From assembly GCA_963825865.1 (NCBI GenBank), contig CAWGVG010000026.1, positions 192,001 through 256,000 on the forward strand: a stretch of DNA of 64,000 nucleotides, written 5' to 3'. How positions within the stretch are numbered: the stretch's first letter is position 1; each line of letters starts with the position of its first letter. Shown piece by piece: positions 1 through 64,000 of the stretch. The position numbers and the translations under genes were made by a program. Under the pieces are notes generated by a model that was given only the letters and a program-made list of their open reading frames with translations, ran no database searches and was not told where the DNA came from. The stretch is from an uncultured Nitrososphaeraceae archaeon (lineage in GTDB: Archaea; Thermoproteota; Nitrososphaeria; Nitrososphaerales; Nitrososphaeraceae).

Positions 1-477
1 AATATCAACTATGCTAGAATGGTGTCAATCCTTTAGGTATTTTATATCATTCGATATAGTGTGATCTTTCTATAATTAACTAAAATGGAGTCATCGCCTG
101 CTCTCTTAAATATTCCCAGTCAATTGTTGTTGGTAAATATTTATCCTAAAACCAAATCTTGAAGAAGAGGAAATGTCCTACTAAACTGCTCTTTTGCTGC
201 ACTTTTAGAAACCAAAATGGAAAAGGCGATTCATTGGGTCAGAATACAAAATGCTAAAAAGTCAGTCATGGCATAGAAAGATGTATTAAGTTTTGATTAT
301 CCCATAGATCAAATATTTGCTGCTATGTTCATTATGAAATTAGATCGCAAATAAGCCTTAAGTAGAACACCTAGTTTGAATAGAACACTTATAACAGTTG
401 AAAATATGTTATAGCTTTCACATTATTCTGAAGTGCTTATATTTGATCAAGTATCATATAGCAGCACTAGTGAATGA

Positions 478-636
478 CTGATACTGATAATAACTGGGAT
501 TTGTGCAGTTTGTGGTAAGTTCCAAAAACACGAAAAATTCAAACGATCAGATAAAAGAGATAATGCTGCGTGGAACTTTGTTCTATGTGATGCCTGTAAA
601 AAGAGAGGAGAAAATATGCCAAAAATCAGACCGTGA
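478..636 (+). CDS. putative zinc-binding micro-protein (CxxC-x24-CxxC), start uncertain
   Basis: Manual translation from 502: CAVCGKFQKHEKFKRSDKRDNAAWNFVLCDACKKRGENMPKIRP*. Nearest ATG (474) is out of frame. Confidence 0.35.
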   Translation: MILIITGICAVCGKFQKHEKFKRSDKRDNAAWNFVLCDACKKRGENMPKIRP

Positions 637-810
637 TGGCGACGATGATAATATTTGTTGGTTTTTTCATAATAGAGGCCAAATACATAGACAAACATTT
701 TCGAGATCAAGTCACAAAGCAGTCGTATGCAGGTGTAAAAGATGTTACTTACATTGTAGCACTATTATCCATTCATATTATAATTTGGTCATGCCACTAA
801 ACACGTTTTA

Positions 811-986
811 ATGGTTACAAGTCCTGCTGGAAATGGATTAACATTTATTTCTACAAAGACAAATCAAATATTGAACAGGTGCAGGCTCCTTGGGGATTGG
901 ATATTGATAGCAATGAGAAATTAGCATATGTTGCTAACAGAGGAAATGATTACGTTACTGTTGTCGACATTCCAACACAAATATGA
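811..986 (+). pseudogene. YVTN/YncE-type beta-propeller remnant
   Basis: Two frames give VTSPAGNGLTFISTKTNQI and APWGLDIDSNEKLAYVANRGNDYVTVVDIPTQ, typical YVTN blades. Confidence 0.55.
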
Positions 987-1146
987 AGGATAATCATAAT
1001 ACCATAACCCCTTATTCTTATAATGCAAAGGGTAGAAAAATGGTAGAAGAACTAAACCCGCAACTTCTGATAAAAAAGGAAATATAAAAATCATGATAAT
1101 GTTCTAACATAAGTATGATGATGACAATGGAGTTATTGAAACTTGT

Positions 1147-2602
1147 TCATGAATGATTCTTTATCCATTGCCCTACTTTGGGCCAGAGTTCTTTGTGGGC
1201 ATTTTTTCCTATCATCAGGCCGACATGCCCTGAGTTATATTCAATGAGGCTCTTGTCATGGCTTTCTGTCAATGCATTATTAAGAGCCTTACTAGAGCGG
1301 GTGCCACTAAATCATCCTTCTTGGCCACAATATTGAGGAATGGCATATTGATATTCTTCAATTAATCAATTGCCATATCATATTCGATTATTGTTATTAT
1401 AGTCTGTCTCTTCTATTCTCATTTTACTTTTGATAAGTAAATTTTGTTTATAGCAATACTCTACGAATTCTCTGTATATTTCACCTATTATCGGAGGACT
1501 ATCATATAGCCATGTCTCTGTTGCAAAGAATTCTGCTATTGACTCTAAACTACGAGGCTGTTCAAAGAAGTGGAAATATTTATGACTATATTCAATAGGG
1601 TTTCTAAGGATAAATGCGGCATTTAACACTATCCCAGGCAGATTTCCAAATGTATCCAGAAGATAATTTTCCTTCATGGATTTAGTCCAAACAGCAAGTA
1701 AAGAATTATCAAGATCAAAATCTCCTGGTGTAGCAATAGTGATCAGATTCTTTACTTTTTCAGGATGAAGAGCAGAATAGATAAGTGCAAGATCACCACC
1801 CCAGCAATAACCAAACAAAGATACTTTATCTAGATTTCGTAATCTTTCTTATAAAATCAACAGACTTGTCCATGTATTTATTAACAAAATGACCTATCGT
1901 CAGACTCTTATCATATGCAGATGGCGTTCCCCAATCTGTTGCAAAAATATCAAGCCCAGATTAATAAATTTCCCATAACACTCACTTCGGGTAAGAGATC
2001 TAGAATATAATGTCTATTTATAAAAGCGTAGATTACAAGTATTGGAGTAGTATTCTTTTGACTTGTCGAGCTAACTTCTTTTTCAGTAAAGTAGGGTTGT
2101 AGGTTAGTAGGTGCCTATTATAACGAAATAGTGAGTAATTCTCTATCTCACAAATCTTCTGCGAAGGAGTACGATATAACGTATCTCTAATTGGCTCTAC
2201 AAAATCATTATTCCAAACTGAGGACCTATTGGATAAATGCTGATATATCTTCCCTAGACCGGTGCTTTTGGCTAATTCTGAATAGCTGGCAATAGTATCC
2301 GAAAGTGTGTTGACGAATCTTTCTTCCCTGAACTTTTCATCAAAGGTCCTACGAATTCTGCTTCTTAAGATTTTATCTAACTCAGATAGATCCTTCCAAG
2401 ACTTGTCGTATTCCGAAATTGTATTAAGATATATTGGATACGCATTCACAAAGGCATTAGACAATTCTATGTTAAATTGAGTTGAGCTTGATAATGCTCG
2501 TAAAAAAACATCAGACATATTTGTCATAAAAAATCCATCATATAAAGGAAAAATACTTTTGTTGTTATCGTATTTATCTGAAGTGAAATTGGATTTGGCC
2601 AT
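1147..2602 (-). CDS. phaC: class III polyhydroxyalkanoate synthase PhaC with long N-terminal extension (frameshifted)
   Basis: RTPS motif, PILVIYAFINRHYILDL, DWGTP, lipase box GYCWGG, catalytic Asp (KDDLV) and His (GHVGL), C-terminal LWPKVGQWI. Spread over several frames. Confidence 0.88.
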
Positions 2603-2798
2603 TATATGTTCTTCTAACTAAATCTTACCTGCCAATTACATATAAAGTTAAGAATAGAAAACTTTACATCTTTTCTTTGCTTCTTTTCTCTCAGAAGCAA
2701 GAAATAATTCTATGGCTGGTAAATACACAGCATTGCACTATATACATACTTTGTATATAGTGTCCTATTGCAGTACATACTTGGGGCGATACAAGAAA

Positions 2799-2999
2799 AT
2801 GTCTACTACTATAGGAATGCTGGTAGGAACGATATTTCTAGTGGTCCTGATGGGCAGTCTTGTTTTGATTCCTATGGCTGTATATGGCATTACTGTGGGA
2901 AGCCTACCGCCAGTAATCCCGGTACCGCCATTACCATTACCTGCACCATACCTAATCAAATACGTTCCACCATCACTCTATCAGGTAACAAGTCCATGA
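2799..2999 (+). CDS. small membrane protein with Pro-rich tail
   Basis: MSTTIGMLVGTIFLVVLMGSLVLIPMAVYG followed by LPPVIPVPPLPLPAP. Confidence 0.45.
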   Translation: MSTTIGMLVGTIFLVVLMGSLVLIPMAVYGITVGSLPPVIPVPPLPLPAPYLIKYVPPSLYQVTSP

Positions 3000-3277
3000 A
3001 GTGCTTTATTTTTTATTTTTACAAAAAACTTCAATTACATTACGCATTACATAGAATACCTTTTTTCTGGTAAATGCATAAACCTAACTTTCACAAATGG
3101 TTTTTTGTGTTGGTTTTTTTATGAGACAAGCGAATAGATCATTTTGATTCATGTCCTTATTCAATATTTGCTATATCTTCTGATTTATAAAGCGTCTATT
3201 GGTACTAAAAAGCAGCAAAATAATTTTAAACCATAACCTTTTTCTCTAATAAAGGAAGTGATAGAAACAATAAAACT

Positions 3278-3821
3278 TTGACATTTCTATATAAAAAAAT
3301 CCTTGTACCATATGATGGTTCTAAACCATCAGAAAATGCATTGCAACAAGCAATACAATTAGCTGAATCTTTCGTTTTCAAGTGGAACTACTACAGAAAA
3401 TATACAAATATTATTAATACACATAGTAGAGGAAATTCATATTCGTATTCCCAATCTCTACTTTGGGCTAAGAATACTTGCTGGCAAGTCTATGAAGAAA
3501 TTCTTCGAGGAAGTATATGAAGATATGAAAAATGAATCTTTGAAAATGCTTGATGATACGAAGAAACGAATTGAGTCAAGCATTCCTGTAAATAACAACA
3601 ACAAAAAAGATAGGACAATAGCATCTATATCTGTTAATCCCCAAGTAGTAATAGGAAATCCAGCTGAAGTTATTATAGATGTTGCCAATAATAAGGAAAA
3701 AGTAGATTTAATAATCATGGGAAGTACTAGTTTGAAAGGAATTTCCAAGGTAAGAGTTTTAGGAAGTGTTTCTCGTGCAGTATCTGAAAATGCAAATTGC
3801 CCAGTGATGCTTGTTCATTAA
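3278..3821 (+). CDS. universal stress protein (frameshifted)
   Basis: KKILVPYDGSKPSENALQQA at the N-terminus; GNPAEVII, DLIIMGS and LGSVSRAVSENANCPVMLVH at the C-terminus. Confidence 0.88.
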
Positions 3822-4629
3822 CTAAACAATATTTTCGTTTGTCCATCTTAGGTCCGTCCAAAGATTCTAAACTGATATATAGTAGTTGGTTATGTAGAAT
3901 TTCTTTTTGGTGTACAGGGACACTTATTCGTAGTTGGAGAATATATTTAAAAAAGCAAAAGAGTAATTTCTAATTATAAAAACAGTAGATCTGCACACAC
4001 ACCTTATGGCAAAATATGGAGAATTAAAAAGGAATTTTTAAACTATTGGTTTCTGACCATTATGAATTCCTCTAGTTCCGCTTTTATTTGCCCCCTGCTG
4101 CTGACACTATTATCTCTCGCTTCACGCAGTCTAGGCTGACTATATTATGTAAGGTTATAATTTGAAAAGCTATATGTTGCATAATAAATATCGCTTCTAT
4201 TTATTATGCCCCATGAAGTTAATATTATGTTAGATAAATCATAAATCTCGAATGACCTAAATCTGGATGTAGTTTAATAGTTAAATAAAAAGTAGATGTA
4301 TAAAGTAACCGAATTCAAATTTGTCTAAAATTAAAGCTAAAAATTGTTACTTATACGATGCATGGCACTGTGTGCTATCTACTAAAATATCCCTAAAGGT
4401 CATATTTTCTATCATATATAGCAGTAAAATCCACTTCGCAGATGATTCCTTTATTGTTTACAAGGTAACAGACAACAGCACATAGTACCTATCTAATCGA
4501 GAAGTGATGATAAAAATATTCAATTAAGAAAATAAAGCTAACCTGCAATTTAGGTTATCCTCCAAGTATATCGCCTAACAATCCACCTAATTCCTACGAC
4601 AATTACTACCTGAGAAGAAACGAAATTCA

Positions 4630-4818
4630 TTTATCAAAAATAATGATGCCTTATTTTATAGCCGAATTGCACAGTCAGGATTCGGGATATACATCTTATG
4701 AAAGGATAGAATTCAACGACTCTCTGAGATATGCAGATGTTGCACAAGATGTGGCTCATCTTTCTATGGACTTGGATTATCACAAAAGAGATGATCTTAT
4801 GAAACACTTCATTTGATG
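4630..4818 (+). pseudogene. remnant of COG2187 aminoglycoside-phosphotransferase-like protein (Rv2004c N-terminal-like)
   Basis: Manual translation: IKNNDALFYSRIAQ..IRDIH then ERIEFNDSLRYADVAQDVAHLSMDLDYH. Confidence 0.6.
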
Positions 4819-4906
4819 GTATATAAGTTAATTGCTACTAGGATGCAGTCTTAATGTCGCGATTGTTATATCTTTATCTACCTACATCTTACTGATAAGA
4901 AAAAAA

Positions 4907-5548
4907 TTACTCGCCGTGTTTCTCTGTCTGTAAATTACAAATGAATTCTCTAGAATCCATAACCAATCCATAATACTCCTTTACTTTACCCAGAGTCGAG
5001 TCGTATCTCTTTTTATTGATTGAGGCCGTAGAATCAGAAATCAGAATTACATCATACCCTCTGTTGAATGCGTCTCTTAAAGAGGATTCTACACTAATTG
5101 TTGTATCGATTCCACAGAAGATAAGTGTGTCTACCTTTATGCTCTTTAACCATACTTCTATCTCTGTATACTGAAATGCAGAATCTCTCCTCTTTATTAT
5201 TATGTGGTCTTTGTCGGTTGGCTTGATTTCATCAATGATATCCGCATCCCATGTGCCTCTAACGCAAATAGGCTTCTTCATTATCCTTTCTTCTCTGGAC
5301 TCTGGCAGAATTTTGTGGGCCTTTGTTAAAAGATCTATTCCAGACGGCTCGCGTACTGCCTGTGTATAAAAGATTGGAATTTCCGATCTCCTGCATATAT
5401 CAATGAGATGACAAACGCTACTGATCACTTGTCTGTAGTTTGAAATTTCAATTCCTAAGGCATCATAAGAACCACCCTTGCTAGCAAAACCATTTTGCAT
5501 GTCTATCACTACTAGGGCTGGAGTCACTTCGTAATTTTTTATCTTCAT
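4907..5548 (-). CDS. isochorismatase/cysteine hydrolase family protein (RutB-like)
   Basis: ALVVIDMQNGF, GTWDADII, KRRDSAF, GIDTTISVESSLRDAFNRGY. Confidence 0.85.
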   Translation of the reverse strand: MKIKNYEVTPALVVIDMQNGFASKGGSYDALGIEISNYRQVISSVCHLIDICRRSEIPIFYTQAVREPSGIDLLTKAHKILPESREERIMKKPICVRGTWDADIIDEIKPTDKDHIIIKRRDSAFQYTEIEVWLKSIKVDTLIFCGIDTTISVESSLRDAFNRGYDVILISDSTASINKKRYDSTLGKVKEYYGLVMDSREFICNLQTEKHGE

Positions 5549-5807
5549 ATTTTAGAATGCTGCCTCCATAACTTTCGGTAATAGGAATATATTGATTTAA
5601 TGGCATATGCCGCCAAGGTAGGCAACTTCCCTGCGAAATTTTACGTTAATATATATGCATCTTGAGCGACAGTCTAACGATAAATGATTCGAGTCACGCT
5701 ATTAAGAATTGAGACAATAATCAGAAGTGAAATACTAACTGGAATGCAGTGATTGGAATATAGTCTAATTATCTAAATACTAGCATATACATATTTACAA
5801 TAAAGGT

Positions 5808-5904
5808 ATGGAAAATACAACGACAAAGACGTCAACAGGCTCGCGTGTTCTCGTACCCCATGATGGATCAGAAATGTCTGACAAGGCATTGAATAAAGCT
5901 ATAG
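5808..5904 (+). pseudogene. 5' fragment of a universal stress protein
   Basis: MENTTTKTSTGSRVLVPHDGSEMSDKALNKAI, then abuts the opposite-strand USP. Confidence 0.65.
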
Positions 5905-5907
5905 CTC

Positions 5908-6350
5908 TCAACTCTTCGCATAATGAGTAATCTTATATGAAGTATTTCCCATGAGAAATTCATTGGAAGCTTTCAATCCCCTGCTACCAACTACTATTGT
6001 GTCTGCCTTCTGTTCATCTGCTAAACGTAATATCTCTTCTGCAACGTCATTTCCTCTTGACTCGATTACATCTACAGAGATAGATGCGCTGATTCTTTTG
6101 CTCTTGACTCGATTACATCTACAGAGATAGATGCCGCTGATTCTTTTGCTCTTGACTTGTATTTTTGCAACAACTCTAGATCGTTTTGTTCTAATTCTTT
6201 TAAGATTGAATGGCCAACACCGACGAATTCTTCAAGCACGTGTGCAATTAGTAATCCACATCCACATTTTTTAGCCATGTAAGATGCATATTTAAAAGCA
6301 TTTTCTGCGTGCCTAGAGCTATCAACAGCAACAAGAATTTTTGATATCAT
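5908..6350 (-). CDS. universal stress protein with internal duplication, last residues missing
   Basis: MISKILVAVDSSRHAENAF ... GNDVAEEILRLADEQKADTIVVGSRGLKASNEFLMGNTSYKITHYAKS*. Confidence 0.8.
6054..6157. repeat. tandem duplication (47 + 48 bp) bounded by CTCTTGACT
   Basis: Units 6054-6100 and 6101-6148, with a third CTCTTGACT at 6149-6157. Confidence 0.95.
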
Positions 6351-6506
6351 GTGGATGTCTTTATAATTTTGTATAACTCGCAGATATATGTGTGTACGTA
6401 ATCTATAAATATTATAAATTTTATTTGTGTTCCTTTCTTCCCATTCACATTCATATTTATACAACATGGTCAAACTAAATGTGCGGAAAGTTAAGCTGTG
6501 ATCACT

Positions 6507-7110
6507 TTACCATTGCCTCATATCTCCTTCAAGCAGACCACTACCAATGTGAATTCTATCAATATGTTTTGACATTTCAGCCTTGTCCTTAAACTGCGAT
6601 TGACAATAAGGACAAATTATTTTTGTTGCCTCTCTTTCAATTACACTAGTAGGCAATTCAACTTCAGCGAGGTCTACCTTGTCGCTTGGAACATTTCCTA
6701 CTATGGACATAAGGGTTACAATTCCTGTAATATCATTACTGCCTCCTGCTTTCTTTCTTACCACCAATCTCCTAATGTGTTTGCTTCTCATCAATAGTCA
6801 CTGCATCCTTGACAGATTTTTCTTCAGCAATTGTAATTAGTGGAGAACTCATTACGTTTTTCAATGTAACCTTAAAGGGGCCTTTATTTTCAGCAACGAC
6901 ACGATATAAGATGTCTCTTTCAGTTACAATTCCAATGGGCTCATTTGAATTTTTGCCAGTAGCAACAACCATAACGCTCAAAACATCTTTATCTTTCATT
7001 ACTTTTGCTGCATCACCAACAAGAGTATCTTCAGGTAGGGTTACATAGTCTTTTTCCGCAATACTTCCAATTTTTTGCGATAGATGGGAATTTGAATACA
7101 TATAATACAT
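6507..7110 (-). CDS. CBS-pair protein with C-terminal C2H2 zinc finger (frameshifted)
   Basis: GIVTERDILYRVV, VMSSPLITI, IRRLVV; C-terminal CPYCQSQFKDKAEMSKHIDRIH. Confidence 0.85.
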
Positions 7111-7305
7111 ACAATGGGATTATAATTTATTACTATCTGTGTTTAGATGGCAGATTTTTCGATATTTGTCTATGCTGCTGTGTAGTTACAAAAGAAGTAA
7201 GCTAGCTGACGCCAAACTCTAGAATCAGCAAGAATATGCTTGTATAGTTTGGCCTTGTATCCCAGTAATTTTTGATATTTCTATTCATTTAGCACACAAA
7301 GCAAT

Positions 7306-8646
7306 TTAATTTGTAAAGTATAACTGTGACAAATCCTGTCGCACCTTGCCCAGAATCTCTGTTACCTTGTCATTACTGGTTGTTTTTAAATGACTAGTAG
7401 TCGGAGTCATCGTCATCATCGCGTCTATGGTCTTTATCATCCCTTTGGCCAGGTCTTCTGCAGAGTAGGATCTACTCAATAAATTAAGATATGTCTGTCC
7501 AACATTTAAGATATCATTCTCAGTTAAACCAAGCTGTAAAAGTTTCGTTAGCATGTTACCTGTGAAGGGACTAGCCCCAAGAATCTTAAACATATTTTCT
7601 CGCTTCTCCTTGAGTATCTGAATCTGTAAGTTGAGCCTTTCCTTCTCGGATTCAAAGCCCAGTTTAGCATCGTATTGAGTTTCTATGTCATTGAAGAACT
7701 TGTCAACCGCCAGCCAGTGGTCTATCCCGTTTGAGTTCGTAATTTCTAGTATTGTTTGGAGCAACCTTCTCAGCTTCTTTGAGCCAAATCCGAGATTTTC
7801 CAGTTGGTTGTACACAGACAGGTTTTCTGAATGTAAATTGATTGCATGTCGAAGTGAATAGTCCTGCTGTATAAGTTTTGCAAAGTTCTTTTCCATTTCA
7901 CCTATTGAGATCTCCAACGCTCGTCGATTATGAGCTAGATATTGAATGCCATCAAATTCTGCAAGCACCTTTTCAGGTTCGTATCCATATTCTGCAATGC
8001 TTCTAACACTTTTTGCAAATTTCGGAACATCCCCAGTTATGGAAATTTTATGTTTGTCCAATTCTTGCTTTGCATCAAAATATGACTTCATCTCCTCATT
8101 GGCTTTTCTTTTTTGCTCCAAAGCCCAATCCCGACCTTTTTCGCATTCTGACTTCTGCTCTTCTAAGGTGGATATCTGATCCCTTAATTCTTGCAGTTTA
8201 TAGTCCAATTCTATTTTCTTGACTGTCTGCTGATTTATGTAAGCTTCAATTTCAGGTAGTGGAACTTGATCTGAAAATTTGACAAGGCCTTCAATACAAG
8301 TGACAATTTTACTTGGCGTGGCTCCTAGCCTCTCGCATTTTTTGTATATATCAGATATAAAATGCTCAGCAGTTTCTCCGTCTATACCCTGCTCACTCAA
8401 TATTTTCATAGTTCTAAAACCAATTGCACATTGAGCCGGAGAAAGACCAGCAATTTTGAGTGATTTTGCTAATTCTCTCAGCGCATCTGCTTCATATTTA
8501 CCAAGAGTATTTGTCCACTCGTTGATTATGTTACTCACCGCCCCCGTGCTTATGTTGTTGTCCCGTGCTATGGCATCTCGGCTAAGGCCTTGGAGCCATT
8601 GCATGATAACTCGTGATTTTATCGTTTCTGGAATTGCTGCAGGCAT
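7306..8646 (-). CDS. N-terminal HTH plus long coiled-coil hypothetical protein
   Basis: Intact 446-aa ORF. WLQGLSRDAIARDNNISTGAVSNII is HTH-like; the middle is rich in heptad-spaced E/K/L. Confidence 0.8.
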   Translation of the reverse strand: MPAAIPETIKSRVIMQWLQGLSRDAIARDNNISTGAVSNIINEWTNTLGKYEADALRELAKSLKIAGLSPAQCAIGFRTMKILSEQGIDGETAEHFISDIYKKCERLGATPSKIVTCIEGLVKFSDQVPLPEIEAYINQQTVKKIELDYKLQELRDQISTLEEQKSECEKGRDWALEQKRKANEEMKSYFDAKQELDKHKISITGDVPKFAKSVRSIAEYGYEPEKVLAEFDGIQYLAHNRRALEISIGEMEKNFAKLIQQDYSLRHAINLHSENLSVYNQLENLGFGSKKLRRLLQTILEITNSNGIDHWLAVDKFFNDIETQYDAKLGFESEKERLNLQIQILKEKRENMFKILGASPFTGNMLTKLLQLGLTENDILNVGQTYLNLLSRSYSAEDLAKGMIKTIDAMMTMTPTTSHLKTTSNDKVTEILGKVRQDLSQLYFTN

Positions 8647-8705
8647 ATTCGTATTCTACTTATATAAGAAATAGTGACATCAGTTTATATATTTATCATA
8701 TGCGC

Positions 8706-8782
8706 CTTCAAATAGCACGTCAAATGTGTCATTAGGCCGTCAAATAGCACGTCAAATACGCCGTCAGATCCGTCAAATAGCA
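8706..8782. repeat. array of CGTCAAAT(AGCA)-like direct repeats upstream of the HTH/coiled-coil gene
   Basis: TCAAAT-type cores at 8708, 8720, 8740, 8752, 8764 (TCAGAT) and 8773. Confidence 0.8.
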
Positions 8783-9433
8783 TATTTGAACTCAAAAGAC
8801 CGTGTAACGACGAGGTGTTACCTCAGCTAACAAATCCAAAATTGAACATAACGTAAAGTTATAACCTATACTTGAAAAGCATCTTAACCATAGCTCTGTA
8901 AAACTTTCCAGAATTGAACGGTATATAATGCCTTCTATACTTTATCTGCTATAGAATACTTGATCAAATATAATCAGTTTGCATCAGTTTGCGGAACTAA
9001 TTCAGTGGCATTACTACTACTCATCTTATTACATTAATGATGTAATTAACAATATAAAGTAACCAACCACCAATGCTCCGAACCAAGACTCACTCCAAGA
9101 GTATTTCTTAATATTACACTTTCAATCGCTGCCCAACCTTTGAATAATGTAATGTAATACCAACCTCATTCTGTTTCTACAGATGAATGTGGATAGATTG
9201 TATTTAATCATACGCTCATCGACTAAGAACACTGTCGACCTATTCAAAATGAGATATCAACTAAGAGTTGACAGAACCGTCTAAACTGAAGCCTCTGAGT
9301 AAGGTCGTAAGTAAAGATGCTGAATATTCTATTCTAAGCTCAACGTTAGTAGTTCACTATAAGAAAAAACAAAAAAAGGACATATGAAAATTTATAACGC
9401 TTCTAAATAGGATATTACAGTAAGAATAATAAC

Positions 9434-10054
9434 TTGGATGACCAATTTGAGAATAATAATATTACTTTAAAGGAGAACTCAGCATCTCCTAGAAAGACTC
9501 GAAGCATTACCTTTAGACTAGACTCTTCTGTAATAGATGAACTGCAACGCGAAGCAGACCAAAAGGAAATATCACTTAATGTTTTAGTGAATCAGACTCT
9601 AAAAAGGTATGCAGAATGGGATAGATATGAAAGCAGAATTGGCATGATGCCTGTGCCCAAGGTAATGTTATCTTCTTTAATTGACAAATCTGTCAAAATA
9701 GCCAATGATATCGAAATCAAAGATATAGAAACTTACAGGGACGAAATTATAAAATCTGCTGCTGAAATCGCATTTAGCATAATGAAAGATTCTGTATTAT
9801 TTATGAGGAAACAATACAATTTGTGGGCAGTTCTCTCAGTACTGGAACAATACATGAATGTATCAGGAATAAAATCTGACCATAGGATAGATGGTGGTGG
9901 AAGGAAACATGTATTCATAATACAGCATGAGCTTGGTGAGAATTGGTCATTATTTACAAAAGAACTGTTGAAGCTTATCTTCGAAAACCTTGCCAAAGTT
10001 AAAGTTGAAGTCAGTATAACCCCAAACACAACTGTGGCTGAAGTTATACTTTAG
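9434..10054 (+). CDS. ribbon-helix-helix domain protein
   Basis: TRSITFRLDSSVIDELQREADQKEISLNVLVNQTLKRY is an RHH signature. Intact ORF. Confidence 0.75.
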   Translation: MDDQFENNNITLKENSASPRKTRSITFRLDSSVIDELQREADQKEISLNVLVNQTLKRYAEWDRYESRIGMMPVPKVMLSSLIDKSVKIANDIEIKDIETYRDEIIKSAAEIAFSIMKDSVLFMRKQYNLWAVLSVLEQYMNVSGIKSDHRIDGGGRKHVFIIQHELGENWSLFTKELLKLIFENLAKVKVEVSITPNTTVAEVIL

Positions 10055-10227
10055 AGAACGAATCTAATTTTTCTGATGTCTATACACGTTTGTTTTTATC
10101 AATAACAAACTTAAGCAATACAGTGCAATCCTACATATTATTTACCACGATGAATCATATAACTTGGTATGACACTAATAGTTATACAGGTAGAGGATGA
10201 ATAATATAGTCCTATCTATATGAAGCA

Positions 10228-10824
10228 ATGCTTCCATCAGAAAGGATAGGGAGGGAGTCTATTGGGATTGATAACAAATCGATCAGACTTGACTTCTCTG
10301 TAATTGGTGTTGCAGATAATGATGATGGCGAAAATATAACAATATCAAATGTAGATGATAGTTTGCGATCATTGACTGGTTTGATGGTTGATAGAAACTC
10401 TACTTATTCAGTCGTAAAGGCTTTGGGTAACCTTCGAGGAATCATCACATATGGGGATATAATTGCATTACTGGCTGAACGTATCGAGGAAAGTATTCCA
10501 GTATACATCATTGGCTTGCCAGATGATCCGTTCGATGCAGAACTGGTTAAATCAAAATTTGCCAGCATTATCAGATTGCTAAGAAAAATATCTCCAGAAA
10601 TAGAAGAAGCCAGATGCCATATAAAAATAAGAGACATAGAAGTAGAAAGAAGAAGAAGATATGAAGTTGATGCGAACATAATTACATCTTACAGAAGGCA
10701 TACATATACCAATACAGGATGGGATCTGGCAACTATATTTGATCAGATGAGCGATAGCCTCAAGAACAATCTTGCACACAGGCCATCACAAAAACAAAGA
10801 GAATCTGTAAGGCATGCGCGGTAG
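10228..10824 (+). CDS. CBS plus HPF/RaiA-like ribosome hibernation protein (HibA-like), apparently 5'-truncated
   Basis: Partial CBS (LRGIITYGDII), then IPVYIIGLP and an HPF-like region ...RYEVDANII...GWDLATIFDQMSDSL. Confidence 0.6.
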   Translation: MLPSERIGRESIGIDNKSIRLDFSVIGVADNDDGENITISNVDDSLRSLTGLMVDRNSTYSVVKALGNLRGIITYGDIIALLAERIEESIPVYIIGLPDDPFDAELVKSKFASIIRLLRKISPEIEEARCHIKIRDIEVERRRRYEVDANIITSYRRHTYTNTGWDLATIFDQMSDSLKNNLAHRPSQKQRESVRHAR

Positions 10825-10971
10825 GACAAGAAAGTTAAATGAAGTCGTTAATACTATTGATGCTATTCAGCAGCAAGCAATAGTATACTTGCAAGTGTCG
10901 CATAATAACAACTATGAGTGTATTTGAAGTTGAATCAAAACAAGGAATAAGAAAATGTTGATAATAAAGAT

Positions 10972-11352
10972 ATGGTATTTGAATACTTTAGGCTTATCAA
11001 GAATAAAGATATTGAACAGCTGATGAATCTATTTGCTGACTACGCAATAATTTATGAACCCTTCAGCAAATTAACAGAAGGATTAAAAGGTAAATCAGCT
11101 ATCGAATCATTCCTCAGAGTTTCACTTATGGCCAATGATGCATTGCAGACATCATATTATCATTGAAAAAGAAAATCAAAAAATGACATGGAGAAGTCAT
11201 GTAATAGTAAAATTATTACTGCATTAGTAACATTTGAAAGAGGAGACACAATGAAAGCCAGATTTACGTTTGAATTTGGTTCAAATGGCAATAATCATGT
11301 TTTTGATTCAAAACGGAAAAAGATAAAGGCTTTGCATATGCAGTTTATCTGA
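10972..11352 (+). CDS. NTF2/SnoaL-like protein (frameshifted)
   Basis: EYFRLIKNKDIEQLMNLFADYAIIYEPF...GKSAIESF; the downstream frame ends KIKALHMQFI*. Confidence 0.7.
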
Positions 11353-11374
11353 TAACAATCTCTCTTCTCCTTCT

Positions 11375-12121
11375 TTATCCAGCATATTTGCTCATTATCT
11401 CTGCTACCTCATCATCGCTAACCTGTGAGAAGTTTTGATAAAATGCTCCAACAGCTTCAAATAATTCAGGTGCATGCAAAACAACTACCTTATCTACCAT
11501 TTGCCTTAGTTTGTTTACGGTATCCCTAGGCGCTACAGGTACTGCGACTATGAGTTCTTTGGGATTTTGCCTTCTTATCCACTCTATAGCAGCAAATATT
11601 GTTGCACCGGTAGCTATACCATCGTCAACTAAAACTATGGTTTTACCTTTTATGTCATAGTAGTGACCCTTAGTTGCTCTGAATCGTCTAAGCCGACGCT
11701 CTATTTCTTTCATCTGTGCAGATATCTGTTCGTCTATGTATTCTTGAGATACCCTTAACGTTTTAATGATGTAGATATTTGGAAAAAACGTACCATCATG
11801 CATCACAGCACCAATTGCAAGCTCTAGTTGTAAGGAGCTCCAATTTTCCTTGAAACCACAATATCTAATTTAGCATTGAGAGCAGATGCAATAACATCTC
11901 CAGTTATCACACCACCCCGAGGAATAGCGAGTATGATTAGTTGTTGTTCTTGTTGGCTATCTTTTTCTCCTCTTACTTCCATCTCGGTTAAGGACCTCAA
12001 CTTTTCAGCAAGTACATTTGCCTGCTTGTCTTCTGTCTAGAAATAAGGCACGAGTATCATTGTTGCTATTTTCTATAGTTATTTGTATCATATTATTATT
12101 TTCTTCTGAAATTGTTGACAT
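11375..12121 (-). CDS. phosphoribosyltransferase (COG1926, Rv0571c/Rv2030c-like), frameshifted
   Basis: LAIPRGGVITG, VLVDDGIATGAT, VAVPVAP, AVGAFYQNFSQVSDDEV. Confidence 0.88.
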
Positions 12122-12236
12122 GAGACTAGGATAATTATTGATTTAACAATATTATAAAAGTAGGCTTGCAGTGCAATGCACAAAATTCTAATGATTAAAG
12201 CAATGCTTTACTTGTACCATTATACAGGAATATTAT

Positions 12237-13933
12237 ATGGCGTCAATTCAAACTACGGCTGGCGGAATGCCAGTTTTAATTTTAAAGGAAGGAACTAAAG
12301 AAAATAAGGGCAAAGAAGCACAGAAAAACAACATTACTGCGCTAAACTGGTCGCAGAGATAGTGAAGAGTTGTCTGGGCCCACGTGGCATGGATAAGATG
12401 CTTGTCAGCACAATTGGAGATGCAACAATTACAAATGATGGTGCAACAATTCTAAAGGAAATAGATGTTGAGCACCCAGCAGCAAAAGATGATGGTTGAA
12501 GTTGCCAAGTCTGTAGATAATGAAGTAGGTGATGGAACAACTTCTTCTGTTATTTTCAGCAGGCGCTTTACTTGAAAAAGCCGAGGATTTGATTAACAAG
12601 CATGTCCATCCATCAGTAATAGTTGATGGTTACGATGCTGCATCTGAACAAGCACTGAAATTATTACAAAAAATTGCAGTTAAAGTGGATGTAAAAGACA
12701 AAGAACTTTTGATGAAGATAGCAAGGACTAGTATGTATTCAAAGCTTAGTATCAGAAGACAGCCCTGCTTTAAGTCAAATTGCTGTAGACGGCAAACAGA
12801 AGAACAAGGTGAGCAGAGAAAAGGCAACAACACGAGAATGGTGATGATAGATCTAAAAGTAGACCTGGATAATATAAAGGTCGAAAAGAAAGCAGGTGGG
12901 TCTATACATGATACTAAATTGATCAAAGGTATGGTACTTGACAAGGAAGTTGTTCATGCAGGTATGCCAAAGCGAGTTGAAAACGCCAAAATTGCATTGA
13001 TTAATTCAGCACTTGAGATTGAAAAGACCGAAATGAGTGCTGAGATCCGTATTAATGAGCCACAGCAGATGCAAATGTTTCTTGAAGAAGAGAATAAGAT
13101 GCTAAAATCCATGGTTGATAAGATAAAGACAGCAGGCGCTAATGTCGTAATATGCCAGAAGGGTATCGATGACATGGTACAACATTACCTTTCAAAAGCA
13201 GGTATTCTTGCAGTAAGACGTGTAAAGGAAAGTGATATGTACAAACTATCAAAGGCAACAGGTGCCAAAATAGTAAATAATCTTGATGATCTGATGGAGA
13301 AGGATTTTGGCTCTGCTGATTTAGTCGAGGAACGCAAGATTGAAACTGACAAATGGGTCTTTATAGAAGGGTGCAAAAATCCCAAGGCAGTCACAATTCT
13401 GGTAAGAGGCGGCTCACAGAGAGTAGTTGATGAAGCTGAGCGATCTATACATGATGCTTTGATGGTAACAAAAGATGTTTTGGAAAAACCACAAATAGTT
13501 GCAGGTGGCGGTGCTCACAGAAGCATATATTGCAAATGAATTGAGAGAATGGTCAAGCAGTATAGAAGGAAGAGCACAGCTAGCAGTTCAGAAATTTGCA
13601 GATGCACTTGATTCAATTCCATTAACTCTTGCAGAAAATGCTGGTATGGATCCAATTGATACTATGGCTGAACTACGAGCAAAACAGAACAAAGGAGCCA
13701 AATGGACTGGAGTGGACGTCAGAAATACGGTAGTTACTGATATGTATAAACAGGATGTGCTAGAACCACTTGTAGTTAAGGAACAAATCATAAAATCTGC
13801 TACAGAAGCAGCCTGTATGATTATTAAGAGTAGATGATGTAATTGCTGCAAGCAAGTCAAAGACGCCCCCTATGCCTCCAGGAGCTGGTGGCCTGGTGGA
13901 ATGGGTGGAATGGGTGGAATGGGTATGGAGTAA
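12237..13933 (+). CDS. ths: thermosome (group II chaperonin) subunit, frameshifted
   Basis: [51 protein letters not shown] and a GGMGGM tail. Confidence 0.95.
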
Positions 13934-15129
13934 AAAAAGGCTCTCCTTATTTTTGGAGCAAATGATAAGAGCATAGCATACTTGAGAGATCTATGTTATA
14001 CCATTAACTTATCGCTTTGATGATCCATCATCTTTGAAATCTATAATACGCTACTCGACAAGCTTTGGAGGATCTTTTAATAGCACATGGTAATCGCGAT
14101 CCTTATCGACTTTGTTTATATACTTGACATAATAATCAAACCATTTTGAATATTTTGACTGAGTGAATATGGAATGATAAGTGCAATATCAAGATAATCC
14201 TAGAATAATTGTAATATCATGATAACGCTTGTCTAAACATATATATTCTGTTTGAAGACAATTAAGCTGAAGGAACTGGATCAGGAAGAACAACCAGAAG
14301 AAATAGTTTGAATCGAATTATTATTATGATAATAGGACTAAAAGAAAGATTCTAGAATTAGGTCCCCAAAGGGTGCAAGTAATTCCGTAGTTGTTGTTGT
14401 TTTATTAACAGAATCCTTGTTTTCCATATATGTACAGGTATTATAATTACTTCGTGTCTTCTTTAAGTTTTATTTTTTTATTATTTTTTCTATCTATTAT
14501 CATCTGTTTTACCAAAGACCTATGACAATGGTTCTCGTCTTTACAATGGCATCTCTTTGAAATATCATAGTATCTGTAAATCAGTAGCATTGGCGATTGG
14601 TTACTCCAATGCCTTACCAAAGCCCACAGTAGTATATGCCGAAAGTAATGCAATGAATGAAAGAGCAGAAAATAATAATAATAATACGTAAACGTTTGTG
14701 AACCCGTTGTGTAATCCAGCAGTGTTAATAATATTATTATTAATCCATCTATGTCTAACTTATCTTCTGTCCTGATTAAGGATATGCTTATCTACTACCG
14801 CTAAAAGTAGTAAAATAACTTAAATGATGTCTCTTTTTCAAATAAACGATGAGACAGAAACAAAAAGAACACATTAAATCTGAATAAGAAAATCTAAAAG
14901 GATGTAGTAATAATCAACAAAACCACACAGTATTCGGTAAGTTCAATCGATGCAAGTTATATTGAAGGAGTCTCTCTTTTCCGTAAACAATTGAAGTAGG
15001 AGGACATGAATCAAAATGATTCTATTGTAATCAAGGAAAATTTATCAACCATATTCTTTTTTATCCTTTTACTATGAAAATCACAGTAACACTGAATACG
15101 ACCTCTCTAGAATATTAAGCAAATAATCG

Positions 15130-16016
15130 ATGCCTGAACAGATTCCCATTAGTGATTTAAAGGTAAAGCACTATATGACCACAAATCCAGTTACCATAAA
15201 CTCCAATGTTAATTTTGCAGGAGGCATTGCGGTCATGGTTATCAAAGGGATCGGTAATTTAATTGTAAAACGAAATCAAAGAGCTGTAGGTATTCTTACC
15301 GAAAGGGAAATCATCCAGCACTTGTCTTATTATAAAGAAATACCAAGTAAATTACTGGATAATATGATTCTCCAACCATTTTTTACAGTTGCATCCTAAT
15401 ACTATGGTTCTCCATGCGAGCAAGAATAATGATTGAAAAGAAAGGTAGAATATTGGTGTTTGATGAGAAATGATGATGATAATGAAAATAAAAGTGACGA
15501 TGATGCTAATCACCAAGAAGAAGAAAAACAACAACGGCATAATAAGAATGAGAAATTAGTTGGAATTATTATAGCTTCAGATATGGTAAGAGCATTTGCT
15601 ACTCAGACAACTACTAGTCCATCTTTGGAACCAATTATGACTAGAAGGATTTTTAGTGTTGACGTTAATAATAATATCAGTAGAGCTGTAGATATAATGT
15701 GGAAGAAAAGGTCGGAAGTGTGATGGTTAACAAAGATGAGAGGCGATATGGAATATTTACTGAAAGAGATCTTTTAACAAAAGTATTATCAAAGGAAGTT
15801 AGTCTACAGGAAAGAATTGGAGATTATTGCTCAAATGAATTGATAACTGCAAAAATTGGAAAATTTGGAATAACTGCACTTGAAGCTGCAGACATTATGC
15901 GCATCGCAAAGATAAAAAGGCTACCATTAAGAAGTGATGACAAGGTTGTGGGAATAATAACTGCAAGGGATTTAGTAGAACTGTATAAGGCCAATCATGA
16001 TATGAAGGAGCGATAA
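15130..16016 (+). CDS. multi-CBS domain protein (split)
   Basis: Four CBS-like motifs: GILTEREI, GIIIASDMV, GIFTERDLL, GIITARDLV. Confidence 0.8.
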
Positions 16017-16039
16017 GCATCAAAAATCCTGTTGAGGAA

Positions 16040-16108
16040 TATTAAAGTATTAGATAATAGTCTTAATCGAGATAACGAGGTTTTGGGAGTTCTCGGTCCA
16101 AATGGTAC
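16040..16108 (+). pseudogene. short ABC ATPase remnant
   Basis: KVLDN..NEVLGVLGPNG, a truncated Walker A region. Confidence 0.35.
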
Positions 16109-16459
16109 ATATAGAAACTACGATTCAAGTGCTCTACTTTTGGCATATTTTCCTTGATCCATGCGTATAGAAGATATTCCAATTTCTCTAAGTCAAATAT
16201 TTTACTTCGTTGTAAATCCATATATTCAGCGGCAAGATGACTATCACTTGCAATAATGAGCCATTAATTGGAGTGATTTCTGTTACAGTTATCAGATTCT
16301 ACAGCTTCATCTGAAGGAGAATATTTAACGTCAGCTAACGATATATCTTCCGACACTTAGAATTACCATCAAGTTACGAAGCTGAAAGTCATATTTTCTG
16401 ACGACAATACTTTTATTTGTGTGTATCCTAAAAGCAAGCTGAACAGCATCGTGTTTTTA

Positions 16460-16680
16460 ATGGAGCTTGATAATAATAATTTGCGGTTTGCCAGGCGTAG
16501 GAAAGAGCAGTCTAGCAAAGAGAGTTGCACCTTAATTAGAGCAGTCGTTTTATCCACAGATAAAATCAGAAAGGAGTTGATATCAAAGCCGACCTATAGA
16601 AAACAAGAAAGAAACTTGATTTACGATATCATGTTGTTGCTAGCAAGGTATTTGCATGACGCTGGAATAAATTGTAATAA
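16460..16680 (+). pseudogene. COG0645/AAA_33 P-loop kinase fragment (Rv2004c C-terminal-like)
   Basis: IIICGLPGVGKSSLAKRVA, then AVVLSTDKIRKELISKPTY. Truncated. Confidence 0.7.
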
Positions 16681-17084
16681 TCGCTTCCATTACAGGTGTA
16701 ATGAAAAATTGTACATGATATTTTCTACAACTTAGCAACAATCAAGGAAGGACAATAGAAAAAGGTTAATTTTATTGCGATGGAAACTATAATCCCATTA
16801 ACTATCACATATCAGAAAGAACAAACCTTACGATGAGGACCTTTTCTTAGATGGTAACGAGATTCTCGCAACAACTAACGAAAGCATAGCGAGATCAATG
16901 GGATTCTTGTGCAGGAAATGGTCACGGGGACAATAATTGGTTCCAAGCAAGAGCCTGGCTTTGGAGTTGTAGTGATGTTTGGAATGGGTGGATTTTTTGA
17001 GGAAGGTGAAGGATGCAAGGTAGTAGATGTCAGGATGGGTCTTTCTTAGTTAGCGAAAAATCATTTATTTGGAACTGATGTTGA

Positions 17085-17636
17085 TCACTCGTTGAATTCT
17101 CCCTTCTTTTTTAGAAATATGACTATTGTGACCAATATGCCAACAATTCCAGGCATGAGGATAACTAAAAAGAAAAAGTTCCATGGAAGCCTACAAGCAA
17201 GGGAATCTGCAATAACAGAAGCTGATATAGTTATAAAAGCAAAGCCTATCGCAGTTAAAAGGTTAGCCCATTTGTTATGGATTAGAACCAAGACCGATGA
17301 CATTGAAAAGGGCACAAGAAGAATTCCTACTGTAATGACCACCTCTATCTGAGATTCTTGCGGATTTAGGCTAAATCCAAATGAACATTTTTTCTCTGCC
17401 ATGCTAAAGACAGAAGAAGAAATTGATGACTCGGAAGCAATGGAAAAGAAGATGAATATGGCCCCAATCACACTTGCATTAACCAGTAGAAGTGTATAGT
17501 TGACAGTCAAAAAAACACCTACCAGATTTTGCTGAGTGTGAATAACGCAAGAGCAAAGAAAATAAAATATTGAACCTATGATCATAACGTTAAGATCCAG
17601 TAAAGGATAATTGATAGTAGGCTTTCTTGTTTGCAC
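17085..17636 (-). CDS. hypothetical multi-pass membrane protein
   Basis: 183-aa ORF with about 4-5 hydrophobic segments. Confidence 0.55.
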   Translation of the reverse strand: MQTRKPTINYPLLDLNVMIIGSIFYFLCSCVIHTQQNLVGVFLTVNYTLLLVNASVIGAIFIFFSIASESSISSSVFSMAEKKCSFGFSLNPQESQIEVVITVGILLVPFSMSSVLVLIHNKWANLLTAIGFAFITISASVIADSLACRLPWNFFFLVILMPGIVGILVTIVIFLKKKGEFNE

Positions 17637-17662
17637 TTTGATCCTTTTCTTGCACTAAAGGT

Positions 17663-17915
17663 TTAGTACGTCTCTGATAAATAGACAATTCTTTCATTAA
17701 TTTTGATCTCTAATTTGTTTACTCGTCTATTTATTGTAATGTAGTCTGGTACAGATGGTACTTTCTTATTAGGGTGAGCTTTGGCTACTACACCTTCATC
17801 TTGTCTGTATGGAAGGTGAAAATAAACTCGCATATAACCAAGTAGTTGATGAACAAAAGAATTTGGGTACCTATAGGATGCACCTTCATTCCCTTCATTC
17901 ATATTATCTATACTA
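17663..17915 (-). mobile_element. IS5-family transposase N-terminal remnant
   Basis: MNEGNEGASYRYPNSFV..LLGYMRVYFHLPYRQ.EG...PSVPDYITINRRVNKL; no DDE domain follows. Confidence 0.75.
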
Positions 17916-18399
17916 ATTAACATTAGCAAACACTGTTAACATGTTAACACATTAACATTCACCAAGAATTTAGATCATCCTATATAATGAGGCGTAGTTT
18001 CTGAACCGAAGACATATAACAAACCATCACGGGACCCCATAAACATCATATTACTTGCAATGACTGCTGAAGAGTCTATCATGTTCATAGTTGTGCTTGG
18101 CCGGAAGAATATATCACTGGCTTTGCATATAAAATTAAATGAGTTAATTTTCTAATAACTAAGTTAATAACCCTTTTTTACATTGGAAATCGATCTTGAG
18201 AGTGATCAATTATTGATTATTAGCATATATACTGCCTACTTGTCATAGCAATAGTTGCTGTCTTTGGGCTATTGGTAATGTCTCTCGAAGCAAAATCTGC
18301 ATTCGGTCAATGGGTACTACCATCAGAACTAGAGTATGCCTACAAACAAGGATACCTCAAATCTAATGTTACCTTAGATGAACAAGATATCGATTAAAA

Positions 18400-18560
18400 A
18401 TGACAATAGCAACAACAACATCAAAAAACGTATGCAACAACAAGAGACAAAATTTAATTAGATGCATCTATTCTAAAAAAGCTGCCAATAGAAGAGATGC
18501 AAATGGAGCACAAGTAATGTATAGCGCATTTTTATCATACGCACATATAAAACGATATTT
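18400..18560 (+). pseudogene. degenerate small winged-HTH gene
   Basis: ASILKAAN...VMYSAFLSYAHIK resembles the paralogs at 36202 and 58085. Confidence 0.4.
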
Positions 18561-18698
18561 TTGCTTCTTAAGATTATTAATACATACAGATTATACAGTC
18601 TTAAAAAATCATATGCGCTTGTATATGTCATAGGGACCTAAGCTATCAATCCTTTTACTTCTTACTTTTTAATTTTATATATATAATTAACAACCAAA

Positions 18699-18899
18699 AT
18701 GATGACAATGGATAATAATAATAATAGCCTTGACTTGAAAGGAGTAATTGTCCTAAATATAGGAAGAAATAAAAAATTGGTGAAAAACGCTAATGGATCA
18801 TTTGCACTATTCAACACGGAAACGCACGATGTAGAGATGACGGGTAATAATAGCGATCATATAGAAGTAGTTGCCTATCATGGAGTTTCTGGACAATGA
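18699..18899 (+). CDS. hypothetical protein
   Basis: 66-aa ORF with plausible composition after an AT-rich TATA-like stretch. Confidence 0.35.
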   Translation: MMTMDNNNNSLDLKGVIVLNIGRNKKLVKNANGSFALFNTETHDVEMTGNNSDHIEVVAYHGVSGQ

Positions 18900-19084
18900 C
18901 AAGAAGAGGACCAAACAAAAGGTAGTAATAATAATAACAATTCTCTCAAAATATACTCTTTAGTGATACGAATAGGTGGCAACAAAGATGACGATGATAA
19001 TCCAGCGAAATATAGAGCAACGATACGACCGTGTTTTTTCATATGGTTTTATTATCCAGTCCGAATTCACATTCTACCTACAAT

Positions 19085-19324
19085 ATGGCAGCAATAGATG
19101 ATGATGAGTATGCCGTAATGGCTGATATATTAAAGGTATGTAAGAATGGGTGCACAAAAGAAAAGATAATAGAGGAAACGCATTTGTCCCACGATCAGCT
19201 AAGAAGAATTACAGCAGAGATGGTAGACAAAGAGTTCTCGCAATATATTGAACATCAGCAAGTCTATATTACAACAGATAAAGGATACATATTTCTTGAT
19301 AAAAGACAGCGATCAAATAACTAA
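19085..19324 (+). CDS. small winged helix-turn-helix protein (HTH_45-like)
   Basis: MADILKVCKNGCTKEKIIEETHLSHDQL...YITTDKGYIFL. Confidence 0.7.
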   Translation: MAAIDDDEYAVMADILKVCKNGCTKEKIIEETHLSHDQLRRITAEMVDKEFSQYIEHQQVYITTDKGYIFLDKRQRSNN

Positions 19325-19531
19325 AGGTAGAAGCATTTCAAGAGCATATTTTATACTCCTTCTATTGCACCTTTCGTTCTTGTTATATGAAATCTTAACA
19401 TTTTCATAATGTTTCTAACACAGAATTATATTCCTCAAACCACATCAATATGTGTATGAGATGTTAGATGGTTCTTTCAAAAAATGGAGACACTTACACA
19501 AATTTTACAATATCAATGGAAAACAAAGAGA

Positions 19532-20575
19532 AGATTTCTTGCGAAATTAGCAGCTATAGTCTAACACCCTACTTGTTTTAGCCGTCTTCTTAGATTGAAA
19601 TGCTGTCAGACTGTATAACTCTGAAGTTCAGGAGACCGGATATTATATCAGTATACGTTATTGTACTTCCTTAATCTGTTTCTAAATTTAGTACCCATTA
19701 TTCCAAACTTTTTGATTCTACATATGGTATGTTCTACTATGATCCTTAGCCTAGAATGATTCTTGTTGTAAGTTCTTTCATCACATGAAAGCAATGTACC
19801 CTTTTTCTTTTGATACCAATAGATACTTTACAGTGGGAAAGTCCTTTTCAATGCCAAGATAACCAAGATCAACTATGTTTTCAACTTGTGATGGAGTTAT
19901 AGAATGATTGTGTTTGTAAATGTCATAATCATGTTTTCTTCCACTTCTGTGACCTGTCTTATGCAGTATCAATCCTTCATGGTTTACCATCAATTGTGTC
20001 TTGACAGTATGTTTCTTCTTTCTACCTGAATAGTAACTCTTCCTTCTTCTTTTGTTCTTAGGTCTTGGAATTTCTTGTTCTGTAGAGTCTATGAAAGCCT
20101 TGAATCCAGGAAAATACTCTTCTACTTCATCTATAGTTCTTAATCTCCTAGTGATGTTTGTATATCTTCTTTGGCAATGGAATACACTCCTTGATAAGTG
20201 GTTCCATCATTGATATATCTCTACAAACATTGCTTTGATCAAGGTAAACAGAAATCCTGATAATGTATATGTAATGTATAATCTGTAGTATACTAGAAGC
20301 ATAACGAATCTTTCTTTAACTTTAAAGTTAAATGGTCTACCAGCACCTATATCCCGTATTCTCGTCCTTGATAGAAGACGTCTTCTTTCGTGCTCTTCGT
20401 AGTTATGTTCAATTTCGTTACAAATGGATTCAAATTCAGATACAGTTACTCCGTAAATGACCTGAATATCAAAGGTTTCTTACATAATTTGCTATAGGAC
20501 ATCAAAGAGCTTGTCAGATAGATATCCTATGTGAAGAGGAATATAGCTCTTAGCTTCTAATTACACAAGAGATTT
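19532..20575 (-). mobile_element. IS5-family (ISL2-like, DDE_Tnp_4) insertion sequence; degenerate transposase at 19590-20502
   Basis: FRSFTG, GAGRPF, IDSTEQEIPRP, YYSGRKKKHTVKTQ, DLGYLG, RIIVEHTI. Imperfect TIRs AGATTTCTTGCGAAATTAGCAGCTA (19532) vs AAATCTCTTGTGTAATTAGAAGCTA (reverse complement from 20575). Confidence 0.85.
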
Positions 20576-20702
20576 AGATAATAGATGAAATTGAATTTGA
20601 ATTACAGACTCAAAATATGCTATCCTTACCGCATACAAGGATAGGCTGGTATAAAAATATCCGTACTTTGGTTAGACAGTTATATCTATACCTCTGGTTA
20701 AT

Positions 20703-21635
20703 CTATTTTCTCTTGGGAGCACTTGTGTAATGTATATCTTCTTTGAATTTTTCATTTAGTTTATTCATTCTCGCTTGATAGCCTTTATTGTACTCTATCT
20801 CTTCTGGTACAAGTGTTGCAGGATGGATAAATCCTTGTTTACGCATAATCATTGCTCTCTCAGCTGCCCACATTCTTTGCAACTCCCAATCTGCCGTGCC
20901 AAAGCCATCATGAGGACCTATTAGTTTCCCATTGTGCATACTGAATACTAAACAAGATACAATTGGTATCGCATAATTTACGCTTGCTGCAGAATTTAGT
21001 TTAACAGGCATAAGAGGCATATGATGGCTCCCCCTCGTATTTCCTGATACATAATAAGGGTCGTTAAAAGCACTGCATGCTTCCTCCGTTGCTGGAAAGT
21101 TCTTTTGCGTTCTTACTATTGATATCGGATCGTCTTTGCCCACATAAGTTCCTGCAATGTTGTGTAACCTGTCAGTCGATGACGATACAATCTGTTCGTC
21201 TCCGTCAGACGATAAAATAGAATGTACTACATATCTTCCAGGATACATTAATGAAGTTTCAAGTTCAGGCTTGTCGGCCCATAGTTTTAGTTCTGCAACT
21301 TTACCAGTCATCACATCTAAGACTCGAAATATTGCTCCGGCTGCAAGTTTTTCGTTAATTAGTATGCCAGTATTACTTCTTGCATCAACAAAGGTCCTCC
21401 AGAATGGAAAATTAAAGGCACCAGGCTCTGTCTTGTCTGCAGCAAATATGCAAAAGACTTCGCTTGGACGTTCTTCCATTTCTATCTCTGCAACGCCAGG
21501 TCCCATTCCCTTTACATTACCTGAAAATGCGTCTTTTAGAAGATCTTGTCCTGCACCATAAAGCCCTTGTTCTTTTGCGATTTTCGTACCTTGTGTGAAT
21601 GCGTCCCAAGCAAGTTTGTGGATCTTTTGGTTATC
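20703..21635 (-). pseudogene. fbp: fructose-1,6-bisphosphate aldolase/phosphatase, 5'-truncated
   Basis: IHKLAWDAF...GLYGAGQDLLKDAFSGNVKGMGPG, ADKTEPGAFN, YVGKDDP, RGSHHMPLMP. The N-terminal KAD/GH/DD region is absent. Confidence 0.88.
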
Positions 21636-22106
21636 TCAGTTTTTTATGATTGTTCACGTTTATCAAAAACCTGTATGATGGTACTAGGATATACTGTGAG
21701 TACCCTCCATCATTCCACGAAGATAGTCCAGGCCACTTTGGGTTTATACATAGCTGTTCGTCTCCATTTTTACAATGAAAGCAAATTCCACATCCCCATC
21801 CTCCAAACACGGCCACTAGATCGCCTATATCTAAAACTCCTCTTGGAACAGAATTTCCTAGTTCTTCAATCCAACCCGCCACTTCATGTCCTGGCGTAAT
21901 TGGTAATTGTATTGGAATGATATCCTTCCACTGACCATTTATCAGATGTAAATCGCTGTGACATAGGCCTGCTGCTACTTTAACTAAAACTTGCTCTCTT
22001 GTAGATATCCTTGGTTTTGGAGTATTGTCTATAGATAGCGGTTTTTGGTATTCCTTGCAGAACGAATAGTGTTAGCATCCTTATTCTTGTCCGTTATTTT
22101 GTTCAT
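21631..22106 (-). pseudogene. Zn-dependent alcohol dehydrogenase, 3'-truncated
   Basis: GLCHSDLH, PGHEVAG, CGICFHCKNGDEQLC, DGGYSQY. No NAD-binding domain. Confidence 0.85.
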
Positions 22107-22383
22107 AGATATATCTCCATTGTGTCATAGTAATAATATGCTCAGATATATCTCCCCGTTTAGCCATTTTTTAGTAGTAGTTAGCACAGAGAGTGCCATG
22201 CACTGCGTAAATAATAACAACGATTCACTTTGCAACCAATACAGGGAGAAAGATTTCCATCATTACCGATTTAAAGATCCTGCTTTTTAGCTACTGTTAT
22301 AATCTTTGCCTGTGCTAGTAGTTGTCTATAACAAGAGAAAAAAAAGAAAGCAAGTAAAAAGTCCTTCATAACATGTTGTCTTG

Positions 22384-23034
22384 CTATTCTATGTTTATCG
22401 GCTTTCCTTTGGGTTTTGCCTGTTGTTTTTTGTCAAATATTATTTCAAGTATTCCATTTTTGTAAGCTGACTTGGCTGTTTCGATATCTGTTTCAGGAGG
22501 AATCTCAACAACCTCCCGGTATTTTCTTTTCCCTGGATCAGTGGTTGTTACCTCTACTGAATTACCATAAACATTTACCCTGATATTCTCTTTGTTAACA
22601 CCTGGCATTTCTACTATTACCTTGACTTCTCTATCCGTTGTTGTTACATCTGCCAAAGGCTCTCTTTCAGATGATATAAGGGGCCTAGCAGTGAGAAAGC
22701 CACCTCCTCTACTATTACTGAATTGTGATTTAACATTACCAAATTCTCTTATCCTAGGTTTACCATCAGGTCCAATTGTCATTGAATATCCATAAACGAA
22801 GGGCCCATACTCTCTCACCTTACCTCCAGGTCCTTCATATTCTTTTATTAAATCCTTTGGTGCCTTAGTCTCTATCTCTTTAAACTGTTCTTCAAATTGT
22901 CCTTCCATTTGTCTTCTCATCTCTTCCAAACCTCTGAACATTTCGCCAAAACCAAATTGCCCTCTGGCTCTACTACCACCAAGGAATCTTCTAAACCAAT
23001 CAAATGGCTCTATATCGTCGCGTTCAGAATTCAA
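22384..23034 (-). CDS. hsp20: archaeal small heat shock protein Hsp20
   Basis: GPFVYGYSMTIGPDGKPRIREFGNV, EREPLADV, EMPGVNKENI, AYKNGILEI. Confidence 0.93.
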   Translation of the reverse strand: MNSERDDIEPFDWFRRFLGGSRARGQFGFGEMFRGLEEMRRQMEGQFEEQFKEIETKAPKDLIKEYEGPGGKVREYGPFVYGYSMTIGPDGKPRIREFGNVKSQFSNSRGGGFLTARPLISSEREPLADVTTTDREVKVIVEMPGVNKENIRVNVYGNSVEVTTTDPGKRKYREVVEIPPETDIETAKSAYKNGILEIIFDKKQQAKPKGKPINIE

Positions 23035-23259
23035 TTATTATTATGACACCATCTCAAAGGTACATTGTAAAGTTATATAACAATTAGGTATACACTGTAA
23101 TGCACAATATTCATAGGCTATATATGGCTATCACATCTAGAATATGGTGGGCTATTATGACCATGACGTATGCATCAACTCTTGGACTGAATTATTTCAA
23201 AAAAAATCATCATATCGTATTTGTCATGTATGCATACAATTTACTGGAAATGATATCCA

Positions 23260-24525
23260 TTGATTAACACAAAAAAAACGACACGAGTTTTGATGGTTAC
23301 CACCGAGTATCCTCCTATGCAAGGAGGTGTAGGACGATATTCAGCTAATTTGGCAAATTCACTCCAGAAACTTGGATTGAATGTTTTTGTTGTATGTAAT
23401 GAAAAGGGTAATGGGGATATTTATGGACTATCTCCTTCCAATACACACAATTCCGATGTCCTTTTAAAGGCAATAGCCGAATCAAAACCGGATATAGGAC
23501 ATGTACAGTATGAACACGGGCTATATGGTTTGGTTTTGGATCCTATAAATCCTAATAAGATTAGTACCAACATAGATTCTTTTTATGCTAGGTGTAATAT
23601 TCCAATTGTCACAACGTTTCACTCTGCGTATAATTTCAAGCAGTGGATGGAATTGGCTGCAACAACAGAAGGCAAACATGGAATTAACAAATATATGCAT
23701 CTCCCTATCAACTATTGGAAACGCCTTTTAAATTATCGGTCCTTCAGTCGGCTCAACAAAGAAAAGCTTGCAATGAGCCGGGCAGGCATAGTTTTTTCAC
23801 AATATCTATCAAACCTCATTGGTGGCAGCAGCAATTGTTGTGATGTAATTTATCATGGTGCTGAACCATCTTCTAAAATAACTTCTCCCCCTTCCAAGAG
23901 ACATGCAAGGGCTAGGTTTTCACTCCCAGAAGGACCACGAATTGCTTTGGCACTTGGTCATAAGACAGCTACAAAAGGTTGGGATATCTTCGAGAAAATG
24001 AATATACCCGATGGATGGGTTGTAGTGGCCAATGCCTCTAGAAATCACTACAATAAGGAGAACATTAGTTTACGATTTAACAACAAGCAGAGCCAAAGTT
24101 TAATCGATCTACAAGGGGATTTCATTACTGAGGAAGATCTATCGTATCTATTATATGCTGCAGACGCTGTGATCCTGCCATATAAGGTATGTTCCGGGTC
24201 AGGTGTAATGTTTGATGGTCTTGCCCATGGGCTGCCATTTGTTGCAACGCAGTTGGGCTTTTTCAAGGAATTTTCTACAAAAGGATTAGGCATAACTATC
24301 AAGAGAGATCCTGCTGAATTTGCCTACGCTCTCAAAGCTCTTGATAAAGACTATGAAGCATACTTACAAAGAGTCAATAGCTTTAAGGAAAAACTAAAGT
24401 GGGATCTAATTGCTGCTCAACATGCTTCACTATATAGACGGATTATAAATCCAGGAACACAATTAGTTATAAACACTTTTAATTCAAAAAAAAGCATAGA
24501 TAATCAATTAGATAAGGGACATTAA
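23260..24525 (+). CDS. glycosyltransferase family 4 (GT-B)
   Basis: MVTTEYPPMQGGVGRY, HVQYEHGLY, ADAVILPY..SGVMFDGLAHGLPFVAT. Confidence 0.85.
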   Translation: MINTKKTTRVLMVTTEYPPMQGGVGRYSANLANSLQKLGLNVFVVCNEKGNGDIYGLSPSNTHNSDVLLKAIAESKPDIGHVQYEHGLYGLVLDPINPNKISTNIDSFYARCNIPIVTTFHSAYNFKQWMELAATTEGKHGINKYMHLPINYWKRLLNYRSFSRLNKEKLAMSRAGIVFSQYLSNLIGGSSNCCDVIYHGAEPSSKITSPPSKRHARARFSLPEGPRIALALGHKTATKGWDIFEKMNIPDGWVVVANASRNHYNKENISLRFNNKQSQSLIDLQGDFITEEDLSYLLYAADAVILPYKVCSGSGVMFDGLAHGLPFVATQLGFFKEFSTKGLGITIKRDPAEFAYALKALDKDYEAYLQRVNSFKEKLKWDLIAAQHASLYRRIINPGTQLVINTFNSKKSIDNQLDKGH

Positions 24526-24693
24526 TTCAGAAATTATTTTTTAGATTATATCGATGATGATGATGGCGATGGATGACGATGCAGTTCTTAATTTGCTTGT
24601 TCATTACAAGCAACATGACCATGCAATTTTTTGAACTGCATAGCGGAATAGATTCAGTATTTATAGGCATAATTAGATAGACGTATAATCGAC

Positions 24694-25733
24694 ATGAAGA
24701 CAAAACTAGCCATAAATGGTTTTGGAAGGATAGGTAGGAGTTTTATCAGAGTTGCCTTAAAAGATAGAGAATTCATGCAATTAATTGACATAGTGGGCAT
24801 AAATGATACGGCAGATGCCAAGACTCTAGCACATCTTTTAAAATATGATTCAGTATTTGGAAGATTTGACGGTACGGTAGAAGTTAATGACAATGGTAAT
24901 ATTGACATTCTTCTGATAAACAACTTACCAATAAGTGTTATTTCTGAGAAAGACCCAGCCAGCTGCCTTGGAAGAGCAAGGGTATAGATATTGTCCTAGA
25001 ATCGTCAGGAAAATTTAATGATGCAAAAGAAGCACAAAAACACATTGAAGCAGGCACAAAGAAAGTCATTATTTCAGCACCAGCTAAACAACCAGATGCA
25101 ACAATATTAATGGGTATAAATGACAAATCGTATAATAGCGATAAACATAATGTCATTTCAATGGCATCTTGCACCACAAATTGCTTGGCTCCAGTAATCA
25201 AAGTTCTCAATGATACGTTTGGTATTGAGAGTGGGTATATGACCACCACTCATGCATATACAAATGATCAGCGTCTTTTGGACTTACCACACAAGGATTT
25301 AAGAAGGGCAAGAGCGGCAATGATGTCCATAATCCCAACAACTACTGGAGCAGCAAAGGCCATAGGTGGTATAATCCCGGAGTTAAATGGGAAGATAGAC
25401 GGTATGGCGTTACGAGTTCCTGTAAGCGATGGTTCGATAGCAGATATGGTCCTGAAATTGAAAAGGGACGTCACAAGAGAACAAGTGAACAACGTATTAA
25501 AGGAAGCATCTGAAACTAAATTGAAAGGAGTTATGGGGGATACAGAAGAGCCCATCGTGTCAGCAGATATTATCGGTGATCCACATTCCTCGATTGTTGA
25601 TGGTCTAAGCACTATGGTTTTAGGAAATAACAGCAATATCGTAAAAGTATTATCTTGGTATGACAACGAGTGGAGTTTTGCCTGCAGGCTAGTCGACCTA
25701 ATAAAGTTAATTGCCCATAAGATGCAGCCTTAG
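24694..25733 (+). CDS. gap: type I (bacterial-type) glyceraldehyde-3-phosphate dehydrogenase, frameshifted
   Basis: AINGFGRIGR, LLKYDS, ASCTTNCLAP, HAYTNDQ, PTTTGAAKA, RVP, WYDNE. Confidence 0.95.
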
Positions 25734-26030
25734 TGGCGCTATTGTTATATTTTTATCAATCTTTTATTCTACCGATAGAGATTCTCCATAGTGTTTAATG
25801 AATTTCATTTTTTTATACCTGTAAATGGCGAATAAAGTCTCTGGAATCCGTAACCAATCCTCAATATTCCTTTGCCTTATCCCGAGTAGTATTTTCTTCC
25901 TCATTATATCGCTCGTGGTAAAAGCCATGAGAATGTACACATACACTTTTACTTCGCTCTTTTAAAAATATACTGGCTATTTGTATTATACTTGAAGCAA
26001 GCGCGCATAAACGGGAACATATAACTACTA

Positions 26031-27195
26031 AGTGAAGTGTCTGAATTTATGTCGTTATTTGTTCATTACATAACCTAGATTTGGAAATAGTTAAAGCTTA
26101 GCAAAGGAGATATTTTCATTCTGTGAATCATCCTTTCAAACTCAAACTTACCATAGGACAGAGGAACAAATTAAAGTCATTTATGAAGAATACGGGTAAC
26201 AAAAAAGAATACCGCAGGCTACTGGCTATACTCCAAAAAGCTGAAGGTAGAACTTACGAAGACATAGCAAATGAACACGGAGTCAGGCAGCAGGTCTGTA
26301 CAGAGATGGGTTGCTGCCTATATCCAAAGTGGGATAGATAGAATAAAGATGAAGAAACCTGGCGGAACAAAATCTGGCATAACAGATGAAAACAGAGAGA
26401 TTATTCTATCAGCATTATTTAACGACCCGCACATCTTTGGTTATCTTAGAAATACATGGAGTCTGAGATCACTTGCAAACTGTCTGACAAATGAGCTAGG
26501 AATCCCAATCAGTTTCAAGCACATGCAGCGAATAACAAAAGATTTAGGAGTTAGGTGCAAAAGGCCAAAACTGGAATTGCTACATGGAGGAGAGGATTAT
26601 GAAGAGGGAAAAGAGAAAGTGCAAAACTACAAACAGATAGCTTCAGCTCTGAAAAAAAGGGAGTTGTAGTAGCATTTGAAGATGAGACTATTATAACACA
26701 GAAACCTTGTATTCGAAAATCCATGAGTTTTGAAGGTGAGCAACAAAGGATAGAACATACTGGTAGTAGAAAGAAGTTCTCTGCATACATATCCATGGTA
26801 TGGCCTGAAGAGAAATTAATGACGTATGATTTCTATGATAAAATGGATTCTACGAATACTATCGACCATCTAGAGAATCTCAAGACAAACATTATGAAAA
26901 ATGATTGGTGGAAAAGACTGGTACTCATATGGGATAACGCTTCATATCATGTAAGCCTAATGGTACGGAATTATATCAATGCACAGAGAAAGAAGACTGG
27001 GCTGACCATAATCCACCTTCCAAAGAAAGCACCATACCTAAATCCGAATGAAAGGAAAGTAAACCAGCAAATAAAGTCAGATGTATGTGCGAATAGATTC
27101 TATGAACATATGGAAGACCAGAAAGCTGCAGTATCAGAATATTTGGACAAACGATTTGGAAGATGGTATGACGACATTAGTTATGACACTTGACT
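26031..27195 (+). mobile_element. IS630-family insertion sequence with TIRs and TA duplication
   Basis: HTH/winged HTH plus DDE (FEDET, WDNASYH, PYLNPNE). TIRs AGTGAAGTGTCTGAATTTATGTCG vs AGTCAAGTGTCATAACTAATGTCG. TA at 26029-30 and 27196-97. A7GGG slippery site near 26652. Confidence 0.92.
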
Positions 27196-28384
27196 TAGGA
27201 GCAATATATTCTATTCTATTAGCGTAAATCGTATTGATTTGATCAAGACCAGGATCAATCCTCAAAGGGTTTTTAGCATTCATTATGTTATTATCATATA
27301 TTTTATTGGCAGAGGAATTGCTAACTAAAACAATACCCGATTTGCCATTTGAAACTGTATTGTTGTATATCTCATTATTGTGTGACCGAGAAACGTGAAT
27401 AGCCCTATTCTGATCATATATATAATTGTCCCTGGCAATAGAATTAGTCACATTTCTACTAAATGCTATTCCAGATCCTGTGTTATTGTAGACTACATTT
27501 TTTTCAAAAAGTATGTTATAGCAATCTTGCGAACAGATTATAGCTGTACCATTATTATTATATACAGTGTTATTTCTAATTACCATATCATGAGTTCCTG
27601 TATGTGGATCTATGCCATAATGACCCATATCATGAACTTTATTGTTTTCAATAACCATGCCTCCTACACCTACTGAATAAAAGCCAAAATATAGATGGTG
27701 TATATCATTATTTCTTATTACACTACCATGTCCTGCCAAATGATAATGAATTCCAGATGTTCCAGTACCCCATCCTCCTTCATACCCTAAATATGCAATC
27801 TCTGAGTTTGTAATATCTGTTGTACCTGTTGCTTCCTTTTCTACTCTAATATATGGCCTTGGAGCTCCTGGATGAGTTATTTTTCCAGAAGTTTCTCTTG
27901 AACCATAACTTTGACCATAATCATTTGTTTGTGGATTCCATGAAGTTACCTTTACCGAATCTATCTTCAGGCTACCAAATACTTCTATTGGATATGCAGT
28001 CGTTCCATCTGCTATTATTTTTAACCATGTAGTATCTTTGGAATCAACGATAAATGTGGCGTCATTAGCAATTGTGATCCCTGCATTTAGCAGCCAGACT
28101 CCGTCGGCTTGTTTGTCTAAAACACTATCATCGTTAAGCTGATTGTCTATATCACTTAGACTTGTTGATTTACATCCTATTGTAATTATTCTACCAGAAG
28201 AGTCATAGCTAATGCAGCTTTCATTAGAGGAAGTTGAATTAAGAGCATTAGACTCAGTGGTTATTGTCATCTCTTGTGCGACCGCAGGATCAATAAAAGC
28301 CAATAAAGTTAATGGAAGAAACGTAAATAAAACATATCTCAGAGGTGAAAAAAATGTTTTACTTTTCAAATGGACTGTTACCAT
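27134..28384 (-). CDS. secreted right-handed parallel beta-helix protein, AlgG/NosD-like
   Basis: Signal peptide, NSEIAYLGY, YGIDPHTG, repeated I.NN.(V/I)YNN. The 3' end runs into the IS630 element. Confidence 0.8.
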   Translation of the reverse strand: MVTVHLKSKTFFSPLRYVLFTFLPLTLLAFIDPAVAQEMTITTESNALNSTSSNESCISYDSSGRIITIGCKSTSLSDIDNQLNDDSVLDKQADGVWLLNAGITIANDATFIVDSKDTTWLKIIADGTTAYPIEVFGSLKIDSVKVTSWNPQTNDYGQSYGSRETSGKITHPGAPRPYIRVEKEATGTTDITNSEIAYLGYEGGWGTGTSGIHYHLAGHGSVIRNNDIHHLYFGFYSVGVGGMVIENNKVHDMGHYGIDPHTGTHDMVIRNNTVYNNNGTAIICSQDCYNILFEKNVVYNNTGSGIAFSRNVTNSIARDNYIYDQNRAIHVSRSHNNEIYNNTVSNGKSGIVLVSNSSANKIYDNNIMNAKNPLRIDPGLDQINTIYANRIEYIAPKSSVITNVVIPSSKSFVQIF

Positions 28385-28509
28385 AATTTATCACAGCAGA
28401 TAAATAAGATTTGCTCACTTGAAGAGAATCCTTTAGGTGTGCCCTGTAATTGAGTAAGCAATAAGGAGGCAGACTTTGTCAAATTATAACAATATGTCGG
28501 TATTACGTC

Positions 28510-28795
28510 AACAACAATCACAAAAGAGTAGGAAGAAGGTAAAAAAAAGGAATCAATTTTGTCTTAAACCATTTTCCCAAATATAATATCTTTCCAAGAG
28601 CAATATCTACGCAGGCTTTATCTAGAGCCACCAGTCACAATAGTCCATAAGAAAAACGAGATGTTGAGAGTTTATGAACAATCTGACTTTATTGATTGGA
28701 AAGTAATCTCTTTTCCGGCATTTAACAGAGAAATTTATTCATAATAATAGAATCAAGATTCATACACCTGATTTTATTTTCATCAACATGAACTC
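28510..28795 (+). pseudogene. remnant copy A of an archaeo-eukaryotic primase-like (PriX-annotated) gene
   Basis: KVKKGINFVLNHFP..FPRAIST..EMLRVYEQSDFID..PDFIFINM. Clear nucleotide similarity to 34870-35165. Confidence 0.55.
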
Positions 28796-28947
28796 CGCCA
28801 CTTAGTAGATAAATTCTGCTTTCTCAAGAAGAAAATTTTAGCATAGTCTCAAATGATAACTGTTGTGAGAAATCATATTCGACATGAGATATTAAGCTAG
28901 GTTGGTCTACTATAAATTAAAAACACCTCTTTTCAGTGCGACTTTGG

Positions 28948-29615
28948 TTACTCTGTTTTATCATCTTCAAACGCCTTCGGGAAATATTTTCTTATGACTT
29001 TGTCCATATCAATTTTCAGGAAAGTATAGATAATGATAATAGTAATCGAAACGCTAACAATTATTGATATTATAATATTGAATGGGTCAATGTTATTATT
29101 ATTATTGTATGCAAACCTATCAATAAAGGGTTTACCTAAATAAACTGCTCCCCATATAACTATTTCATTTATAATGAGTTTACTTGCAAACGTAGAGATA
29201 ACAAATTTCCATGGACTGTATCTTGCAAGTCCTAAAGAGACATACACGATATCGTCTGGTATTGGTGTTATTGCAGCAATAATTGCGCCTTCCAACCGTA
29301 CCTACTAGCTAATTTTTGAAGAGGAATTATTTTTTTCTTAATAGGGCTTCCTCTTTTAAGAAAGATATTGTGTCCATAATATATTGAATAAAAAATTATG
29401 GTCTTTGCTATAATTATTCCAATAGCACTACATACTGCAATAAAGTTTGGATTTAGTTTTTTATCAAATACTGATATAACAAGAATAGGATATACGGGAA
29501 TTGGGACGAATATCAAGATATTTGTAATAAAGCTTACAAGCAGTATTCCAAAATATACAAACTGATTATCTAGTAATTCAAATGGTACTATAGCGTCCTC
29601 AATATTAAATGCCAA
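28948..29615 (-). CDS. DedA/VTT (SNARE-associated) membrane protein, frameshifted
   Basis: IFVPIPVYPIL, AAITPIPDDIVYVSLGLARYSPWKF. Confidence 0.8.
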
Positions 29616-30124
29616 CGATAATCATGACTACAGAGACTCTTAAGTAGATTCCGAGGTATTGTAGCATTAGTGCTAGGATCAATTCCAGATGATCTTCCTC
29701 ATAGAGGTATTCTTGAATTCATTATTGTTAAATCACACACAAGTGGAAATATCCGCACCATAAAGACTAACTATTTCCACTAGATCGACCAAAACCAAAT
29801 TCGTGCTCAAAATTAGTTCAAAACTATCATAGCTAAATGGAGATGGAGGAAATAGTGGAAATATTTTACTAACTCTTGTTGCGAGGAATAAGGAGTACAT
29901 TGGAAGCATTAGTAATAACTGGAAATTAAAAAATTGGGATTAAGACATTTTTACCACAGTAGCATAAGAAGCATCTGGCAGCGACATAGCAACATTTCAG
30001 TGCATTCTTCCAATTTAAATAACCTTAATCCATACAGGACAAATTGAATGTGATTCGCAATTACCAAAAAAAATATTATTATATTTTGAAGTGATGTACT
30101 ATATTAAAAATAAAAAAGATAATC

Positions 30125-32306
30125 ATGAATCCACAAACAAAACCTGCAGAAGTAAGAGTAGATTTTTCATTTAAGAGAGAAGTATTCTTCATCGTTGCTG
30201 GAGCCCTGATGGGTGCCATAGTTATGGCAATTCCCTTTACCTTTCCTTTTACAGGACGTGGTTCAGGATATGCGCTCACGTGGATAGTATTTGGGCACAT
30301 TGTTGGTGTATATTCGCCCATCTCATCGGTTATTATTGCTGGAATATTAATTCACATAGTAACTGGTATCTCAATTGGTATAATATCTGGAGTATTTTTG
30401 TATAAGACAAACATCTTGAATATAAGTAAACCATCAAATGGTTTACGCTATGGATTATTAGTTGGTACTCTTGTTTATTTGATTTTTGCTATTCCAGTAG
30501 GGCAATTTCTTCTAAATCCAGAATTTGGACATACTTTGTCAAACGGTGGTAATGTTGGTAAAAATAACAATAATAATAATAACGTTAATGTCAATAACAA
30601 CATAGCAGGCTATAAAGAAGAAGAAAAAAGTTCAACAGGACAAAGCGGAGGAGGAGGAGTAGAAAGAGGAAAACAGGTAGAAAAGACCTAACAACATGAC
30701 AACAACGTTCTCAAATATTCAATTGAATTCTACAATCTATTCTATTTCGATTAACCTGCTATTTGGAATTACATTAGGCCTATTTTCTTCCTTTTTGTCA
30801 ATAAAGTTCGGCTCCAGATATAGATGTCCTGCTTGCGATATATCATTTTCAAGAATTGACATTCTTCAGAGTCATTTAGAGCATGTCCATGGTGACAAGC
30901 CAATAAATAGAAAAAGAATAGTTGTTTTAGGAGGAGGATTTGCAGGAGTCAGCTGTATTAAGAAAACTGCAAACGAAATTTCAAACTAATGTAGGTATTG
31001 AGATTACAATGGTAAGTAAGGATAATTACATGCTATTTACACCCATGCTTCATGAAGTAGCATCAGGAATGATAGAAACAAGGCATATTGTGACACCTAT
31101 CAGAGCATTTTGTAATAGGTCACGATTCTATTCTGCCATAGTAGAAGATATAGACCTAAAAAATAAGAAAGTTATGATTAGATCCTCCACATCCACAAGT
31201 AAAACTGATAGATTAATAGAGGATCATATTTCGGAATTGAACAGCACTAGGTCTTTGTATTACGATTATCTTGTAATAGCGTTAGGAAGTGAAACAAAGT
31301 TTTTTGGAATGTCTGATGCACAACAAAATGCATTTACTATAAAGAGCTTAGATGATGCGATAAATCTTAGAAATCATATTATATATTTACTTGAACAATC
31401 AGACCAATTGCCTGACAACGATACCGCCACTACCAGTAATAATACTTACAAAGATCTTCGAAAAAAATTGTTAACTTTCGTTGTAGTAGGAGGAGGTTTT
31501 GCAGGAGTAGAAACAGCAGGCGAAATAAATGATTTCGTTAAGGATTCTGCAAAAGATTATTACCATAATATAGATTCAAACAACATAAGAACTATACTAA
31601 TACAATCTGGTGACAGACTATTACCAGAAATGAGTGCAGAATTAGCCGCGTTTGCGTTAGAGAAACTACGTAATAGCGGAGTTGAAGTTATTCTCGATAC
31701 TCGCATAGTGGGGGCCACATCAAATAGTGTAAAGTTAGGTAATGGTACTATAATACCAACAAGGACAATAGTTTGGTCTGGCGGTGTATCTCCTAATTCT
31801 CTAATCGCTAATCTGCCATGCCAGCATGATAAGAGTGGAAGAATAGTTGTCGATAAATATTTGGAAGTATCTCAGTTTAGAAATGTTTATGCACTTGGAG
31901 ATTGTGCTTATATAATAAATCCTAATACAGGTAAAATATACCCTACTACAGCACAACATGCTATAAGAGAAGGTTCTGTTGTAGCAAAAAACATCGTTGC
32001 ACAATAGAGGATAGAAGATTAGATGACAGACAGGCATTTGATTATAAAACAAAAGGCATGATGGCTAGTATAGGAAAGCGAACTGGTATAGGCAATTTAT
32101 TAGGAATAGAAGTTCAAGGATTTTTAGCATGGTGGATATGGCGCAATTATTATCTGGCAAATCTCCCAACATTACAAAAGAAGATAAGAGTAATGTCAGA
32201 CTGGATGCTAGATATGTTCTTTAAACGCGATGTAACTATGTTCAAAACATTTGTTGAAGAAAAGAAAAGGGAATTAAAACCAAAATGTCTTCTGTGTAGA
32301 AAGTAG
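30125..32306 (+). CDS. ndh: membrane domain, C2H2 zinc finger and type II NADH dehydrogenase-like oxidoreductase fusion (frameshifted)
   Basis: N-terminal TM helices; CPACDISFSRIDILQSHLEHVH followed directly by IVVLGGGFAG; FTPMLHEVASG, VVVGGGFAGVETAGE, ALGDCA, AQHAIREG, AWWIWRNYYL. Confidence 0.85.
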
Positions 32307-32367
32307 ATTATATTTTCGATTTTTTAATAGTCTATAAATTTTATATAGAATATAGGAATAGATAGGT

Positions 32368-32398
<31 letters not shown>

Positions 32399-32626
32399 AA
32401 AAAGATAGATGCATAAGAGCTGTTACTATTACTTGGCAGCTACGGACGCACGATTCAAATTTCAATATTTCTCTTTTCGCAACTCATATAGGTATCTAAA
32501 AATATTAAAAATTAAGAAATCCTTTTTTGGTATCTATTACCACGTCTATAAGTATCAATTATCTTCTCGATACATCTATCACATCTACGCATAATGAGTT
32601 AGTATATCTCTATAACCATAAAAAAA

Positions 32627-33606
32627 TTAATGATAAAAACTATGAACGCATTTTAACGATATGATCTTTCGTGTTGCTAATTCTTCTGAATCGCTTAATC
32701 TTTTGTCAATTTCTCTTTTCAACCATTCTTGGTAATATATCAGCTTAGTTGTTACAAATGCCTCAGTTCTATTTACTCCTTCATAAGATTCGAGTCTTGT
32801 CAATATTGAATCAACTGTAGGTATGTTGGCGCAAAAGAAAACCGCAAAAATAATCTCATTTTGATTCACATTTGGAATAAGCAACAAGTATTCTTGCATT
32901 TCTAGATATATTCTTTCAAGAATATTTCGATAAAGAGACTTGGTAACATTAATTACTACTGCAAATTCAATGTAGCCTACTTAGCTGCCATAGAAGACAT
33001 ATCTCGGAGGATAGAGAATTGTAAGATATGATTTTCTCTCATTTTTTCCAATCGTCTTTTTACAGTCTTTGTGGATATTGAAGCTTCGCTAGCAATATCT
33101 GCAACTTGCATTCTAGGATTTGATAATAAGCATTTTATGATTTTAAAATCAGAGTTATTTATATTCACAGATATTGGCTTGTGGCTTACAAACATACTAC
33201 TTTCTACAACTGCTGGTTTTAACAAATTGACCATCAGTCCAATCTTGTCTTCTGCTCCAGCTTTAAGTAATAGTAGAAATATAAAAGCTCCTCCTAATTG
33301 TTTGGCATACACAACAACATCTCCTAAAAGGTTCAGCCCGTTGAGGATATCATCTTCTTTGGTTGCTTTTCTGTCGATATCTTTAATTGTTAAAAAACAT
33401 TCCTTTTTGTAACCGAATATTACAGGATTTACATTTACTACAAAATTTTGTATTATCTGATGAGAAATCATTTTATCAATTCTTTCCTTGATAGCATTAG
33501 GCGTTATTCCAACTTTAGAAGCTATATTTCTAAAAGGAACTCTACAATCTTTAGTAAGTGAACTTATGATCTTTAAATCGATTTTATCCAGCGTTGTCTG
33601 TTGCAA
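32627..33606 (-). CDS. Lrp/AsnC-family regulator with two HTH modules (frameshifted)
   Basis: LDKIDLKIISSLTKDCRVPFRNIASKVGIT and SDFKIIKCLLSNPRMQVADIASEASISTKTVKRRL. Confidence 0.85.
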
Positions 33607-34015
33607 TCACTCTAGGATAACGTAACGGACATCCATAAGAGTTTCTGTCTGACTTATGCAGTAAAGCTTGCTCCGGTAATCTCACAGATAATGCAGGCTA
33701 TGTGATTCATATTATAACAGTAATTTGCATTGGAATAGTAACCATATTATTTCTTTATAACACCAAGCACTTTGAATATGAGCAACCCTACAATGGATTA
33801 CATTGTGGACTGCTCATGGAGGCTTTGGTCTTCCTTATCTTTGTTATTACAATACAACAAGTCTATGCTTGGCCCTGAACTTGAACGTACCACAAGAATT
33901 GATTTGTCTCTTACCTCCCTAGGGCTATAAATCAGGTCATCCTTCTCATAACTAAACTAAACATTTGTCTTTCTTTTTTCTTCTTTGCACCCATTTATGC
34001 ATTATGTGGTTTTTT

Positions 34016-34544
34016 TTACCTTAATTGAAATACCTCATCGTTTCCTTGTGCTTCTGGATGAAGCTCTACCACCAAATGTCCTAGCTGTCTATACGCATCT
34101 TTATTTATATTCAGGGCATCCAAATGTCTTTGAGTTATGTATTGATCTATGTACTGATGGCTACAGTTTGGCGATATGGACGAATCAACTTCGCATGACA
34201 GCTTGGCAAATGATAAGATACCGTCACACATGTTGGCCTTTGTAGCAGCATCTGATCCTCCACATACAGTATTTCCTGCACTCAATTGATCTCTGATAAT
34301 TTTATGCTCAGGCGATTCAGGATTCTTTACTGCAGCTGCCAATATAGTCTTTGAATAAAACTCCAGCTTTGAATGCGTCTACAACTTGTTTAGCTGTAGT
34401 TGAGGCTGTTAACCGTTGTGAAGAAACCGGTGTTTGTTTTTGTTGTTGTTGTTGTTGCTGCGCCACAGAGTTAGGCATATACAAAGGTGATAATATCAAG
34501 GCAATAGCAAGGAATCCAACAAGAGAAAGAAAGATATCTTTCAT
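34016..34544 (-). CDS. secreted Cys-rich hypothetical protein (frameshifted)
   Basis: Signal peptide, polyQ stretch, then a Cys-containing domain in the adjacent frame. Confidence 0.5.
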
Positions 34545-34857
34545 TATGTTTTAGACCTCTCCTGCTTTAAATAACCTTTCCACTGCAGCCTTTACAATCT
34601 ACTAGTTGCTCATATTCAGTTAGAAATGGCAGAGGTATAACATAGTAGTTGCAGAATATGCTTGATGTAGTAGCGTGCATATGAGTCCTATTAGCAGTGA
34701 TGCTAGCATTAGTCATAGTGTTTTCATCAGTATTAGATAATTTCATAGTTTGCCCAAAATCATATGAGTCTCTGACATAGATAACTTTTGCTCACTTCAA
34801 GAAAGTCCTCAAGGTGTGTCCTGTAGGTGAGCAAGTAATAAAACACAGACTTATCAA

Positions 34858-35520
34858 ATGATAACAATGCCCTTATCACAGCGACAATCGCAAAAGAGGA
34901 AGAAGAAAGTAAAAGAAGGAATCGAATTTGTCTTAAATCATTTTCCAAAAGATAATACTTATCCAAGAGAAATATCTACACAGGACTTAGCCGGAGAGCC
35001 ACCCGTCATCATCCATAACAAAAAGGAGATGTTTAGAGTTTATGAACAATCTGACTTTATTGATTAATTGTAAAGTGAGCTCTTACCTTGGGCTTTCTTC
35101 AGAGAAATTTATTCATAATAATGGAATCAACATACAAACGCCTGACTTTATTATTATCAATATGTCTAGCAAGCAATCATCATCATCATCATCGTCGTCG
35201 TCACCACCAACTACCTTGAGTGCAACAATGAAAGCGAAATAGTAGACCAAAAAAGCGCGTTATTTCCAATTTTACAAAATATCAAGGAATTACTATATGG
35301 AGCAAAGCCAACCATATTATGGGATGGTAGTGGTTTTGAAATCTATCAGCCAGTACAAACAATTACCTTAGATGATATAGCGGAAGAATATATAAACTTA
35401 GAACATTTAGAAGAATTCAGAACGTTTGTTACTCAACAACAGCTTCTTTCTAGTTTATTCTTAGAATTTTCAAAACAGAGAGTATTACGCGAAGACAGCA
35501 ACAGATCCTATCCTTCAAGT
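34858..35520 (+). pseudogene. remnant copy B of an AEP primase-like (PriX-annotated) gene
   Basis: VKEGIEFVLNHFP..YPREIST..RVYEQSDFID, GINIQTPDFIIINM, KPTILWDGSGFEIYQPV. Confidence 0.6.
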
Positions 35521-35710
35521 ATATTTCATAAATTCTCTTATATGTTACCGATACAAGGTATCTTAAACTCAAAATACGTTGCAAGTATCTTACATTTCGA
35601 AAAAATATCAAGAAAGGAGAAGAGAAGAACACAAGAACGCAATATAGTATTATTGCCTACAGAAGATAACGACACAGAAATGCATACAACAAGGATCGGA
35701 AACTTGTATT

Positions 35711-35962
35711 ATGAATGAACAGGACAAAACAAGTTATTTTTTATTATGCAGACTGTGTTATTGGTGTGCGTCATATGTAAACATAGTAGGGAAAAATAGA
35801 ATTACAAAATGTCCTGGTTGTAACGATGGTTTTATAAAATCTCTGCCAATCTCTGGGAGTAAATCTTATAAATTCAATTATGCTGGAAAGCGAAGAAATT
35901 CGCTTGAATTTGGATTAATGCATAGAATAGATCTATCGACATATTTGAGGCATCGAGACTAA
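35711..35962 (+). CDS. small zinc-ribbon protein
   Basis: CRLCYWCAS...CPGC motif. Confidence 0.65.
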   Translation: MNEQDKTSYFLLCRLCYWCASYVNIVGKNRITKCPGCNDGFIKSLPISGSKSYKFNYAGKRRNSLEFGLMHRIDLSTYLRHRD

Positions 35963-36201
35963 TATGGACTTTCAATCTTCCTTACCAATACTAGTTGCAG
36001 CTGGAAGTGGAATTGCTATATGTTGTACGGGTTTGTCAATTTATTTAATGTTTTTAAAGGCAAGTCGAAAAGAGGAAAAACAAGAAACCAGAGACAAAAG
36101 CAAATTATAAGCTCTAATCTGCTAAACTTCTTCCTATAGATTTTTTAAAATTACCTTATTCTATTCATATACTTGCAAATGTCTTCTCTCCTGTCTTTCT
36201 T

Positions 36202-36477
36202 CTACAAACCTACATTTTCGATTAGGCTTATCAATTCATCATATTGCTTGATAAATTTTTTACCTTTGCTAGTTATTGCTACTAAGCCATCGCTTGTGCG
36301 GTATATCATTCCTTTTTGTTCTAATTCAATGAAGTGATTCATCATCTTGTCATAGGATAGCCTAGAATAGTGTTGTATGCGAGTTGGTCTTGCAACTTTG
36401 TTAATAGTTGTGTCCTCTTCGATAGCACAAAGTATAGCATTGAAGAGCTGGAGCTTATGTCTTTTCTCTTGCTTCAA
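36202..36477 (-). CDS. winged helix-turn-helix protein (HTH_45-like)
   Basis: RHKLQLFNAIL...PTRIQHYSRLSYDKM...ITSKGKKFI. Confidence 0.85.
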   Translation of the reverse strand: MKQEKRHKLQLFNAILCAIEEDTTINKVARPTRIQHYSRLSYDKMMNHFIELEQKGMIYRTSDGLVAITSKGKKFIKQYDELISLIENVGL

Positions 36478-37387
36478 TCTCCATCTTTCTCCTTCTTTGC
36501 TTAGAAGTTACATTGTATACGACATACACAAACAATGTTAATCCAGCTAAACGTGCTATTAATGAACCGATAAACGCAACGATGCTGTTATCAAAATATG
36601 TTATCGTCAATGAATATTGTTCAAGCCAAAGTAATGCAAAAGCAGCTGGGATATAGAGTAACCTTATATTTGCTGCTTTTATTAGTGACAGAACCGAACT
36701 AGTAAATATATATCCAAATACTGCCATATTGTATAACCGCATAAAAAAGCTCATATCTGCAAGTGCAGGATAATTAAAGTCAGGACCTGAAACCAATTCA
36801 GATATGGGCACTATAAATGGAATTGCAACCATTACCATAGGTAAACTATTGCTCAAAATATCCATGAGTTTAACAGATGGTTTAATTTGATGGAGTTCTG
36901 TTGGTACAAGTAGATTATCACTATTATCATACTGACCAACATCTTCATTATTTTTGAAACGATATGATAGAGCAATTAATGCTAATGCTTCGGATTGTAA
37001 TGCTAATTGAATCCAAAAGAAAACAGGATATACTAAATCATTGTTTGAATAAATTAAGCTCAAGTGCTCAAACAAAAATGATGATGCTATGAATATAAAA
37101 CCTACAGGTAACCCTAGCAGATATCCAAATCCGGAAAATCTGTAGGATCTGAAAAAATGCCATGAAATTATAAAGGACAAAGAGATGGATGCAATAGTTA
37201 TTATCAAACTAATAAGATGAGAAATATGTGGATCCAACAATGTAAATGGATTTAGAATATTCGGATCCAGTATGTCATATTCTATTATACAAACACTATC
37301 TGTGGCGTTCAACAAATAAGTATTACTCCCTTCAAGGGAGTCTGAAATAAAAGTCCATAATGTATATCCTACAAGTGAGCAATTCAC
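36455..37387 (-). CDS. seven-transmembrane hypothetical protein
   Basis: Seven hydrophobic segments by eye; the 3' end overlaps the wHTH gene start. Confidence 0.75.
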   Translation of the reverse strand: MNCSLVGYTLWTFISDSLEGSNTYLLNATDSVCIIEYDILDPNILNPFTLLDPHISHLISLIITIASISLSFIISWHFFRSYRFSGFGYLLGLPVGFIFIASSFLFEHLSLIYSNNDLVYPVFFWIQLALQSEALALIALSYRFKNNEDVGQYDNSDNLLVPTELHQIKPSVKLMDILSNSLPMVMVAIPFIVPISELVSGPDFNYPALADMSFFMRLYNMAVFGYIFTSSVLSLIKAANIRLLYIPAAFALLWLEQYSLTITYFDNSIVAFIGSLIARLAGLTLFVYVVYNVTSKQRRRKMEIEAREKT

Positions 37388-37457
37388 ACATTACTCTTTT
37401 AATGTGTATATATTCATCACTATTACAAATTGGTAGGATACACATTATAATTGCTGA

Positions 37458-37967
37458 TTACGGTATCTTCTGTCCAAGGTTAAGATTAACGTCCAATGGA
37501 TTTGAAAAATTTGCATTCTTTGTTGCATTAGTAAACATTACAACTGCTTTAACATTTTTTACTGTATTGTTTGTTAAGGTAGTTGCAAGTTGAGTTTGAC
37601 CTGAAGTGGAATTAATGATAAAGCCATTGGGAAATGAAGAGATCTTTATCAATGTTCCATTGGATGAATACACGCGCATAATTGCATTCATATTCTGATC
37701 ATTAACAATAGAAGGATCAGTGACAGAATAATTAACTATTACTTTAATTTGATGTGATTGGTTATTACTTGTTAGTGGCAAGAACTGTGCATGATTTAGT
37801 GTTTGTGAAATCTCCTTACCATGGTATGCAAATGCTTTATAATCATCAGCATAATCATTTCTTTTTTGTGTTAGTTGTATTTGCAAAGGAATGAAGAGAA
37901 GACTACTCATAGCAATTATAGCAGCACAGGTTGTTATTATTACGGATATTGTATGTGTTGTATACAT
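37458..37967 (-). CDS. secreted or membrane-anchored beta-rich hypothetical protein
   Basis: N-terminal hydrophobic helix followed by an N/T/S-rich domain. Confidence 0.7.
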   Translation of the reverse strand: MYTTHTISVIITTCAAIIAMSSLLFIPLQIQLTQKRNDYADDYKAFAYHGKEISQTLNHAQFLPLTSNNQSHQIKVIVNYSVTDPSIVNDQNMNAIMRVYSSNGTLIKISSFPNGFIINSTSGQTQLATTLTNNTVKNVKAVVMFTNATKNANFSNPLDVNLNLGQKIP

Positions 37968-38243
37968 AGCATTAATAGACGATCATATAATATAAAAATG
38001 CAAATGTCTATCTTGAGATATCCCCTGGTTATAAATTATGAATATTCATGTTATTGAACTGATTTCTTTCTCACAAACATTGACCTAATTACAGATGATG
38101 CTTAATAATTAACCACTAGACTTGAGCGAACGGCATGATATAATTACCAAAGTCACATCTAAAACAGCTGACAAATTAAAAGAATTTATTAATTTAAAGA
38201 TTAGGGATTGATATATTGCCTTTTTGGACTATGAATTTATTGT

Positions 38244-39092
38244 TTATTCTAATTTTCCTTCAATTAATGGCTTTATTGGCACCTGGTATCTTTGTATCTT
38301 AAGCTTAGTGAATATGTCAGCAGACTGTTGAGTTTCATCTTCATCACTTATTTCTACACCTATTTCTTTTCTTATTACATCTCTTCCTTCTCTTGCGCCA
38401 ATAAGTATAATCTGTGCATTCTGGTAGTCTATTAACCTGGTATCTTTTGATAATGAGACGAAGATCTCGGAATCCTTAAATTCATTCAATACTTCCTCAG
38501 GATACATTGGAAGTTCTTCAGTAGTTGGATAACCACCACCTACTGCTACTGCAGATGCTGCTGCTGGTTTCTTTGGATTTATAACTGAAATTATATAACT
38601 TGCTTCTTTTTCTACACCTAATTCTTTTTGAGCTTCGCCAGGTTCTTTCGGCATTTCTAAAATATATGCAAGCTCTGCATGGTTTTGATGTTTTACTATG
38701 GCATATTTACCTTCTCCAACTGGTCTTGCTGTATCACCTTTCCTAAGTTTGTCTGAGAAGAGTTCCTTTGTAAGTTCATTGCGATCTGTAAAGATATTAA
38801 CAACTCTGGCCCAATATCGTTCGGATGCTGTGCCTTCGCTCTTCTTCCTAATCTCTGGAAGTGATTTTCCGCCTAAGACAAAAAGCCTGTATATTTGACT
38901 CTCCTTTTCTTCTGCATATACTTGTCTTCTTCCTTCTGGCACAGTAACCATAAAAAAGTGTCGAATATCCTCAAAACCTTTTACTTTTTCAGCATCTTTT
39001 TTAGGTCTATAAAAGAAGTAGATATCGCCTTGTTCTAAAACCTCTGACATCATAGCATTGTTATTGTCTTTAACTTGCTCTGGCTGATTCAT
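38244..39092 (-). CDS. conserved hypothetical protein (LEQGDIYFFYRPK family)
   Basis: Intact 282-aa ORF; ARPVGEGKYAIV, HAELAYILEMP, LGVEKEASYIISVINP. Confidence 0.75.
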   Translation of the reverse strand: MNQPEQVKDNNNAMMSEVLEQGDIYFFYRPKKDAEKVKGFEDIRHFFMVTVPEGRRQVYAEEKESQIYRLFVLGGKSLPEIRKKSEGTASERYWARVVNIFTDRNELTKELFSDKLRKGDTARPVGEGKYAIVKHQNHAELAYILEMPKEPGEAQKELGVEKEASYIISVINPKKPAAASAVAVGGGYPTTEELPMYPEEVLNEFKDSEIFVSLSKDTRLIDYQNAQIILIGAREGRDVIRKEIGVEISDEDETQQSADIFTKLKIQRYQVPIKPLIEGKLE

Positions 39093-40085
39093 AATTGGAA
39101 TACTCTGTCTACTATTTCTTTTATATCTATGGCATCTTTTATTTTTTATATAGGCCAGTGAAAATCTGCCTTGACAGCTAAACGATTAGCGAAGAAGGCT
39201 CCTCCTTCTTGAAAGCGTAACTGAATAGTATAAGAAATAGTTTCACAACTAATTCATTCTTTTAAGGAAGAAGGGCACGGATAACACTACACATAATATA
39301 AAAATAAACAATACTTTTATCATCTGTGCGGATTAATTTATAAAAACTCTTACATAGATTAGTGTGATGTGTATTGTCATGGACTTTCTTTTGCAAGATA
39401 AAACCAGCAGATAAATTAGTTGTCATAGACAATATGCTGTTGTGAATTTACTTTATCAATAGAATTACTGATTAAACTTTTGTTCTTAATTAGGCTTGCC
39501 AGACAATTATCTACATAGAGATAGTCTTTGCTTCAGATTATAAAACTGAACTCGAGCTAATTATACAGGAATATGGAATTATATAGAAATTGTTCACTAA
39601 AGACATTGCGTGTAATTATAGTAAATGAAAATTATCCAACCATCTTAAAGTTCATTAAACCTTAAAGCAATATCCTAGGACAATGGCTATAGATGAGTGT
39701 AAACACTGGGCATGCAATAAACAAAACAATACATGTGTTGGCTGTGGTATTATTATCTGTCCTACATGCTTATTACAACCTGATAATTGCAAATGTGAAA
39801 ATAAGGAAGAATGTTGTGTGGTATAAAAAAGTTATCATAATTATTATGTCATGAAGCGTAGATAGAGAGCAATGAACGATAAATAAAATTTGCCTTGTAA
39901 TTGAAGAGTTATTTGAGGCTCTAATAAATGGTGAGTCTAGAAGCCAGCTTGATAAGTTGGGAAAGGGTAAAAGCATAACTAAAACAATAGGCAGCTGCAA
40001 AGTCACAGTTAATTGTAACAAAAAAATTAGCCGCCAGGTTATCGTTAAAGGGGCAGCTAATACTATCTTTTCAGTTGGCTATCAC

Positions 40086-40286
40086 TCATGCTTTGCCATA
40101 GTGTTTCAGTAAGTTTTGCTTTTGTTCTTCTGAAAATCTTATTTCAAAATCCGCCTCATGGTAAATACAAAACCCTTTCAGATTCATGTCAGCATATCTT
40201 GATGGCAAAAATAATTCGAATTCAACAAGTTTGTTGTAGTGAAACTTGTGAAATAACTTGAAGAAGTAACTGATTAGTGTAAACAT
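40086..40286 (-). pseudogene. C-terminal fragment of a MEDS-like domain protein
   Basis: LVEFELFLP...LKGFCIYHEADF...EEQKQNLLKHY. Confidence 0.5.
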
Positions 40287-40327
40287 CGCATATATCGCAC
40301 TTTATTAATCAAACATATTACACAATA

Positions 40328-41110
40328 TTACCATAACACAGTGCCACCATCTATTACAATGGTATTACCTGTCGCAAAAGAAAAGCTATCACTTGCGATG
40401 CATGCAGCAATCTTGGCCACCTCTTCAGGTCTTCCCCATCTTTTCATCGTATTTTCTTCGGCCGCTTTCTTTCTATCCTCTTCCGTCATTGAATCATATG
40501 TTGCCAATGTTGCAATGTTACCAAGAGCAATGGTATAAGACCTTATGTTATTGCTACCATACTCCATTGCAATACATTTTGTCAATGCTATATTCGCAGC
40601 TTTGGCGATAGTATATGGAGCACCCTGAATATGTCCTGCGATTGCAGGAGTTGAAGAAATGTTTATTATTACTACTCCACCTCCATTTTCGTTTGTGTTT
40701 TTTTGAAGCATAGAAGAAATAACAGCCCTAGATAATCGGACAGAACCTTTAAGGTCAACTTCTATGATCTTTTGTAATTCTTCGTCGGTAACTTCATGAA
40801 ATCTCTTGTACCAAATATTGTTATCAAAAGGGTAACCTGCATTATTTACCAAGATATCAATTCGTCCAAATTTAGACAGTGTTTGCTGCATGAATTTATT
40901 TACACTAATATCACTTGTCACGTCAATTTCCGCAGCAAACACTTTGCCACTGCTTATCTGCTTGATTGCTCTTTCTGCTTGCTCCTTAATTCTAGAGCAA
41001 ACAATTGTGGTTGCAGAGTTATTTTCTGCAAACTCTTTTGCTATTGCAAATCCTATGCCTCTGGTGGATCCAGTCACTACAGCAACCTTATCTTTTAGTA
41101 AAAATAACAT
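40328..41110 (-). CDS. SDR-family oxidoreductase (FabG-like)
   Basis: TGSTRGIG, DILVNNAG, INISS, YTIAK, GRPEEVA, IDGG. Confidence 0.92.
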   Translation of the reverse strand: MLFLLKDKVAVVTGSTRGIGFAIAKEFAENNSATTIVCSRIKEQAERAIKQISSGKVFAAEIDVTSDISVNKFMQQTLSKFGRIDILVNNAGYPFDNNIWYKRFHEVTDEELQKIIEVDLKGSVRLSRAVISSMLQKNTNENGGGVVIINISSTPAIAGHIQGAPYTIAKAANIALTKCIAMEYGSNNIRSYTIALGNIATLATYDSMTEEDRKKAAEENTMKRWGRPEEVAKIAACIASDSFSFATGNTIVIDGGTVLW

Positions 41111-41544
41111 TCTATTTCCTACCTTTTAATTATTCTTTATATATATGACATTTGTACTTTTGAATAGCTGTTTTAAAGTGTTGTTACAGCAGACACTATA
41201 TGCAGATTTCTGACAAGTGCTATTCCCATAATTGACATTATCATAAAACAAAATCTATTCCAGTTACATCTGATGCAAAATGTATCCGGTTTTATACTTT
41301 TAATAGCATTGCCTGATCTATAAATTTGAGCCGAGCAAGACGAATTATTTCGTATAATCCTGCATACTTGAATGCTTTGCTGTGCAGATAGATGGCAGAA
41401 ATTCTTTACAAAAAATGTCCATTCAAAGAAAAGTCATGATACATCATATATCATTAAAATAAAATTAATTCGGTATGGCAAATATTAGTAGCAGTACACA
41501 GCATTTATATTACTAGTATCCTTATTTGTCATAGCTATTGCTCC

Positions 41545-43239
41545 TTAATTTAGCTGCTTTTGATTTATTATTAATGGAAGGCTAAAATAAAAGGTCGCTC
41601 CTTTACCATCAGAATTATTTTCAGCCCATATCTTTCCCTCATGAGCTTCTACAATGTTCTTTGAAATAAACAGTCCCAAGCCATGCTGCCAGAGAAAGAC
41701 CTGGAAATAAATCTAGAAAATAACTTTTGGAATATTTCAGCATCTATACCAGAACCGGTATCCTTAATACTCACAATAAGAATGTCCTTTTCATTTTCTT
41801 CTTTCTTAACTGTGTTGATAGAAATGACCCCTTCCTTAGTGAATTTTAAAGCATTACTTAGAAGATTCGAAATAACTTGAGTCAGCCTTCCTCTATCTGC
41901 CTCCACGATAATATCCTCTTTATTAGATGGTTCATATAGCAGTTTCAAATTACCATTGCATTTTTTTTCGATTTCATCTCTATAGTCTTGTATAGCGTCC
42001 ATTATTACATCATCTATTTTGATTTTTTCCTTATGCAGCTTAAGTGATTGGCTTTCAATTCTTGTAACGTCTAATATGCTATCTGCAAGTCTTTGCAATC
42101 TTTTTGCATTTCTAATAATAGTATCTAGATACTTATCGTAGTCATCAGTGGCATTTAATTTTCTTGAGCGCAGAACCTGGGATAAACCAAGAATTGGCTG
42201 AATAGGTGTTCGCAATTCATGAGCTGCTATGTTTATAAATTCGTCTTTCAGTTTGTCTGCTTCTTTTTGTCTTTCATATTCCTTTATCTTTTCATATTGG
42301 GTATGTTCATTCCAAATGAGTTCAAAGAAGGACTTGGACGAATTTACGCTGGCTTTGCTGTTTGAGTGTACCATAAATCCTATTGCTTGTGAAAACTCCT
42401 CAGCTTTAGGTTCTTTCAGCTCAAATCTAAGAAACCTTGTTCCATCGGCTACAAAGAGACCGGAATGAGAGCTTCCACCATTTAGGATTCTGATGTTGGG
42501 AGCCTTCTCATATATTCTCTTTACAGTTTCCAAATTATCTTCAGCCAAGGGACAGATGATCTTTATATTTACATTATTTTGTGATGCCTCTATGAGATAA
42601 TCAATTATACCTAATTTATCTGCTCTAAGCATGGCTTTGCTATCAGCAAAAAGCAATAGACCCTCATGTTGTAAAGATTTTACAAGTTTAACGTAAACTT
42701 CTGTTGCTTTTTGATTATCAGAAATAACTTCAAGGAATTCTGGTTCAGCACCTTCTTCAATCTCTGCTATTACATTTTCAGCAGGTATTGACTTATTCCA
42801 TAAAGTTTCAAATATAGAATGCTGCTGCTCCACTACTTCTCCTAGATTGCTGTATATAGCTTGTTGATGAGATTCTTGGAAAGTTATGGAACCTAAATAT
42901 TCTGTTTCATTTACTACAAAGTTCAGCTTCAATATTATCAATATGGCGAAGATCACTATTACCCATTTTCATGAGATCTCTACAATGAAGGACATTTTCC
43001 TTTGTAATTTCAAAAATGTATCTTTGTCTTAAGCCTCTGTGTTGAGAAGAAGAGTCAGTTCTCAGTTTATTCACCGAATCATATGAAAAGATATTCAACG
43101 GAAATTTAGCATTACCACAAATATCTATGGTATGGTGGGCATTGGAGAAAACGTGTAATAAAGTGTTTATTACATCATGCCGATGTAATATAGTAGACTT
43201 CTCTAAATTACGGCGAAATAATAATATCAAATTTAACAA
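41545..43239 (-). CDS. sensor histidine kinase (cytoplasmic; TrmB-like N-terminal domains, HisKA, HATPase), frameshifted
   Basis: [38 protein letters not shown], then [16 protein letters not shown] in the shifted frame. Confidence 0.9.
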
Positions 43240-43579
43240 ATAATTAAAATCACATAATACTTATAATGTTATCTGGGAATTCTTATCTGTTTTTTGTTTA
43301 GGAATCCCAAAAATAAAATAAATACTAAAATTAAGCAATAATAATAATAATAATTACATAAATTCACGATATTGCAAGATTTGACTTTCTTCTTTATTGC
43401 AAGGTCCCCATCGTTGATGATAATGTGTGGTGCATCATATTTTCGTAATGATACTTTATAGGAGTTTTTATAATTATAATACCATCATCATATTACTACA
43501 ACTGCTATACTATATGGAAGGTTAGGTTTTTTAGTTCAGTTGGAAAATATAGGATAGGATAAAGGAGCAAATATAAGAA

Positions 43580-43840
43580 ATGGTAAAGGAAAATAAAGAA
43601 GAAGAAATGGCATACAGTTTGCCAAGCAATTCCGACGTTAATAGATTAGTCCTTTACTTAATACATGATGGGCAAATTGGTGAAAACTATATACCGGATT
43701 ACAATACTATAGTTTCCAAGTATTTGAAGCTAGCAAACCTAAGGAATATCAAAACTACAAACCTTAAGGACGACGATCACTATCCATGCAACGATGATAT
43801 TCTAAAAGAAGTCATATGTTCAATTGACCGTTTTGAATAA
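43580..43840 (+). CDS. hypothetical protein
   Basis: 86-aa ORF with plausible composition. Confidence 0.45.
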   Translation: MVKENKEEEMAYSLPSNSDVNRLVLYLIHDGQIGENYIPDYNTIVSKYLKLANLRNIKTTNLKDDDHYPCNDDILKEVICSIDRFE

Positions 43841-44346
43841 CAAAACTATGAGCGCTTTTACCGTTGATAGTCATACAAATGATTTGCATATCTCTAAAAA
43901 AACCAGAACCTATTGGAGCATGGTGGTGGTTGCTACAGTAGAACAAATCCTGTCAACACCCATTTAGAATCAATTAATATCGATAAAGAGGCAATGCATT
44001 TTTTTCTTGAAAGCCAGCTATGCATTTCATTTTTTCGTTGGTTGGTTGGTTGCAACATTCACTTTGAAGCATTTTGTAACATGTTTAATTCCAGATAGAC
44101 GCTCGTCTCTATCCAGCTTTTACCTGACTGAACTACACGGCATGTTTTAGGGAATCAGACTGACTAGGCTAATGCAGAATGTGATATTATCATTGACATT
44201 GCATTAATCACTAAAAATACAATTTGATTGTTCTTATTTGAAAAGCGTCAATTTTCTCTGATTTTTTGTTTGTTTGATTACATTATAACTTACTCATTCT
44301 ATAGTGAAATAGAAAAATGGACAGAATATTTTTAATTATAAAAATC

Positions 44347-45158
44347 TTAGTTCTTACGCACTCCACGGACGGCCCAAGCACGAGCGACGAGATGAATTGA
44401 CCCATCAGGAGCGGTGGGAAGTGTTAGCCGAATGTGTTTTCGCAGAGCAACTCTTCGTTCTTCAGAAAGCGACATAGTATAGCCAGGAGCAGGACCTTGG
44501 CCAGCCAGAAATGGGGACCAGTAATCGTCGAAATCCCGGAAGGTGGTAGCAAGAACGATTAAGTGGACATCCACCATTCCTAGCTGGGCAGTCTGAAACA
44601 GTTGTTGGAGGGGCTCCGGTTGACATAGAGGGAAGCGTTGTCCTTCATCTAAAGCGAATACTGCCCCGTCAAGTGCCACGGCAGCATCCCAGAAGTAGCG
44701 CATAAGTTGCATCTGGCCTGCGCAATCCCACACATATGCTGCCAACAGTTCCACCCATACGCACAGTTCGGATCATCTCACTTAGCGCTTGACTTGGCTG
44801 AGGAAAAAAATTGAGCACTAGTCCAGAGACGACTGCTTCATAGGCGGCGGCTGACTCAACTGGGAGCGCTTGTGCATCTCCCAGACGAAAAGCTACACGC
44901 GGATCCTGGATCTGCTCGCGAGCAAACTCAATATATCCTTCCGAAGAGTCAATTCCCAGCACCGAGTGCGGAGACTCAGTATCAAGGATGGTTTGACTGA
45001 GGGCTCCTGTCCCACATCCAACGTCTAACCCACTGAGCGCCTGATGGAACGTCAAGCCAGGTCAGAAACTGGCGAGCGACTAGCCTGCTCCACCTGCCCA
45101 CGTAGGATTCATAGCCGGCCCCACTGGCCCACATGCCTTTCCGTTAATGCGATGTCAT
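44347..45158 (-). CDS. class I SAM-dependent methyltransferase, GC-rich (frameshifted)
   Basis: YESYVGRWSRLVARQFL, LDVGCGTG, GDAQALP, DYWSPFLAGQGPAPGY. Confidence 0.88.
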
Positions 45159-45674
45159 ATGGACTTACTTAAGCCGTGTCATGCTATATTATCATGGGTG
45201 TATTTAATTAAATATACAAGGAAGAGCATCACAGATCTATTTTAAAATACATTATTGCTCAGGAGGCCAGAAAACCATATAATAAAAAGCATGCGAAAAT
45301 TTGGAACAGTACCGTATTATCATAAACTGATAGTCGCACCATCTAAAGCGCATCAAACACGAAAAATAAAGTGCACGAACAAATACTCTTGATGATAGAT
45401 TGACAGGTTACTTTTGAAACCGTTACATCCGAAGTGCATTATCCACTTAATATTACATGTGTCATCTCAGCCTAATGATAATATAAAAATTGTTTATATC
45501 CAATATCAATTCCTTTTTGACTGCTTTTACTAATTCAATAAATCGTTTATCTTTTAACATATGACGAAGCGAGTAGTCTCTATCCCCTTCAAGAAAATCT
45601 TCTAATTTGTCTTAACTTACAATTTTAGAATTAGTTATCATCTCTCCTAGTTGTGATACTATATTAAATGCTAG

Positions 45675-45914
45675 CTACTTTGTCTTTTCCTCTAACCTTA
45701 TACTTAGTCTCCATACTAAATCATAGAATATGTCAAGTAGAGGAAAAGGAGGTCTTTCCTCCAAATAGTTTCTATTGTAAGGCATAATTGACTCTGTTAT
45801 CTTATAATGTCTGATAGCATCAGGAGAGAAATGCTCTTTATCATACTTATCAACTGCTCTCGCTAGTTCTTTGTTATCAAATTCATTATTATTATTATCG
45901 AGTTTTGCCATCAA
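45675..45914 (-). CDS. hypothetical protein
   Basis: 79-aa ORF overlapping the upstream ORF by 4 nt. Confidence 0.45.
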   Translation of the reverse strand: MMAKLDNNNNEFDNKELARAVDKYDKEHFSPDAIRHYKITESIMPYNRNYLEERPPFPLLDIFYDLVWRLSIRLEEKTK

Positions 45915-46234
45915 TCTTTTTTATATTCCTTAATTTCGTCTAAAATATGTTGATCTACAAGCTTGCCATCTAAATAAGACATATATTTTTGGATAGTATC
46001 ATCATTAGGCAAAATATCTGTTATATTGTATCTTTCAATTTCTGTCCAAAATTCCTTGCAAATGTCAGCTGTTATTGAACAACAATCATGCAAAAATTCT
46101 CCTATATCTTGAGTTGGATACTCTGTCAATGAAAGAAAAGAATCAATAGTTTCTTCTTCTAAGAATTCTAATAGTAATGACCGAATAACAGTATTTTCTT
46201 TATTACGAAATATGTACATATTATTATTTATCAT
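45911..46234 (-). CDS. hypothetical protein
   Basis: 107-aa acidic ORF. Confidence 0.5.
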   Translation of the reverse strand: MINNNMYIFRNKENTVIRSLLLEFLEEETIDSFLSLTEYPTQDIGEFLHDCCSITADICKEFWTEIERYNITDILPNDDTIQKYMSYLDGKLVDQHILDEIKEYKKD

Positions 46235-46349
46235 AATCTTAAGCTTCGGATTGACCTAATTTCGTTTGCGGTTCATTTCGTCTGATAACAATCTAAAAAC
46301 GCAATCCTTAAAGCTTGCATACTAGTAAAACCAACTTTAGGATAATAGC

Positions 46350-46592
46350 AGAGAGATGAACGGTTCAGTAAAAAAAATCAGGTAATGGTTCCTACAACGT
46401 TAATGCAAATGAATTAGGCTGGAATTGCTCATGCCCTGACCATTTGTACAGGAGTGTAAAATGCAAGCATAACTACGTTGTAGAATTATCATTTGCAATT
46501 AGAAAACAAGTTTGAAATTACAAAGATAGATAGAGCCAAGCGTGTATTTTCTGCAAATCGTTTAATATTGTCAGAGAGATGGTGTCAGGCAC
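46350..46592 (+). pseudogene. SWIM zinc-finger remnant, probably a transposase N-terminus
   Basis: GSYNVNANELGWNCSCPDHLYRSVKCKH, followed by CIFCKSFNIVRDGVRH. Confidence 0.6.
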
Positions 46593-46867
46593 CTTTTGGT
46601 TCTGTTCAGTTAAATCTTGCGTCTGTCTTTATAATCCGTCTACTTGTGTTTCATTTTTGAGGTCTAATTTTATCACTAGCGATATGATCAGTTTTACCAC
46701 TATCGAAATTTTATCACTACCCCGCCCCTGTTATGATGGTCATCAAAAAATATTCTCTGCTAAAAATTTGTACATTGTTTTGTTTGAATATACACATCAA
46801 TCAAAAAAATAGTTTAAAAACTTTTTGTGAAATTTGCCAAAAATATGATGAAAATCATCAATAATAT

Positions 46868-47107
46868 GACTAGGCTAAAAGTAAAACGCAAACTTTGTCG
46901 ACTTGCTTCTAGGCAAGCCTATGTCTGAATTGGTAAAAAATATTCTTGACGGAAATGTATATGTCAAGGTGGCTAGTGTAGACTTTCCACTTGGCGAAAT
47001 GGGAGGAAAGGTCGGTACTCACTCCATAGTGAGGATGAAATACAATATAAGCTGAGTGTAGGACACCTCAAACAATATTTTTTCCTTAGACTCACTCAGG
47101 CTTTATA
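46868..47107. ncRNA. candidate structured RNA (five consecutive stem-loops), family unknown
   Basis: GACTAGGCT/AGCCTATGTC, CTTGAC/GTCAAG, GACTTTCC/GGAAAGGTC, CTCACT/AGTGAG, TATAAGCTGAGTG/CACTCAGGCTTTATA. Confidence 0.35.
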
Positions 47108-47161
47108 GAAGCCCATGGAAGGGAATACAATTGTAAATAGCAAAGAATACTAATACCGTGC

Positions 47162-47938
47162 TTAATCTAGACCGCCAGTTCCAGAGCGCATCCGTAACAA
47201 TATTTTTTCTACTATGTCTTTATTTCTATCCATATAAGCTGGCGACTCTGCATCTATCCATTCTACGTTCTCACCAATATCATATGAAAAAAGTTTCTCC
47301 ATATTTGTGATTTGATTCAATATATCATAAGATAAATTAAAGTTAGCAAATCCTTCTTTTAATCTCATGTGTAAATATTCAAAAATCCTCTTGCTAAATA
47401 TGTATATGCCAAGTGCTTCTGGTTGTTCGAGTTTTATCCTCTGCTTTTCCATAAACTCTTTGATTTGAGAGTCATTCAAAATAACTCGAGCCGTTTCCTC
47501 GCGTCTGCACTTTCGAACTACAATCATCCCAAAGATTCCTCCACTTTTCACATTTACCTGATGGTACTTCCGAATCATATCTTCTACCTTCAGTGCGCAG
47601 AGGTTATCTGCGAACCATACCAAGAAGCATTCATCTTGTCTAACATATTTTTCAACCTTTAGTAATGAGCCGCCAGTTCCGTTCTTTTTATCTTCAACAA
47701 ATATTATAGATTTACCTATGATAGACTGTTTTCCTTCAAAATAATTAATTATCTGTTTGCCAAAACTATCGAAGTTACATACTATGATTATTTCAGTAAT
47801 TTGGGAAAACTGCGCAAGGTATCTTACGAGATAATCTATTATAGGTCTTCCATCCAAAGGAAACATAGCCTTAGGAAAATAGTCCGTAAAGGGTCTAGCC
47901 CTACTGCCACTCCCTCCTGCCAACAATATTGCCTTCAA
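47162..47938 (-). CDS. nucleotidyltransferase (NTP_transferase, sugar-phosphate type)
   Basis: KAILLAGGSGSRARPFTDYFPKAM, GTGGSL, WFADNL, WIDAE. Confidence 0.9.
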   Translation of the reverse strand: MKAILLAGGSGSRARPFTDYFPKAMFPLDGRPIIDYLVRYLAQFSQITEIIIVCNFDSFGKQIINYFEGKQSIIGKSIIFVEDKKNGTGGSLLKVEKYVRQDECFLVWFADNLCALKVEDMIRKYHQVNVKSGGIFGMIVVRKCRREETARVILNDSQIKEFMEKQRIKLEQPEALGIYIFSKRIFEYLHMRLKEGFANFNLSYDILNQITNMEKLFSYDIGENVEWIDAESPAYMDRNKDIVEKILLRMRSGTGGLD

Positions 47939-48739
47939 CCTTATTTACCTTCTGTTTATCGAAGAAATTAGTAATATATTTTATAATCTCTTATTTGTGG
48001 TACTGTATAGCCTTCTCTAGCGAGAAGTATAATTTTAGCTCTACTTTATGTCAGGATTATTATCTAGAACATGTCATTGCTGTGGATCGGATATGTTAGG
48101 CAGTGTACATTCAGCTGCACGTTTTTCTAAATCAGCCATATCTTTCAGCAGACCGATTGTAGATCCTTCTGTATCGTGGCCTAAGCCACTTCGAAGGTTA
48201 TTATAGACAGTCGCTTCGGGTGTATGTTTGATTGCAGTTTCTTTAAAGGATTGATTCTATGGCTGTGTCAAACTCTTGTCTAAAAGGCATCTGGTTGACC
48301 GATGATTGCACTTGTATCTGGTATTTTGTAGCATATTTCCTCACTGCTCACTTAAAGGCCAAAGATAAGACTAGTATGACCCTTGAACAAATTTGGAATA
48401 TCAACAAGTAGACAAAAGACAACTTCAAGAAGCCATAAATCAAATGTAATACAAAACTAAATGTACAATACATTTCTTGTTTTCATATAGCAAATGATAA
48501 ACCTCTCTCTAAATGCACTTAAAACAAGCATTACATAGTGTCTCCGCCATTAGATACACATGTGACTATGGCAAACAAATGTTAACACTATTCCATCAAA
48601 TCACTATTCCGTTAAAAGGAAATAAAGAAGCATAAATATTTAATCTAATAAAACGGGGTGATCTGATTTAGCAACAATACACAGAGAGCCTACCTTGTTC
48701 AAGCAGGTTAATTATTCACTATCTAAACTTATTCAAGAT

Positions 48740-48898
48740 ATTGAGATCGGAGGACCATTGGTTAACGTGGAAGGGAAGATGATAGGATTAAACATAGCAT
48801 ATATTTCATCTCGTGGAATAGCAATTATAGCAAATAAAGTCAAAACGATCTCCGAACAGCTTGCAAAAGATGGGGAGATTAAGATAGCATGCGCCTAG
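48740..48898 (+). pseudogene. C-terminal fragment of a trypsin-like (HtrA) serine protease
   Basis: GGPLVNVEGKMIGLN...GIAI...EQLAKDGEIK. Confidence 0.65.
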
Positions 48899-49093
48899 AC
48901 GCAAGTGAGATAGTAGTAGCATTCATGGGGCTTGTGTATAACAAAATAACTTCTGTAAACTTAACATGGTTAATTCAAAAATTAATAACACAAATCAGTA
49001 ATAATATTCTACAGTAAAGATGATTCTTACCGGATTCTATAACGATCGTATAGAACATAGCTATGTATCTAATATCTGATAGATAGTTAGGTT

Positions 49094-49710
49094 TCAGGGA
49101 ATTGAGCTGATATTTGCAGTGGTAGTGTATTTCTTTGTATGGAAATCATCAGTTCCAGGTAAAAATAAATTCCAAGCAGTGCCTGCCCAATATGCATCTT
49201 CTAGACTTCTATGGCCACGAAATCCAAAACTATGAAAGCGGTTCGCAGGAAGTTTTTTACTGTTTAAGTATCTTCTCATATAGAAAGCTTGAGTAGCACA
49301 TGCAGATGGAAACCATGCATGCAGCAGCATTGCCTCCCACCAAGTCACACATTCTCCAACACCCTTCACAGTATTTCTAATCTGACAAAATGGTGTTCCT
49401 CTTGGAACCCAATTACCATCAGGGATTGCTTGTATGTTGACAGGCATATAGCCATTTAGGTCGTCAACTATTGTATAGAACAATTCAGATGGAAACCAAA
49501 CATTCATTTCACTTGCATATTGCTCGGCTTCTCTTACATTATTGCATGTTTTCAAAAATATATTCTATAGTCTTGTTAAGACCATAGAGTATCATTGGAC
49601 TATTTCTATTGTAAATATGAGATACTTCCCAGTCAGTATTTATCTTAAAATCCTGATGACACAAATTGTAAACATCAGTTAAAATTACTGGGTTTATCCT
49701 TTCTAATAGA
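49094..49710 (-). pseudogene. nicotinamide phosphoribosyltransferase (NAMPT/NadV-like), 3'-truncated
   Basis: ILTDVYNLCH, MPVNIQAIPDG, WWEAMLLHAWFPSACAT, FHSFGFRG, GTDDF. Ends at SSIP, just before the expected AxEH motif. Confidence 0.75.
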
Positions 49711-50800
49711 ATATTTGCCGTACCGCTTTTATTCTGCCTCTTTAGACATTTTTTCGATCCCCTATCAAGGTACAACGCCTGTATTCTTCATAGGAGTACA
49801 CTTGTATGAGGTGCGTTCATACGTTTAAATCTAATTGTTCAAATATACATCATATATGCATCGCAATGCTAAAGGAAGACCTTTAGTCATTGATCGATAC
49901 TTATCCAAGGATTCGTTTCTTTGAATATTGTTTGCTTTTCTGTAGTCATTATCAATGTTATTTCTCCTACTGCTAGTGTAGATAGCACCGGACACCGTAG
50001 TACCATCTTCAATAATTGTTGGAAATATCTGCTCTTCTAACTTTTGGGTATCACAAGTCAATAGTCTTAGGACATCTTTTATCAGCTTCCAGAGTTCTAT
50101 TTTATAAACATCGATATCAAGGTCTTGATAGTTTGTAGAATATCCCCTGTAAACGCGGGGGAGTTGGATATATTTCCTTTATACCGAATTTGTCTACCCC
50201 TTTCTGAGAAATCGAGCGTGGGTTCCATCAATAAAGTAAGAATTATTTAATCTTATTATTTATTGTTGGAAAGTAACGTAAGTAATTAAGGTGCATATAT
50301 GTAGAAATTGATACGATTAAAATATTATTATATTCCATTTACTTTTCGACAAGTTTGGAATGTTGCATTCATTAATATCATCATTGTCATCATTTGTAAG
50401 ACTAATTATATTTGCATACTAACCACTAACTATTATCTGCATGTAGCTCATTGAATGTATCCCAGTCTTGTGAATTCCAAGCATTATCCAGAGTTATCAT
50501 TAACTCCTTATTTTTCTCTTGGATGCTTATAGTTGCATTAATCGGCATTAAACTAAATAAGGACTTTCGTTAATAACCCAGACACAATTTTTGTAGAAAT
50601 GGGACGTAGTGGCCTTATACAATGACACCAATAATTTTTTGGGTCCAGCAAATAATTTTGAGTCAAAGGAGGAGGCACAAGAATACCTACAGTTATACAA
50701 GAAGAAATTAAATAATCAGATGGACAAATTTGGGAGGAACAAGGTATTTGTTGTTGATGAAGAGAATAAATAATAATAATAATTAGATCTATAGATAGAG

Positions 50801-51031
50801 TTATACCTCCTCTTTAGACCAGTTAGGATGATTTAGGTTCCAGTTCGGCTTATACCCTTCTTTTAAAATTGGAAATCGTTCCACATCCTCATAATACGCG
50901 ATTTCTTCAGCGGTCCAGTCGGACCAGAACGTCCAACTCAATCCTGGGCAAGCATGTTTGTCTAAGTAATCAGTATCATTTCTATCAAGTGCTTCCTGCC
51001 ATTTCTTCTCGTATGCACTACACTTCGCACA
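50801..51031 (-). pseudogene. start-less Trp-rich ORF remnant of unknown origin
   Basis: Open frame CAKCSAYEKKWQEALDRNDTDYLDKHACPGLSWTFWSDWTAEEIAYY...WSKEEV*. Confidence 0.4.
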
Positions 51032-51075
51032 TTACCTAGACTAGATCTAAAACTGAAGGTGCCCTGATTTAAGAA

Positions 51076-51408
51076 ATGAAAAATAACAACAATCATAACA
51101 AAGACAATATGAATAATAATAATATCAATAAGCATCAAAAATCACTGATTTGTATATATACAAACAAAGACAAAAATGAATTTGCTATTGGTTTAAAGGA
51201 TGATGAGCATTTTAGAGCAATGACAAAAGTGGGTGAATTTTATACAAGATTTGTTGATGTGTTAGAACAGGTACTGAATGATGAAAACGAGGTAGACTGG
51301 AAGCAGGCATTAAAGAGATGGATTGCTGCTGCAAAGAAAAATGAATCGATATTTGTTGAAGTGGATCTAAGTGGATGGAATGAAGTAGGAGAAAGGATGA
51401 AAAAATAA
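51076..51408 (+). CDS. hypothetical protein
   Basis: 110-aa ORF with a polyN N-terminus and a globular-looking remainder. Confidence 0.55.
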   Translation: MKNNNNHNKDNMNNNNINKHQKSLICIYTNKDKNEFAIGLKDDEHFRAMTKVGEFYTRFVDVLEQVLNDENEVDWKQALKRWIAAAKKNESIFVEVDLSGWNEVGERMKK

Positions 51409-51545
51409 GAACTGACTCAGATATGTGTTGCAATTAAGCTTCTCTTGATCATGCGGGTTTAGCTATCACATCAGATATCAATGCCTGCTAACTAATATAG
51501 ATTTTGTATTGACTATTTTCTATGCGCTATCACTATTATCATTTA

Positions 51546-52376
51546 TCATAATCTAAAAACACTTTTTGTATTCTTAAACATTAGAAGATCATAGGAATCT
51601 TGACTAAGTTCAAGTTTTTGAACAAAGCTAAGATAAGAGCTCAGATTGGAAATAGGCCAATCGCTTCCAAATAATATACGATGTGGCTCACCTACATAAT
51701 TTAATAGTTCTTTTATTTTATTTATATAATGTATTTCAGCAGATAATGTAAAGTTACCAACAATTAGGCCAGAAATATCTGCGTATACATTTCTATTTTT
51801 GTATACTATTTCTTGGCAATCCGTTATCCAAGGGTTTCCTAAATGACACATTACTATATTTAATTCAGGATTATCCACTGCAACATCATCTACATTCAAA
51901 GGATGAGAATATCTGATCTTAGCTGTATTTGAAAATGCATCTCCAGTATGAATCATAAGTGGAGATCCATACTCAACACACATATCATAAACTCTTTGAT
52001 ACCTTTCATCATATGGATAATAATGTTCATATCCACAATAGAGCTTTATACCTTTAATAAGACCCTCTTTTAGCCATTTTCTATAATTTTCCAAGTCTTC
52101 GTCAGTGTGATTATCAATTGTAAATCCTGCCACAATCCCAAGTTTATTTTCTTTATTACCATCATCATATTTCTTTACTATATCAATAATTTGAGATGTA
52201 GAGGGTCTGTCCACATCAACTTTGTAAGATGAGAGTATAATGGAATAATCAATATTATTATTGTCCATAGATTCAAGTAATGCATTTAACCTCTCTTCTA
52301 ATGAAAGAAATTTTCTCCCACTCTTTTTAATTTCGTCGTAATTATTGAGGTGAACATGGCAATCTGAAATTGGCAT
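51546..52376 (-). CDS. amidohydrolase_2 family metal-dependent hydrolase
   Basis: DCHVH, GIKLY, IHTGD, CHLGNPW, YADISG, ILFGSDWP. Confidence 0.9.
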   Translation of the reverse strand: MPISDCHVHLNNYDEIKKSGRKFLSLEERLNALLESMDNNNIDYSIILSSYKVDVDRPSTSQIIDIVKKYDDGNKENKLGIVAGFTIDNHTDEDLENYRKWLKEGLIKGIKLYCGYEHYYPYDERYQRVYDMCVEYGSPLMIHTGDAFSNTAKIRYSHPLNVDDVAVDNPELNIVMCHLGNPWITDCQEIVYKNRNVYADISGLIVGNFTLSAEIHYINKIKELLNYVGEPHRILFGSDWPISNLSSYLSFVQKLELSQDSYDLLMFKNTKSVFRL

Positions 52377-53621
52377 GTCAACTACCCACCACTAAAGTAT
52401 GTGGGCTTGTAACTACCGAAAAAGGAGGTGCTACAATAGGCTGATTGACTGCAGCCCTAGCCTTGGCAGCAATATTCTTTGCTACAACATAGTCCGCCAT
52501 TTCCTTATAGCCACATTGAAGGCATTCAAATTCATTCCTTGATTTTCTGTTTCTCTGATCTATGTATTCGCATTCAGGGCATTGCCTTGAAGTGTTCTTA
52601 GAACTTACAATCTTCAATCGGACACCTTCATTCTTTGCCTTGTACGTTACAAAGTTCCTCAATTCTCCAAAGCTCCATTTTGAATGCCTGTCTCTTTTGC
52701 TACCTTTGAAGTTAACAGTTGTCCTAGAGCTTGTGCGTATGTTTGTCAAGTCTTCCATCCCTATAGCCCTAGCTGTGCCTTTAGCCTTTGAGACAATGGC
52801 CTTTGATATAACGTGGTTAGCATCTTTCTTGAATCTTCGTTCCTTACCTGATAATTTCTTTAACTTTCTCTTTGCTGATTTAGTCCCTACCTTCTGCAAT
52901 TCCTTTCGTAATTCAGAGTACCTTTTCCTTGATTTCTCAACTTTCTTGCTTTCAAATACCTGCCGATCTGAATCTACTGCTATATTCTCAATTCCTAGAT
53001 CTATACCCAAAACACCTACTGGATCGTATTCATTTGATTTCTCAGGTGCATCAACAACTACAATTAGGTAGAAAATTCCATTTCTATAAATTAAATCAGA
53101 TTGCCCTTTTACCCTGTCAAACCTTGATTTCTGGTACTCGCCTATCCTGGTTGCAAGTTTGATCCTTCCCTTCTGCAATGTCATTATTGATACTTTGTCA
53201 ATTCCTATTTTGGAATTGCGCTGATCGTATTGGATTGCTCCAAGTTCTCTAAAATTGGGCTTGGTTGTTTTATCTCTTTTGTATGCCTCTACAACCTTCC
53301 CCATTATCCTAACAGCGAACTGGGAACTCAGGTTAAACTTCTCTCTTATCTCTCTATATACTTCCTTATGCAGTTTGTATTTGTTAGTTAACTTTAAGAA
53401 AAATGCTTGTTCAGCAACAAAATTGCATGCTTCATTGTATTTTCTCATAGTCTCTAGCAAAGTGATTTTATCTTCTTCTGAAGTTTCAAGCCTGATCGTT
53501 AGGGATTGAAGCAAGTATAATATTGGGAATATCTATCAATAACCCAGTATTTAGCTTTTATCATAGTCTGGAATTCCTCCCACTTCTAAAGAAATGTGGG
53601 TTTCCTTCCCGACAATCTTCA
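52377..53621 (-). mobile_element. IS200/IS605-family tnpB-only (IS1341-like) element
   Basis: Matching subterminal hairpins CCCAC-cactaaagtat-GTGGG (52385-52405) and CCCAC-ttctaaagaaat-GTGGG (53579-53600). Right end ...GGGTAGTTGAC. No tnpA. Left boundary approximate. Confidence 0.8.
52378..53514 (-). CDS. tnpB: RNA-guided endonuclease TnpB
   Basis: RuvC-I GIDLG, RuvC-II IGMEDL, NTSRQCPEC/FECLQCG zinc finger, RuvC-III ADYVVAKNI. Confidence 0.95.
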   Translation of the reverse strand: MLQSLTIRLETSEEDKITLLETMRKYNEACNFVAEQAFFLKLTNKYKLHKEVYREIREKFNLSSQFAVRIMGKVVEAYKRDKTTKPNFRELGAIQYDQRNSKIGIDKVSIMTLQKGRIKLATRIGEYQKSRFDRVKGQSDLIYRNGIFYLIVVVDAPEKSNEYDPVGVLGIDLGIENIAVDSDRQVFESKKVEKSRKRYSELRKELQKVGTKSAKRKLKKLSGKERRFKKDANHVISKAIVSKAKGTARAIGMEDLTNIRTSSRTTVNFKGSKRDRHSKWSFGELRNFVTYKAKNEGVRLKIVSSKNTSRQCPECEYIDQRNRKSRNEFECLQCGYKEMADYVVAKNIAAKARAAVNQPIVAPPFSVVTSPHTLVVGS

Positions 53622-53642
53622 ATGAAATATCTCTAATAATTA

Positions 53643-54300
53643 CTACAAAATCCTGTACTTTGGATTTATCCATTCTATAAAACTAGCATAATTTAAGGAA
53701 TGTTTATCATAAAGATAATTAGGAAGTACCTTAATGAATTTGAAGTCATTTTTTAATTGAAACGATAGAACTGGATCTTTAAGCTTTCTATTTACTACTT
53801 TTTTTGCATATTCTTGAGCTGACATTATTTTTGAATATTTATAATAATCATACAATCGTCCTCCAGCTATTATTCTCCTTAAATTCAGCCTTATCGCTAA
53901 ATTCTTTCTTACATTATACAGCATTGTTGCAATCCCTTTACAGCGAAATTCTGGATGTATAGAAATATCAGCACCATATAGACTATCTGCATTTGGATCA
54001 TGATTTGTAAATAATCCCTGCCCAGTAATATCATACCATGTATGCTCTGCATAGTCAGGATTTAAAGAAACTATTAGGCTGCTTGCTGAACCAACTATTC
54101 TTTCATTAACTTCAGCACAAAACTGACCTTCTGGGAATACGCAAATATGACTTTGAAGGAAAGATGATGGCCATATCATTCCATATGCTGCCATGTCTGG
54201 AAACGATGCTTTTTGCAGCTCGACTACTTTAGAAATGTCTATTTTAGTTATGTTTCTTATTACGATGTCAGTTATAGCGTTTTTTACTTTACAATCAATA
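53643..54300 (-). CDS. GNAT-family acetyltransferase (YkwB-like), start uncertain
   Basis: IVIRNIT..VVELQKASFP, FPEGQF, SLYGADISIHPEFRCKGIATMLY, DPVLSFQLKN, EWINP. Confidence 0.85.
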
Positions 54301-54522
54301 TCTAAATCTCACATTTGCAATTTAACTTGATTGTTATTTATTAATTGTTATTTTAGGTTCTGTATAGTTAGTCAAATATCGCAGCCATAAGAAGCAAAAG
54401 TATGACGTCAGTGATGAAATTTGAATATTTCTGAAGACAAGAAGACTTATGTATCTTTGATAAAATAGATAATACAAGCTTATATTCTGCAGGGTGGATA
54501 AAAATATGCATACATAAAGTAT

Positions 54523-55202
54523 ATGTCAGATTCATTACATCCGCGTGATCTAGGAGTGATCATCAGAAACACACATTCTGAAGATATTCCTAAAATAGTA
54601 GATTTACAAAAAGAATCATTTCCGTATCTTGCTCGTTATGGAAATATATGGCATCCAGAGGAGCTTGAAAGTCATCTTCGCATTTTTCCACAAGGACAAT
54701 TCGTTGCTGTTGAACCAGATGGTATGGTAGTTGGTTCTGCAAGTACTCTGATAGTGTCACTTAACCCAGAATATGCAGAACACACATGGAAAGAGATTAC
54801 TCAGATGGTATGTTTAGAAACCATAATCCTAATGGAGACAGCCTTTATGGTGCAGATATATCTACACATCCAAAACACAGACATGAAGGGATAGGAGGCA
54901 TGTTTTATGATGTAAGAAAGGAATTAGTTATGAAATTGAATCTTAGAAGAATGATAGGTGGAGGAAGGTTATTTAATTATTGTGAATATGCAAACAAGAT
55001 GTCTCCACTAGAATATGCACAGAAAGCGGTTAGAAGGGAATTAAGGGATCCTGTTTTGTCATTTGAGTTAGAGAATGGATTTAAATTTATTAGAATTCTT
55101 CCAAATTACTTAGATGATGTTCGTTCTCTAAATTATGCTAGTTTTATAGAATGGTTAAATCCAAGACACCATCAATCAAAACCCATAGACAGTGGTTTGT
55201 GA
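54523..55202 (+). CDS. GNAT-family acetyltransferase (YkwB-like), divergent paralog, frameshifted
   Basis: FPQGQF, SLYGADISTHPKHRHEGIG, DPVLSFELENGF, EWLNP. Confidence 0.85.
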
Positions 55203-55391
55203 GCAATTTTTGACTAAATTTTAAGGTCCAGAGAGAATATTACTATTATTTATAGCGCTCTCTACAATGGCATAAATAAACCTAAGAATACCTTCGAGTT
55301 TGAAAACACGCTAACACCAAGACTTGGCCAGCTTATGTATATATCGAGTTCTAGTTTTATGACACTATCACAAATATTTGCTTGAATGAGT

Positions 55392-56213
55392 TAGATGTGC
55401 CACTTCCTTTTTTCTGAAAGTATAATATCCTTAATTTCTTTGTTGTCTATTAGTTTATCTATAACCTTAGCACAATCTTCCATATGGATTTTATCATCTG
55501 TTTCAATAACATCAATCAAGCAAACTAGGATAACTCAAACCTCAACTTAAGAACCAATCTTAGACAGACAATATTGTCTATCTTTTTACTCACTCATTCT
55601 TTTCTTATAAATGGCAGGATTTTGTTTAGAATTATAAACTCATGATTTGCTTCTATATTAAACGATATCATCAGAATATTAGCAGTCCCCTTGTTGATGT
55701 TATCTGACTCTTCATGATATCATCATGATGAGACTCATCTAAAAATGCGGATAATACTTTATATTTAGCGTCTTCATTTTTATAGATAAAGGCAATATGT
55801 TCACCTGCTGATATTTCATGAACAAATTGGGTTATTTCATCATAACAAATCTTTTTTATAATATCTCTTATCCCAATATCAGGATTTAGAATGTCTTGTT
55901 CGGTAATTTCTGAGCCTGATAATGCTGCTATAGCCTCTATTAACATTTCTTTTTTAAGATGTCTTAGAATTATCTTTGCACCATAACTTGATATCTTATA
56001 TAATGACTTTTCAAACATGTCATAATTTGTTGTTAATTCTTCTTCTGACAATCCATAGGAAGAAGCTAAATGATTCAATATAACTACAGTAGCGGATTGA
56101 CCAAACAAACTTTCAAAAGATTTTTTGATTGATTCTGAAACTATATGTTCGACTTTGGAAGGAACTGGAGTGTATCCTAACTTGTATAAAACTGTTAGAC
56201 AATCGGAATTCAT
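55392..56213 (-). CDS. DUF3227/NitrOD-like plus MEDS-like signalling protein; 3' part degenerate, end approximate
   Basis: FGQSATVVILNHL..NYDMFEKSL, then EHIAFIYKNE. Paralog of the next gene. Confidence 0.55.
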
Positions 56214-56503
56214 ATTTGTCTATCTTTTACTTTTTTTGCTTATTAATATAAGCTTAATCACTAAACCTTCTAAATGCCGCATTTATCAAAAGAATTTCAA
56301 AAAATACAATAACCGCAACATATGATATAACAAGATAATTCAAATTTGCTTACGTCCTGTAAGTCTTGTTAGCACTATACGAACTGACTTTTTGGTGACA
56401 GTGGTAGCAAGGCGATTCTACTAAATTCGTGTAAATAACACTACTCTCTATTTATCTATCTAATAGTCAAATAGTATTTCCGCTGTAAATTTTGTTTAAT
56501 ATC

Positions 56504-57464
56504 CTACCCTGGGGCTCCATACACTATAAACGGTTCGTCAAGAATAACATAGCCATGGGTAGCAATCATTGCGTCTATGGTTCCATTATTATCAATCTTT
56601 TTGTTAGTATCTTCTGAAATATTATATCCGCAAAGAACAGACATATTGTCTTGTATATGTCTGCCTATTGTTTTTTCAAATCCCATATAATGACGAGCAA
56701 AACCATTTCTCGTCCACCATGTTACATCCTCGCTTGCAATCCTGGTTCCATTATTATTTGCGCTATTTAACCATAATTTACATACTGAACGCAATTTGGT
56801 TACCCAATCAGCTAGTTTCGTTGCTACTACTTCGTCCTCTTGAGATTCCTGTAAAAGCTCTTCATATAATATACTATCGTCAACATATCTAAGAATGTAA
56901 CTAAGATCATTACTAGACTTTTTAGATAATAAAAGACCTTTTGGAGCCTTATTATTTATCTTTGCATCAAAGAATGCAGTTAATATCTTGTTTTTAGAAC
57001 TTTCATTTCTATATAAAAATGCAATATGTTTATGTGAGGGATTTTCATGAATAAATGCTAGTGTTTCAGCTGCACGAATAGGTTTTAGAATATCACCTAT
57101 TGTGAGTCGTGGATTGCGAATCTCGCCTGCTTGCAATAGTTGAATCTATTATTGCAGCGTGTGCTAGGATTTCCTTTTTAATACTAGTAAGAATAGTATT
57201 TCCAGTCTTACCCAATATACTGTTCAATGACTTTTCAAATAATTCATAGTTTGTTAGTAACTCGTATTCTGATATATTATAAAGCGAACACATATTATGC
57301 AATATGGCTTTAGAATATGATTTTCCAATTTGTTCAAGACATTTTTTTGTGGTGTCAGAAATAATTTGTTCAGCTTTAGAAGATATATGGCAGATACCCT
57401 AACTTGTCTAGAATGTTTGAATACCGCTGAAAATGCCGTTCGCTATTAAGGTAGTCGTCGTCAT
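56504..57464 (-). CDS. DUF3227/NitrOD-like plus MEDS-like signalling protein (frameshifted)
   Basis: LLTNYELFEKSL, KHIAFLYRNE, FEKTIG..SVLCGYNI, IATHGYVI. Confidence 0.65.
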
Positions 57465-58084
57465 CATCTACCAACTCATTCCTTTCACGTAGATTTATAG
57501 AGTGTTATGTTATTAAAGTTAGATCATAGCTTTAATGGGTGGTATATAAACTACAAGAATAACGATTTGTTTATACGGGTAGCAACACCTAGCACGAAAT
57601 ATGATGTATGCTTAATATCATAATATACTGAGTATAGTTCACTGGTTAGGATGCACGGCGGTGCGGTGGCTTTTCTAATGAAATCAAGACCTCTAACTGG
57701 AATACCAACCAATTCTGCAAAAGAAGGTAATGCTAATAAATCACATATCTGCTTTAGCGTTTTTCAGTTATTTTATTTATCACATCATGGCGCATTTTTT
57801 CGATTCTAGGTATCAGTTTAGACATTTGTATGGGAAGTGGAGTAAAGGCCGAAAATATGACTCTACATAACTGGCCAGCTAGCCAAACCAGCCCAACTCT
57901 GGTCTTCTTCTAGTCTATTCTTGTGTTTTTAAGCTATATTTCCGCTTCTATTTCCTGTAAGACATACGCTTAGGTGTAGAGGGTATTCCTTAAATCCAAT
58001 ATAAAAAAATTATCTCCTAATAAAGACACATTTAACATAAAATGGCTCAAAGTCTTTTTATTTCACAAAATTATTCTTATCGAT

Positions 58085-58354
58085 ATGCAGAAGACCCCCG
58101 ATATTGGGTGTTATAATCTAAAACACAGAACTGAAGATGAAATAACTGCACTTATTCTTGGAGCTGCCAATAAGTGCACAATGAGAAAAACAAGGTTAAT
58201 GTGTGAAGCATTCTTATCCTACAGCCAGATAGAAGATTATCTAGCACTTTTGAGTGAAAAGGGCCTCTTGGAATATCAAAGAGGAACTATGACGCACAGA
58301 ACGACAGAAAAGGGTAAACATTTCCTGGAAAAAGTATATATGCATGCTAGCTAA
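58085..58354 (+). CDS. winged helix-turn-helix protein (HTH_45-like)
   Basis: RTEDEITALIL..KTRLMCEAFLSYSQIEDYL..TTEKGKHFL. Confidence 0.8.
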   Translation: MQKTPDIGCYNLKHRTEDEITALILGAANKCTMRKTRLMCEAFLSYSQIEDYLALLSEKGLLEYQRGTMTHRTTEKGKHFLEKVYMHAS

Positions 58355-58942
58355 GATTGTGCCCGCCATTTTGTACATAGTTATTAGAACCTTGACATCC
58401 ATTAGAGTCTTGGTCTTCATGAGTTGATGATTATTTATCGAATACGTTGGCTGCGGACTAATATGTTGCTACGATGCCAATGCTCACATTATAGCTGCAA
58501 TAACAGCTGTTTCTGCTTCTGTTAGTGTTATTATCACAGCTACAATATTTTGATACTTTGTAGTTTGTTTTTATTCATCTTTTTTTACAATTTTATCATT
58601 CGTTATACATTCTCAACAGAATGGCTGCGAACGAGAGTCCAGCTAACACAGTTGGAGTCTCAAAGTCAGAGTGCTAAAAAGAGATCCTAAAAAATAATTT
58701 AATATCAAAAACAAAATTTACAAAATAATGGTAAAGGTTAAAAGAATATTCTAAAATACCCGAAGGATTACTATTCTATATTCTATCGTAGTTGGGATAT
58801 GCGAATGTTCTCATTATCTTCTTTTTTAATTAATGCTTTAAAGAATATCAAGATTTATGAAGTAATGCTTTCTCTCCTGTACTTTAGGCACATCCATACC
58901 AATAATCCAGCATTGTTTGTAATTTAAGATTAGAACTATAAT

Positions 58943-58989
58943 ACGATAGGCAAGTGGGATATGAACCAATAAGGACCCATGCCTATCGT
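58943..58989. other. intergenic stem-loop
   Basis: ACGATAGGCA(AG)TGGG ... CCCATGCCTATCGT: 14-bp stem with a 2-nt bulge. Confidence 0.6.
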
Positions 58990-59550
58990 CGTTTTTGCAA
59001 ACCACAGTTATGAACTAGTGGTCAAGTTTCTTATCACGAATCAATAATTAGGCCTTTTGTGATATTAATTAGTAAATAACCAGATATCGGACATAATGAA
59101 TTTATAAATCCCTTTTGTGGATAAATAAAACACGAATACCGCAGATTAACTTTTAGAACTTTTAGATAAGAATAATGCCATTAGATGACTCAACTTGTGG
59201 GCATGTTTGATTTCGCCAGTTTATTTATACCACTAGTATTACTTTTTTATACCTTCTCAATAAAGGTTTTGTTATCTCTGTTGCAAAATGCACAAGGTTA
59301 GTATATTTTGCAGAGTGATCATCCACTCAAGCCAAAGTCATCCTATTACTAGATGTTTTTGTTTTTCATTCTAGCTATATCTGAATGCTAGCGAGCCAAT
59401 ATTCAGCAGACTAATAAGGAATAGTGTTGTCTACAAAATTAATACAAAAGCATTATAACTCGATAGTTGCTAACTAAAACATCATCATAGACTTTCCCTT
59501 AATTTTGTATTATCTTATATTTTTATCTATATTGGGAACTTTCTATCAAA

Positions 59551-61269
59551 ATGACTAAGATAATTATAAAAATGTTATCGAGTTATTCTACTTATCTGAT
59601 AAATCGTTCCAATACAGAAAATGGTGTTGCTAAGATATTGCTTGGGACAGAGAATGTAATAGACGCAATACTAAAGCTTTTTGTTAAGGCACAATATCAA
59701 ATAGATTTCTGTGGTAATTCTGAATTTCCATTAAAGGTTTCTTCACTTGAATTAATAAAAAGTGCAAGACTTGATGCTAAAAAAAGAGGTATAAAACTAA
59801 GATATATTATCGAAATTACAAACGAAAATATCTCTTACTGTAAGAAGCTTATGAAAACAGTTGAGCTTTGTCATTTGAATGGGATTAAAGGTAATTTTGG
59901 AATAATTGATGGAACACAATATATGGCTACTGCAAGCCATATAGGAGCATCACACCCGCTGGAACAAGCTATTTACAGCAATGCCAGAGTATTTGTAGAA
60001 CTGCAGCAATATCTATTTGAAGCTTTATGGAGCAAGGCTATACCAGCTCAGCAGAAAATTAGACAACTTGAGGAAGGAATAGAAGCAGAATTTTATGAAG
60101 TTATTACAGACAATGAAAAAGCACAGAATCTTTACATTGATTTTGCAAAGTCAATAGAGAAAGAAGCTCTATTTCTTCTAGCTGATAGTAAGGCCCTATA
60201 TAGGGCTGACAGACTAGGAGTTGTGGACCTTTTAATCAAAGCATCAGAAGAAAATGGCGCTGCAATAAGACTCATCTGTCCATTAACTGCGGAAAATTCA
60301 GAAATTGTCAAAAGAATATCCGAAAGGGCACCAAATATAAGAATTCTCGATGGCGGATGTTCCCACTCTGGACTATTGATAGTTGATAGTAAAAAGTTTC
60401 TAAGATTTGAGCTCCAAGAATCAGAGGCTGAAAACTTTTCCCAGGCAATTGGTTTTCTAGTATACTCGAATAGTAAGCTCAGTATTAACTCATCTAAATC
60501 ATTTTTTGAGTTACTCTGGAATGAACATCTTCAATATGAAAAACTAAAAGAAGCAAATAAGATGAAAAGCGAATTTATAAATACAGCTGCCCATGAACTG
60601 CGAACCCCAATACAACCTATAATTGGTTTCTTACATGTTGTCCAATCTAAAATAAAAGATGTCGAACAGTATGAATTACTAGGTGTTGTAATCAAAAATG
60701 CGGACAGATTACAGCGGCTCGCAAATGATATATTAGATGTCACAATGATTGAAAGCAACTCACTAATTTTGAAAAAAGAACAATTCAGTATAACTGATGT
60801 AGTCTCTACCTTAGTAGAGGATTTGAGAAATAAAGTTGAAAAAGCCAATGATGGAAGGGTAAGATTAGTCTATGAGCAATATACTGAAAACAATATTGTT
60901 GTCGAAGGAGATTCAGAACGAATAGCCCAAGCCATATCCAACTTACTAGACAATGCTACCAAGTTCACTAAAGAAGGATCTATTTCAATTAAAGTAGAAA
61001 AAGAAGAAAAAGGAGATAACGAAAACAATGGTCATGTCACTATTAGTGTAAAGGATACAGGAAAGGGAATAGATCCTGAAATAATTCCTAGATTGTTTAC
61101 AAAATTTGCCACCAAATCTTTTAAAGGTACAGGGCTGGGATTGTTCATATCAAAAAGTATCATAGAAGCTCATGGTGGCAGAATATGGGCCAATAACAAT
61201 CCAGATAAAGGGGCGACCTTTACTTTTACTCTTCCAATGCTAAAAAATAGATACGTAATTAACACTTAG
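59551..61269 (+). CDS. sensor histidine kinase (cytoplasmic; TrmB-like N-terminal domains, HisKA, HATPase)
   Basis: Intact 572 aa; [34 protein letters not shown]. Confidence 0.93.
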   Translation: MTKIIIKMLSSYSTYLINRSNTENGVAKILLGTENVIDAILKLFVKAQYQIDFCGNSEFPLKVSSLELIKSARLDAKKRGIKLRYIIEITNENISYCKKLMKTVELCHLNGIKGNFGIIDGTQYMATASHIGASHPLEQAIYSNARVFVELQQYLFEALWSKAIPAQQKIRQLEEGIEAEFYEVITDNEKAQNLYIDFAKSIEKEALFLLADSKALYRADRLGVVDLLIKASEENGAAIRLICPLTAENSEIVKRISERAPNIRILDGGCSHSGLLIVDSKKFLRFELQESEAENFSQAIGFLVYSNSKLSINSSKSFFELLWNEHLQYEKLKEANKMKSEFINTAAHELRTPIQPIIGFLHVVQSKIKDVEQYELLGVVIKNADRLQRLANDILDVTMIESNSLILKKEQFSITDVVSTLVEDLRNKVEKANDGRVRLVYEQYTENNIVVEGDSERIAQAISNLLDNATKFTKEGSISIKVEKEEKGDNENNGHVTISVKDTGKGIDPEIIPRLFTKFATKSFKGTGLGLFISKSIIEAHGGRIWANNNPDKGATFTFTLPMLKNRYVINT

Positions 61270-61647
61270 CATACTTAGAGAGCATGCATAATGTGGGCAA
61301 GTATGTGCAGATACTAAAAAAGAGTGAATTGGGGATTTTTCTTGGAGATTCAGGCTTTTTCTTCACTGATTTTGATATATTCGTATTAGAAACAAGAAAG
61401 AAGTTAGGAAAGAAAAAGAGTTATTATTTGATATTCTTTCCAAGTTGGCTTACGCTCGTGTCATCTTTGAAACTCTTTCATTCAAGCCATTACTGTTTTG
61501 ATTTTGTCCGCTCAAACTATCTTGCCCTTTTGAAGGGCATTGTAGGATTCTCGATCATAAAAGGTTACGAAATTAGAGTTAAATAAAAATTATAACTCTA
61601 TTTTCAAGAGAATAAATTATAACAATACAATATCTTTTCTTTTACTT

Positions 61648-62199
61648 TTATACTTTTTGAATAAAATAGCCATATAGAAGAGCAGAAACTGTGACAGCAC
61701 TTTTGATCCTTCCATTATTTAATTCCTGCATTACCTGCTCTCTATTTACTTTAGAAATCTTTATGTATTCAAATTCCTCTAGTCTTTGCTTTAATTGGAT
61801 CTTTTCCAATCCTTTTGCTATAAATACAAAGTTTCTTTGTGTTGCCCTTCCTGGCCATGTGTAAAACCAGTTGATATATTGCAGAGTATCGCATGTATAT
61901 CCAGTTTCTTCGAGTAACTCTCTTTTTGCTGCATCAGATGGTCTTTGTCGCTCTTGTCCTTCAATTCCTCTAATTAATCCTCCTGGTAACTCCAGCAGTT
62001 TTGTACCGACTCCATGGCGATAATTCTCAAGCATCAATAAGGATCCGTCTTCAAATATTGGTACTATAGTTGCAGCATCGTCTACATTTATTCTGTTAAA
62101 AATTCCGACTATTCCTAGTTCTTCATCAATTACCGAGTCCTCTAAGACTACCATCCATTTATTCCTGTATACTGTTTTGGAACTTTTCAGTTTATACAT
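61648..62199 (-). CDS. NUDIX hydrolase (ADP-ribose pyrophosphatase-like)
   Basis: LELPGG...AAKRELLEETGY Nudix box. Confidence 0.9.
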   Translation of the reverse strand: MYKLKSSKTVYRNKWMVVLEDSVIDEELGIVGIFNRINVDDAATIVPIFEDGSLLMLENYRHGVGTKLLELPGGLIRGIEGQERQRPSDAAKRELLEETGYTCDTLQYINWFYTWPGRATQRNFVFIAKGLEKIQLKQRLEEFEYIKISKVNREQVMQELNNGRIKSAVTVSALLYGYFIQKV

Positions 62200-63517
62200 T
62201 ATACTAGAAATTCACTTATTTCTTAAAGAAGAATATCTCATTTATTTGTGTGGCTCTTTCTAAGCTATTGTATTACAATATATTATGACTAGGCGATAGA
62301 AGATAAGATATCACATCCTTCATTTATCAGATGTTTGAGGCAAACAGCCTATGAGAACTTTAATTTCATTCATAGCTTCATAATACCATTTACAATACCA
62401 ACCACCGACGATTATATGCTGGCAACTTTAACTTTTATCTATGCTCTGCTAGTAGGCTCTCATTCATAACATAAGATTATCATTGTTACCCTGAGATATG
62501 CTGAATGTGTCTGAAAACAGAAAAACTTGCGTTGCATTATGCTTTTACAATTAGTGAACTAGATTAACTACGGTTTATTAAAGGAACTTTCAAAAAAGCA
62601 ATATAGCCATTTATTTGTTCGTTTTTTCTGTTAAAAAAACGAGCCCTGTTAAAAAAAACTACAGATATTGTTAAACTTGAGACATTCAGGAGAAGGAGTG
62701 ATAAGGCTAACTTATGGAGAATACAAAATGATCCTCCAATCCTCTCGATCGATCATAATCGCAATTGCTGCTAATAAGACTTGCAGACACGAGTATAAGG
62801 AAAATATACGATTACAAACATCCAAATCCCTTGAAAAACACTAATTGCAATAACTGGCACATTCAAAAATGGCATGGACAGAAATGTAAGAATCATAATT
62901 GGATACCCAAATTTATGAAGCATGCCATAGTTTGCGCTATTCATCACATTCTTGTGTTTTAACAACGTCTGAAATATACCTCTACTCCAGAAGTCTCTGC
63001 TTATAAATATCCTTGAGACTTGTGGGCGCTTCTGTATAAGATATAGAAGAGCTCACTCTGAATTGTAGTAGCCACAGTAAATTTAACGGACATACTGGTT
63101 AAATAGAGAAAGTTATAGACAATTCTCACTCAGATATAGGCGCACAACAGTTTGCTTTACAATATAACAAGTTCATACACGCAGCGTTATCAAGTAACTC
63201 TAATCTTTATACTCGGATTATATTGCTTTTTCATAACTAGTTACCGTTAGCAATCAGCATTTTTCTCGATCTTTTTATTAAAAATGCATTTATATGAAAA
63301 TGGGTGTACAGAACATACGTTTTGAAACGTTTTAGCATCGAGATTTATTGTTGTACCAGATACTATTAACATATACATCTACTATTTACCAAAATATGCC
63401 GTTTAGGTAGTATTGCATGAACATAATCATAATTATAAGCATTTCTATCTAATTAGGTGGACAAATATCAACTAGAGAGAACATGGCTTTATATACATTG
63501 GTCATCTCTGAAAATAC

Positions 63518-64000
63518 ATGATTTCCCAAGGTAATGACATTCAAATATTGGTTTGTATTCCAGCTTTTAATGAAGCAAAGACTATTACAGAAATCGTTGA
63601 AAAGGCAAAAAAATACGCCGCAGAAGTCGTAGTATATGATGATGGTTCCATCGATAACACTAGTGAAGTAGCAAGAGCTTCAGGGGCCACTGGTTCTATC
63701 ATCTTCAAGGAACAAAGGATATGGTGTCGCTATTAGGGCGTTATTTCAGATCGCCAGGGAAAAAAACGCAGATGTTATGGTTACATTAGATTCTGATGGC
63801 CAACATGATCCGGATCAAATACCAGCTCTTTTGGAACCCATACTGAAAGAGGATTTTGATATAGTTATTGGTTCCAGATTTCTTGCTCCTCAAGGCACAG
63901 GCAATTACAAAATTCCTTCTTACAGAACATTTGGTATCAGAACTATAACAAGGTTCACACGAGCTGTTTCATACAATGGAATTACAGATGCTCAAAGTGG
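63518..64000 (+). CDS. glycosyltransferase family 2 (frameshifted, runs off window end)
   Basis: CIPAFNE, DDGSID, GYGVAI, TLDSDGQH, IGSRF, TDAQSG. Confidence 0.88.

Follow-up and report, generated by a model that had tools for sequence, protein, structure and literature searches.

What holds a set of stress, chaperone, and carbon-metabolism genes together in an archaeal genome, and why so many of them look broken, are the questions raised by the window analyzed here (a 64,000-nucleotide stretch of contig CAWGVG010000026.1 from an uncultured Nitrososphaeraceae archaeon). The initial annotation had read its first half as a hypoxia/dormancy program mirroring the mycobacterial DosR regulon, with PHA in place of triacylglycerol storage; of that interpretation, the neighborhood and a motif shared in some relatives stood, whereas the dormancy program and the PHA substitution gained no support, and a DosR-type regulator and a CBS-HPF factor were not found. 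We propose that the window from 1 to 32 kb and a further 7 kb or more upstream of it on the contig form the organism's copy of a Nitrososphaeraceae stress-gene neighborhood. This conserved island, a 14-nt element, TGCAnTGCAnTGCA, as its operator, an RHH-like protein as its regulator, and breaks that are mostly assembly noise form one joint explanation, which we hold to be reasonably probable. What is new here is the TGCAnTGCAnTGCA element.

A Pfam search of every stop-to-stop ORF of 55 amino acids (aa) or longer between 1 and 34.5 kb (167 in all) recovered most of the families initially listed (Table 1), but not HPF or COG2187, of which no remnant was seen. The phosphoribosyltransferase (PRTase), thermosome, and Hsp20 assignments are Pfam supported, type I GAPDH and NDH-2 were found, and the predicted PhaC is a PhaC-like alpha/beta-hydrolase. 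Two of the three universal stress protein (USP) genes or fragments claimed are present (A and B), but a third was not found within the island coordinates; further USP genes lie directly upstream of the window. Of the CBS genes, one with a CBS pair (6775-7119) and one with four CBS domains were recovered. FBPase_3 was matched with residues 1 to 66 absent, and Zn-ADH was reduced to an ADH_N part (21634-22071) with all beyond approximately residue 157 absent. The supposed COG0645 remnant has no Pfam match of its own but aligns with a portion of an intact AAA_33 gene. The region is further interrupted by three IS fragments or copies.

Table 1. Features of the island in the window (window coordinates; C and G handles denote contigs of the same genome and related genomes, respectively)
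Feature	Position	Strand	Remarks
PhaC-like alpha/beta-hydrolase	1381..2617	-	Two frames (1381-1848, 2036-2617); Abhydrolase_1 match; paralog block at C15:14.1-15.3k, 80-84%
USP gene A	3230..3818	+	Two frames; Usp matches, profile positions 2-28 and 70-141; C15 paralog, 86-95%
Isochorismatase-family hydrolase, intact	4910..5551	-	PF00857, E 2.7e-39
USP gene B	5911..6506	-	Two frames; Usp matches
CBS-pair + C2H2 zinc-finger protein	6510..7119	-	Single gene, frameshift-split; intact 201-aa paralog at C26:190.6-191.2k
449-aa HTH_23/coiled-coil protein	7309..8655	-	Weak HTH_23 match; multi-copy, 17 matches elsewhere in genome, best 88%
RHH-like protein	9434..10051	+	Conserved C-terminal domain of ~140 aa; candidate regulator
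Degenerate motif-like site	10114..10127	.	2 mismatches; between RHH-like gene and next ORF; weak
Conserved hypothetical protein	10210..10821	+	62% identity to end of 464-aa CBS protein gene, G008 island
Phosphoribosyltransferase	11378..12036	-	Two frames; Pribosyltran matches
Exact TGCAGTGCAATGCA element	12167..12180	+	Upstream of thermosome copy
Thermosome paralog	12237..13900	+	Cpn60_TCP1 in 3-4 frames; six 1-nt indels
Four-CBS module protein	15127..16016	+	Three frames; without HPF domain
AAA_33-type kinase remnant	16361..16735	+	81% identity to part of intact AAA_33 gene, C26:189.1-189.6k
IS copy	19528..20576	-	DDE_Tnp_4/HTH_Tnp_4 fragments
FBP aldolase/phosphatase	20706..21635	-	Residues 67-364 only; intact full-length copy at C60:129055-130143
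Zn-ADH 5' part	21637..22071	-	Aligned ~residues 19-157; abuts FBPase remnant; ADH_N fragment + Hsp20 pair also on C43 and C56
Hsp20, intact	22387..23034	-	PF00011; 56-62% identity to G001 and G008 island Hsp20 genes
GT4 glycosyltransferase, intact	23254..24522	+	48-50% identity to GT4 beside GAPDH/FBPase in G001, G008
Type I GAPDH	24673..25730	+	Two frames; frame change near 24960, AGCTGCC context
IS630-like element	26029..27200	+	DDE_3/HTH_32 matches; 12 more near-full copies, 97-100% identity
VTT/DedA-family membrane protein	28951..29621	-	Two frames; a VTT gene in G013 faces a motif site
ORF + C2H2 zinc-finger protein + NDH-2 trio	30095..32303	+	NDH-2 (30931-32303) in two frames; trio recurs in G009 (75-91% identity), G002 (64-77%), and on own C20

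The four-CBS gene had been taken for a CBS-HPF hibernation factor. Archaeal CBS-module (CM) hibernation factors are four-CBS proteins "often arranged in gene clusters," and standalone HPF/RaiA-like proteins occur mostly in DPANN and Nitrososphaerales (PMC13324472). The window gene shares the four-CBS module with HibA and the other CM factors but differs from HibA in the C-terminal HPF/RaiA domain, placed at residues 270 to 392 of HibA (PMC13324472): its frame ends right after the fourth CBS domain, and PF02482 is unmatched in the window, its best match genome-wide (E 0.157) being on a different contig. The HibA-type assignment was not confirmed.

Clusters of USP, CBS, Hsp20, GAPDH, GT4, FBPase, PRTase, Zn-ADH, PhaC/E, and thermosome genes are likewise kept by three further genera in the family, and window proteins have counterparts at 33 to 86% identity in the islands of genomes G001, G008, and G014. 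The G001 island (1,336 to 1,376 kb) carries a P-type ATPase, five USPs, a PhaC-like protein, an M50-CBS protease, GAPDH, NAPRTase, GH130, GT4, FBPase, two Hsp20s, and three further CBS genes; contig C14 of G008 carries M50-CBS, PRTase, five further CBS genes, two Hsp20s, GH130, USP, GAPDH, and GT4; and the G014 island (1,576 to 1,616 kb) carries eight CBS and four USP genes, Hsp20, Zn-ADH, a PhaC-like protein, thermosome, PhaE/PhaC, nitroreductase, hemerythrin, and ferredoxin. Both pieces of the window PhaC-like gene align to one 522-aa G001 protein (64% and 35%), with 42% identity to a PhaC_N-bearing 464-aa G014 protein; both CBS-pair/C2H2 pieces align to one 289-aa ORF of the G014 island (47 to 50%); the four-CBS gene has four-CBS counterparts in the G014 and G008 islands at 40 to 48% identity, and the PRTase is 56 to 61% identical to that of the G008 island. 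For the 449-aa HTH_23 protein no counterpart was found in the relatives' islands, and its gene is possibly a mobile insertion. USP genes in particular are concentrated, with 7 of 24 G001 matches within 57 kb and 4 of 12 G014 matches within 22 kb. The neighborhood is thus kept in at least three other genera, a clustering above chance and the opposite of the scattering that the initial annotation had named as counting against it.

The second layer of evidence is the 14-nt element, which lies in promoters of island genes in several relatives, within ~100 nt of ORF starts and often 6 to 13 nt past a TATA-like box, in varying orientation relative to the adjoining gene. In G014 (2.83 Mb), all 13 exact 14-mers fall in promoter gaps within a 29-kb island (1,579,134 to 1,607,744), and of 50 upstream regions in the island, 21 contain TGCA-N1-TGCA, versus 1 of 174 in the background (Fisher, 7.6e-15). 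Among the family genomes, 10 of 19 carry the element (41 sites in total, versus a single site for the reversed control pattern) and 9 of 19 have no exact copy; G001 has the island, and the motif was not found there. Of the 31 ORFs that face a site in six other genomes, 16 encode CBS or USP proteins (9 CBS ORFs, 6 USP ORFs representing 5 genes, and one CBS-USP fusion); Zn-ADH, VTT, and OsmC are also among the 31.

The motif evidence in the organism's own genome is thin. Its 4.98 Mb hold only three exact sites. Two of them each precede a CBS gene; the third, TGCAGTGCAATGCA, belongs to the window thermosome and lies 6 nt past a ATTATAAAAG box, with the thermosome ATG 57 nt farther on. Allowing one mismatch gives 18 sites versus 4 for the control, 9 of the 18 in three USP/CBS blocks, and in the window two mismatches give a weak excess (8 versus 1 reversed control). 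With one exact site in the window, most island promoters there are without the element, which was not found ahead of USP gene A, the CBS-pair/zinc-finger gene, the RHH-like gene, the four-CBS gene, or GAPDH. A shared promoter motif, proposed initially as a check, is present in some relatives and represented by a single exact copy in the window.

The conserved, island-encoded RHH-like protein is a candidate regulator. All four homologs considered give sub-threshold matches to RHH families, and RHH-domain structures match residues 22 to 69 of a model (Z 4.3 to 4.4) that is itself mediocre (pLDDT 66) and leaves the strand region unmodelled. A 71 to 72% ortholog lies within the G014 island, and the RHH-like gene adjoins motif sites in G014, G002 (two loci), and G015, i.e., in three genera. 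However, close orthologs (56 to 62%) occur in G001, G005, G012, and G018, all without the motif, whereas G011, G013, G016, and G017 have one or two sites and only 27 to 38% relatives; the protein and the motif thus do not track each other cleanly. Moreover, the number of family matches ranges from 0 to 14 among the genomes, with none in the 72% complete G010, so part of the adjacency to sites could be chance. We infer a model in which the RHH-like protein would bind TGCAnTGCAnTGCA as an operator through its N-terminal ribbon-helix-helix, while its Nitrososphaerota-specific C-terminal domain would sense a signal. The gene set (USP/CBS genes, small heat-shock protein, thermosome paralog, Zn-ADH, PhaC-like/PhaCE, PRTase, and the GAPDH-GT4-FBPase group) would thereby be switched together in growth arrest.

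The broken genes could instead mark a graveyard of redundant stress and central-metabolism paralogs decaying after duplication. Ten genes split across two to four frames and two truncated ones lie within 32 kb; thermosome (C39) and FBPase (C60) have intact second copies; the thermosome frameshift density, at ~9 times the genome average, exceeds what plain random error would produce; and at 12340 approximately half of the contig depth in runs X1 and X2 matches the window's frameshifted version. Yet splitting affects essential single-copy genes across the genome about as often: of 64 conserved genes, 24 are frameshifted (23 of the 24 identified by name), including glmS, cytochrome b, guaA, purA, purP, heme o synthase, and pckA. 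Both GAPDH copies of the genome are split, split junctions cluster at GCWGC contexts (6 of 24 versus 0.96 expected), and the thermosome, 82% identical in DNA to its intact copy, has a dN/dS of 0.078 over 542 codons despite its six indels, arguing against relaxed constraint. We therefore regard such decay as very improbable. On this genome-wide count, the window's genes look broken mostly through assembly indel noise, and the "fragments" and "remnants" first read as biology are largely artefacts. IS copies 99% alike differ by 0 to 5 gap letters versus 2 to 8 mismatches. On top of this noise, there are real IS insertions. Contigs from three runs bridge 19528 to 20576 without the IS (depth 63 to 314). 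The junction of the ADH 5' and FBPase 3' parts (21635/21637) is one break that looks real, though it may be a misassembly. USP gene B carries a visible ~59-nt tandem duplication (6060-6177), where metagenome contigs skip 58 to 64 nt.

Two other readings were weighed. A low-oxygen program, the archaeal counterpart of DosR in an aerobic ammonia oxidizer, appears unlikely to us. The DosR/DevR regulon is spread over several loci, with a NarL-type response regulator, heme kinases, and a 20-bp Dev box. The two sets overlap broadly in their families: the window has USP, CBS-only protein, Hsp20, PRTase, and NDH-2, and the relatives' islands add M50-CBS protease, P-type cation ATPase, NAPRTase, nitroreductase, ferredoxin, and hemerythrin. 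DosR-related genes include the USPs Rv1996 and Rv2624c, hrp1, the PRTase Rv0571c, the zinc metalloprotease Rv2625c, and the P-type ATPase ctpF (PMC7753917). The mycobacterial set also has an Hsp20 (hspX), nitroreductases, and ferredoxin. The likeness, however, extends to family content only. No GerE/DosR (NarL)-type regulator scored above cut-off in the organism's genome or lay near the G014 island; no triacylglycerol synthase, nitrate genes, or DosS/DosT equivalent was seen among the ORFs scanned in the window and the relatives' islands; and the motif does not resemble the DosR sites given in PMC7753917. USP, CBS, and Hsp20 are generic stress families, and PMC13674081 and bioRxiv 10.1101/175141 tie Hsp20 and thermosome of ammonia-oxidizing archaea to energy or ammonia limitation, not oxygen. 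Rather more doubtful still is a reading of the island as mobilome cargo, accessory stress genes that integrated elements carry or left there and that were copied around the genome, instead of a chromosomal regulon. UspA, three CBS arCOGs, Zn-ribbon, and CopG/RHH are among the 20 commonest arCOGs of thaumarchaeal integrated elements and travel together there (PMC6563490, Table 1). Nearly every window gene has a 60 to 95% paralog, with blocks on C3, C5, C15, C20, C43, and C56; the region contains multi-copy IS elements; and the genome has 22 integrase matches versus 3 to 4 in two relatives, 2 of the 22 lying 5 to 10 kb past other USP/CBS blocks. Against this, searches for integrase and conjugation genes in the window, the G001 island, and the G014 island found none, the nearest integrase being 71 kb off on the contig, with none within ~70 kb of the G014 island or ~160 kb of that of G001, and the core content recurs in four genera beside housekeeping-type GAPDH, FBPase, and thermosome.

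[quoted passage not shown] Both are single chromosomal clusters that bring together several USPs, an alpha-crystallin-type small heat-shock protein, and genes for PHA synthesis, alcohol turnover, and nitroreductase; synteny among relatives is incomplete, and a short common motif recurs between genes (17 copies in lxa, PMC3721108; 13 exact plus ~20 partial copies in the G014 island). The lxa locus differs in being bacterial, in its FNR/Anr-type motif TGA-N6-TCA, and in its measured induction by 6% oxygen (PMC3721108), whereas the archaeal island has three tandem TGCAN units, an RHH-like candidate regulator, and a predominance of CBS-module genes. Low oxygen and energy or ammonia limitation are equally likely as the signal. 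Altogether, the genome comparisons indicate that a stress-protein gene cluster is kept together in soil ammonia-oxidizing archaea and that, in some of them, it appears to be switched on via one shared DNA signal.

The clustering of stress genes as a unit, as proposed for this region by the initial annotation, is borne out in relatives: the same neighbourhood was found in three other genera of the family, represented by G001, G008 and G014, with the USP genes concentrated in it (the island holds 7 of the 24 USP matches of G001 and 4 of the 12 of G014) and without conservation of gene order. In nucleotide comparisons, the window's PRTase, thermosome and CBS parts match different contigs in most relatives. 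In the source genome, G000, the island runs on upstream of the window, and nearly all window genes have a 60 to 95% paralog elsewhere, in blocks on contigs C3, C5, C15, C20, C43 and C56. UspA, CBS, Zn-ribbon and RHH genes are described as common cargo of thaumarchaeal integrated elements in the available text of PMC6563490, and such cargo may account for the many blocks; integrase PF00589 had no match in the window nor near the G001 and G014 islands. Among the window's island genes are three IS copies or fragments, of which the IS630-like element looks recently active. In G001 and G008, carbohydrate genes beside GAPDH and FBPase suggest a compatible-solute or sugar-glycerate branch of the island. 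The locations of these features are collected in the table.

Features of the island in the window, in other parts of the source genome and in relatives
Feature	Location	Strand	Remarks
USP gene B, tandem duplication	window 6060-6177		~59 nt; contigs from three metagenome runs jump 58-64 nt
Zinc-finger piece and CBS piece	window 6510-6797 and 6775-7119		one frameshifted gene
RHH-like protein, candidate regulator	window 9434-10051	+	intact ORF
Exact 14-nt element	window 12167-12180		57 nt upstream of thermosome ATG
IS copy	window 19528-20576		missing from contigs of three metagenome runs
ADH/FBPase junction	window 21635-21637		remnants meet at 21635/21637; Zn-ADH 5' part abuts 3' part of FBP aldolase/phosphatase
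IS630-like element (HTH_23/HTH_32 + DDE_3)	window 26029-27200		12 other copies, 97-100% identity, 11 contigs
ORF, C2H2 zinc-finger protein, NDH-2	window 30095-32303		75-91% identity in G009; further copies in G002 and, in G000 itself, on C20
Motif-like sites, two mismatches	window 40563, 41373, 49857		outside 1147-32306
Upstream island genes	C26:184.6-192k		CBS, USP fragment, intact AAA_33 kinase beside 342-aa ORF, USP, CBS-zinc-finger, USP
Exact 14-nt elements before CBS genes	C26:184686, C15:174213		
Adenylate/guanylate cyclase-domain gene	C15:169429-171016		directly before RHH-like paralog; block also has CBS and USP genes, two to three motif sites
G001 island	1,336-1,376k		P-type ATPase, USP x5, PhaC-like, M50-CBS, GAPDH, NAPRTase, GH130, GT4, FBPase, Hsp20 x2, three further CBS
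G008 island	contig C14		M50-CBS, PRTase, five further CBS, Hsp20 x2, GH130, USP, GAPDH, GT4
G014 island, part 1	1,576-1,616k		CBS x8, USP x4, Hsp20, Zn-ADH, PhaC-like, DUF488, hemerythrin
G014 island, part 2	1,576-1,616k		ferredoxin, nitroreductase, C2H2 zinc finger, thermosome paralog, PhaE/PhaC
GH130, GT4, mannosylglycerate-synthase-like GT2	G001 13322-16622; G008 18047-19027, 9689-11848 (locus-local)		beside GAPDH and FBPase

Pfam searches of 167 stop-to-stop ORFs, each of at least 55 aa (window 1-34.5 kb), recovered two USP genes, one CBS-pair gene and one four-CBS gene, the PRTase, thermosome and Hsp20, an FBP aldolase/phosphatase, the N-terminal half of a Zn-ADH, a GT4 glycosyltransferase, type I GAPDH and NDH-2, and a PhaC-like alpha/beta-hydrolase lies in the same stretch; most families first named for the island are thus present. 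The ORF, zinc-finger and NDH-2 trio appears separate from the USP/CBS core. The CBS and zinc-finger pieces form a single gene, since one 289-aa ORF of a relative aligns with both, as does an intact 201-aa paralog a little way upstream. The proposed CBS-HPF hibernation factor was not confirmed: the four-CBS frame ends at 16016, after the fourth CBS domain, PF02482 (HPF) had no match in the window, and a remote HPF/RaiA likeness may be present in a shifted frame, the archaeal domain being divergent. In this the gene differs from HibA, whose C-terminal HPF/RaiA-like domain follows four CBS domains.

Ten of the named window genes are each broken up into two to four frames; in addition, the FBPase lacks residues 1-66 and the ADH anything past about residue 157. 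An ADH_N fragment beside an Hsp20 gene occurs again on C43 and C56, which, with the junction in the window, points to a module that was rearranged and duplicated or else to a misassembly. The initial annotation listed several genes as fragments or remnants, and a genome-wide survey argues that the breaks are mostly artefacts of assembly. The G000 record (4.98 Mb, 62 contigs, 81.8% complete) holds 149 ORFs of at least 500 aa and only one of at least 1000 aa. When 123 ORFs of at least 250 aa, taken from 400 kb of the complete relative G001, were sought in it, 64 had a good counterpart (at least 45% identity and 70% coverage), and 24 of these 64 were split by 1-nt indels over at least two frames, mostly without a second locus. 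Among the split genes, 23 of which could be named, are glmS, cytochrome b, guaA, purA, purP, heme o synthase, pckA, cbiH, cobQ and one 2-oxoacid:ferredoxin oxidoreductase subunit. Because an ammonia oxidiser present in the soil and rhizosphere metagenomes of eight studies cannot lack all of these, most of the frameshifts, about one per 2.5 kb of conserved coding sequence, must be assembly errors. Of the 24 frame-switch junctions, 6 fell in GCWGC contexts, where 0.96 were expected and 1000 shuffles gave at most 6; the thermosome, GAPDH and VTT breaks in the window also lie in such contexts. As the sole error context GCWGC was rejected, as it accounts for those six junctions only. Pairwise comparison of IS copies with 99% likeness showed 0 to 5 gap letters versus 2 to 8 mismatches, another sign in the same direction.

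The window thermosome shows the same pattern as these assembly frameshifts, differing from the intact copy on C39 by six 1-nt indels (five inserted A/T and one deleted T), with a dN/dS of 0.078 over 542 codons in the C39 frame, "out-of-frame" stretches included. As a caveat, its frameshift density is ~9 times the genome mean. Among the 12 listed of 153 indel rows, contigs of four runs from four studies have an extra T behind 12340 and those of one run drop a base at 12488, each restoring the frame; in runs X1 and X2, about half of the depth matches the window version. The X5 contig has a loose end at 12237 that matches the sequence upstream of the C39 thermosome paralog, so these metagenome contigs may stem from paralogs and may say little on the frameshifts. 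The record is best regarded as unpolished and long-read-like, and its "pseudogenes" and "fragments" should not be taken for biology.

A shared promoter motif, the other mark expected of a common programme, was found in relatives and hardly in the window itself. A palindromic-dyad scan of island upstream regions against 160 kb of G014 yielded TGCA-N1-TGCA in 21 of 50 island regions versus 1 of 174 background regions (Fisher 7.6e-15) and TGCA-N6-TGCA in 12 of 50 versus 0 of 174, both being parts of a single 14-nt element of three tandem TGCAN units, TGCAnTGCAnTGCA. All 13 exact copies in the 2.83-Mb G014 genome lie between 1,579,134 and 1,607,744. Counting partial (two-unit) copies as well brings the total to 20 sites, which adjoin CBS, USP, Zn-ADH, Hsp20, PhaC-like and P-II genes, as well as a multicopper oxidase/zinc-finger pair and a PAC2/thermosome gap. 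The nearest ORF boundary is no more than ~100 nt away, and a TATA-like box often stands 6 to 13 nt before the site. A mobile repeat as the origin of the element was rejected because the flanks vary between sites. The 14-mers were not found in a literature text search, and the TGC-rich likeness to the sites of bacterial PhaR, papers on which topped the 9-mer search, was taken as coincidence.

Across the family, the element occurs in 10 of 19 genomes at 41 sites, compared with one site for a reversed control pattern. Outside G000 and G014 there are 25 sites, of which 21 were covered by 20 fetched loci (the other four being two on contig C14 of G008 and two in G004 and G011). The 31 ORFs facing sites in these genomes comprise nine CBS, six USP (five genes), a CBS-USP fusion, one each of Zn-ADH, VTT, OsmC, receiver domain, DUF2382 and Pyr_redox fragment, and nine without a Pfam family, among them the RHH-like gene. 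In G000, three sites are exact, two of them before CBS genes and one before the window thermosome; the element is absent from the other four thermosome loci. Allowing one mismatch gave 18 sites versus 4 for the control, nine of the 18 in three USP/CBS blocks. G001 has no element: the dyad scan of its island gave nothing with at least five occurrences, and 21 upstream regions checked by eye contain no TGCA repeats. Judged from promoter sequence, a regulon has strong evidence behind it in three relatives, G014, G002 and G015; in G000 the evidence is thin, as most promoters within window positions 1147-32306 lack the element.

The RHH-like protein is a candidate regulator of these genes. Its 1641 homologs are all unnamed, and the organism, where the source states it, is "Nitrososphaeraceae archaeon"; the protein atlas likewise returned only unnamed Nitrososphaerota clusters. 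In four of four homologs, residues about 20 to 65 match CopG_antitoxin, HicB, RHH_1 and RHH_7, all below threshold (best E 5.5e-06, 27.5 bits against a 28-bit cut-off), and the model resembles the RHH domains of PutA and Rv0298 with Z of 4.3 to 4.4, the strand being unmodelled (pLDDT <50). The highly conserved C-terminal domain of ~140 aa had no convincing match in fold searches and the protein atlas. For the most part, searches with the model brought up proteins designed de novo; H-NOX (Z 5.0 and 4.5) and TRAPP/Bet3 (Z 4.9) lay below a trustworthy level. A 72% ortholog lies inside the G014 island, directly after a CBS-zinc-finger gene; one site precedes that gene, and another follows the ortholog's stop by 10 nt. 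At two loci of G002, orthologs are no more than ~850 nt away from sites, and at two loci of G015 the distances are 198 nt and ~2 kb. Since the family has 0 to 14 matches per genome and genomes with close orthologs are not cleanly those with the motif, we infer, rather than demonstrate, the pairing of protein and motif. A cyclase-domain gene beside the RHH-like paralog on C15 hints at a cyclic-nucleotide link.

The initial reading of the island as a hypoxia/dormancy programme like the DosR regulon of M. tuberculosis stands as to family content and not as to regulation. The characteristic DosR families (USPs, Hsp20, CBS protein, PRTase and others; gene names from the available text of PMC7753917) are present in the window and in the relatives' islands, an overlap wider than first listed. 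On the other side, no NarL/GerE-type regulator (PF00196) passed the cut-off in G000, where the best match (E 0.0011) is on another contig, the single match in G014 lies ~520 kb from the island, and the DosR element differs from the 14-nt element of these archaea. The closest design is the lxa locus of Burkholderia cenocepacia, an obligate aerobe; as described in the accessible part of PMC3721108, it groups USP, small-Hsp, PHA and alcohol genes in a single cluster, and a motif recurs at many points between the genes. G014 has a cluster of this kind, in which several USPs and a small Hsp stand together and intergenic regions share a motif; the lxa motif, TGA-N6-TCA, is again different, and the window has one exact site of the archaeal element. 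As to the signal, energy or ammonia limitation seems at least as likely as low oxygen by analogy with the ammonia-oxidising archaea studied so far, in which Hsp20 and thermosome respond to such limitation (available portions of PMC13674081 and bioRxiv 10.1101/175141). CBS-module proteins have been proposed as archaeal ribosome-hibernation factors "often arranged in gene clusters" (PMC13324472, in the portion available), and their clustering here would fit a role in quiescence.

Altogether, this is a conserved stress island in relatives, evidently co-regulated in some of them to judge by their promoters; the original observation is partly confirmed and its interpretation partly supported, a hypoxia or DosR-type system being only a possible reading. 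No paper on the cluster as a unit, nor any expression study of its genes, was found in a literature search. To our knowledge, no stress regulon or regulator of soil ammonia oxidisers seems to have been defined, and little is understood of how these organisms come through ammonia starvation, anoxic microsites and drying. We tentatively put forward, with more doubt than confidence, a dedicated quiescence regulon in soil ammonia-oxidising archaea, in which an RHH-sensor protein found only in Nitrososphaerota would bind tandem TGCAN operators (candidate TGCAGTGCAATGCA, TGCA units) and thereby place USP, CBS-module (possibly ribosome-hibernation), small-Hsp, thermosome-paralog, ADH and carbon-storage genes under joint control. 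With a cis-element defined and a candidate regulator named, the question can be put to the test in cultured relatives. If true, the quiescence regulon would have been invented by archaea and would converge in function with bacterial DosR and lxa.
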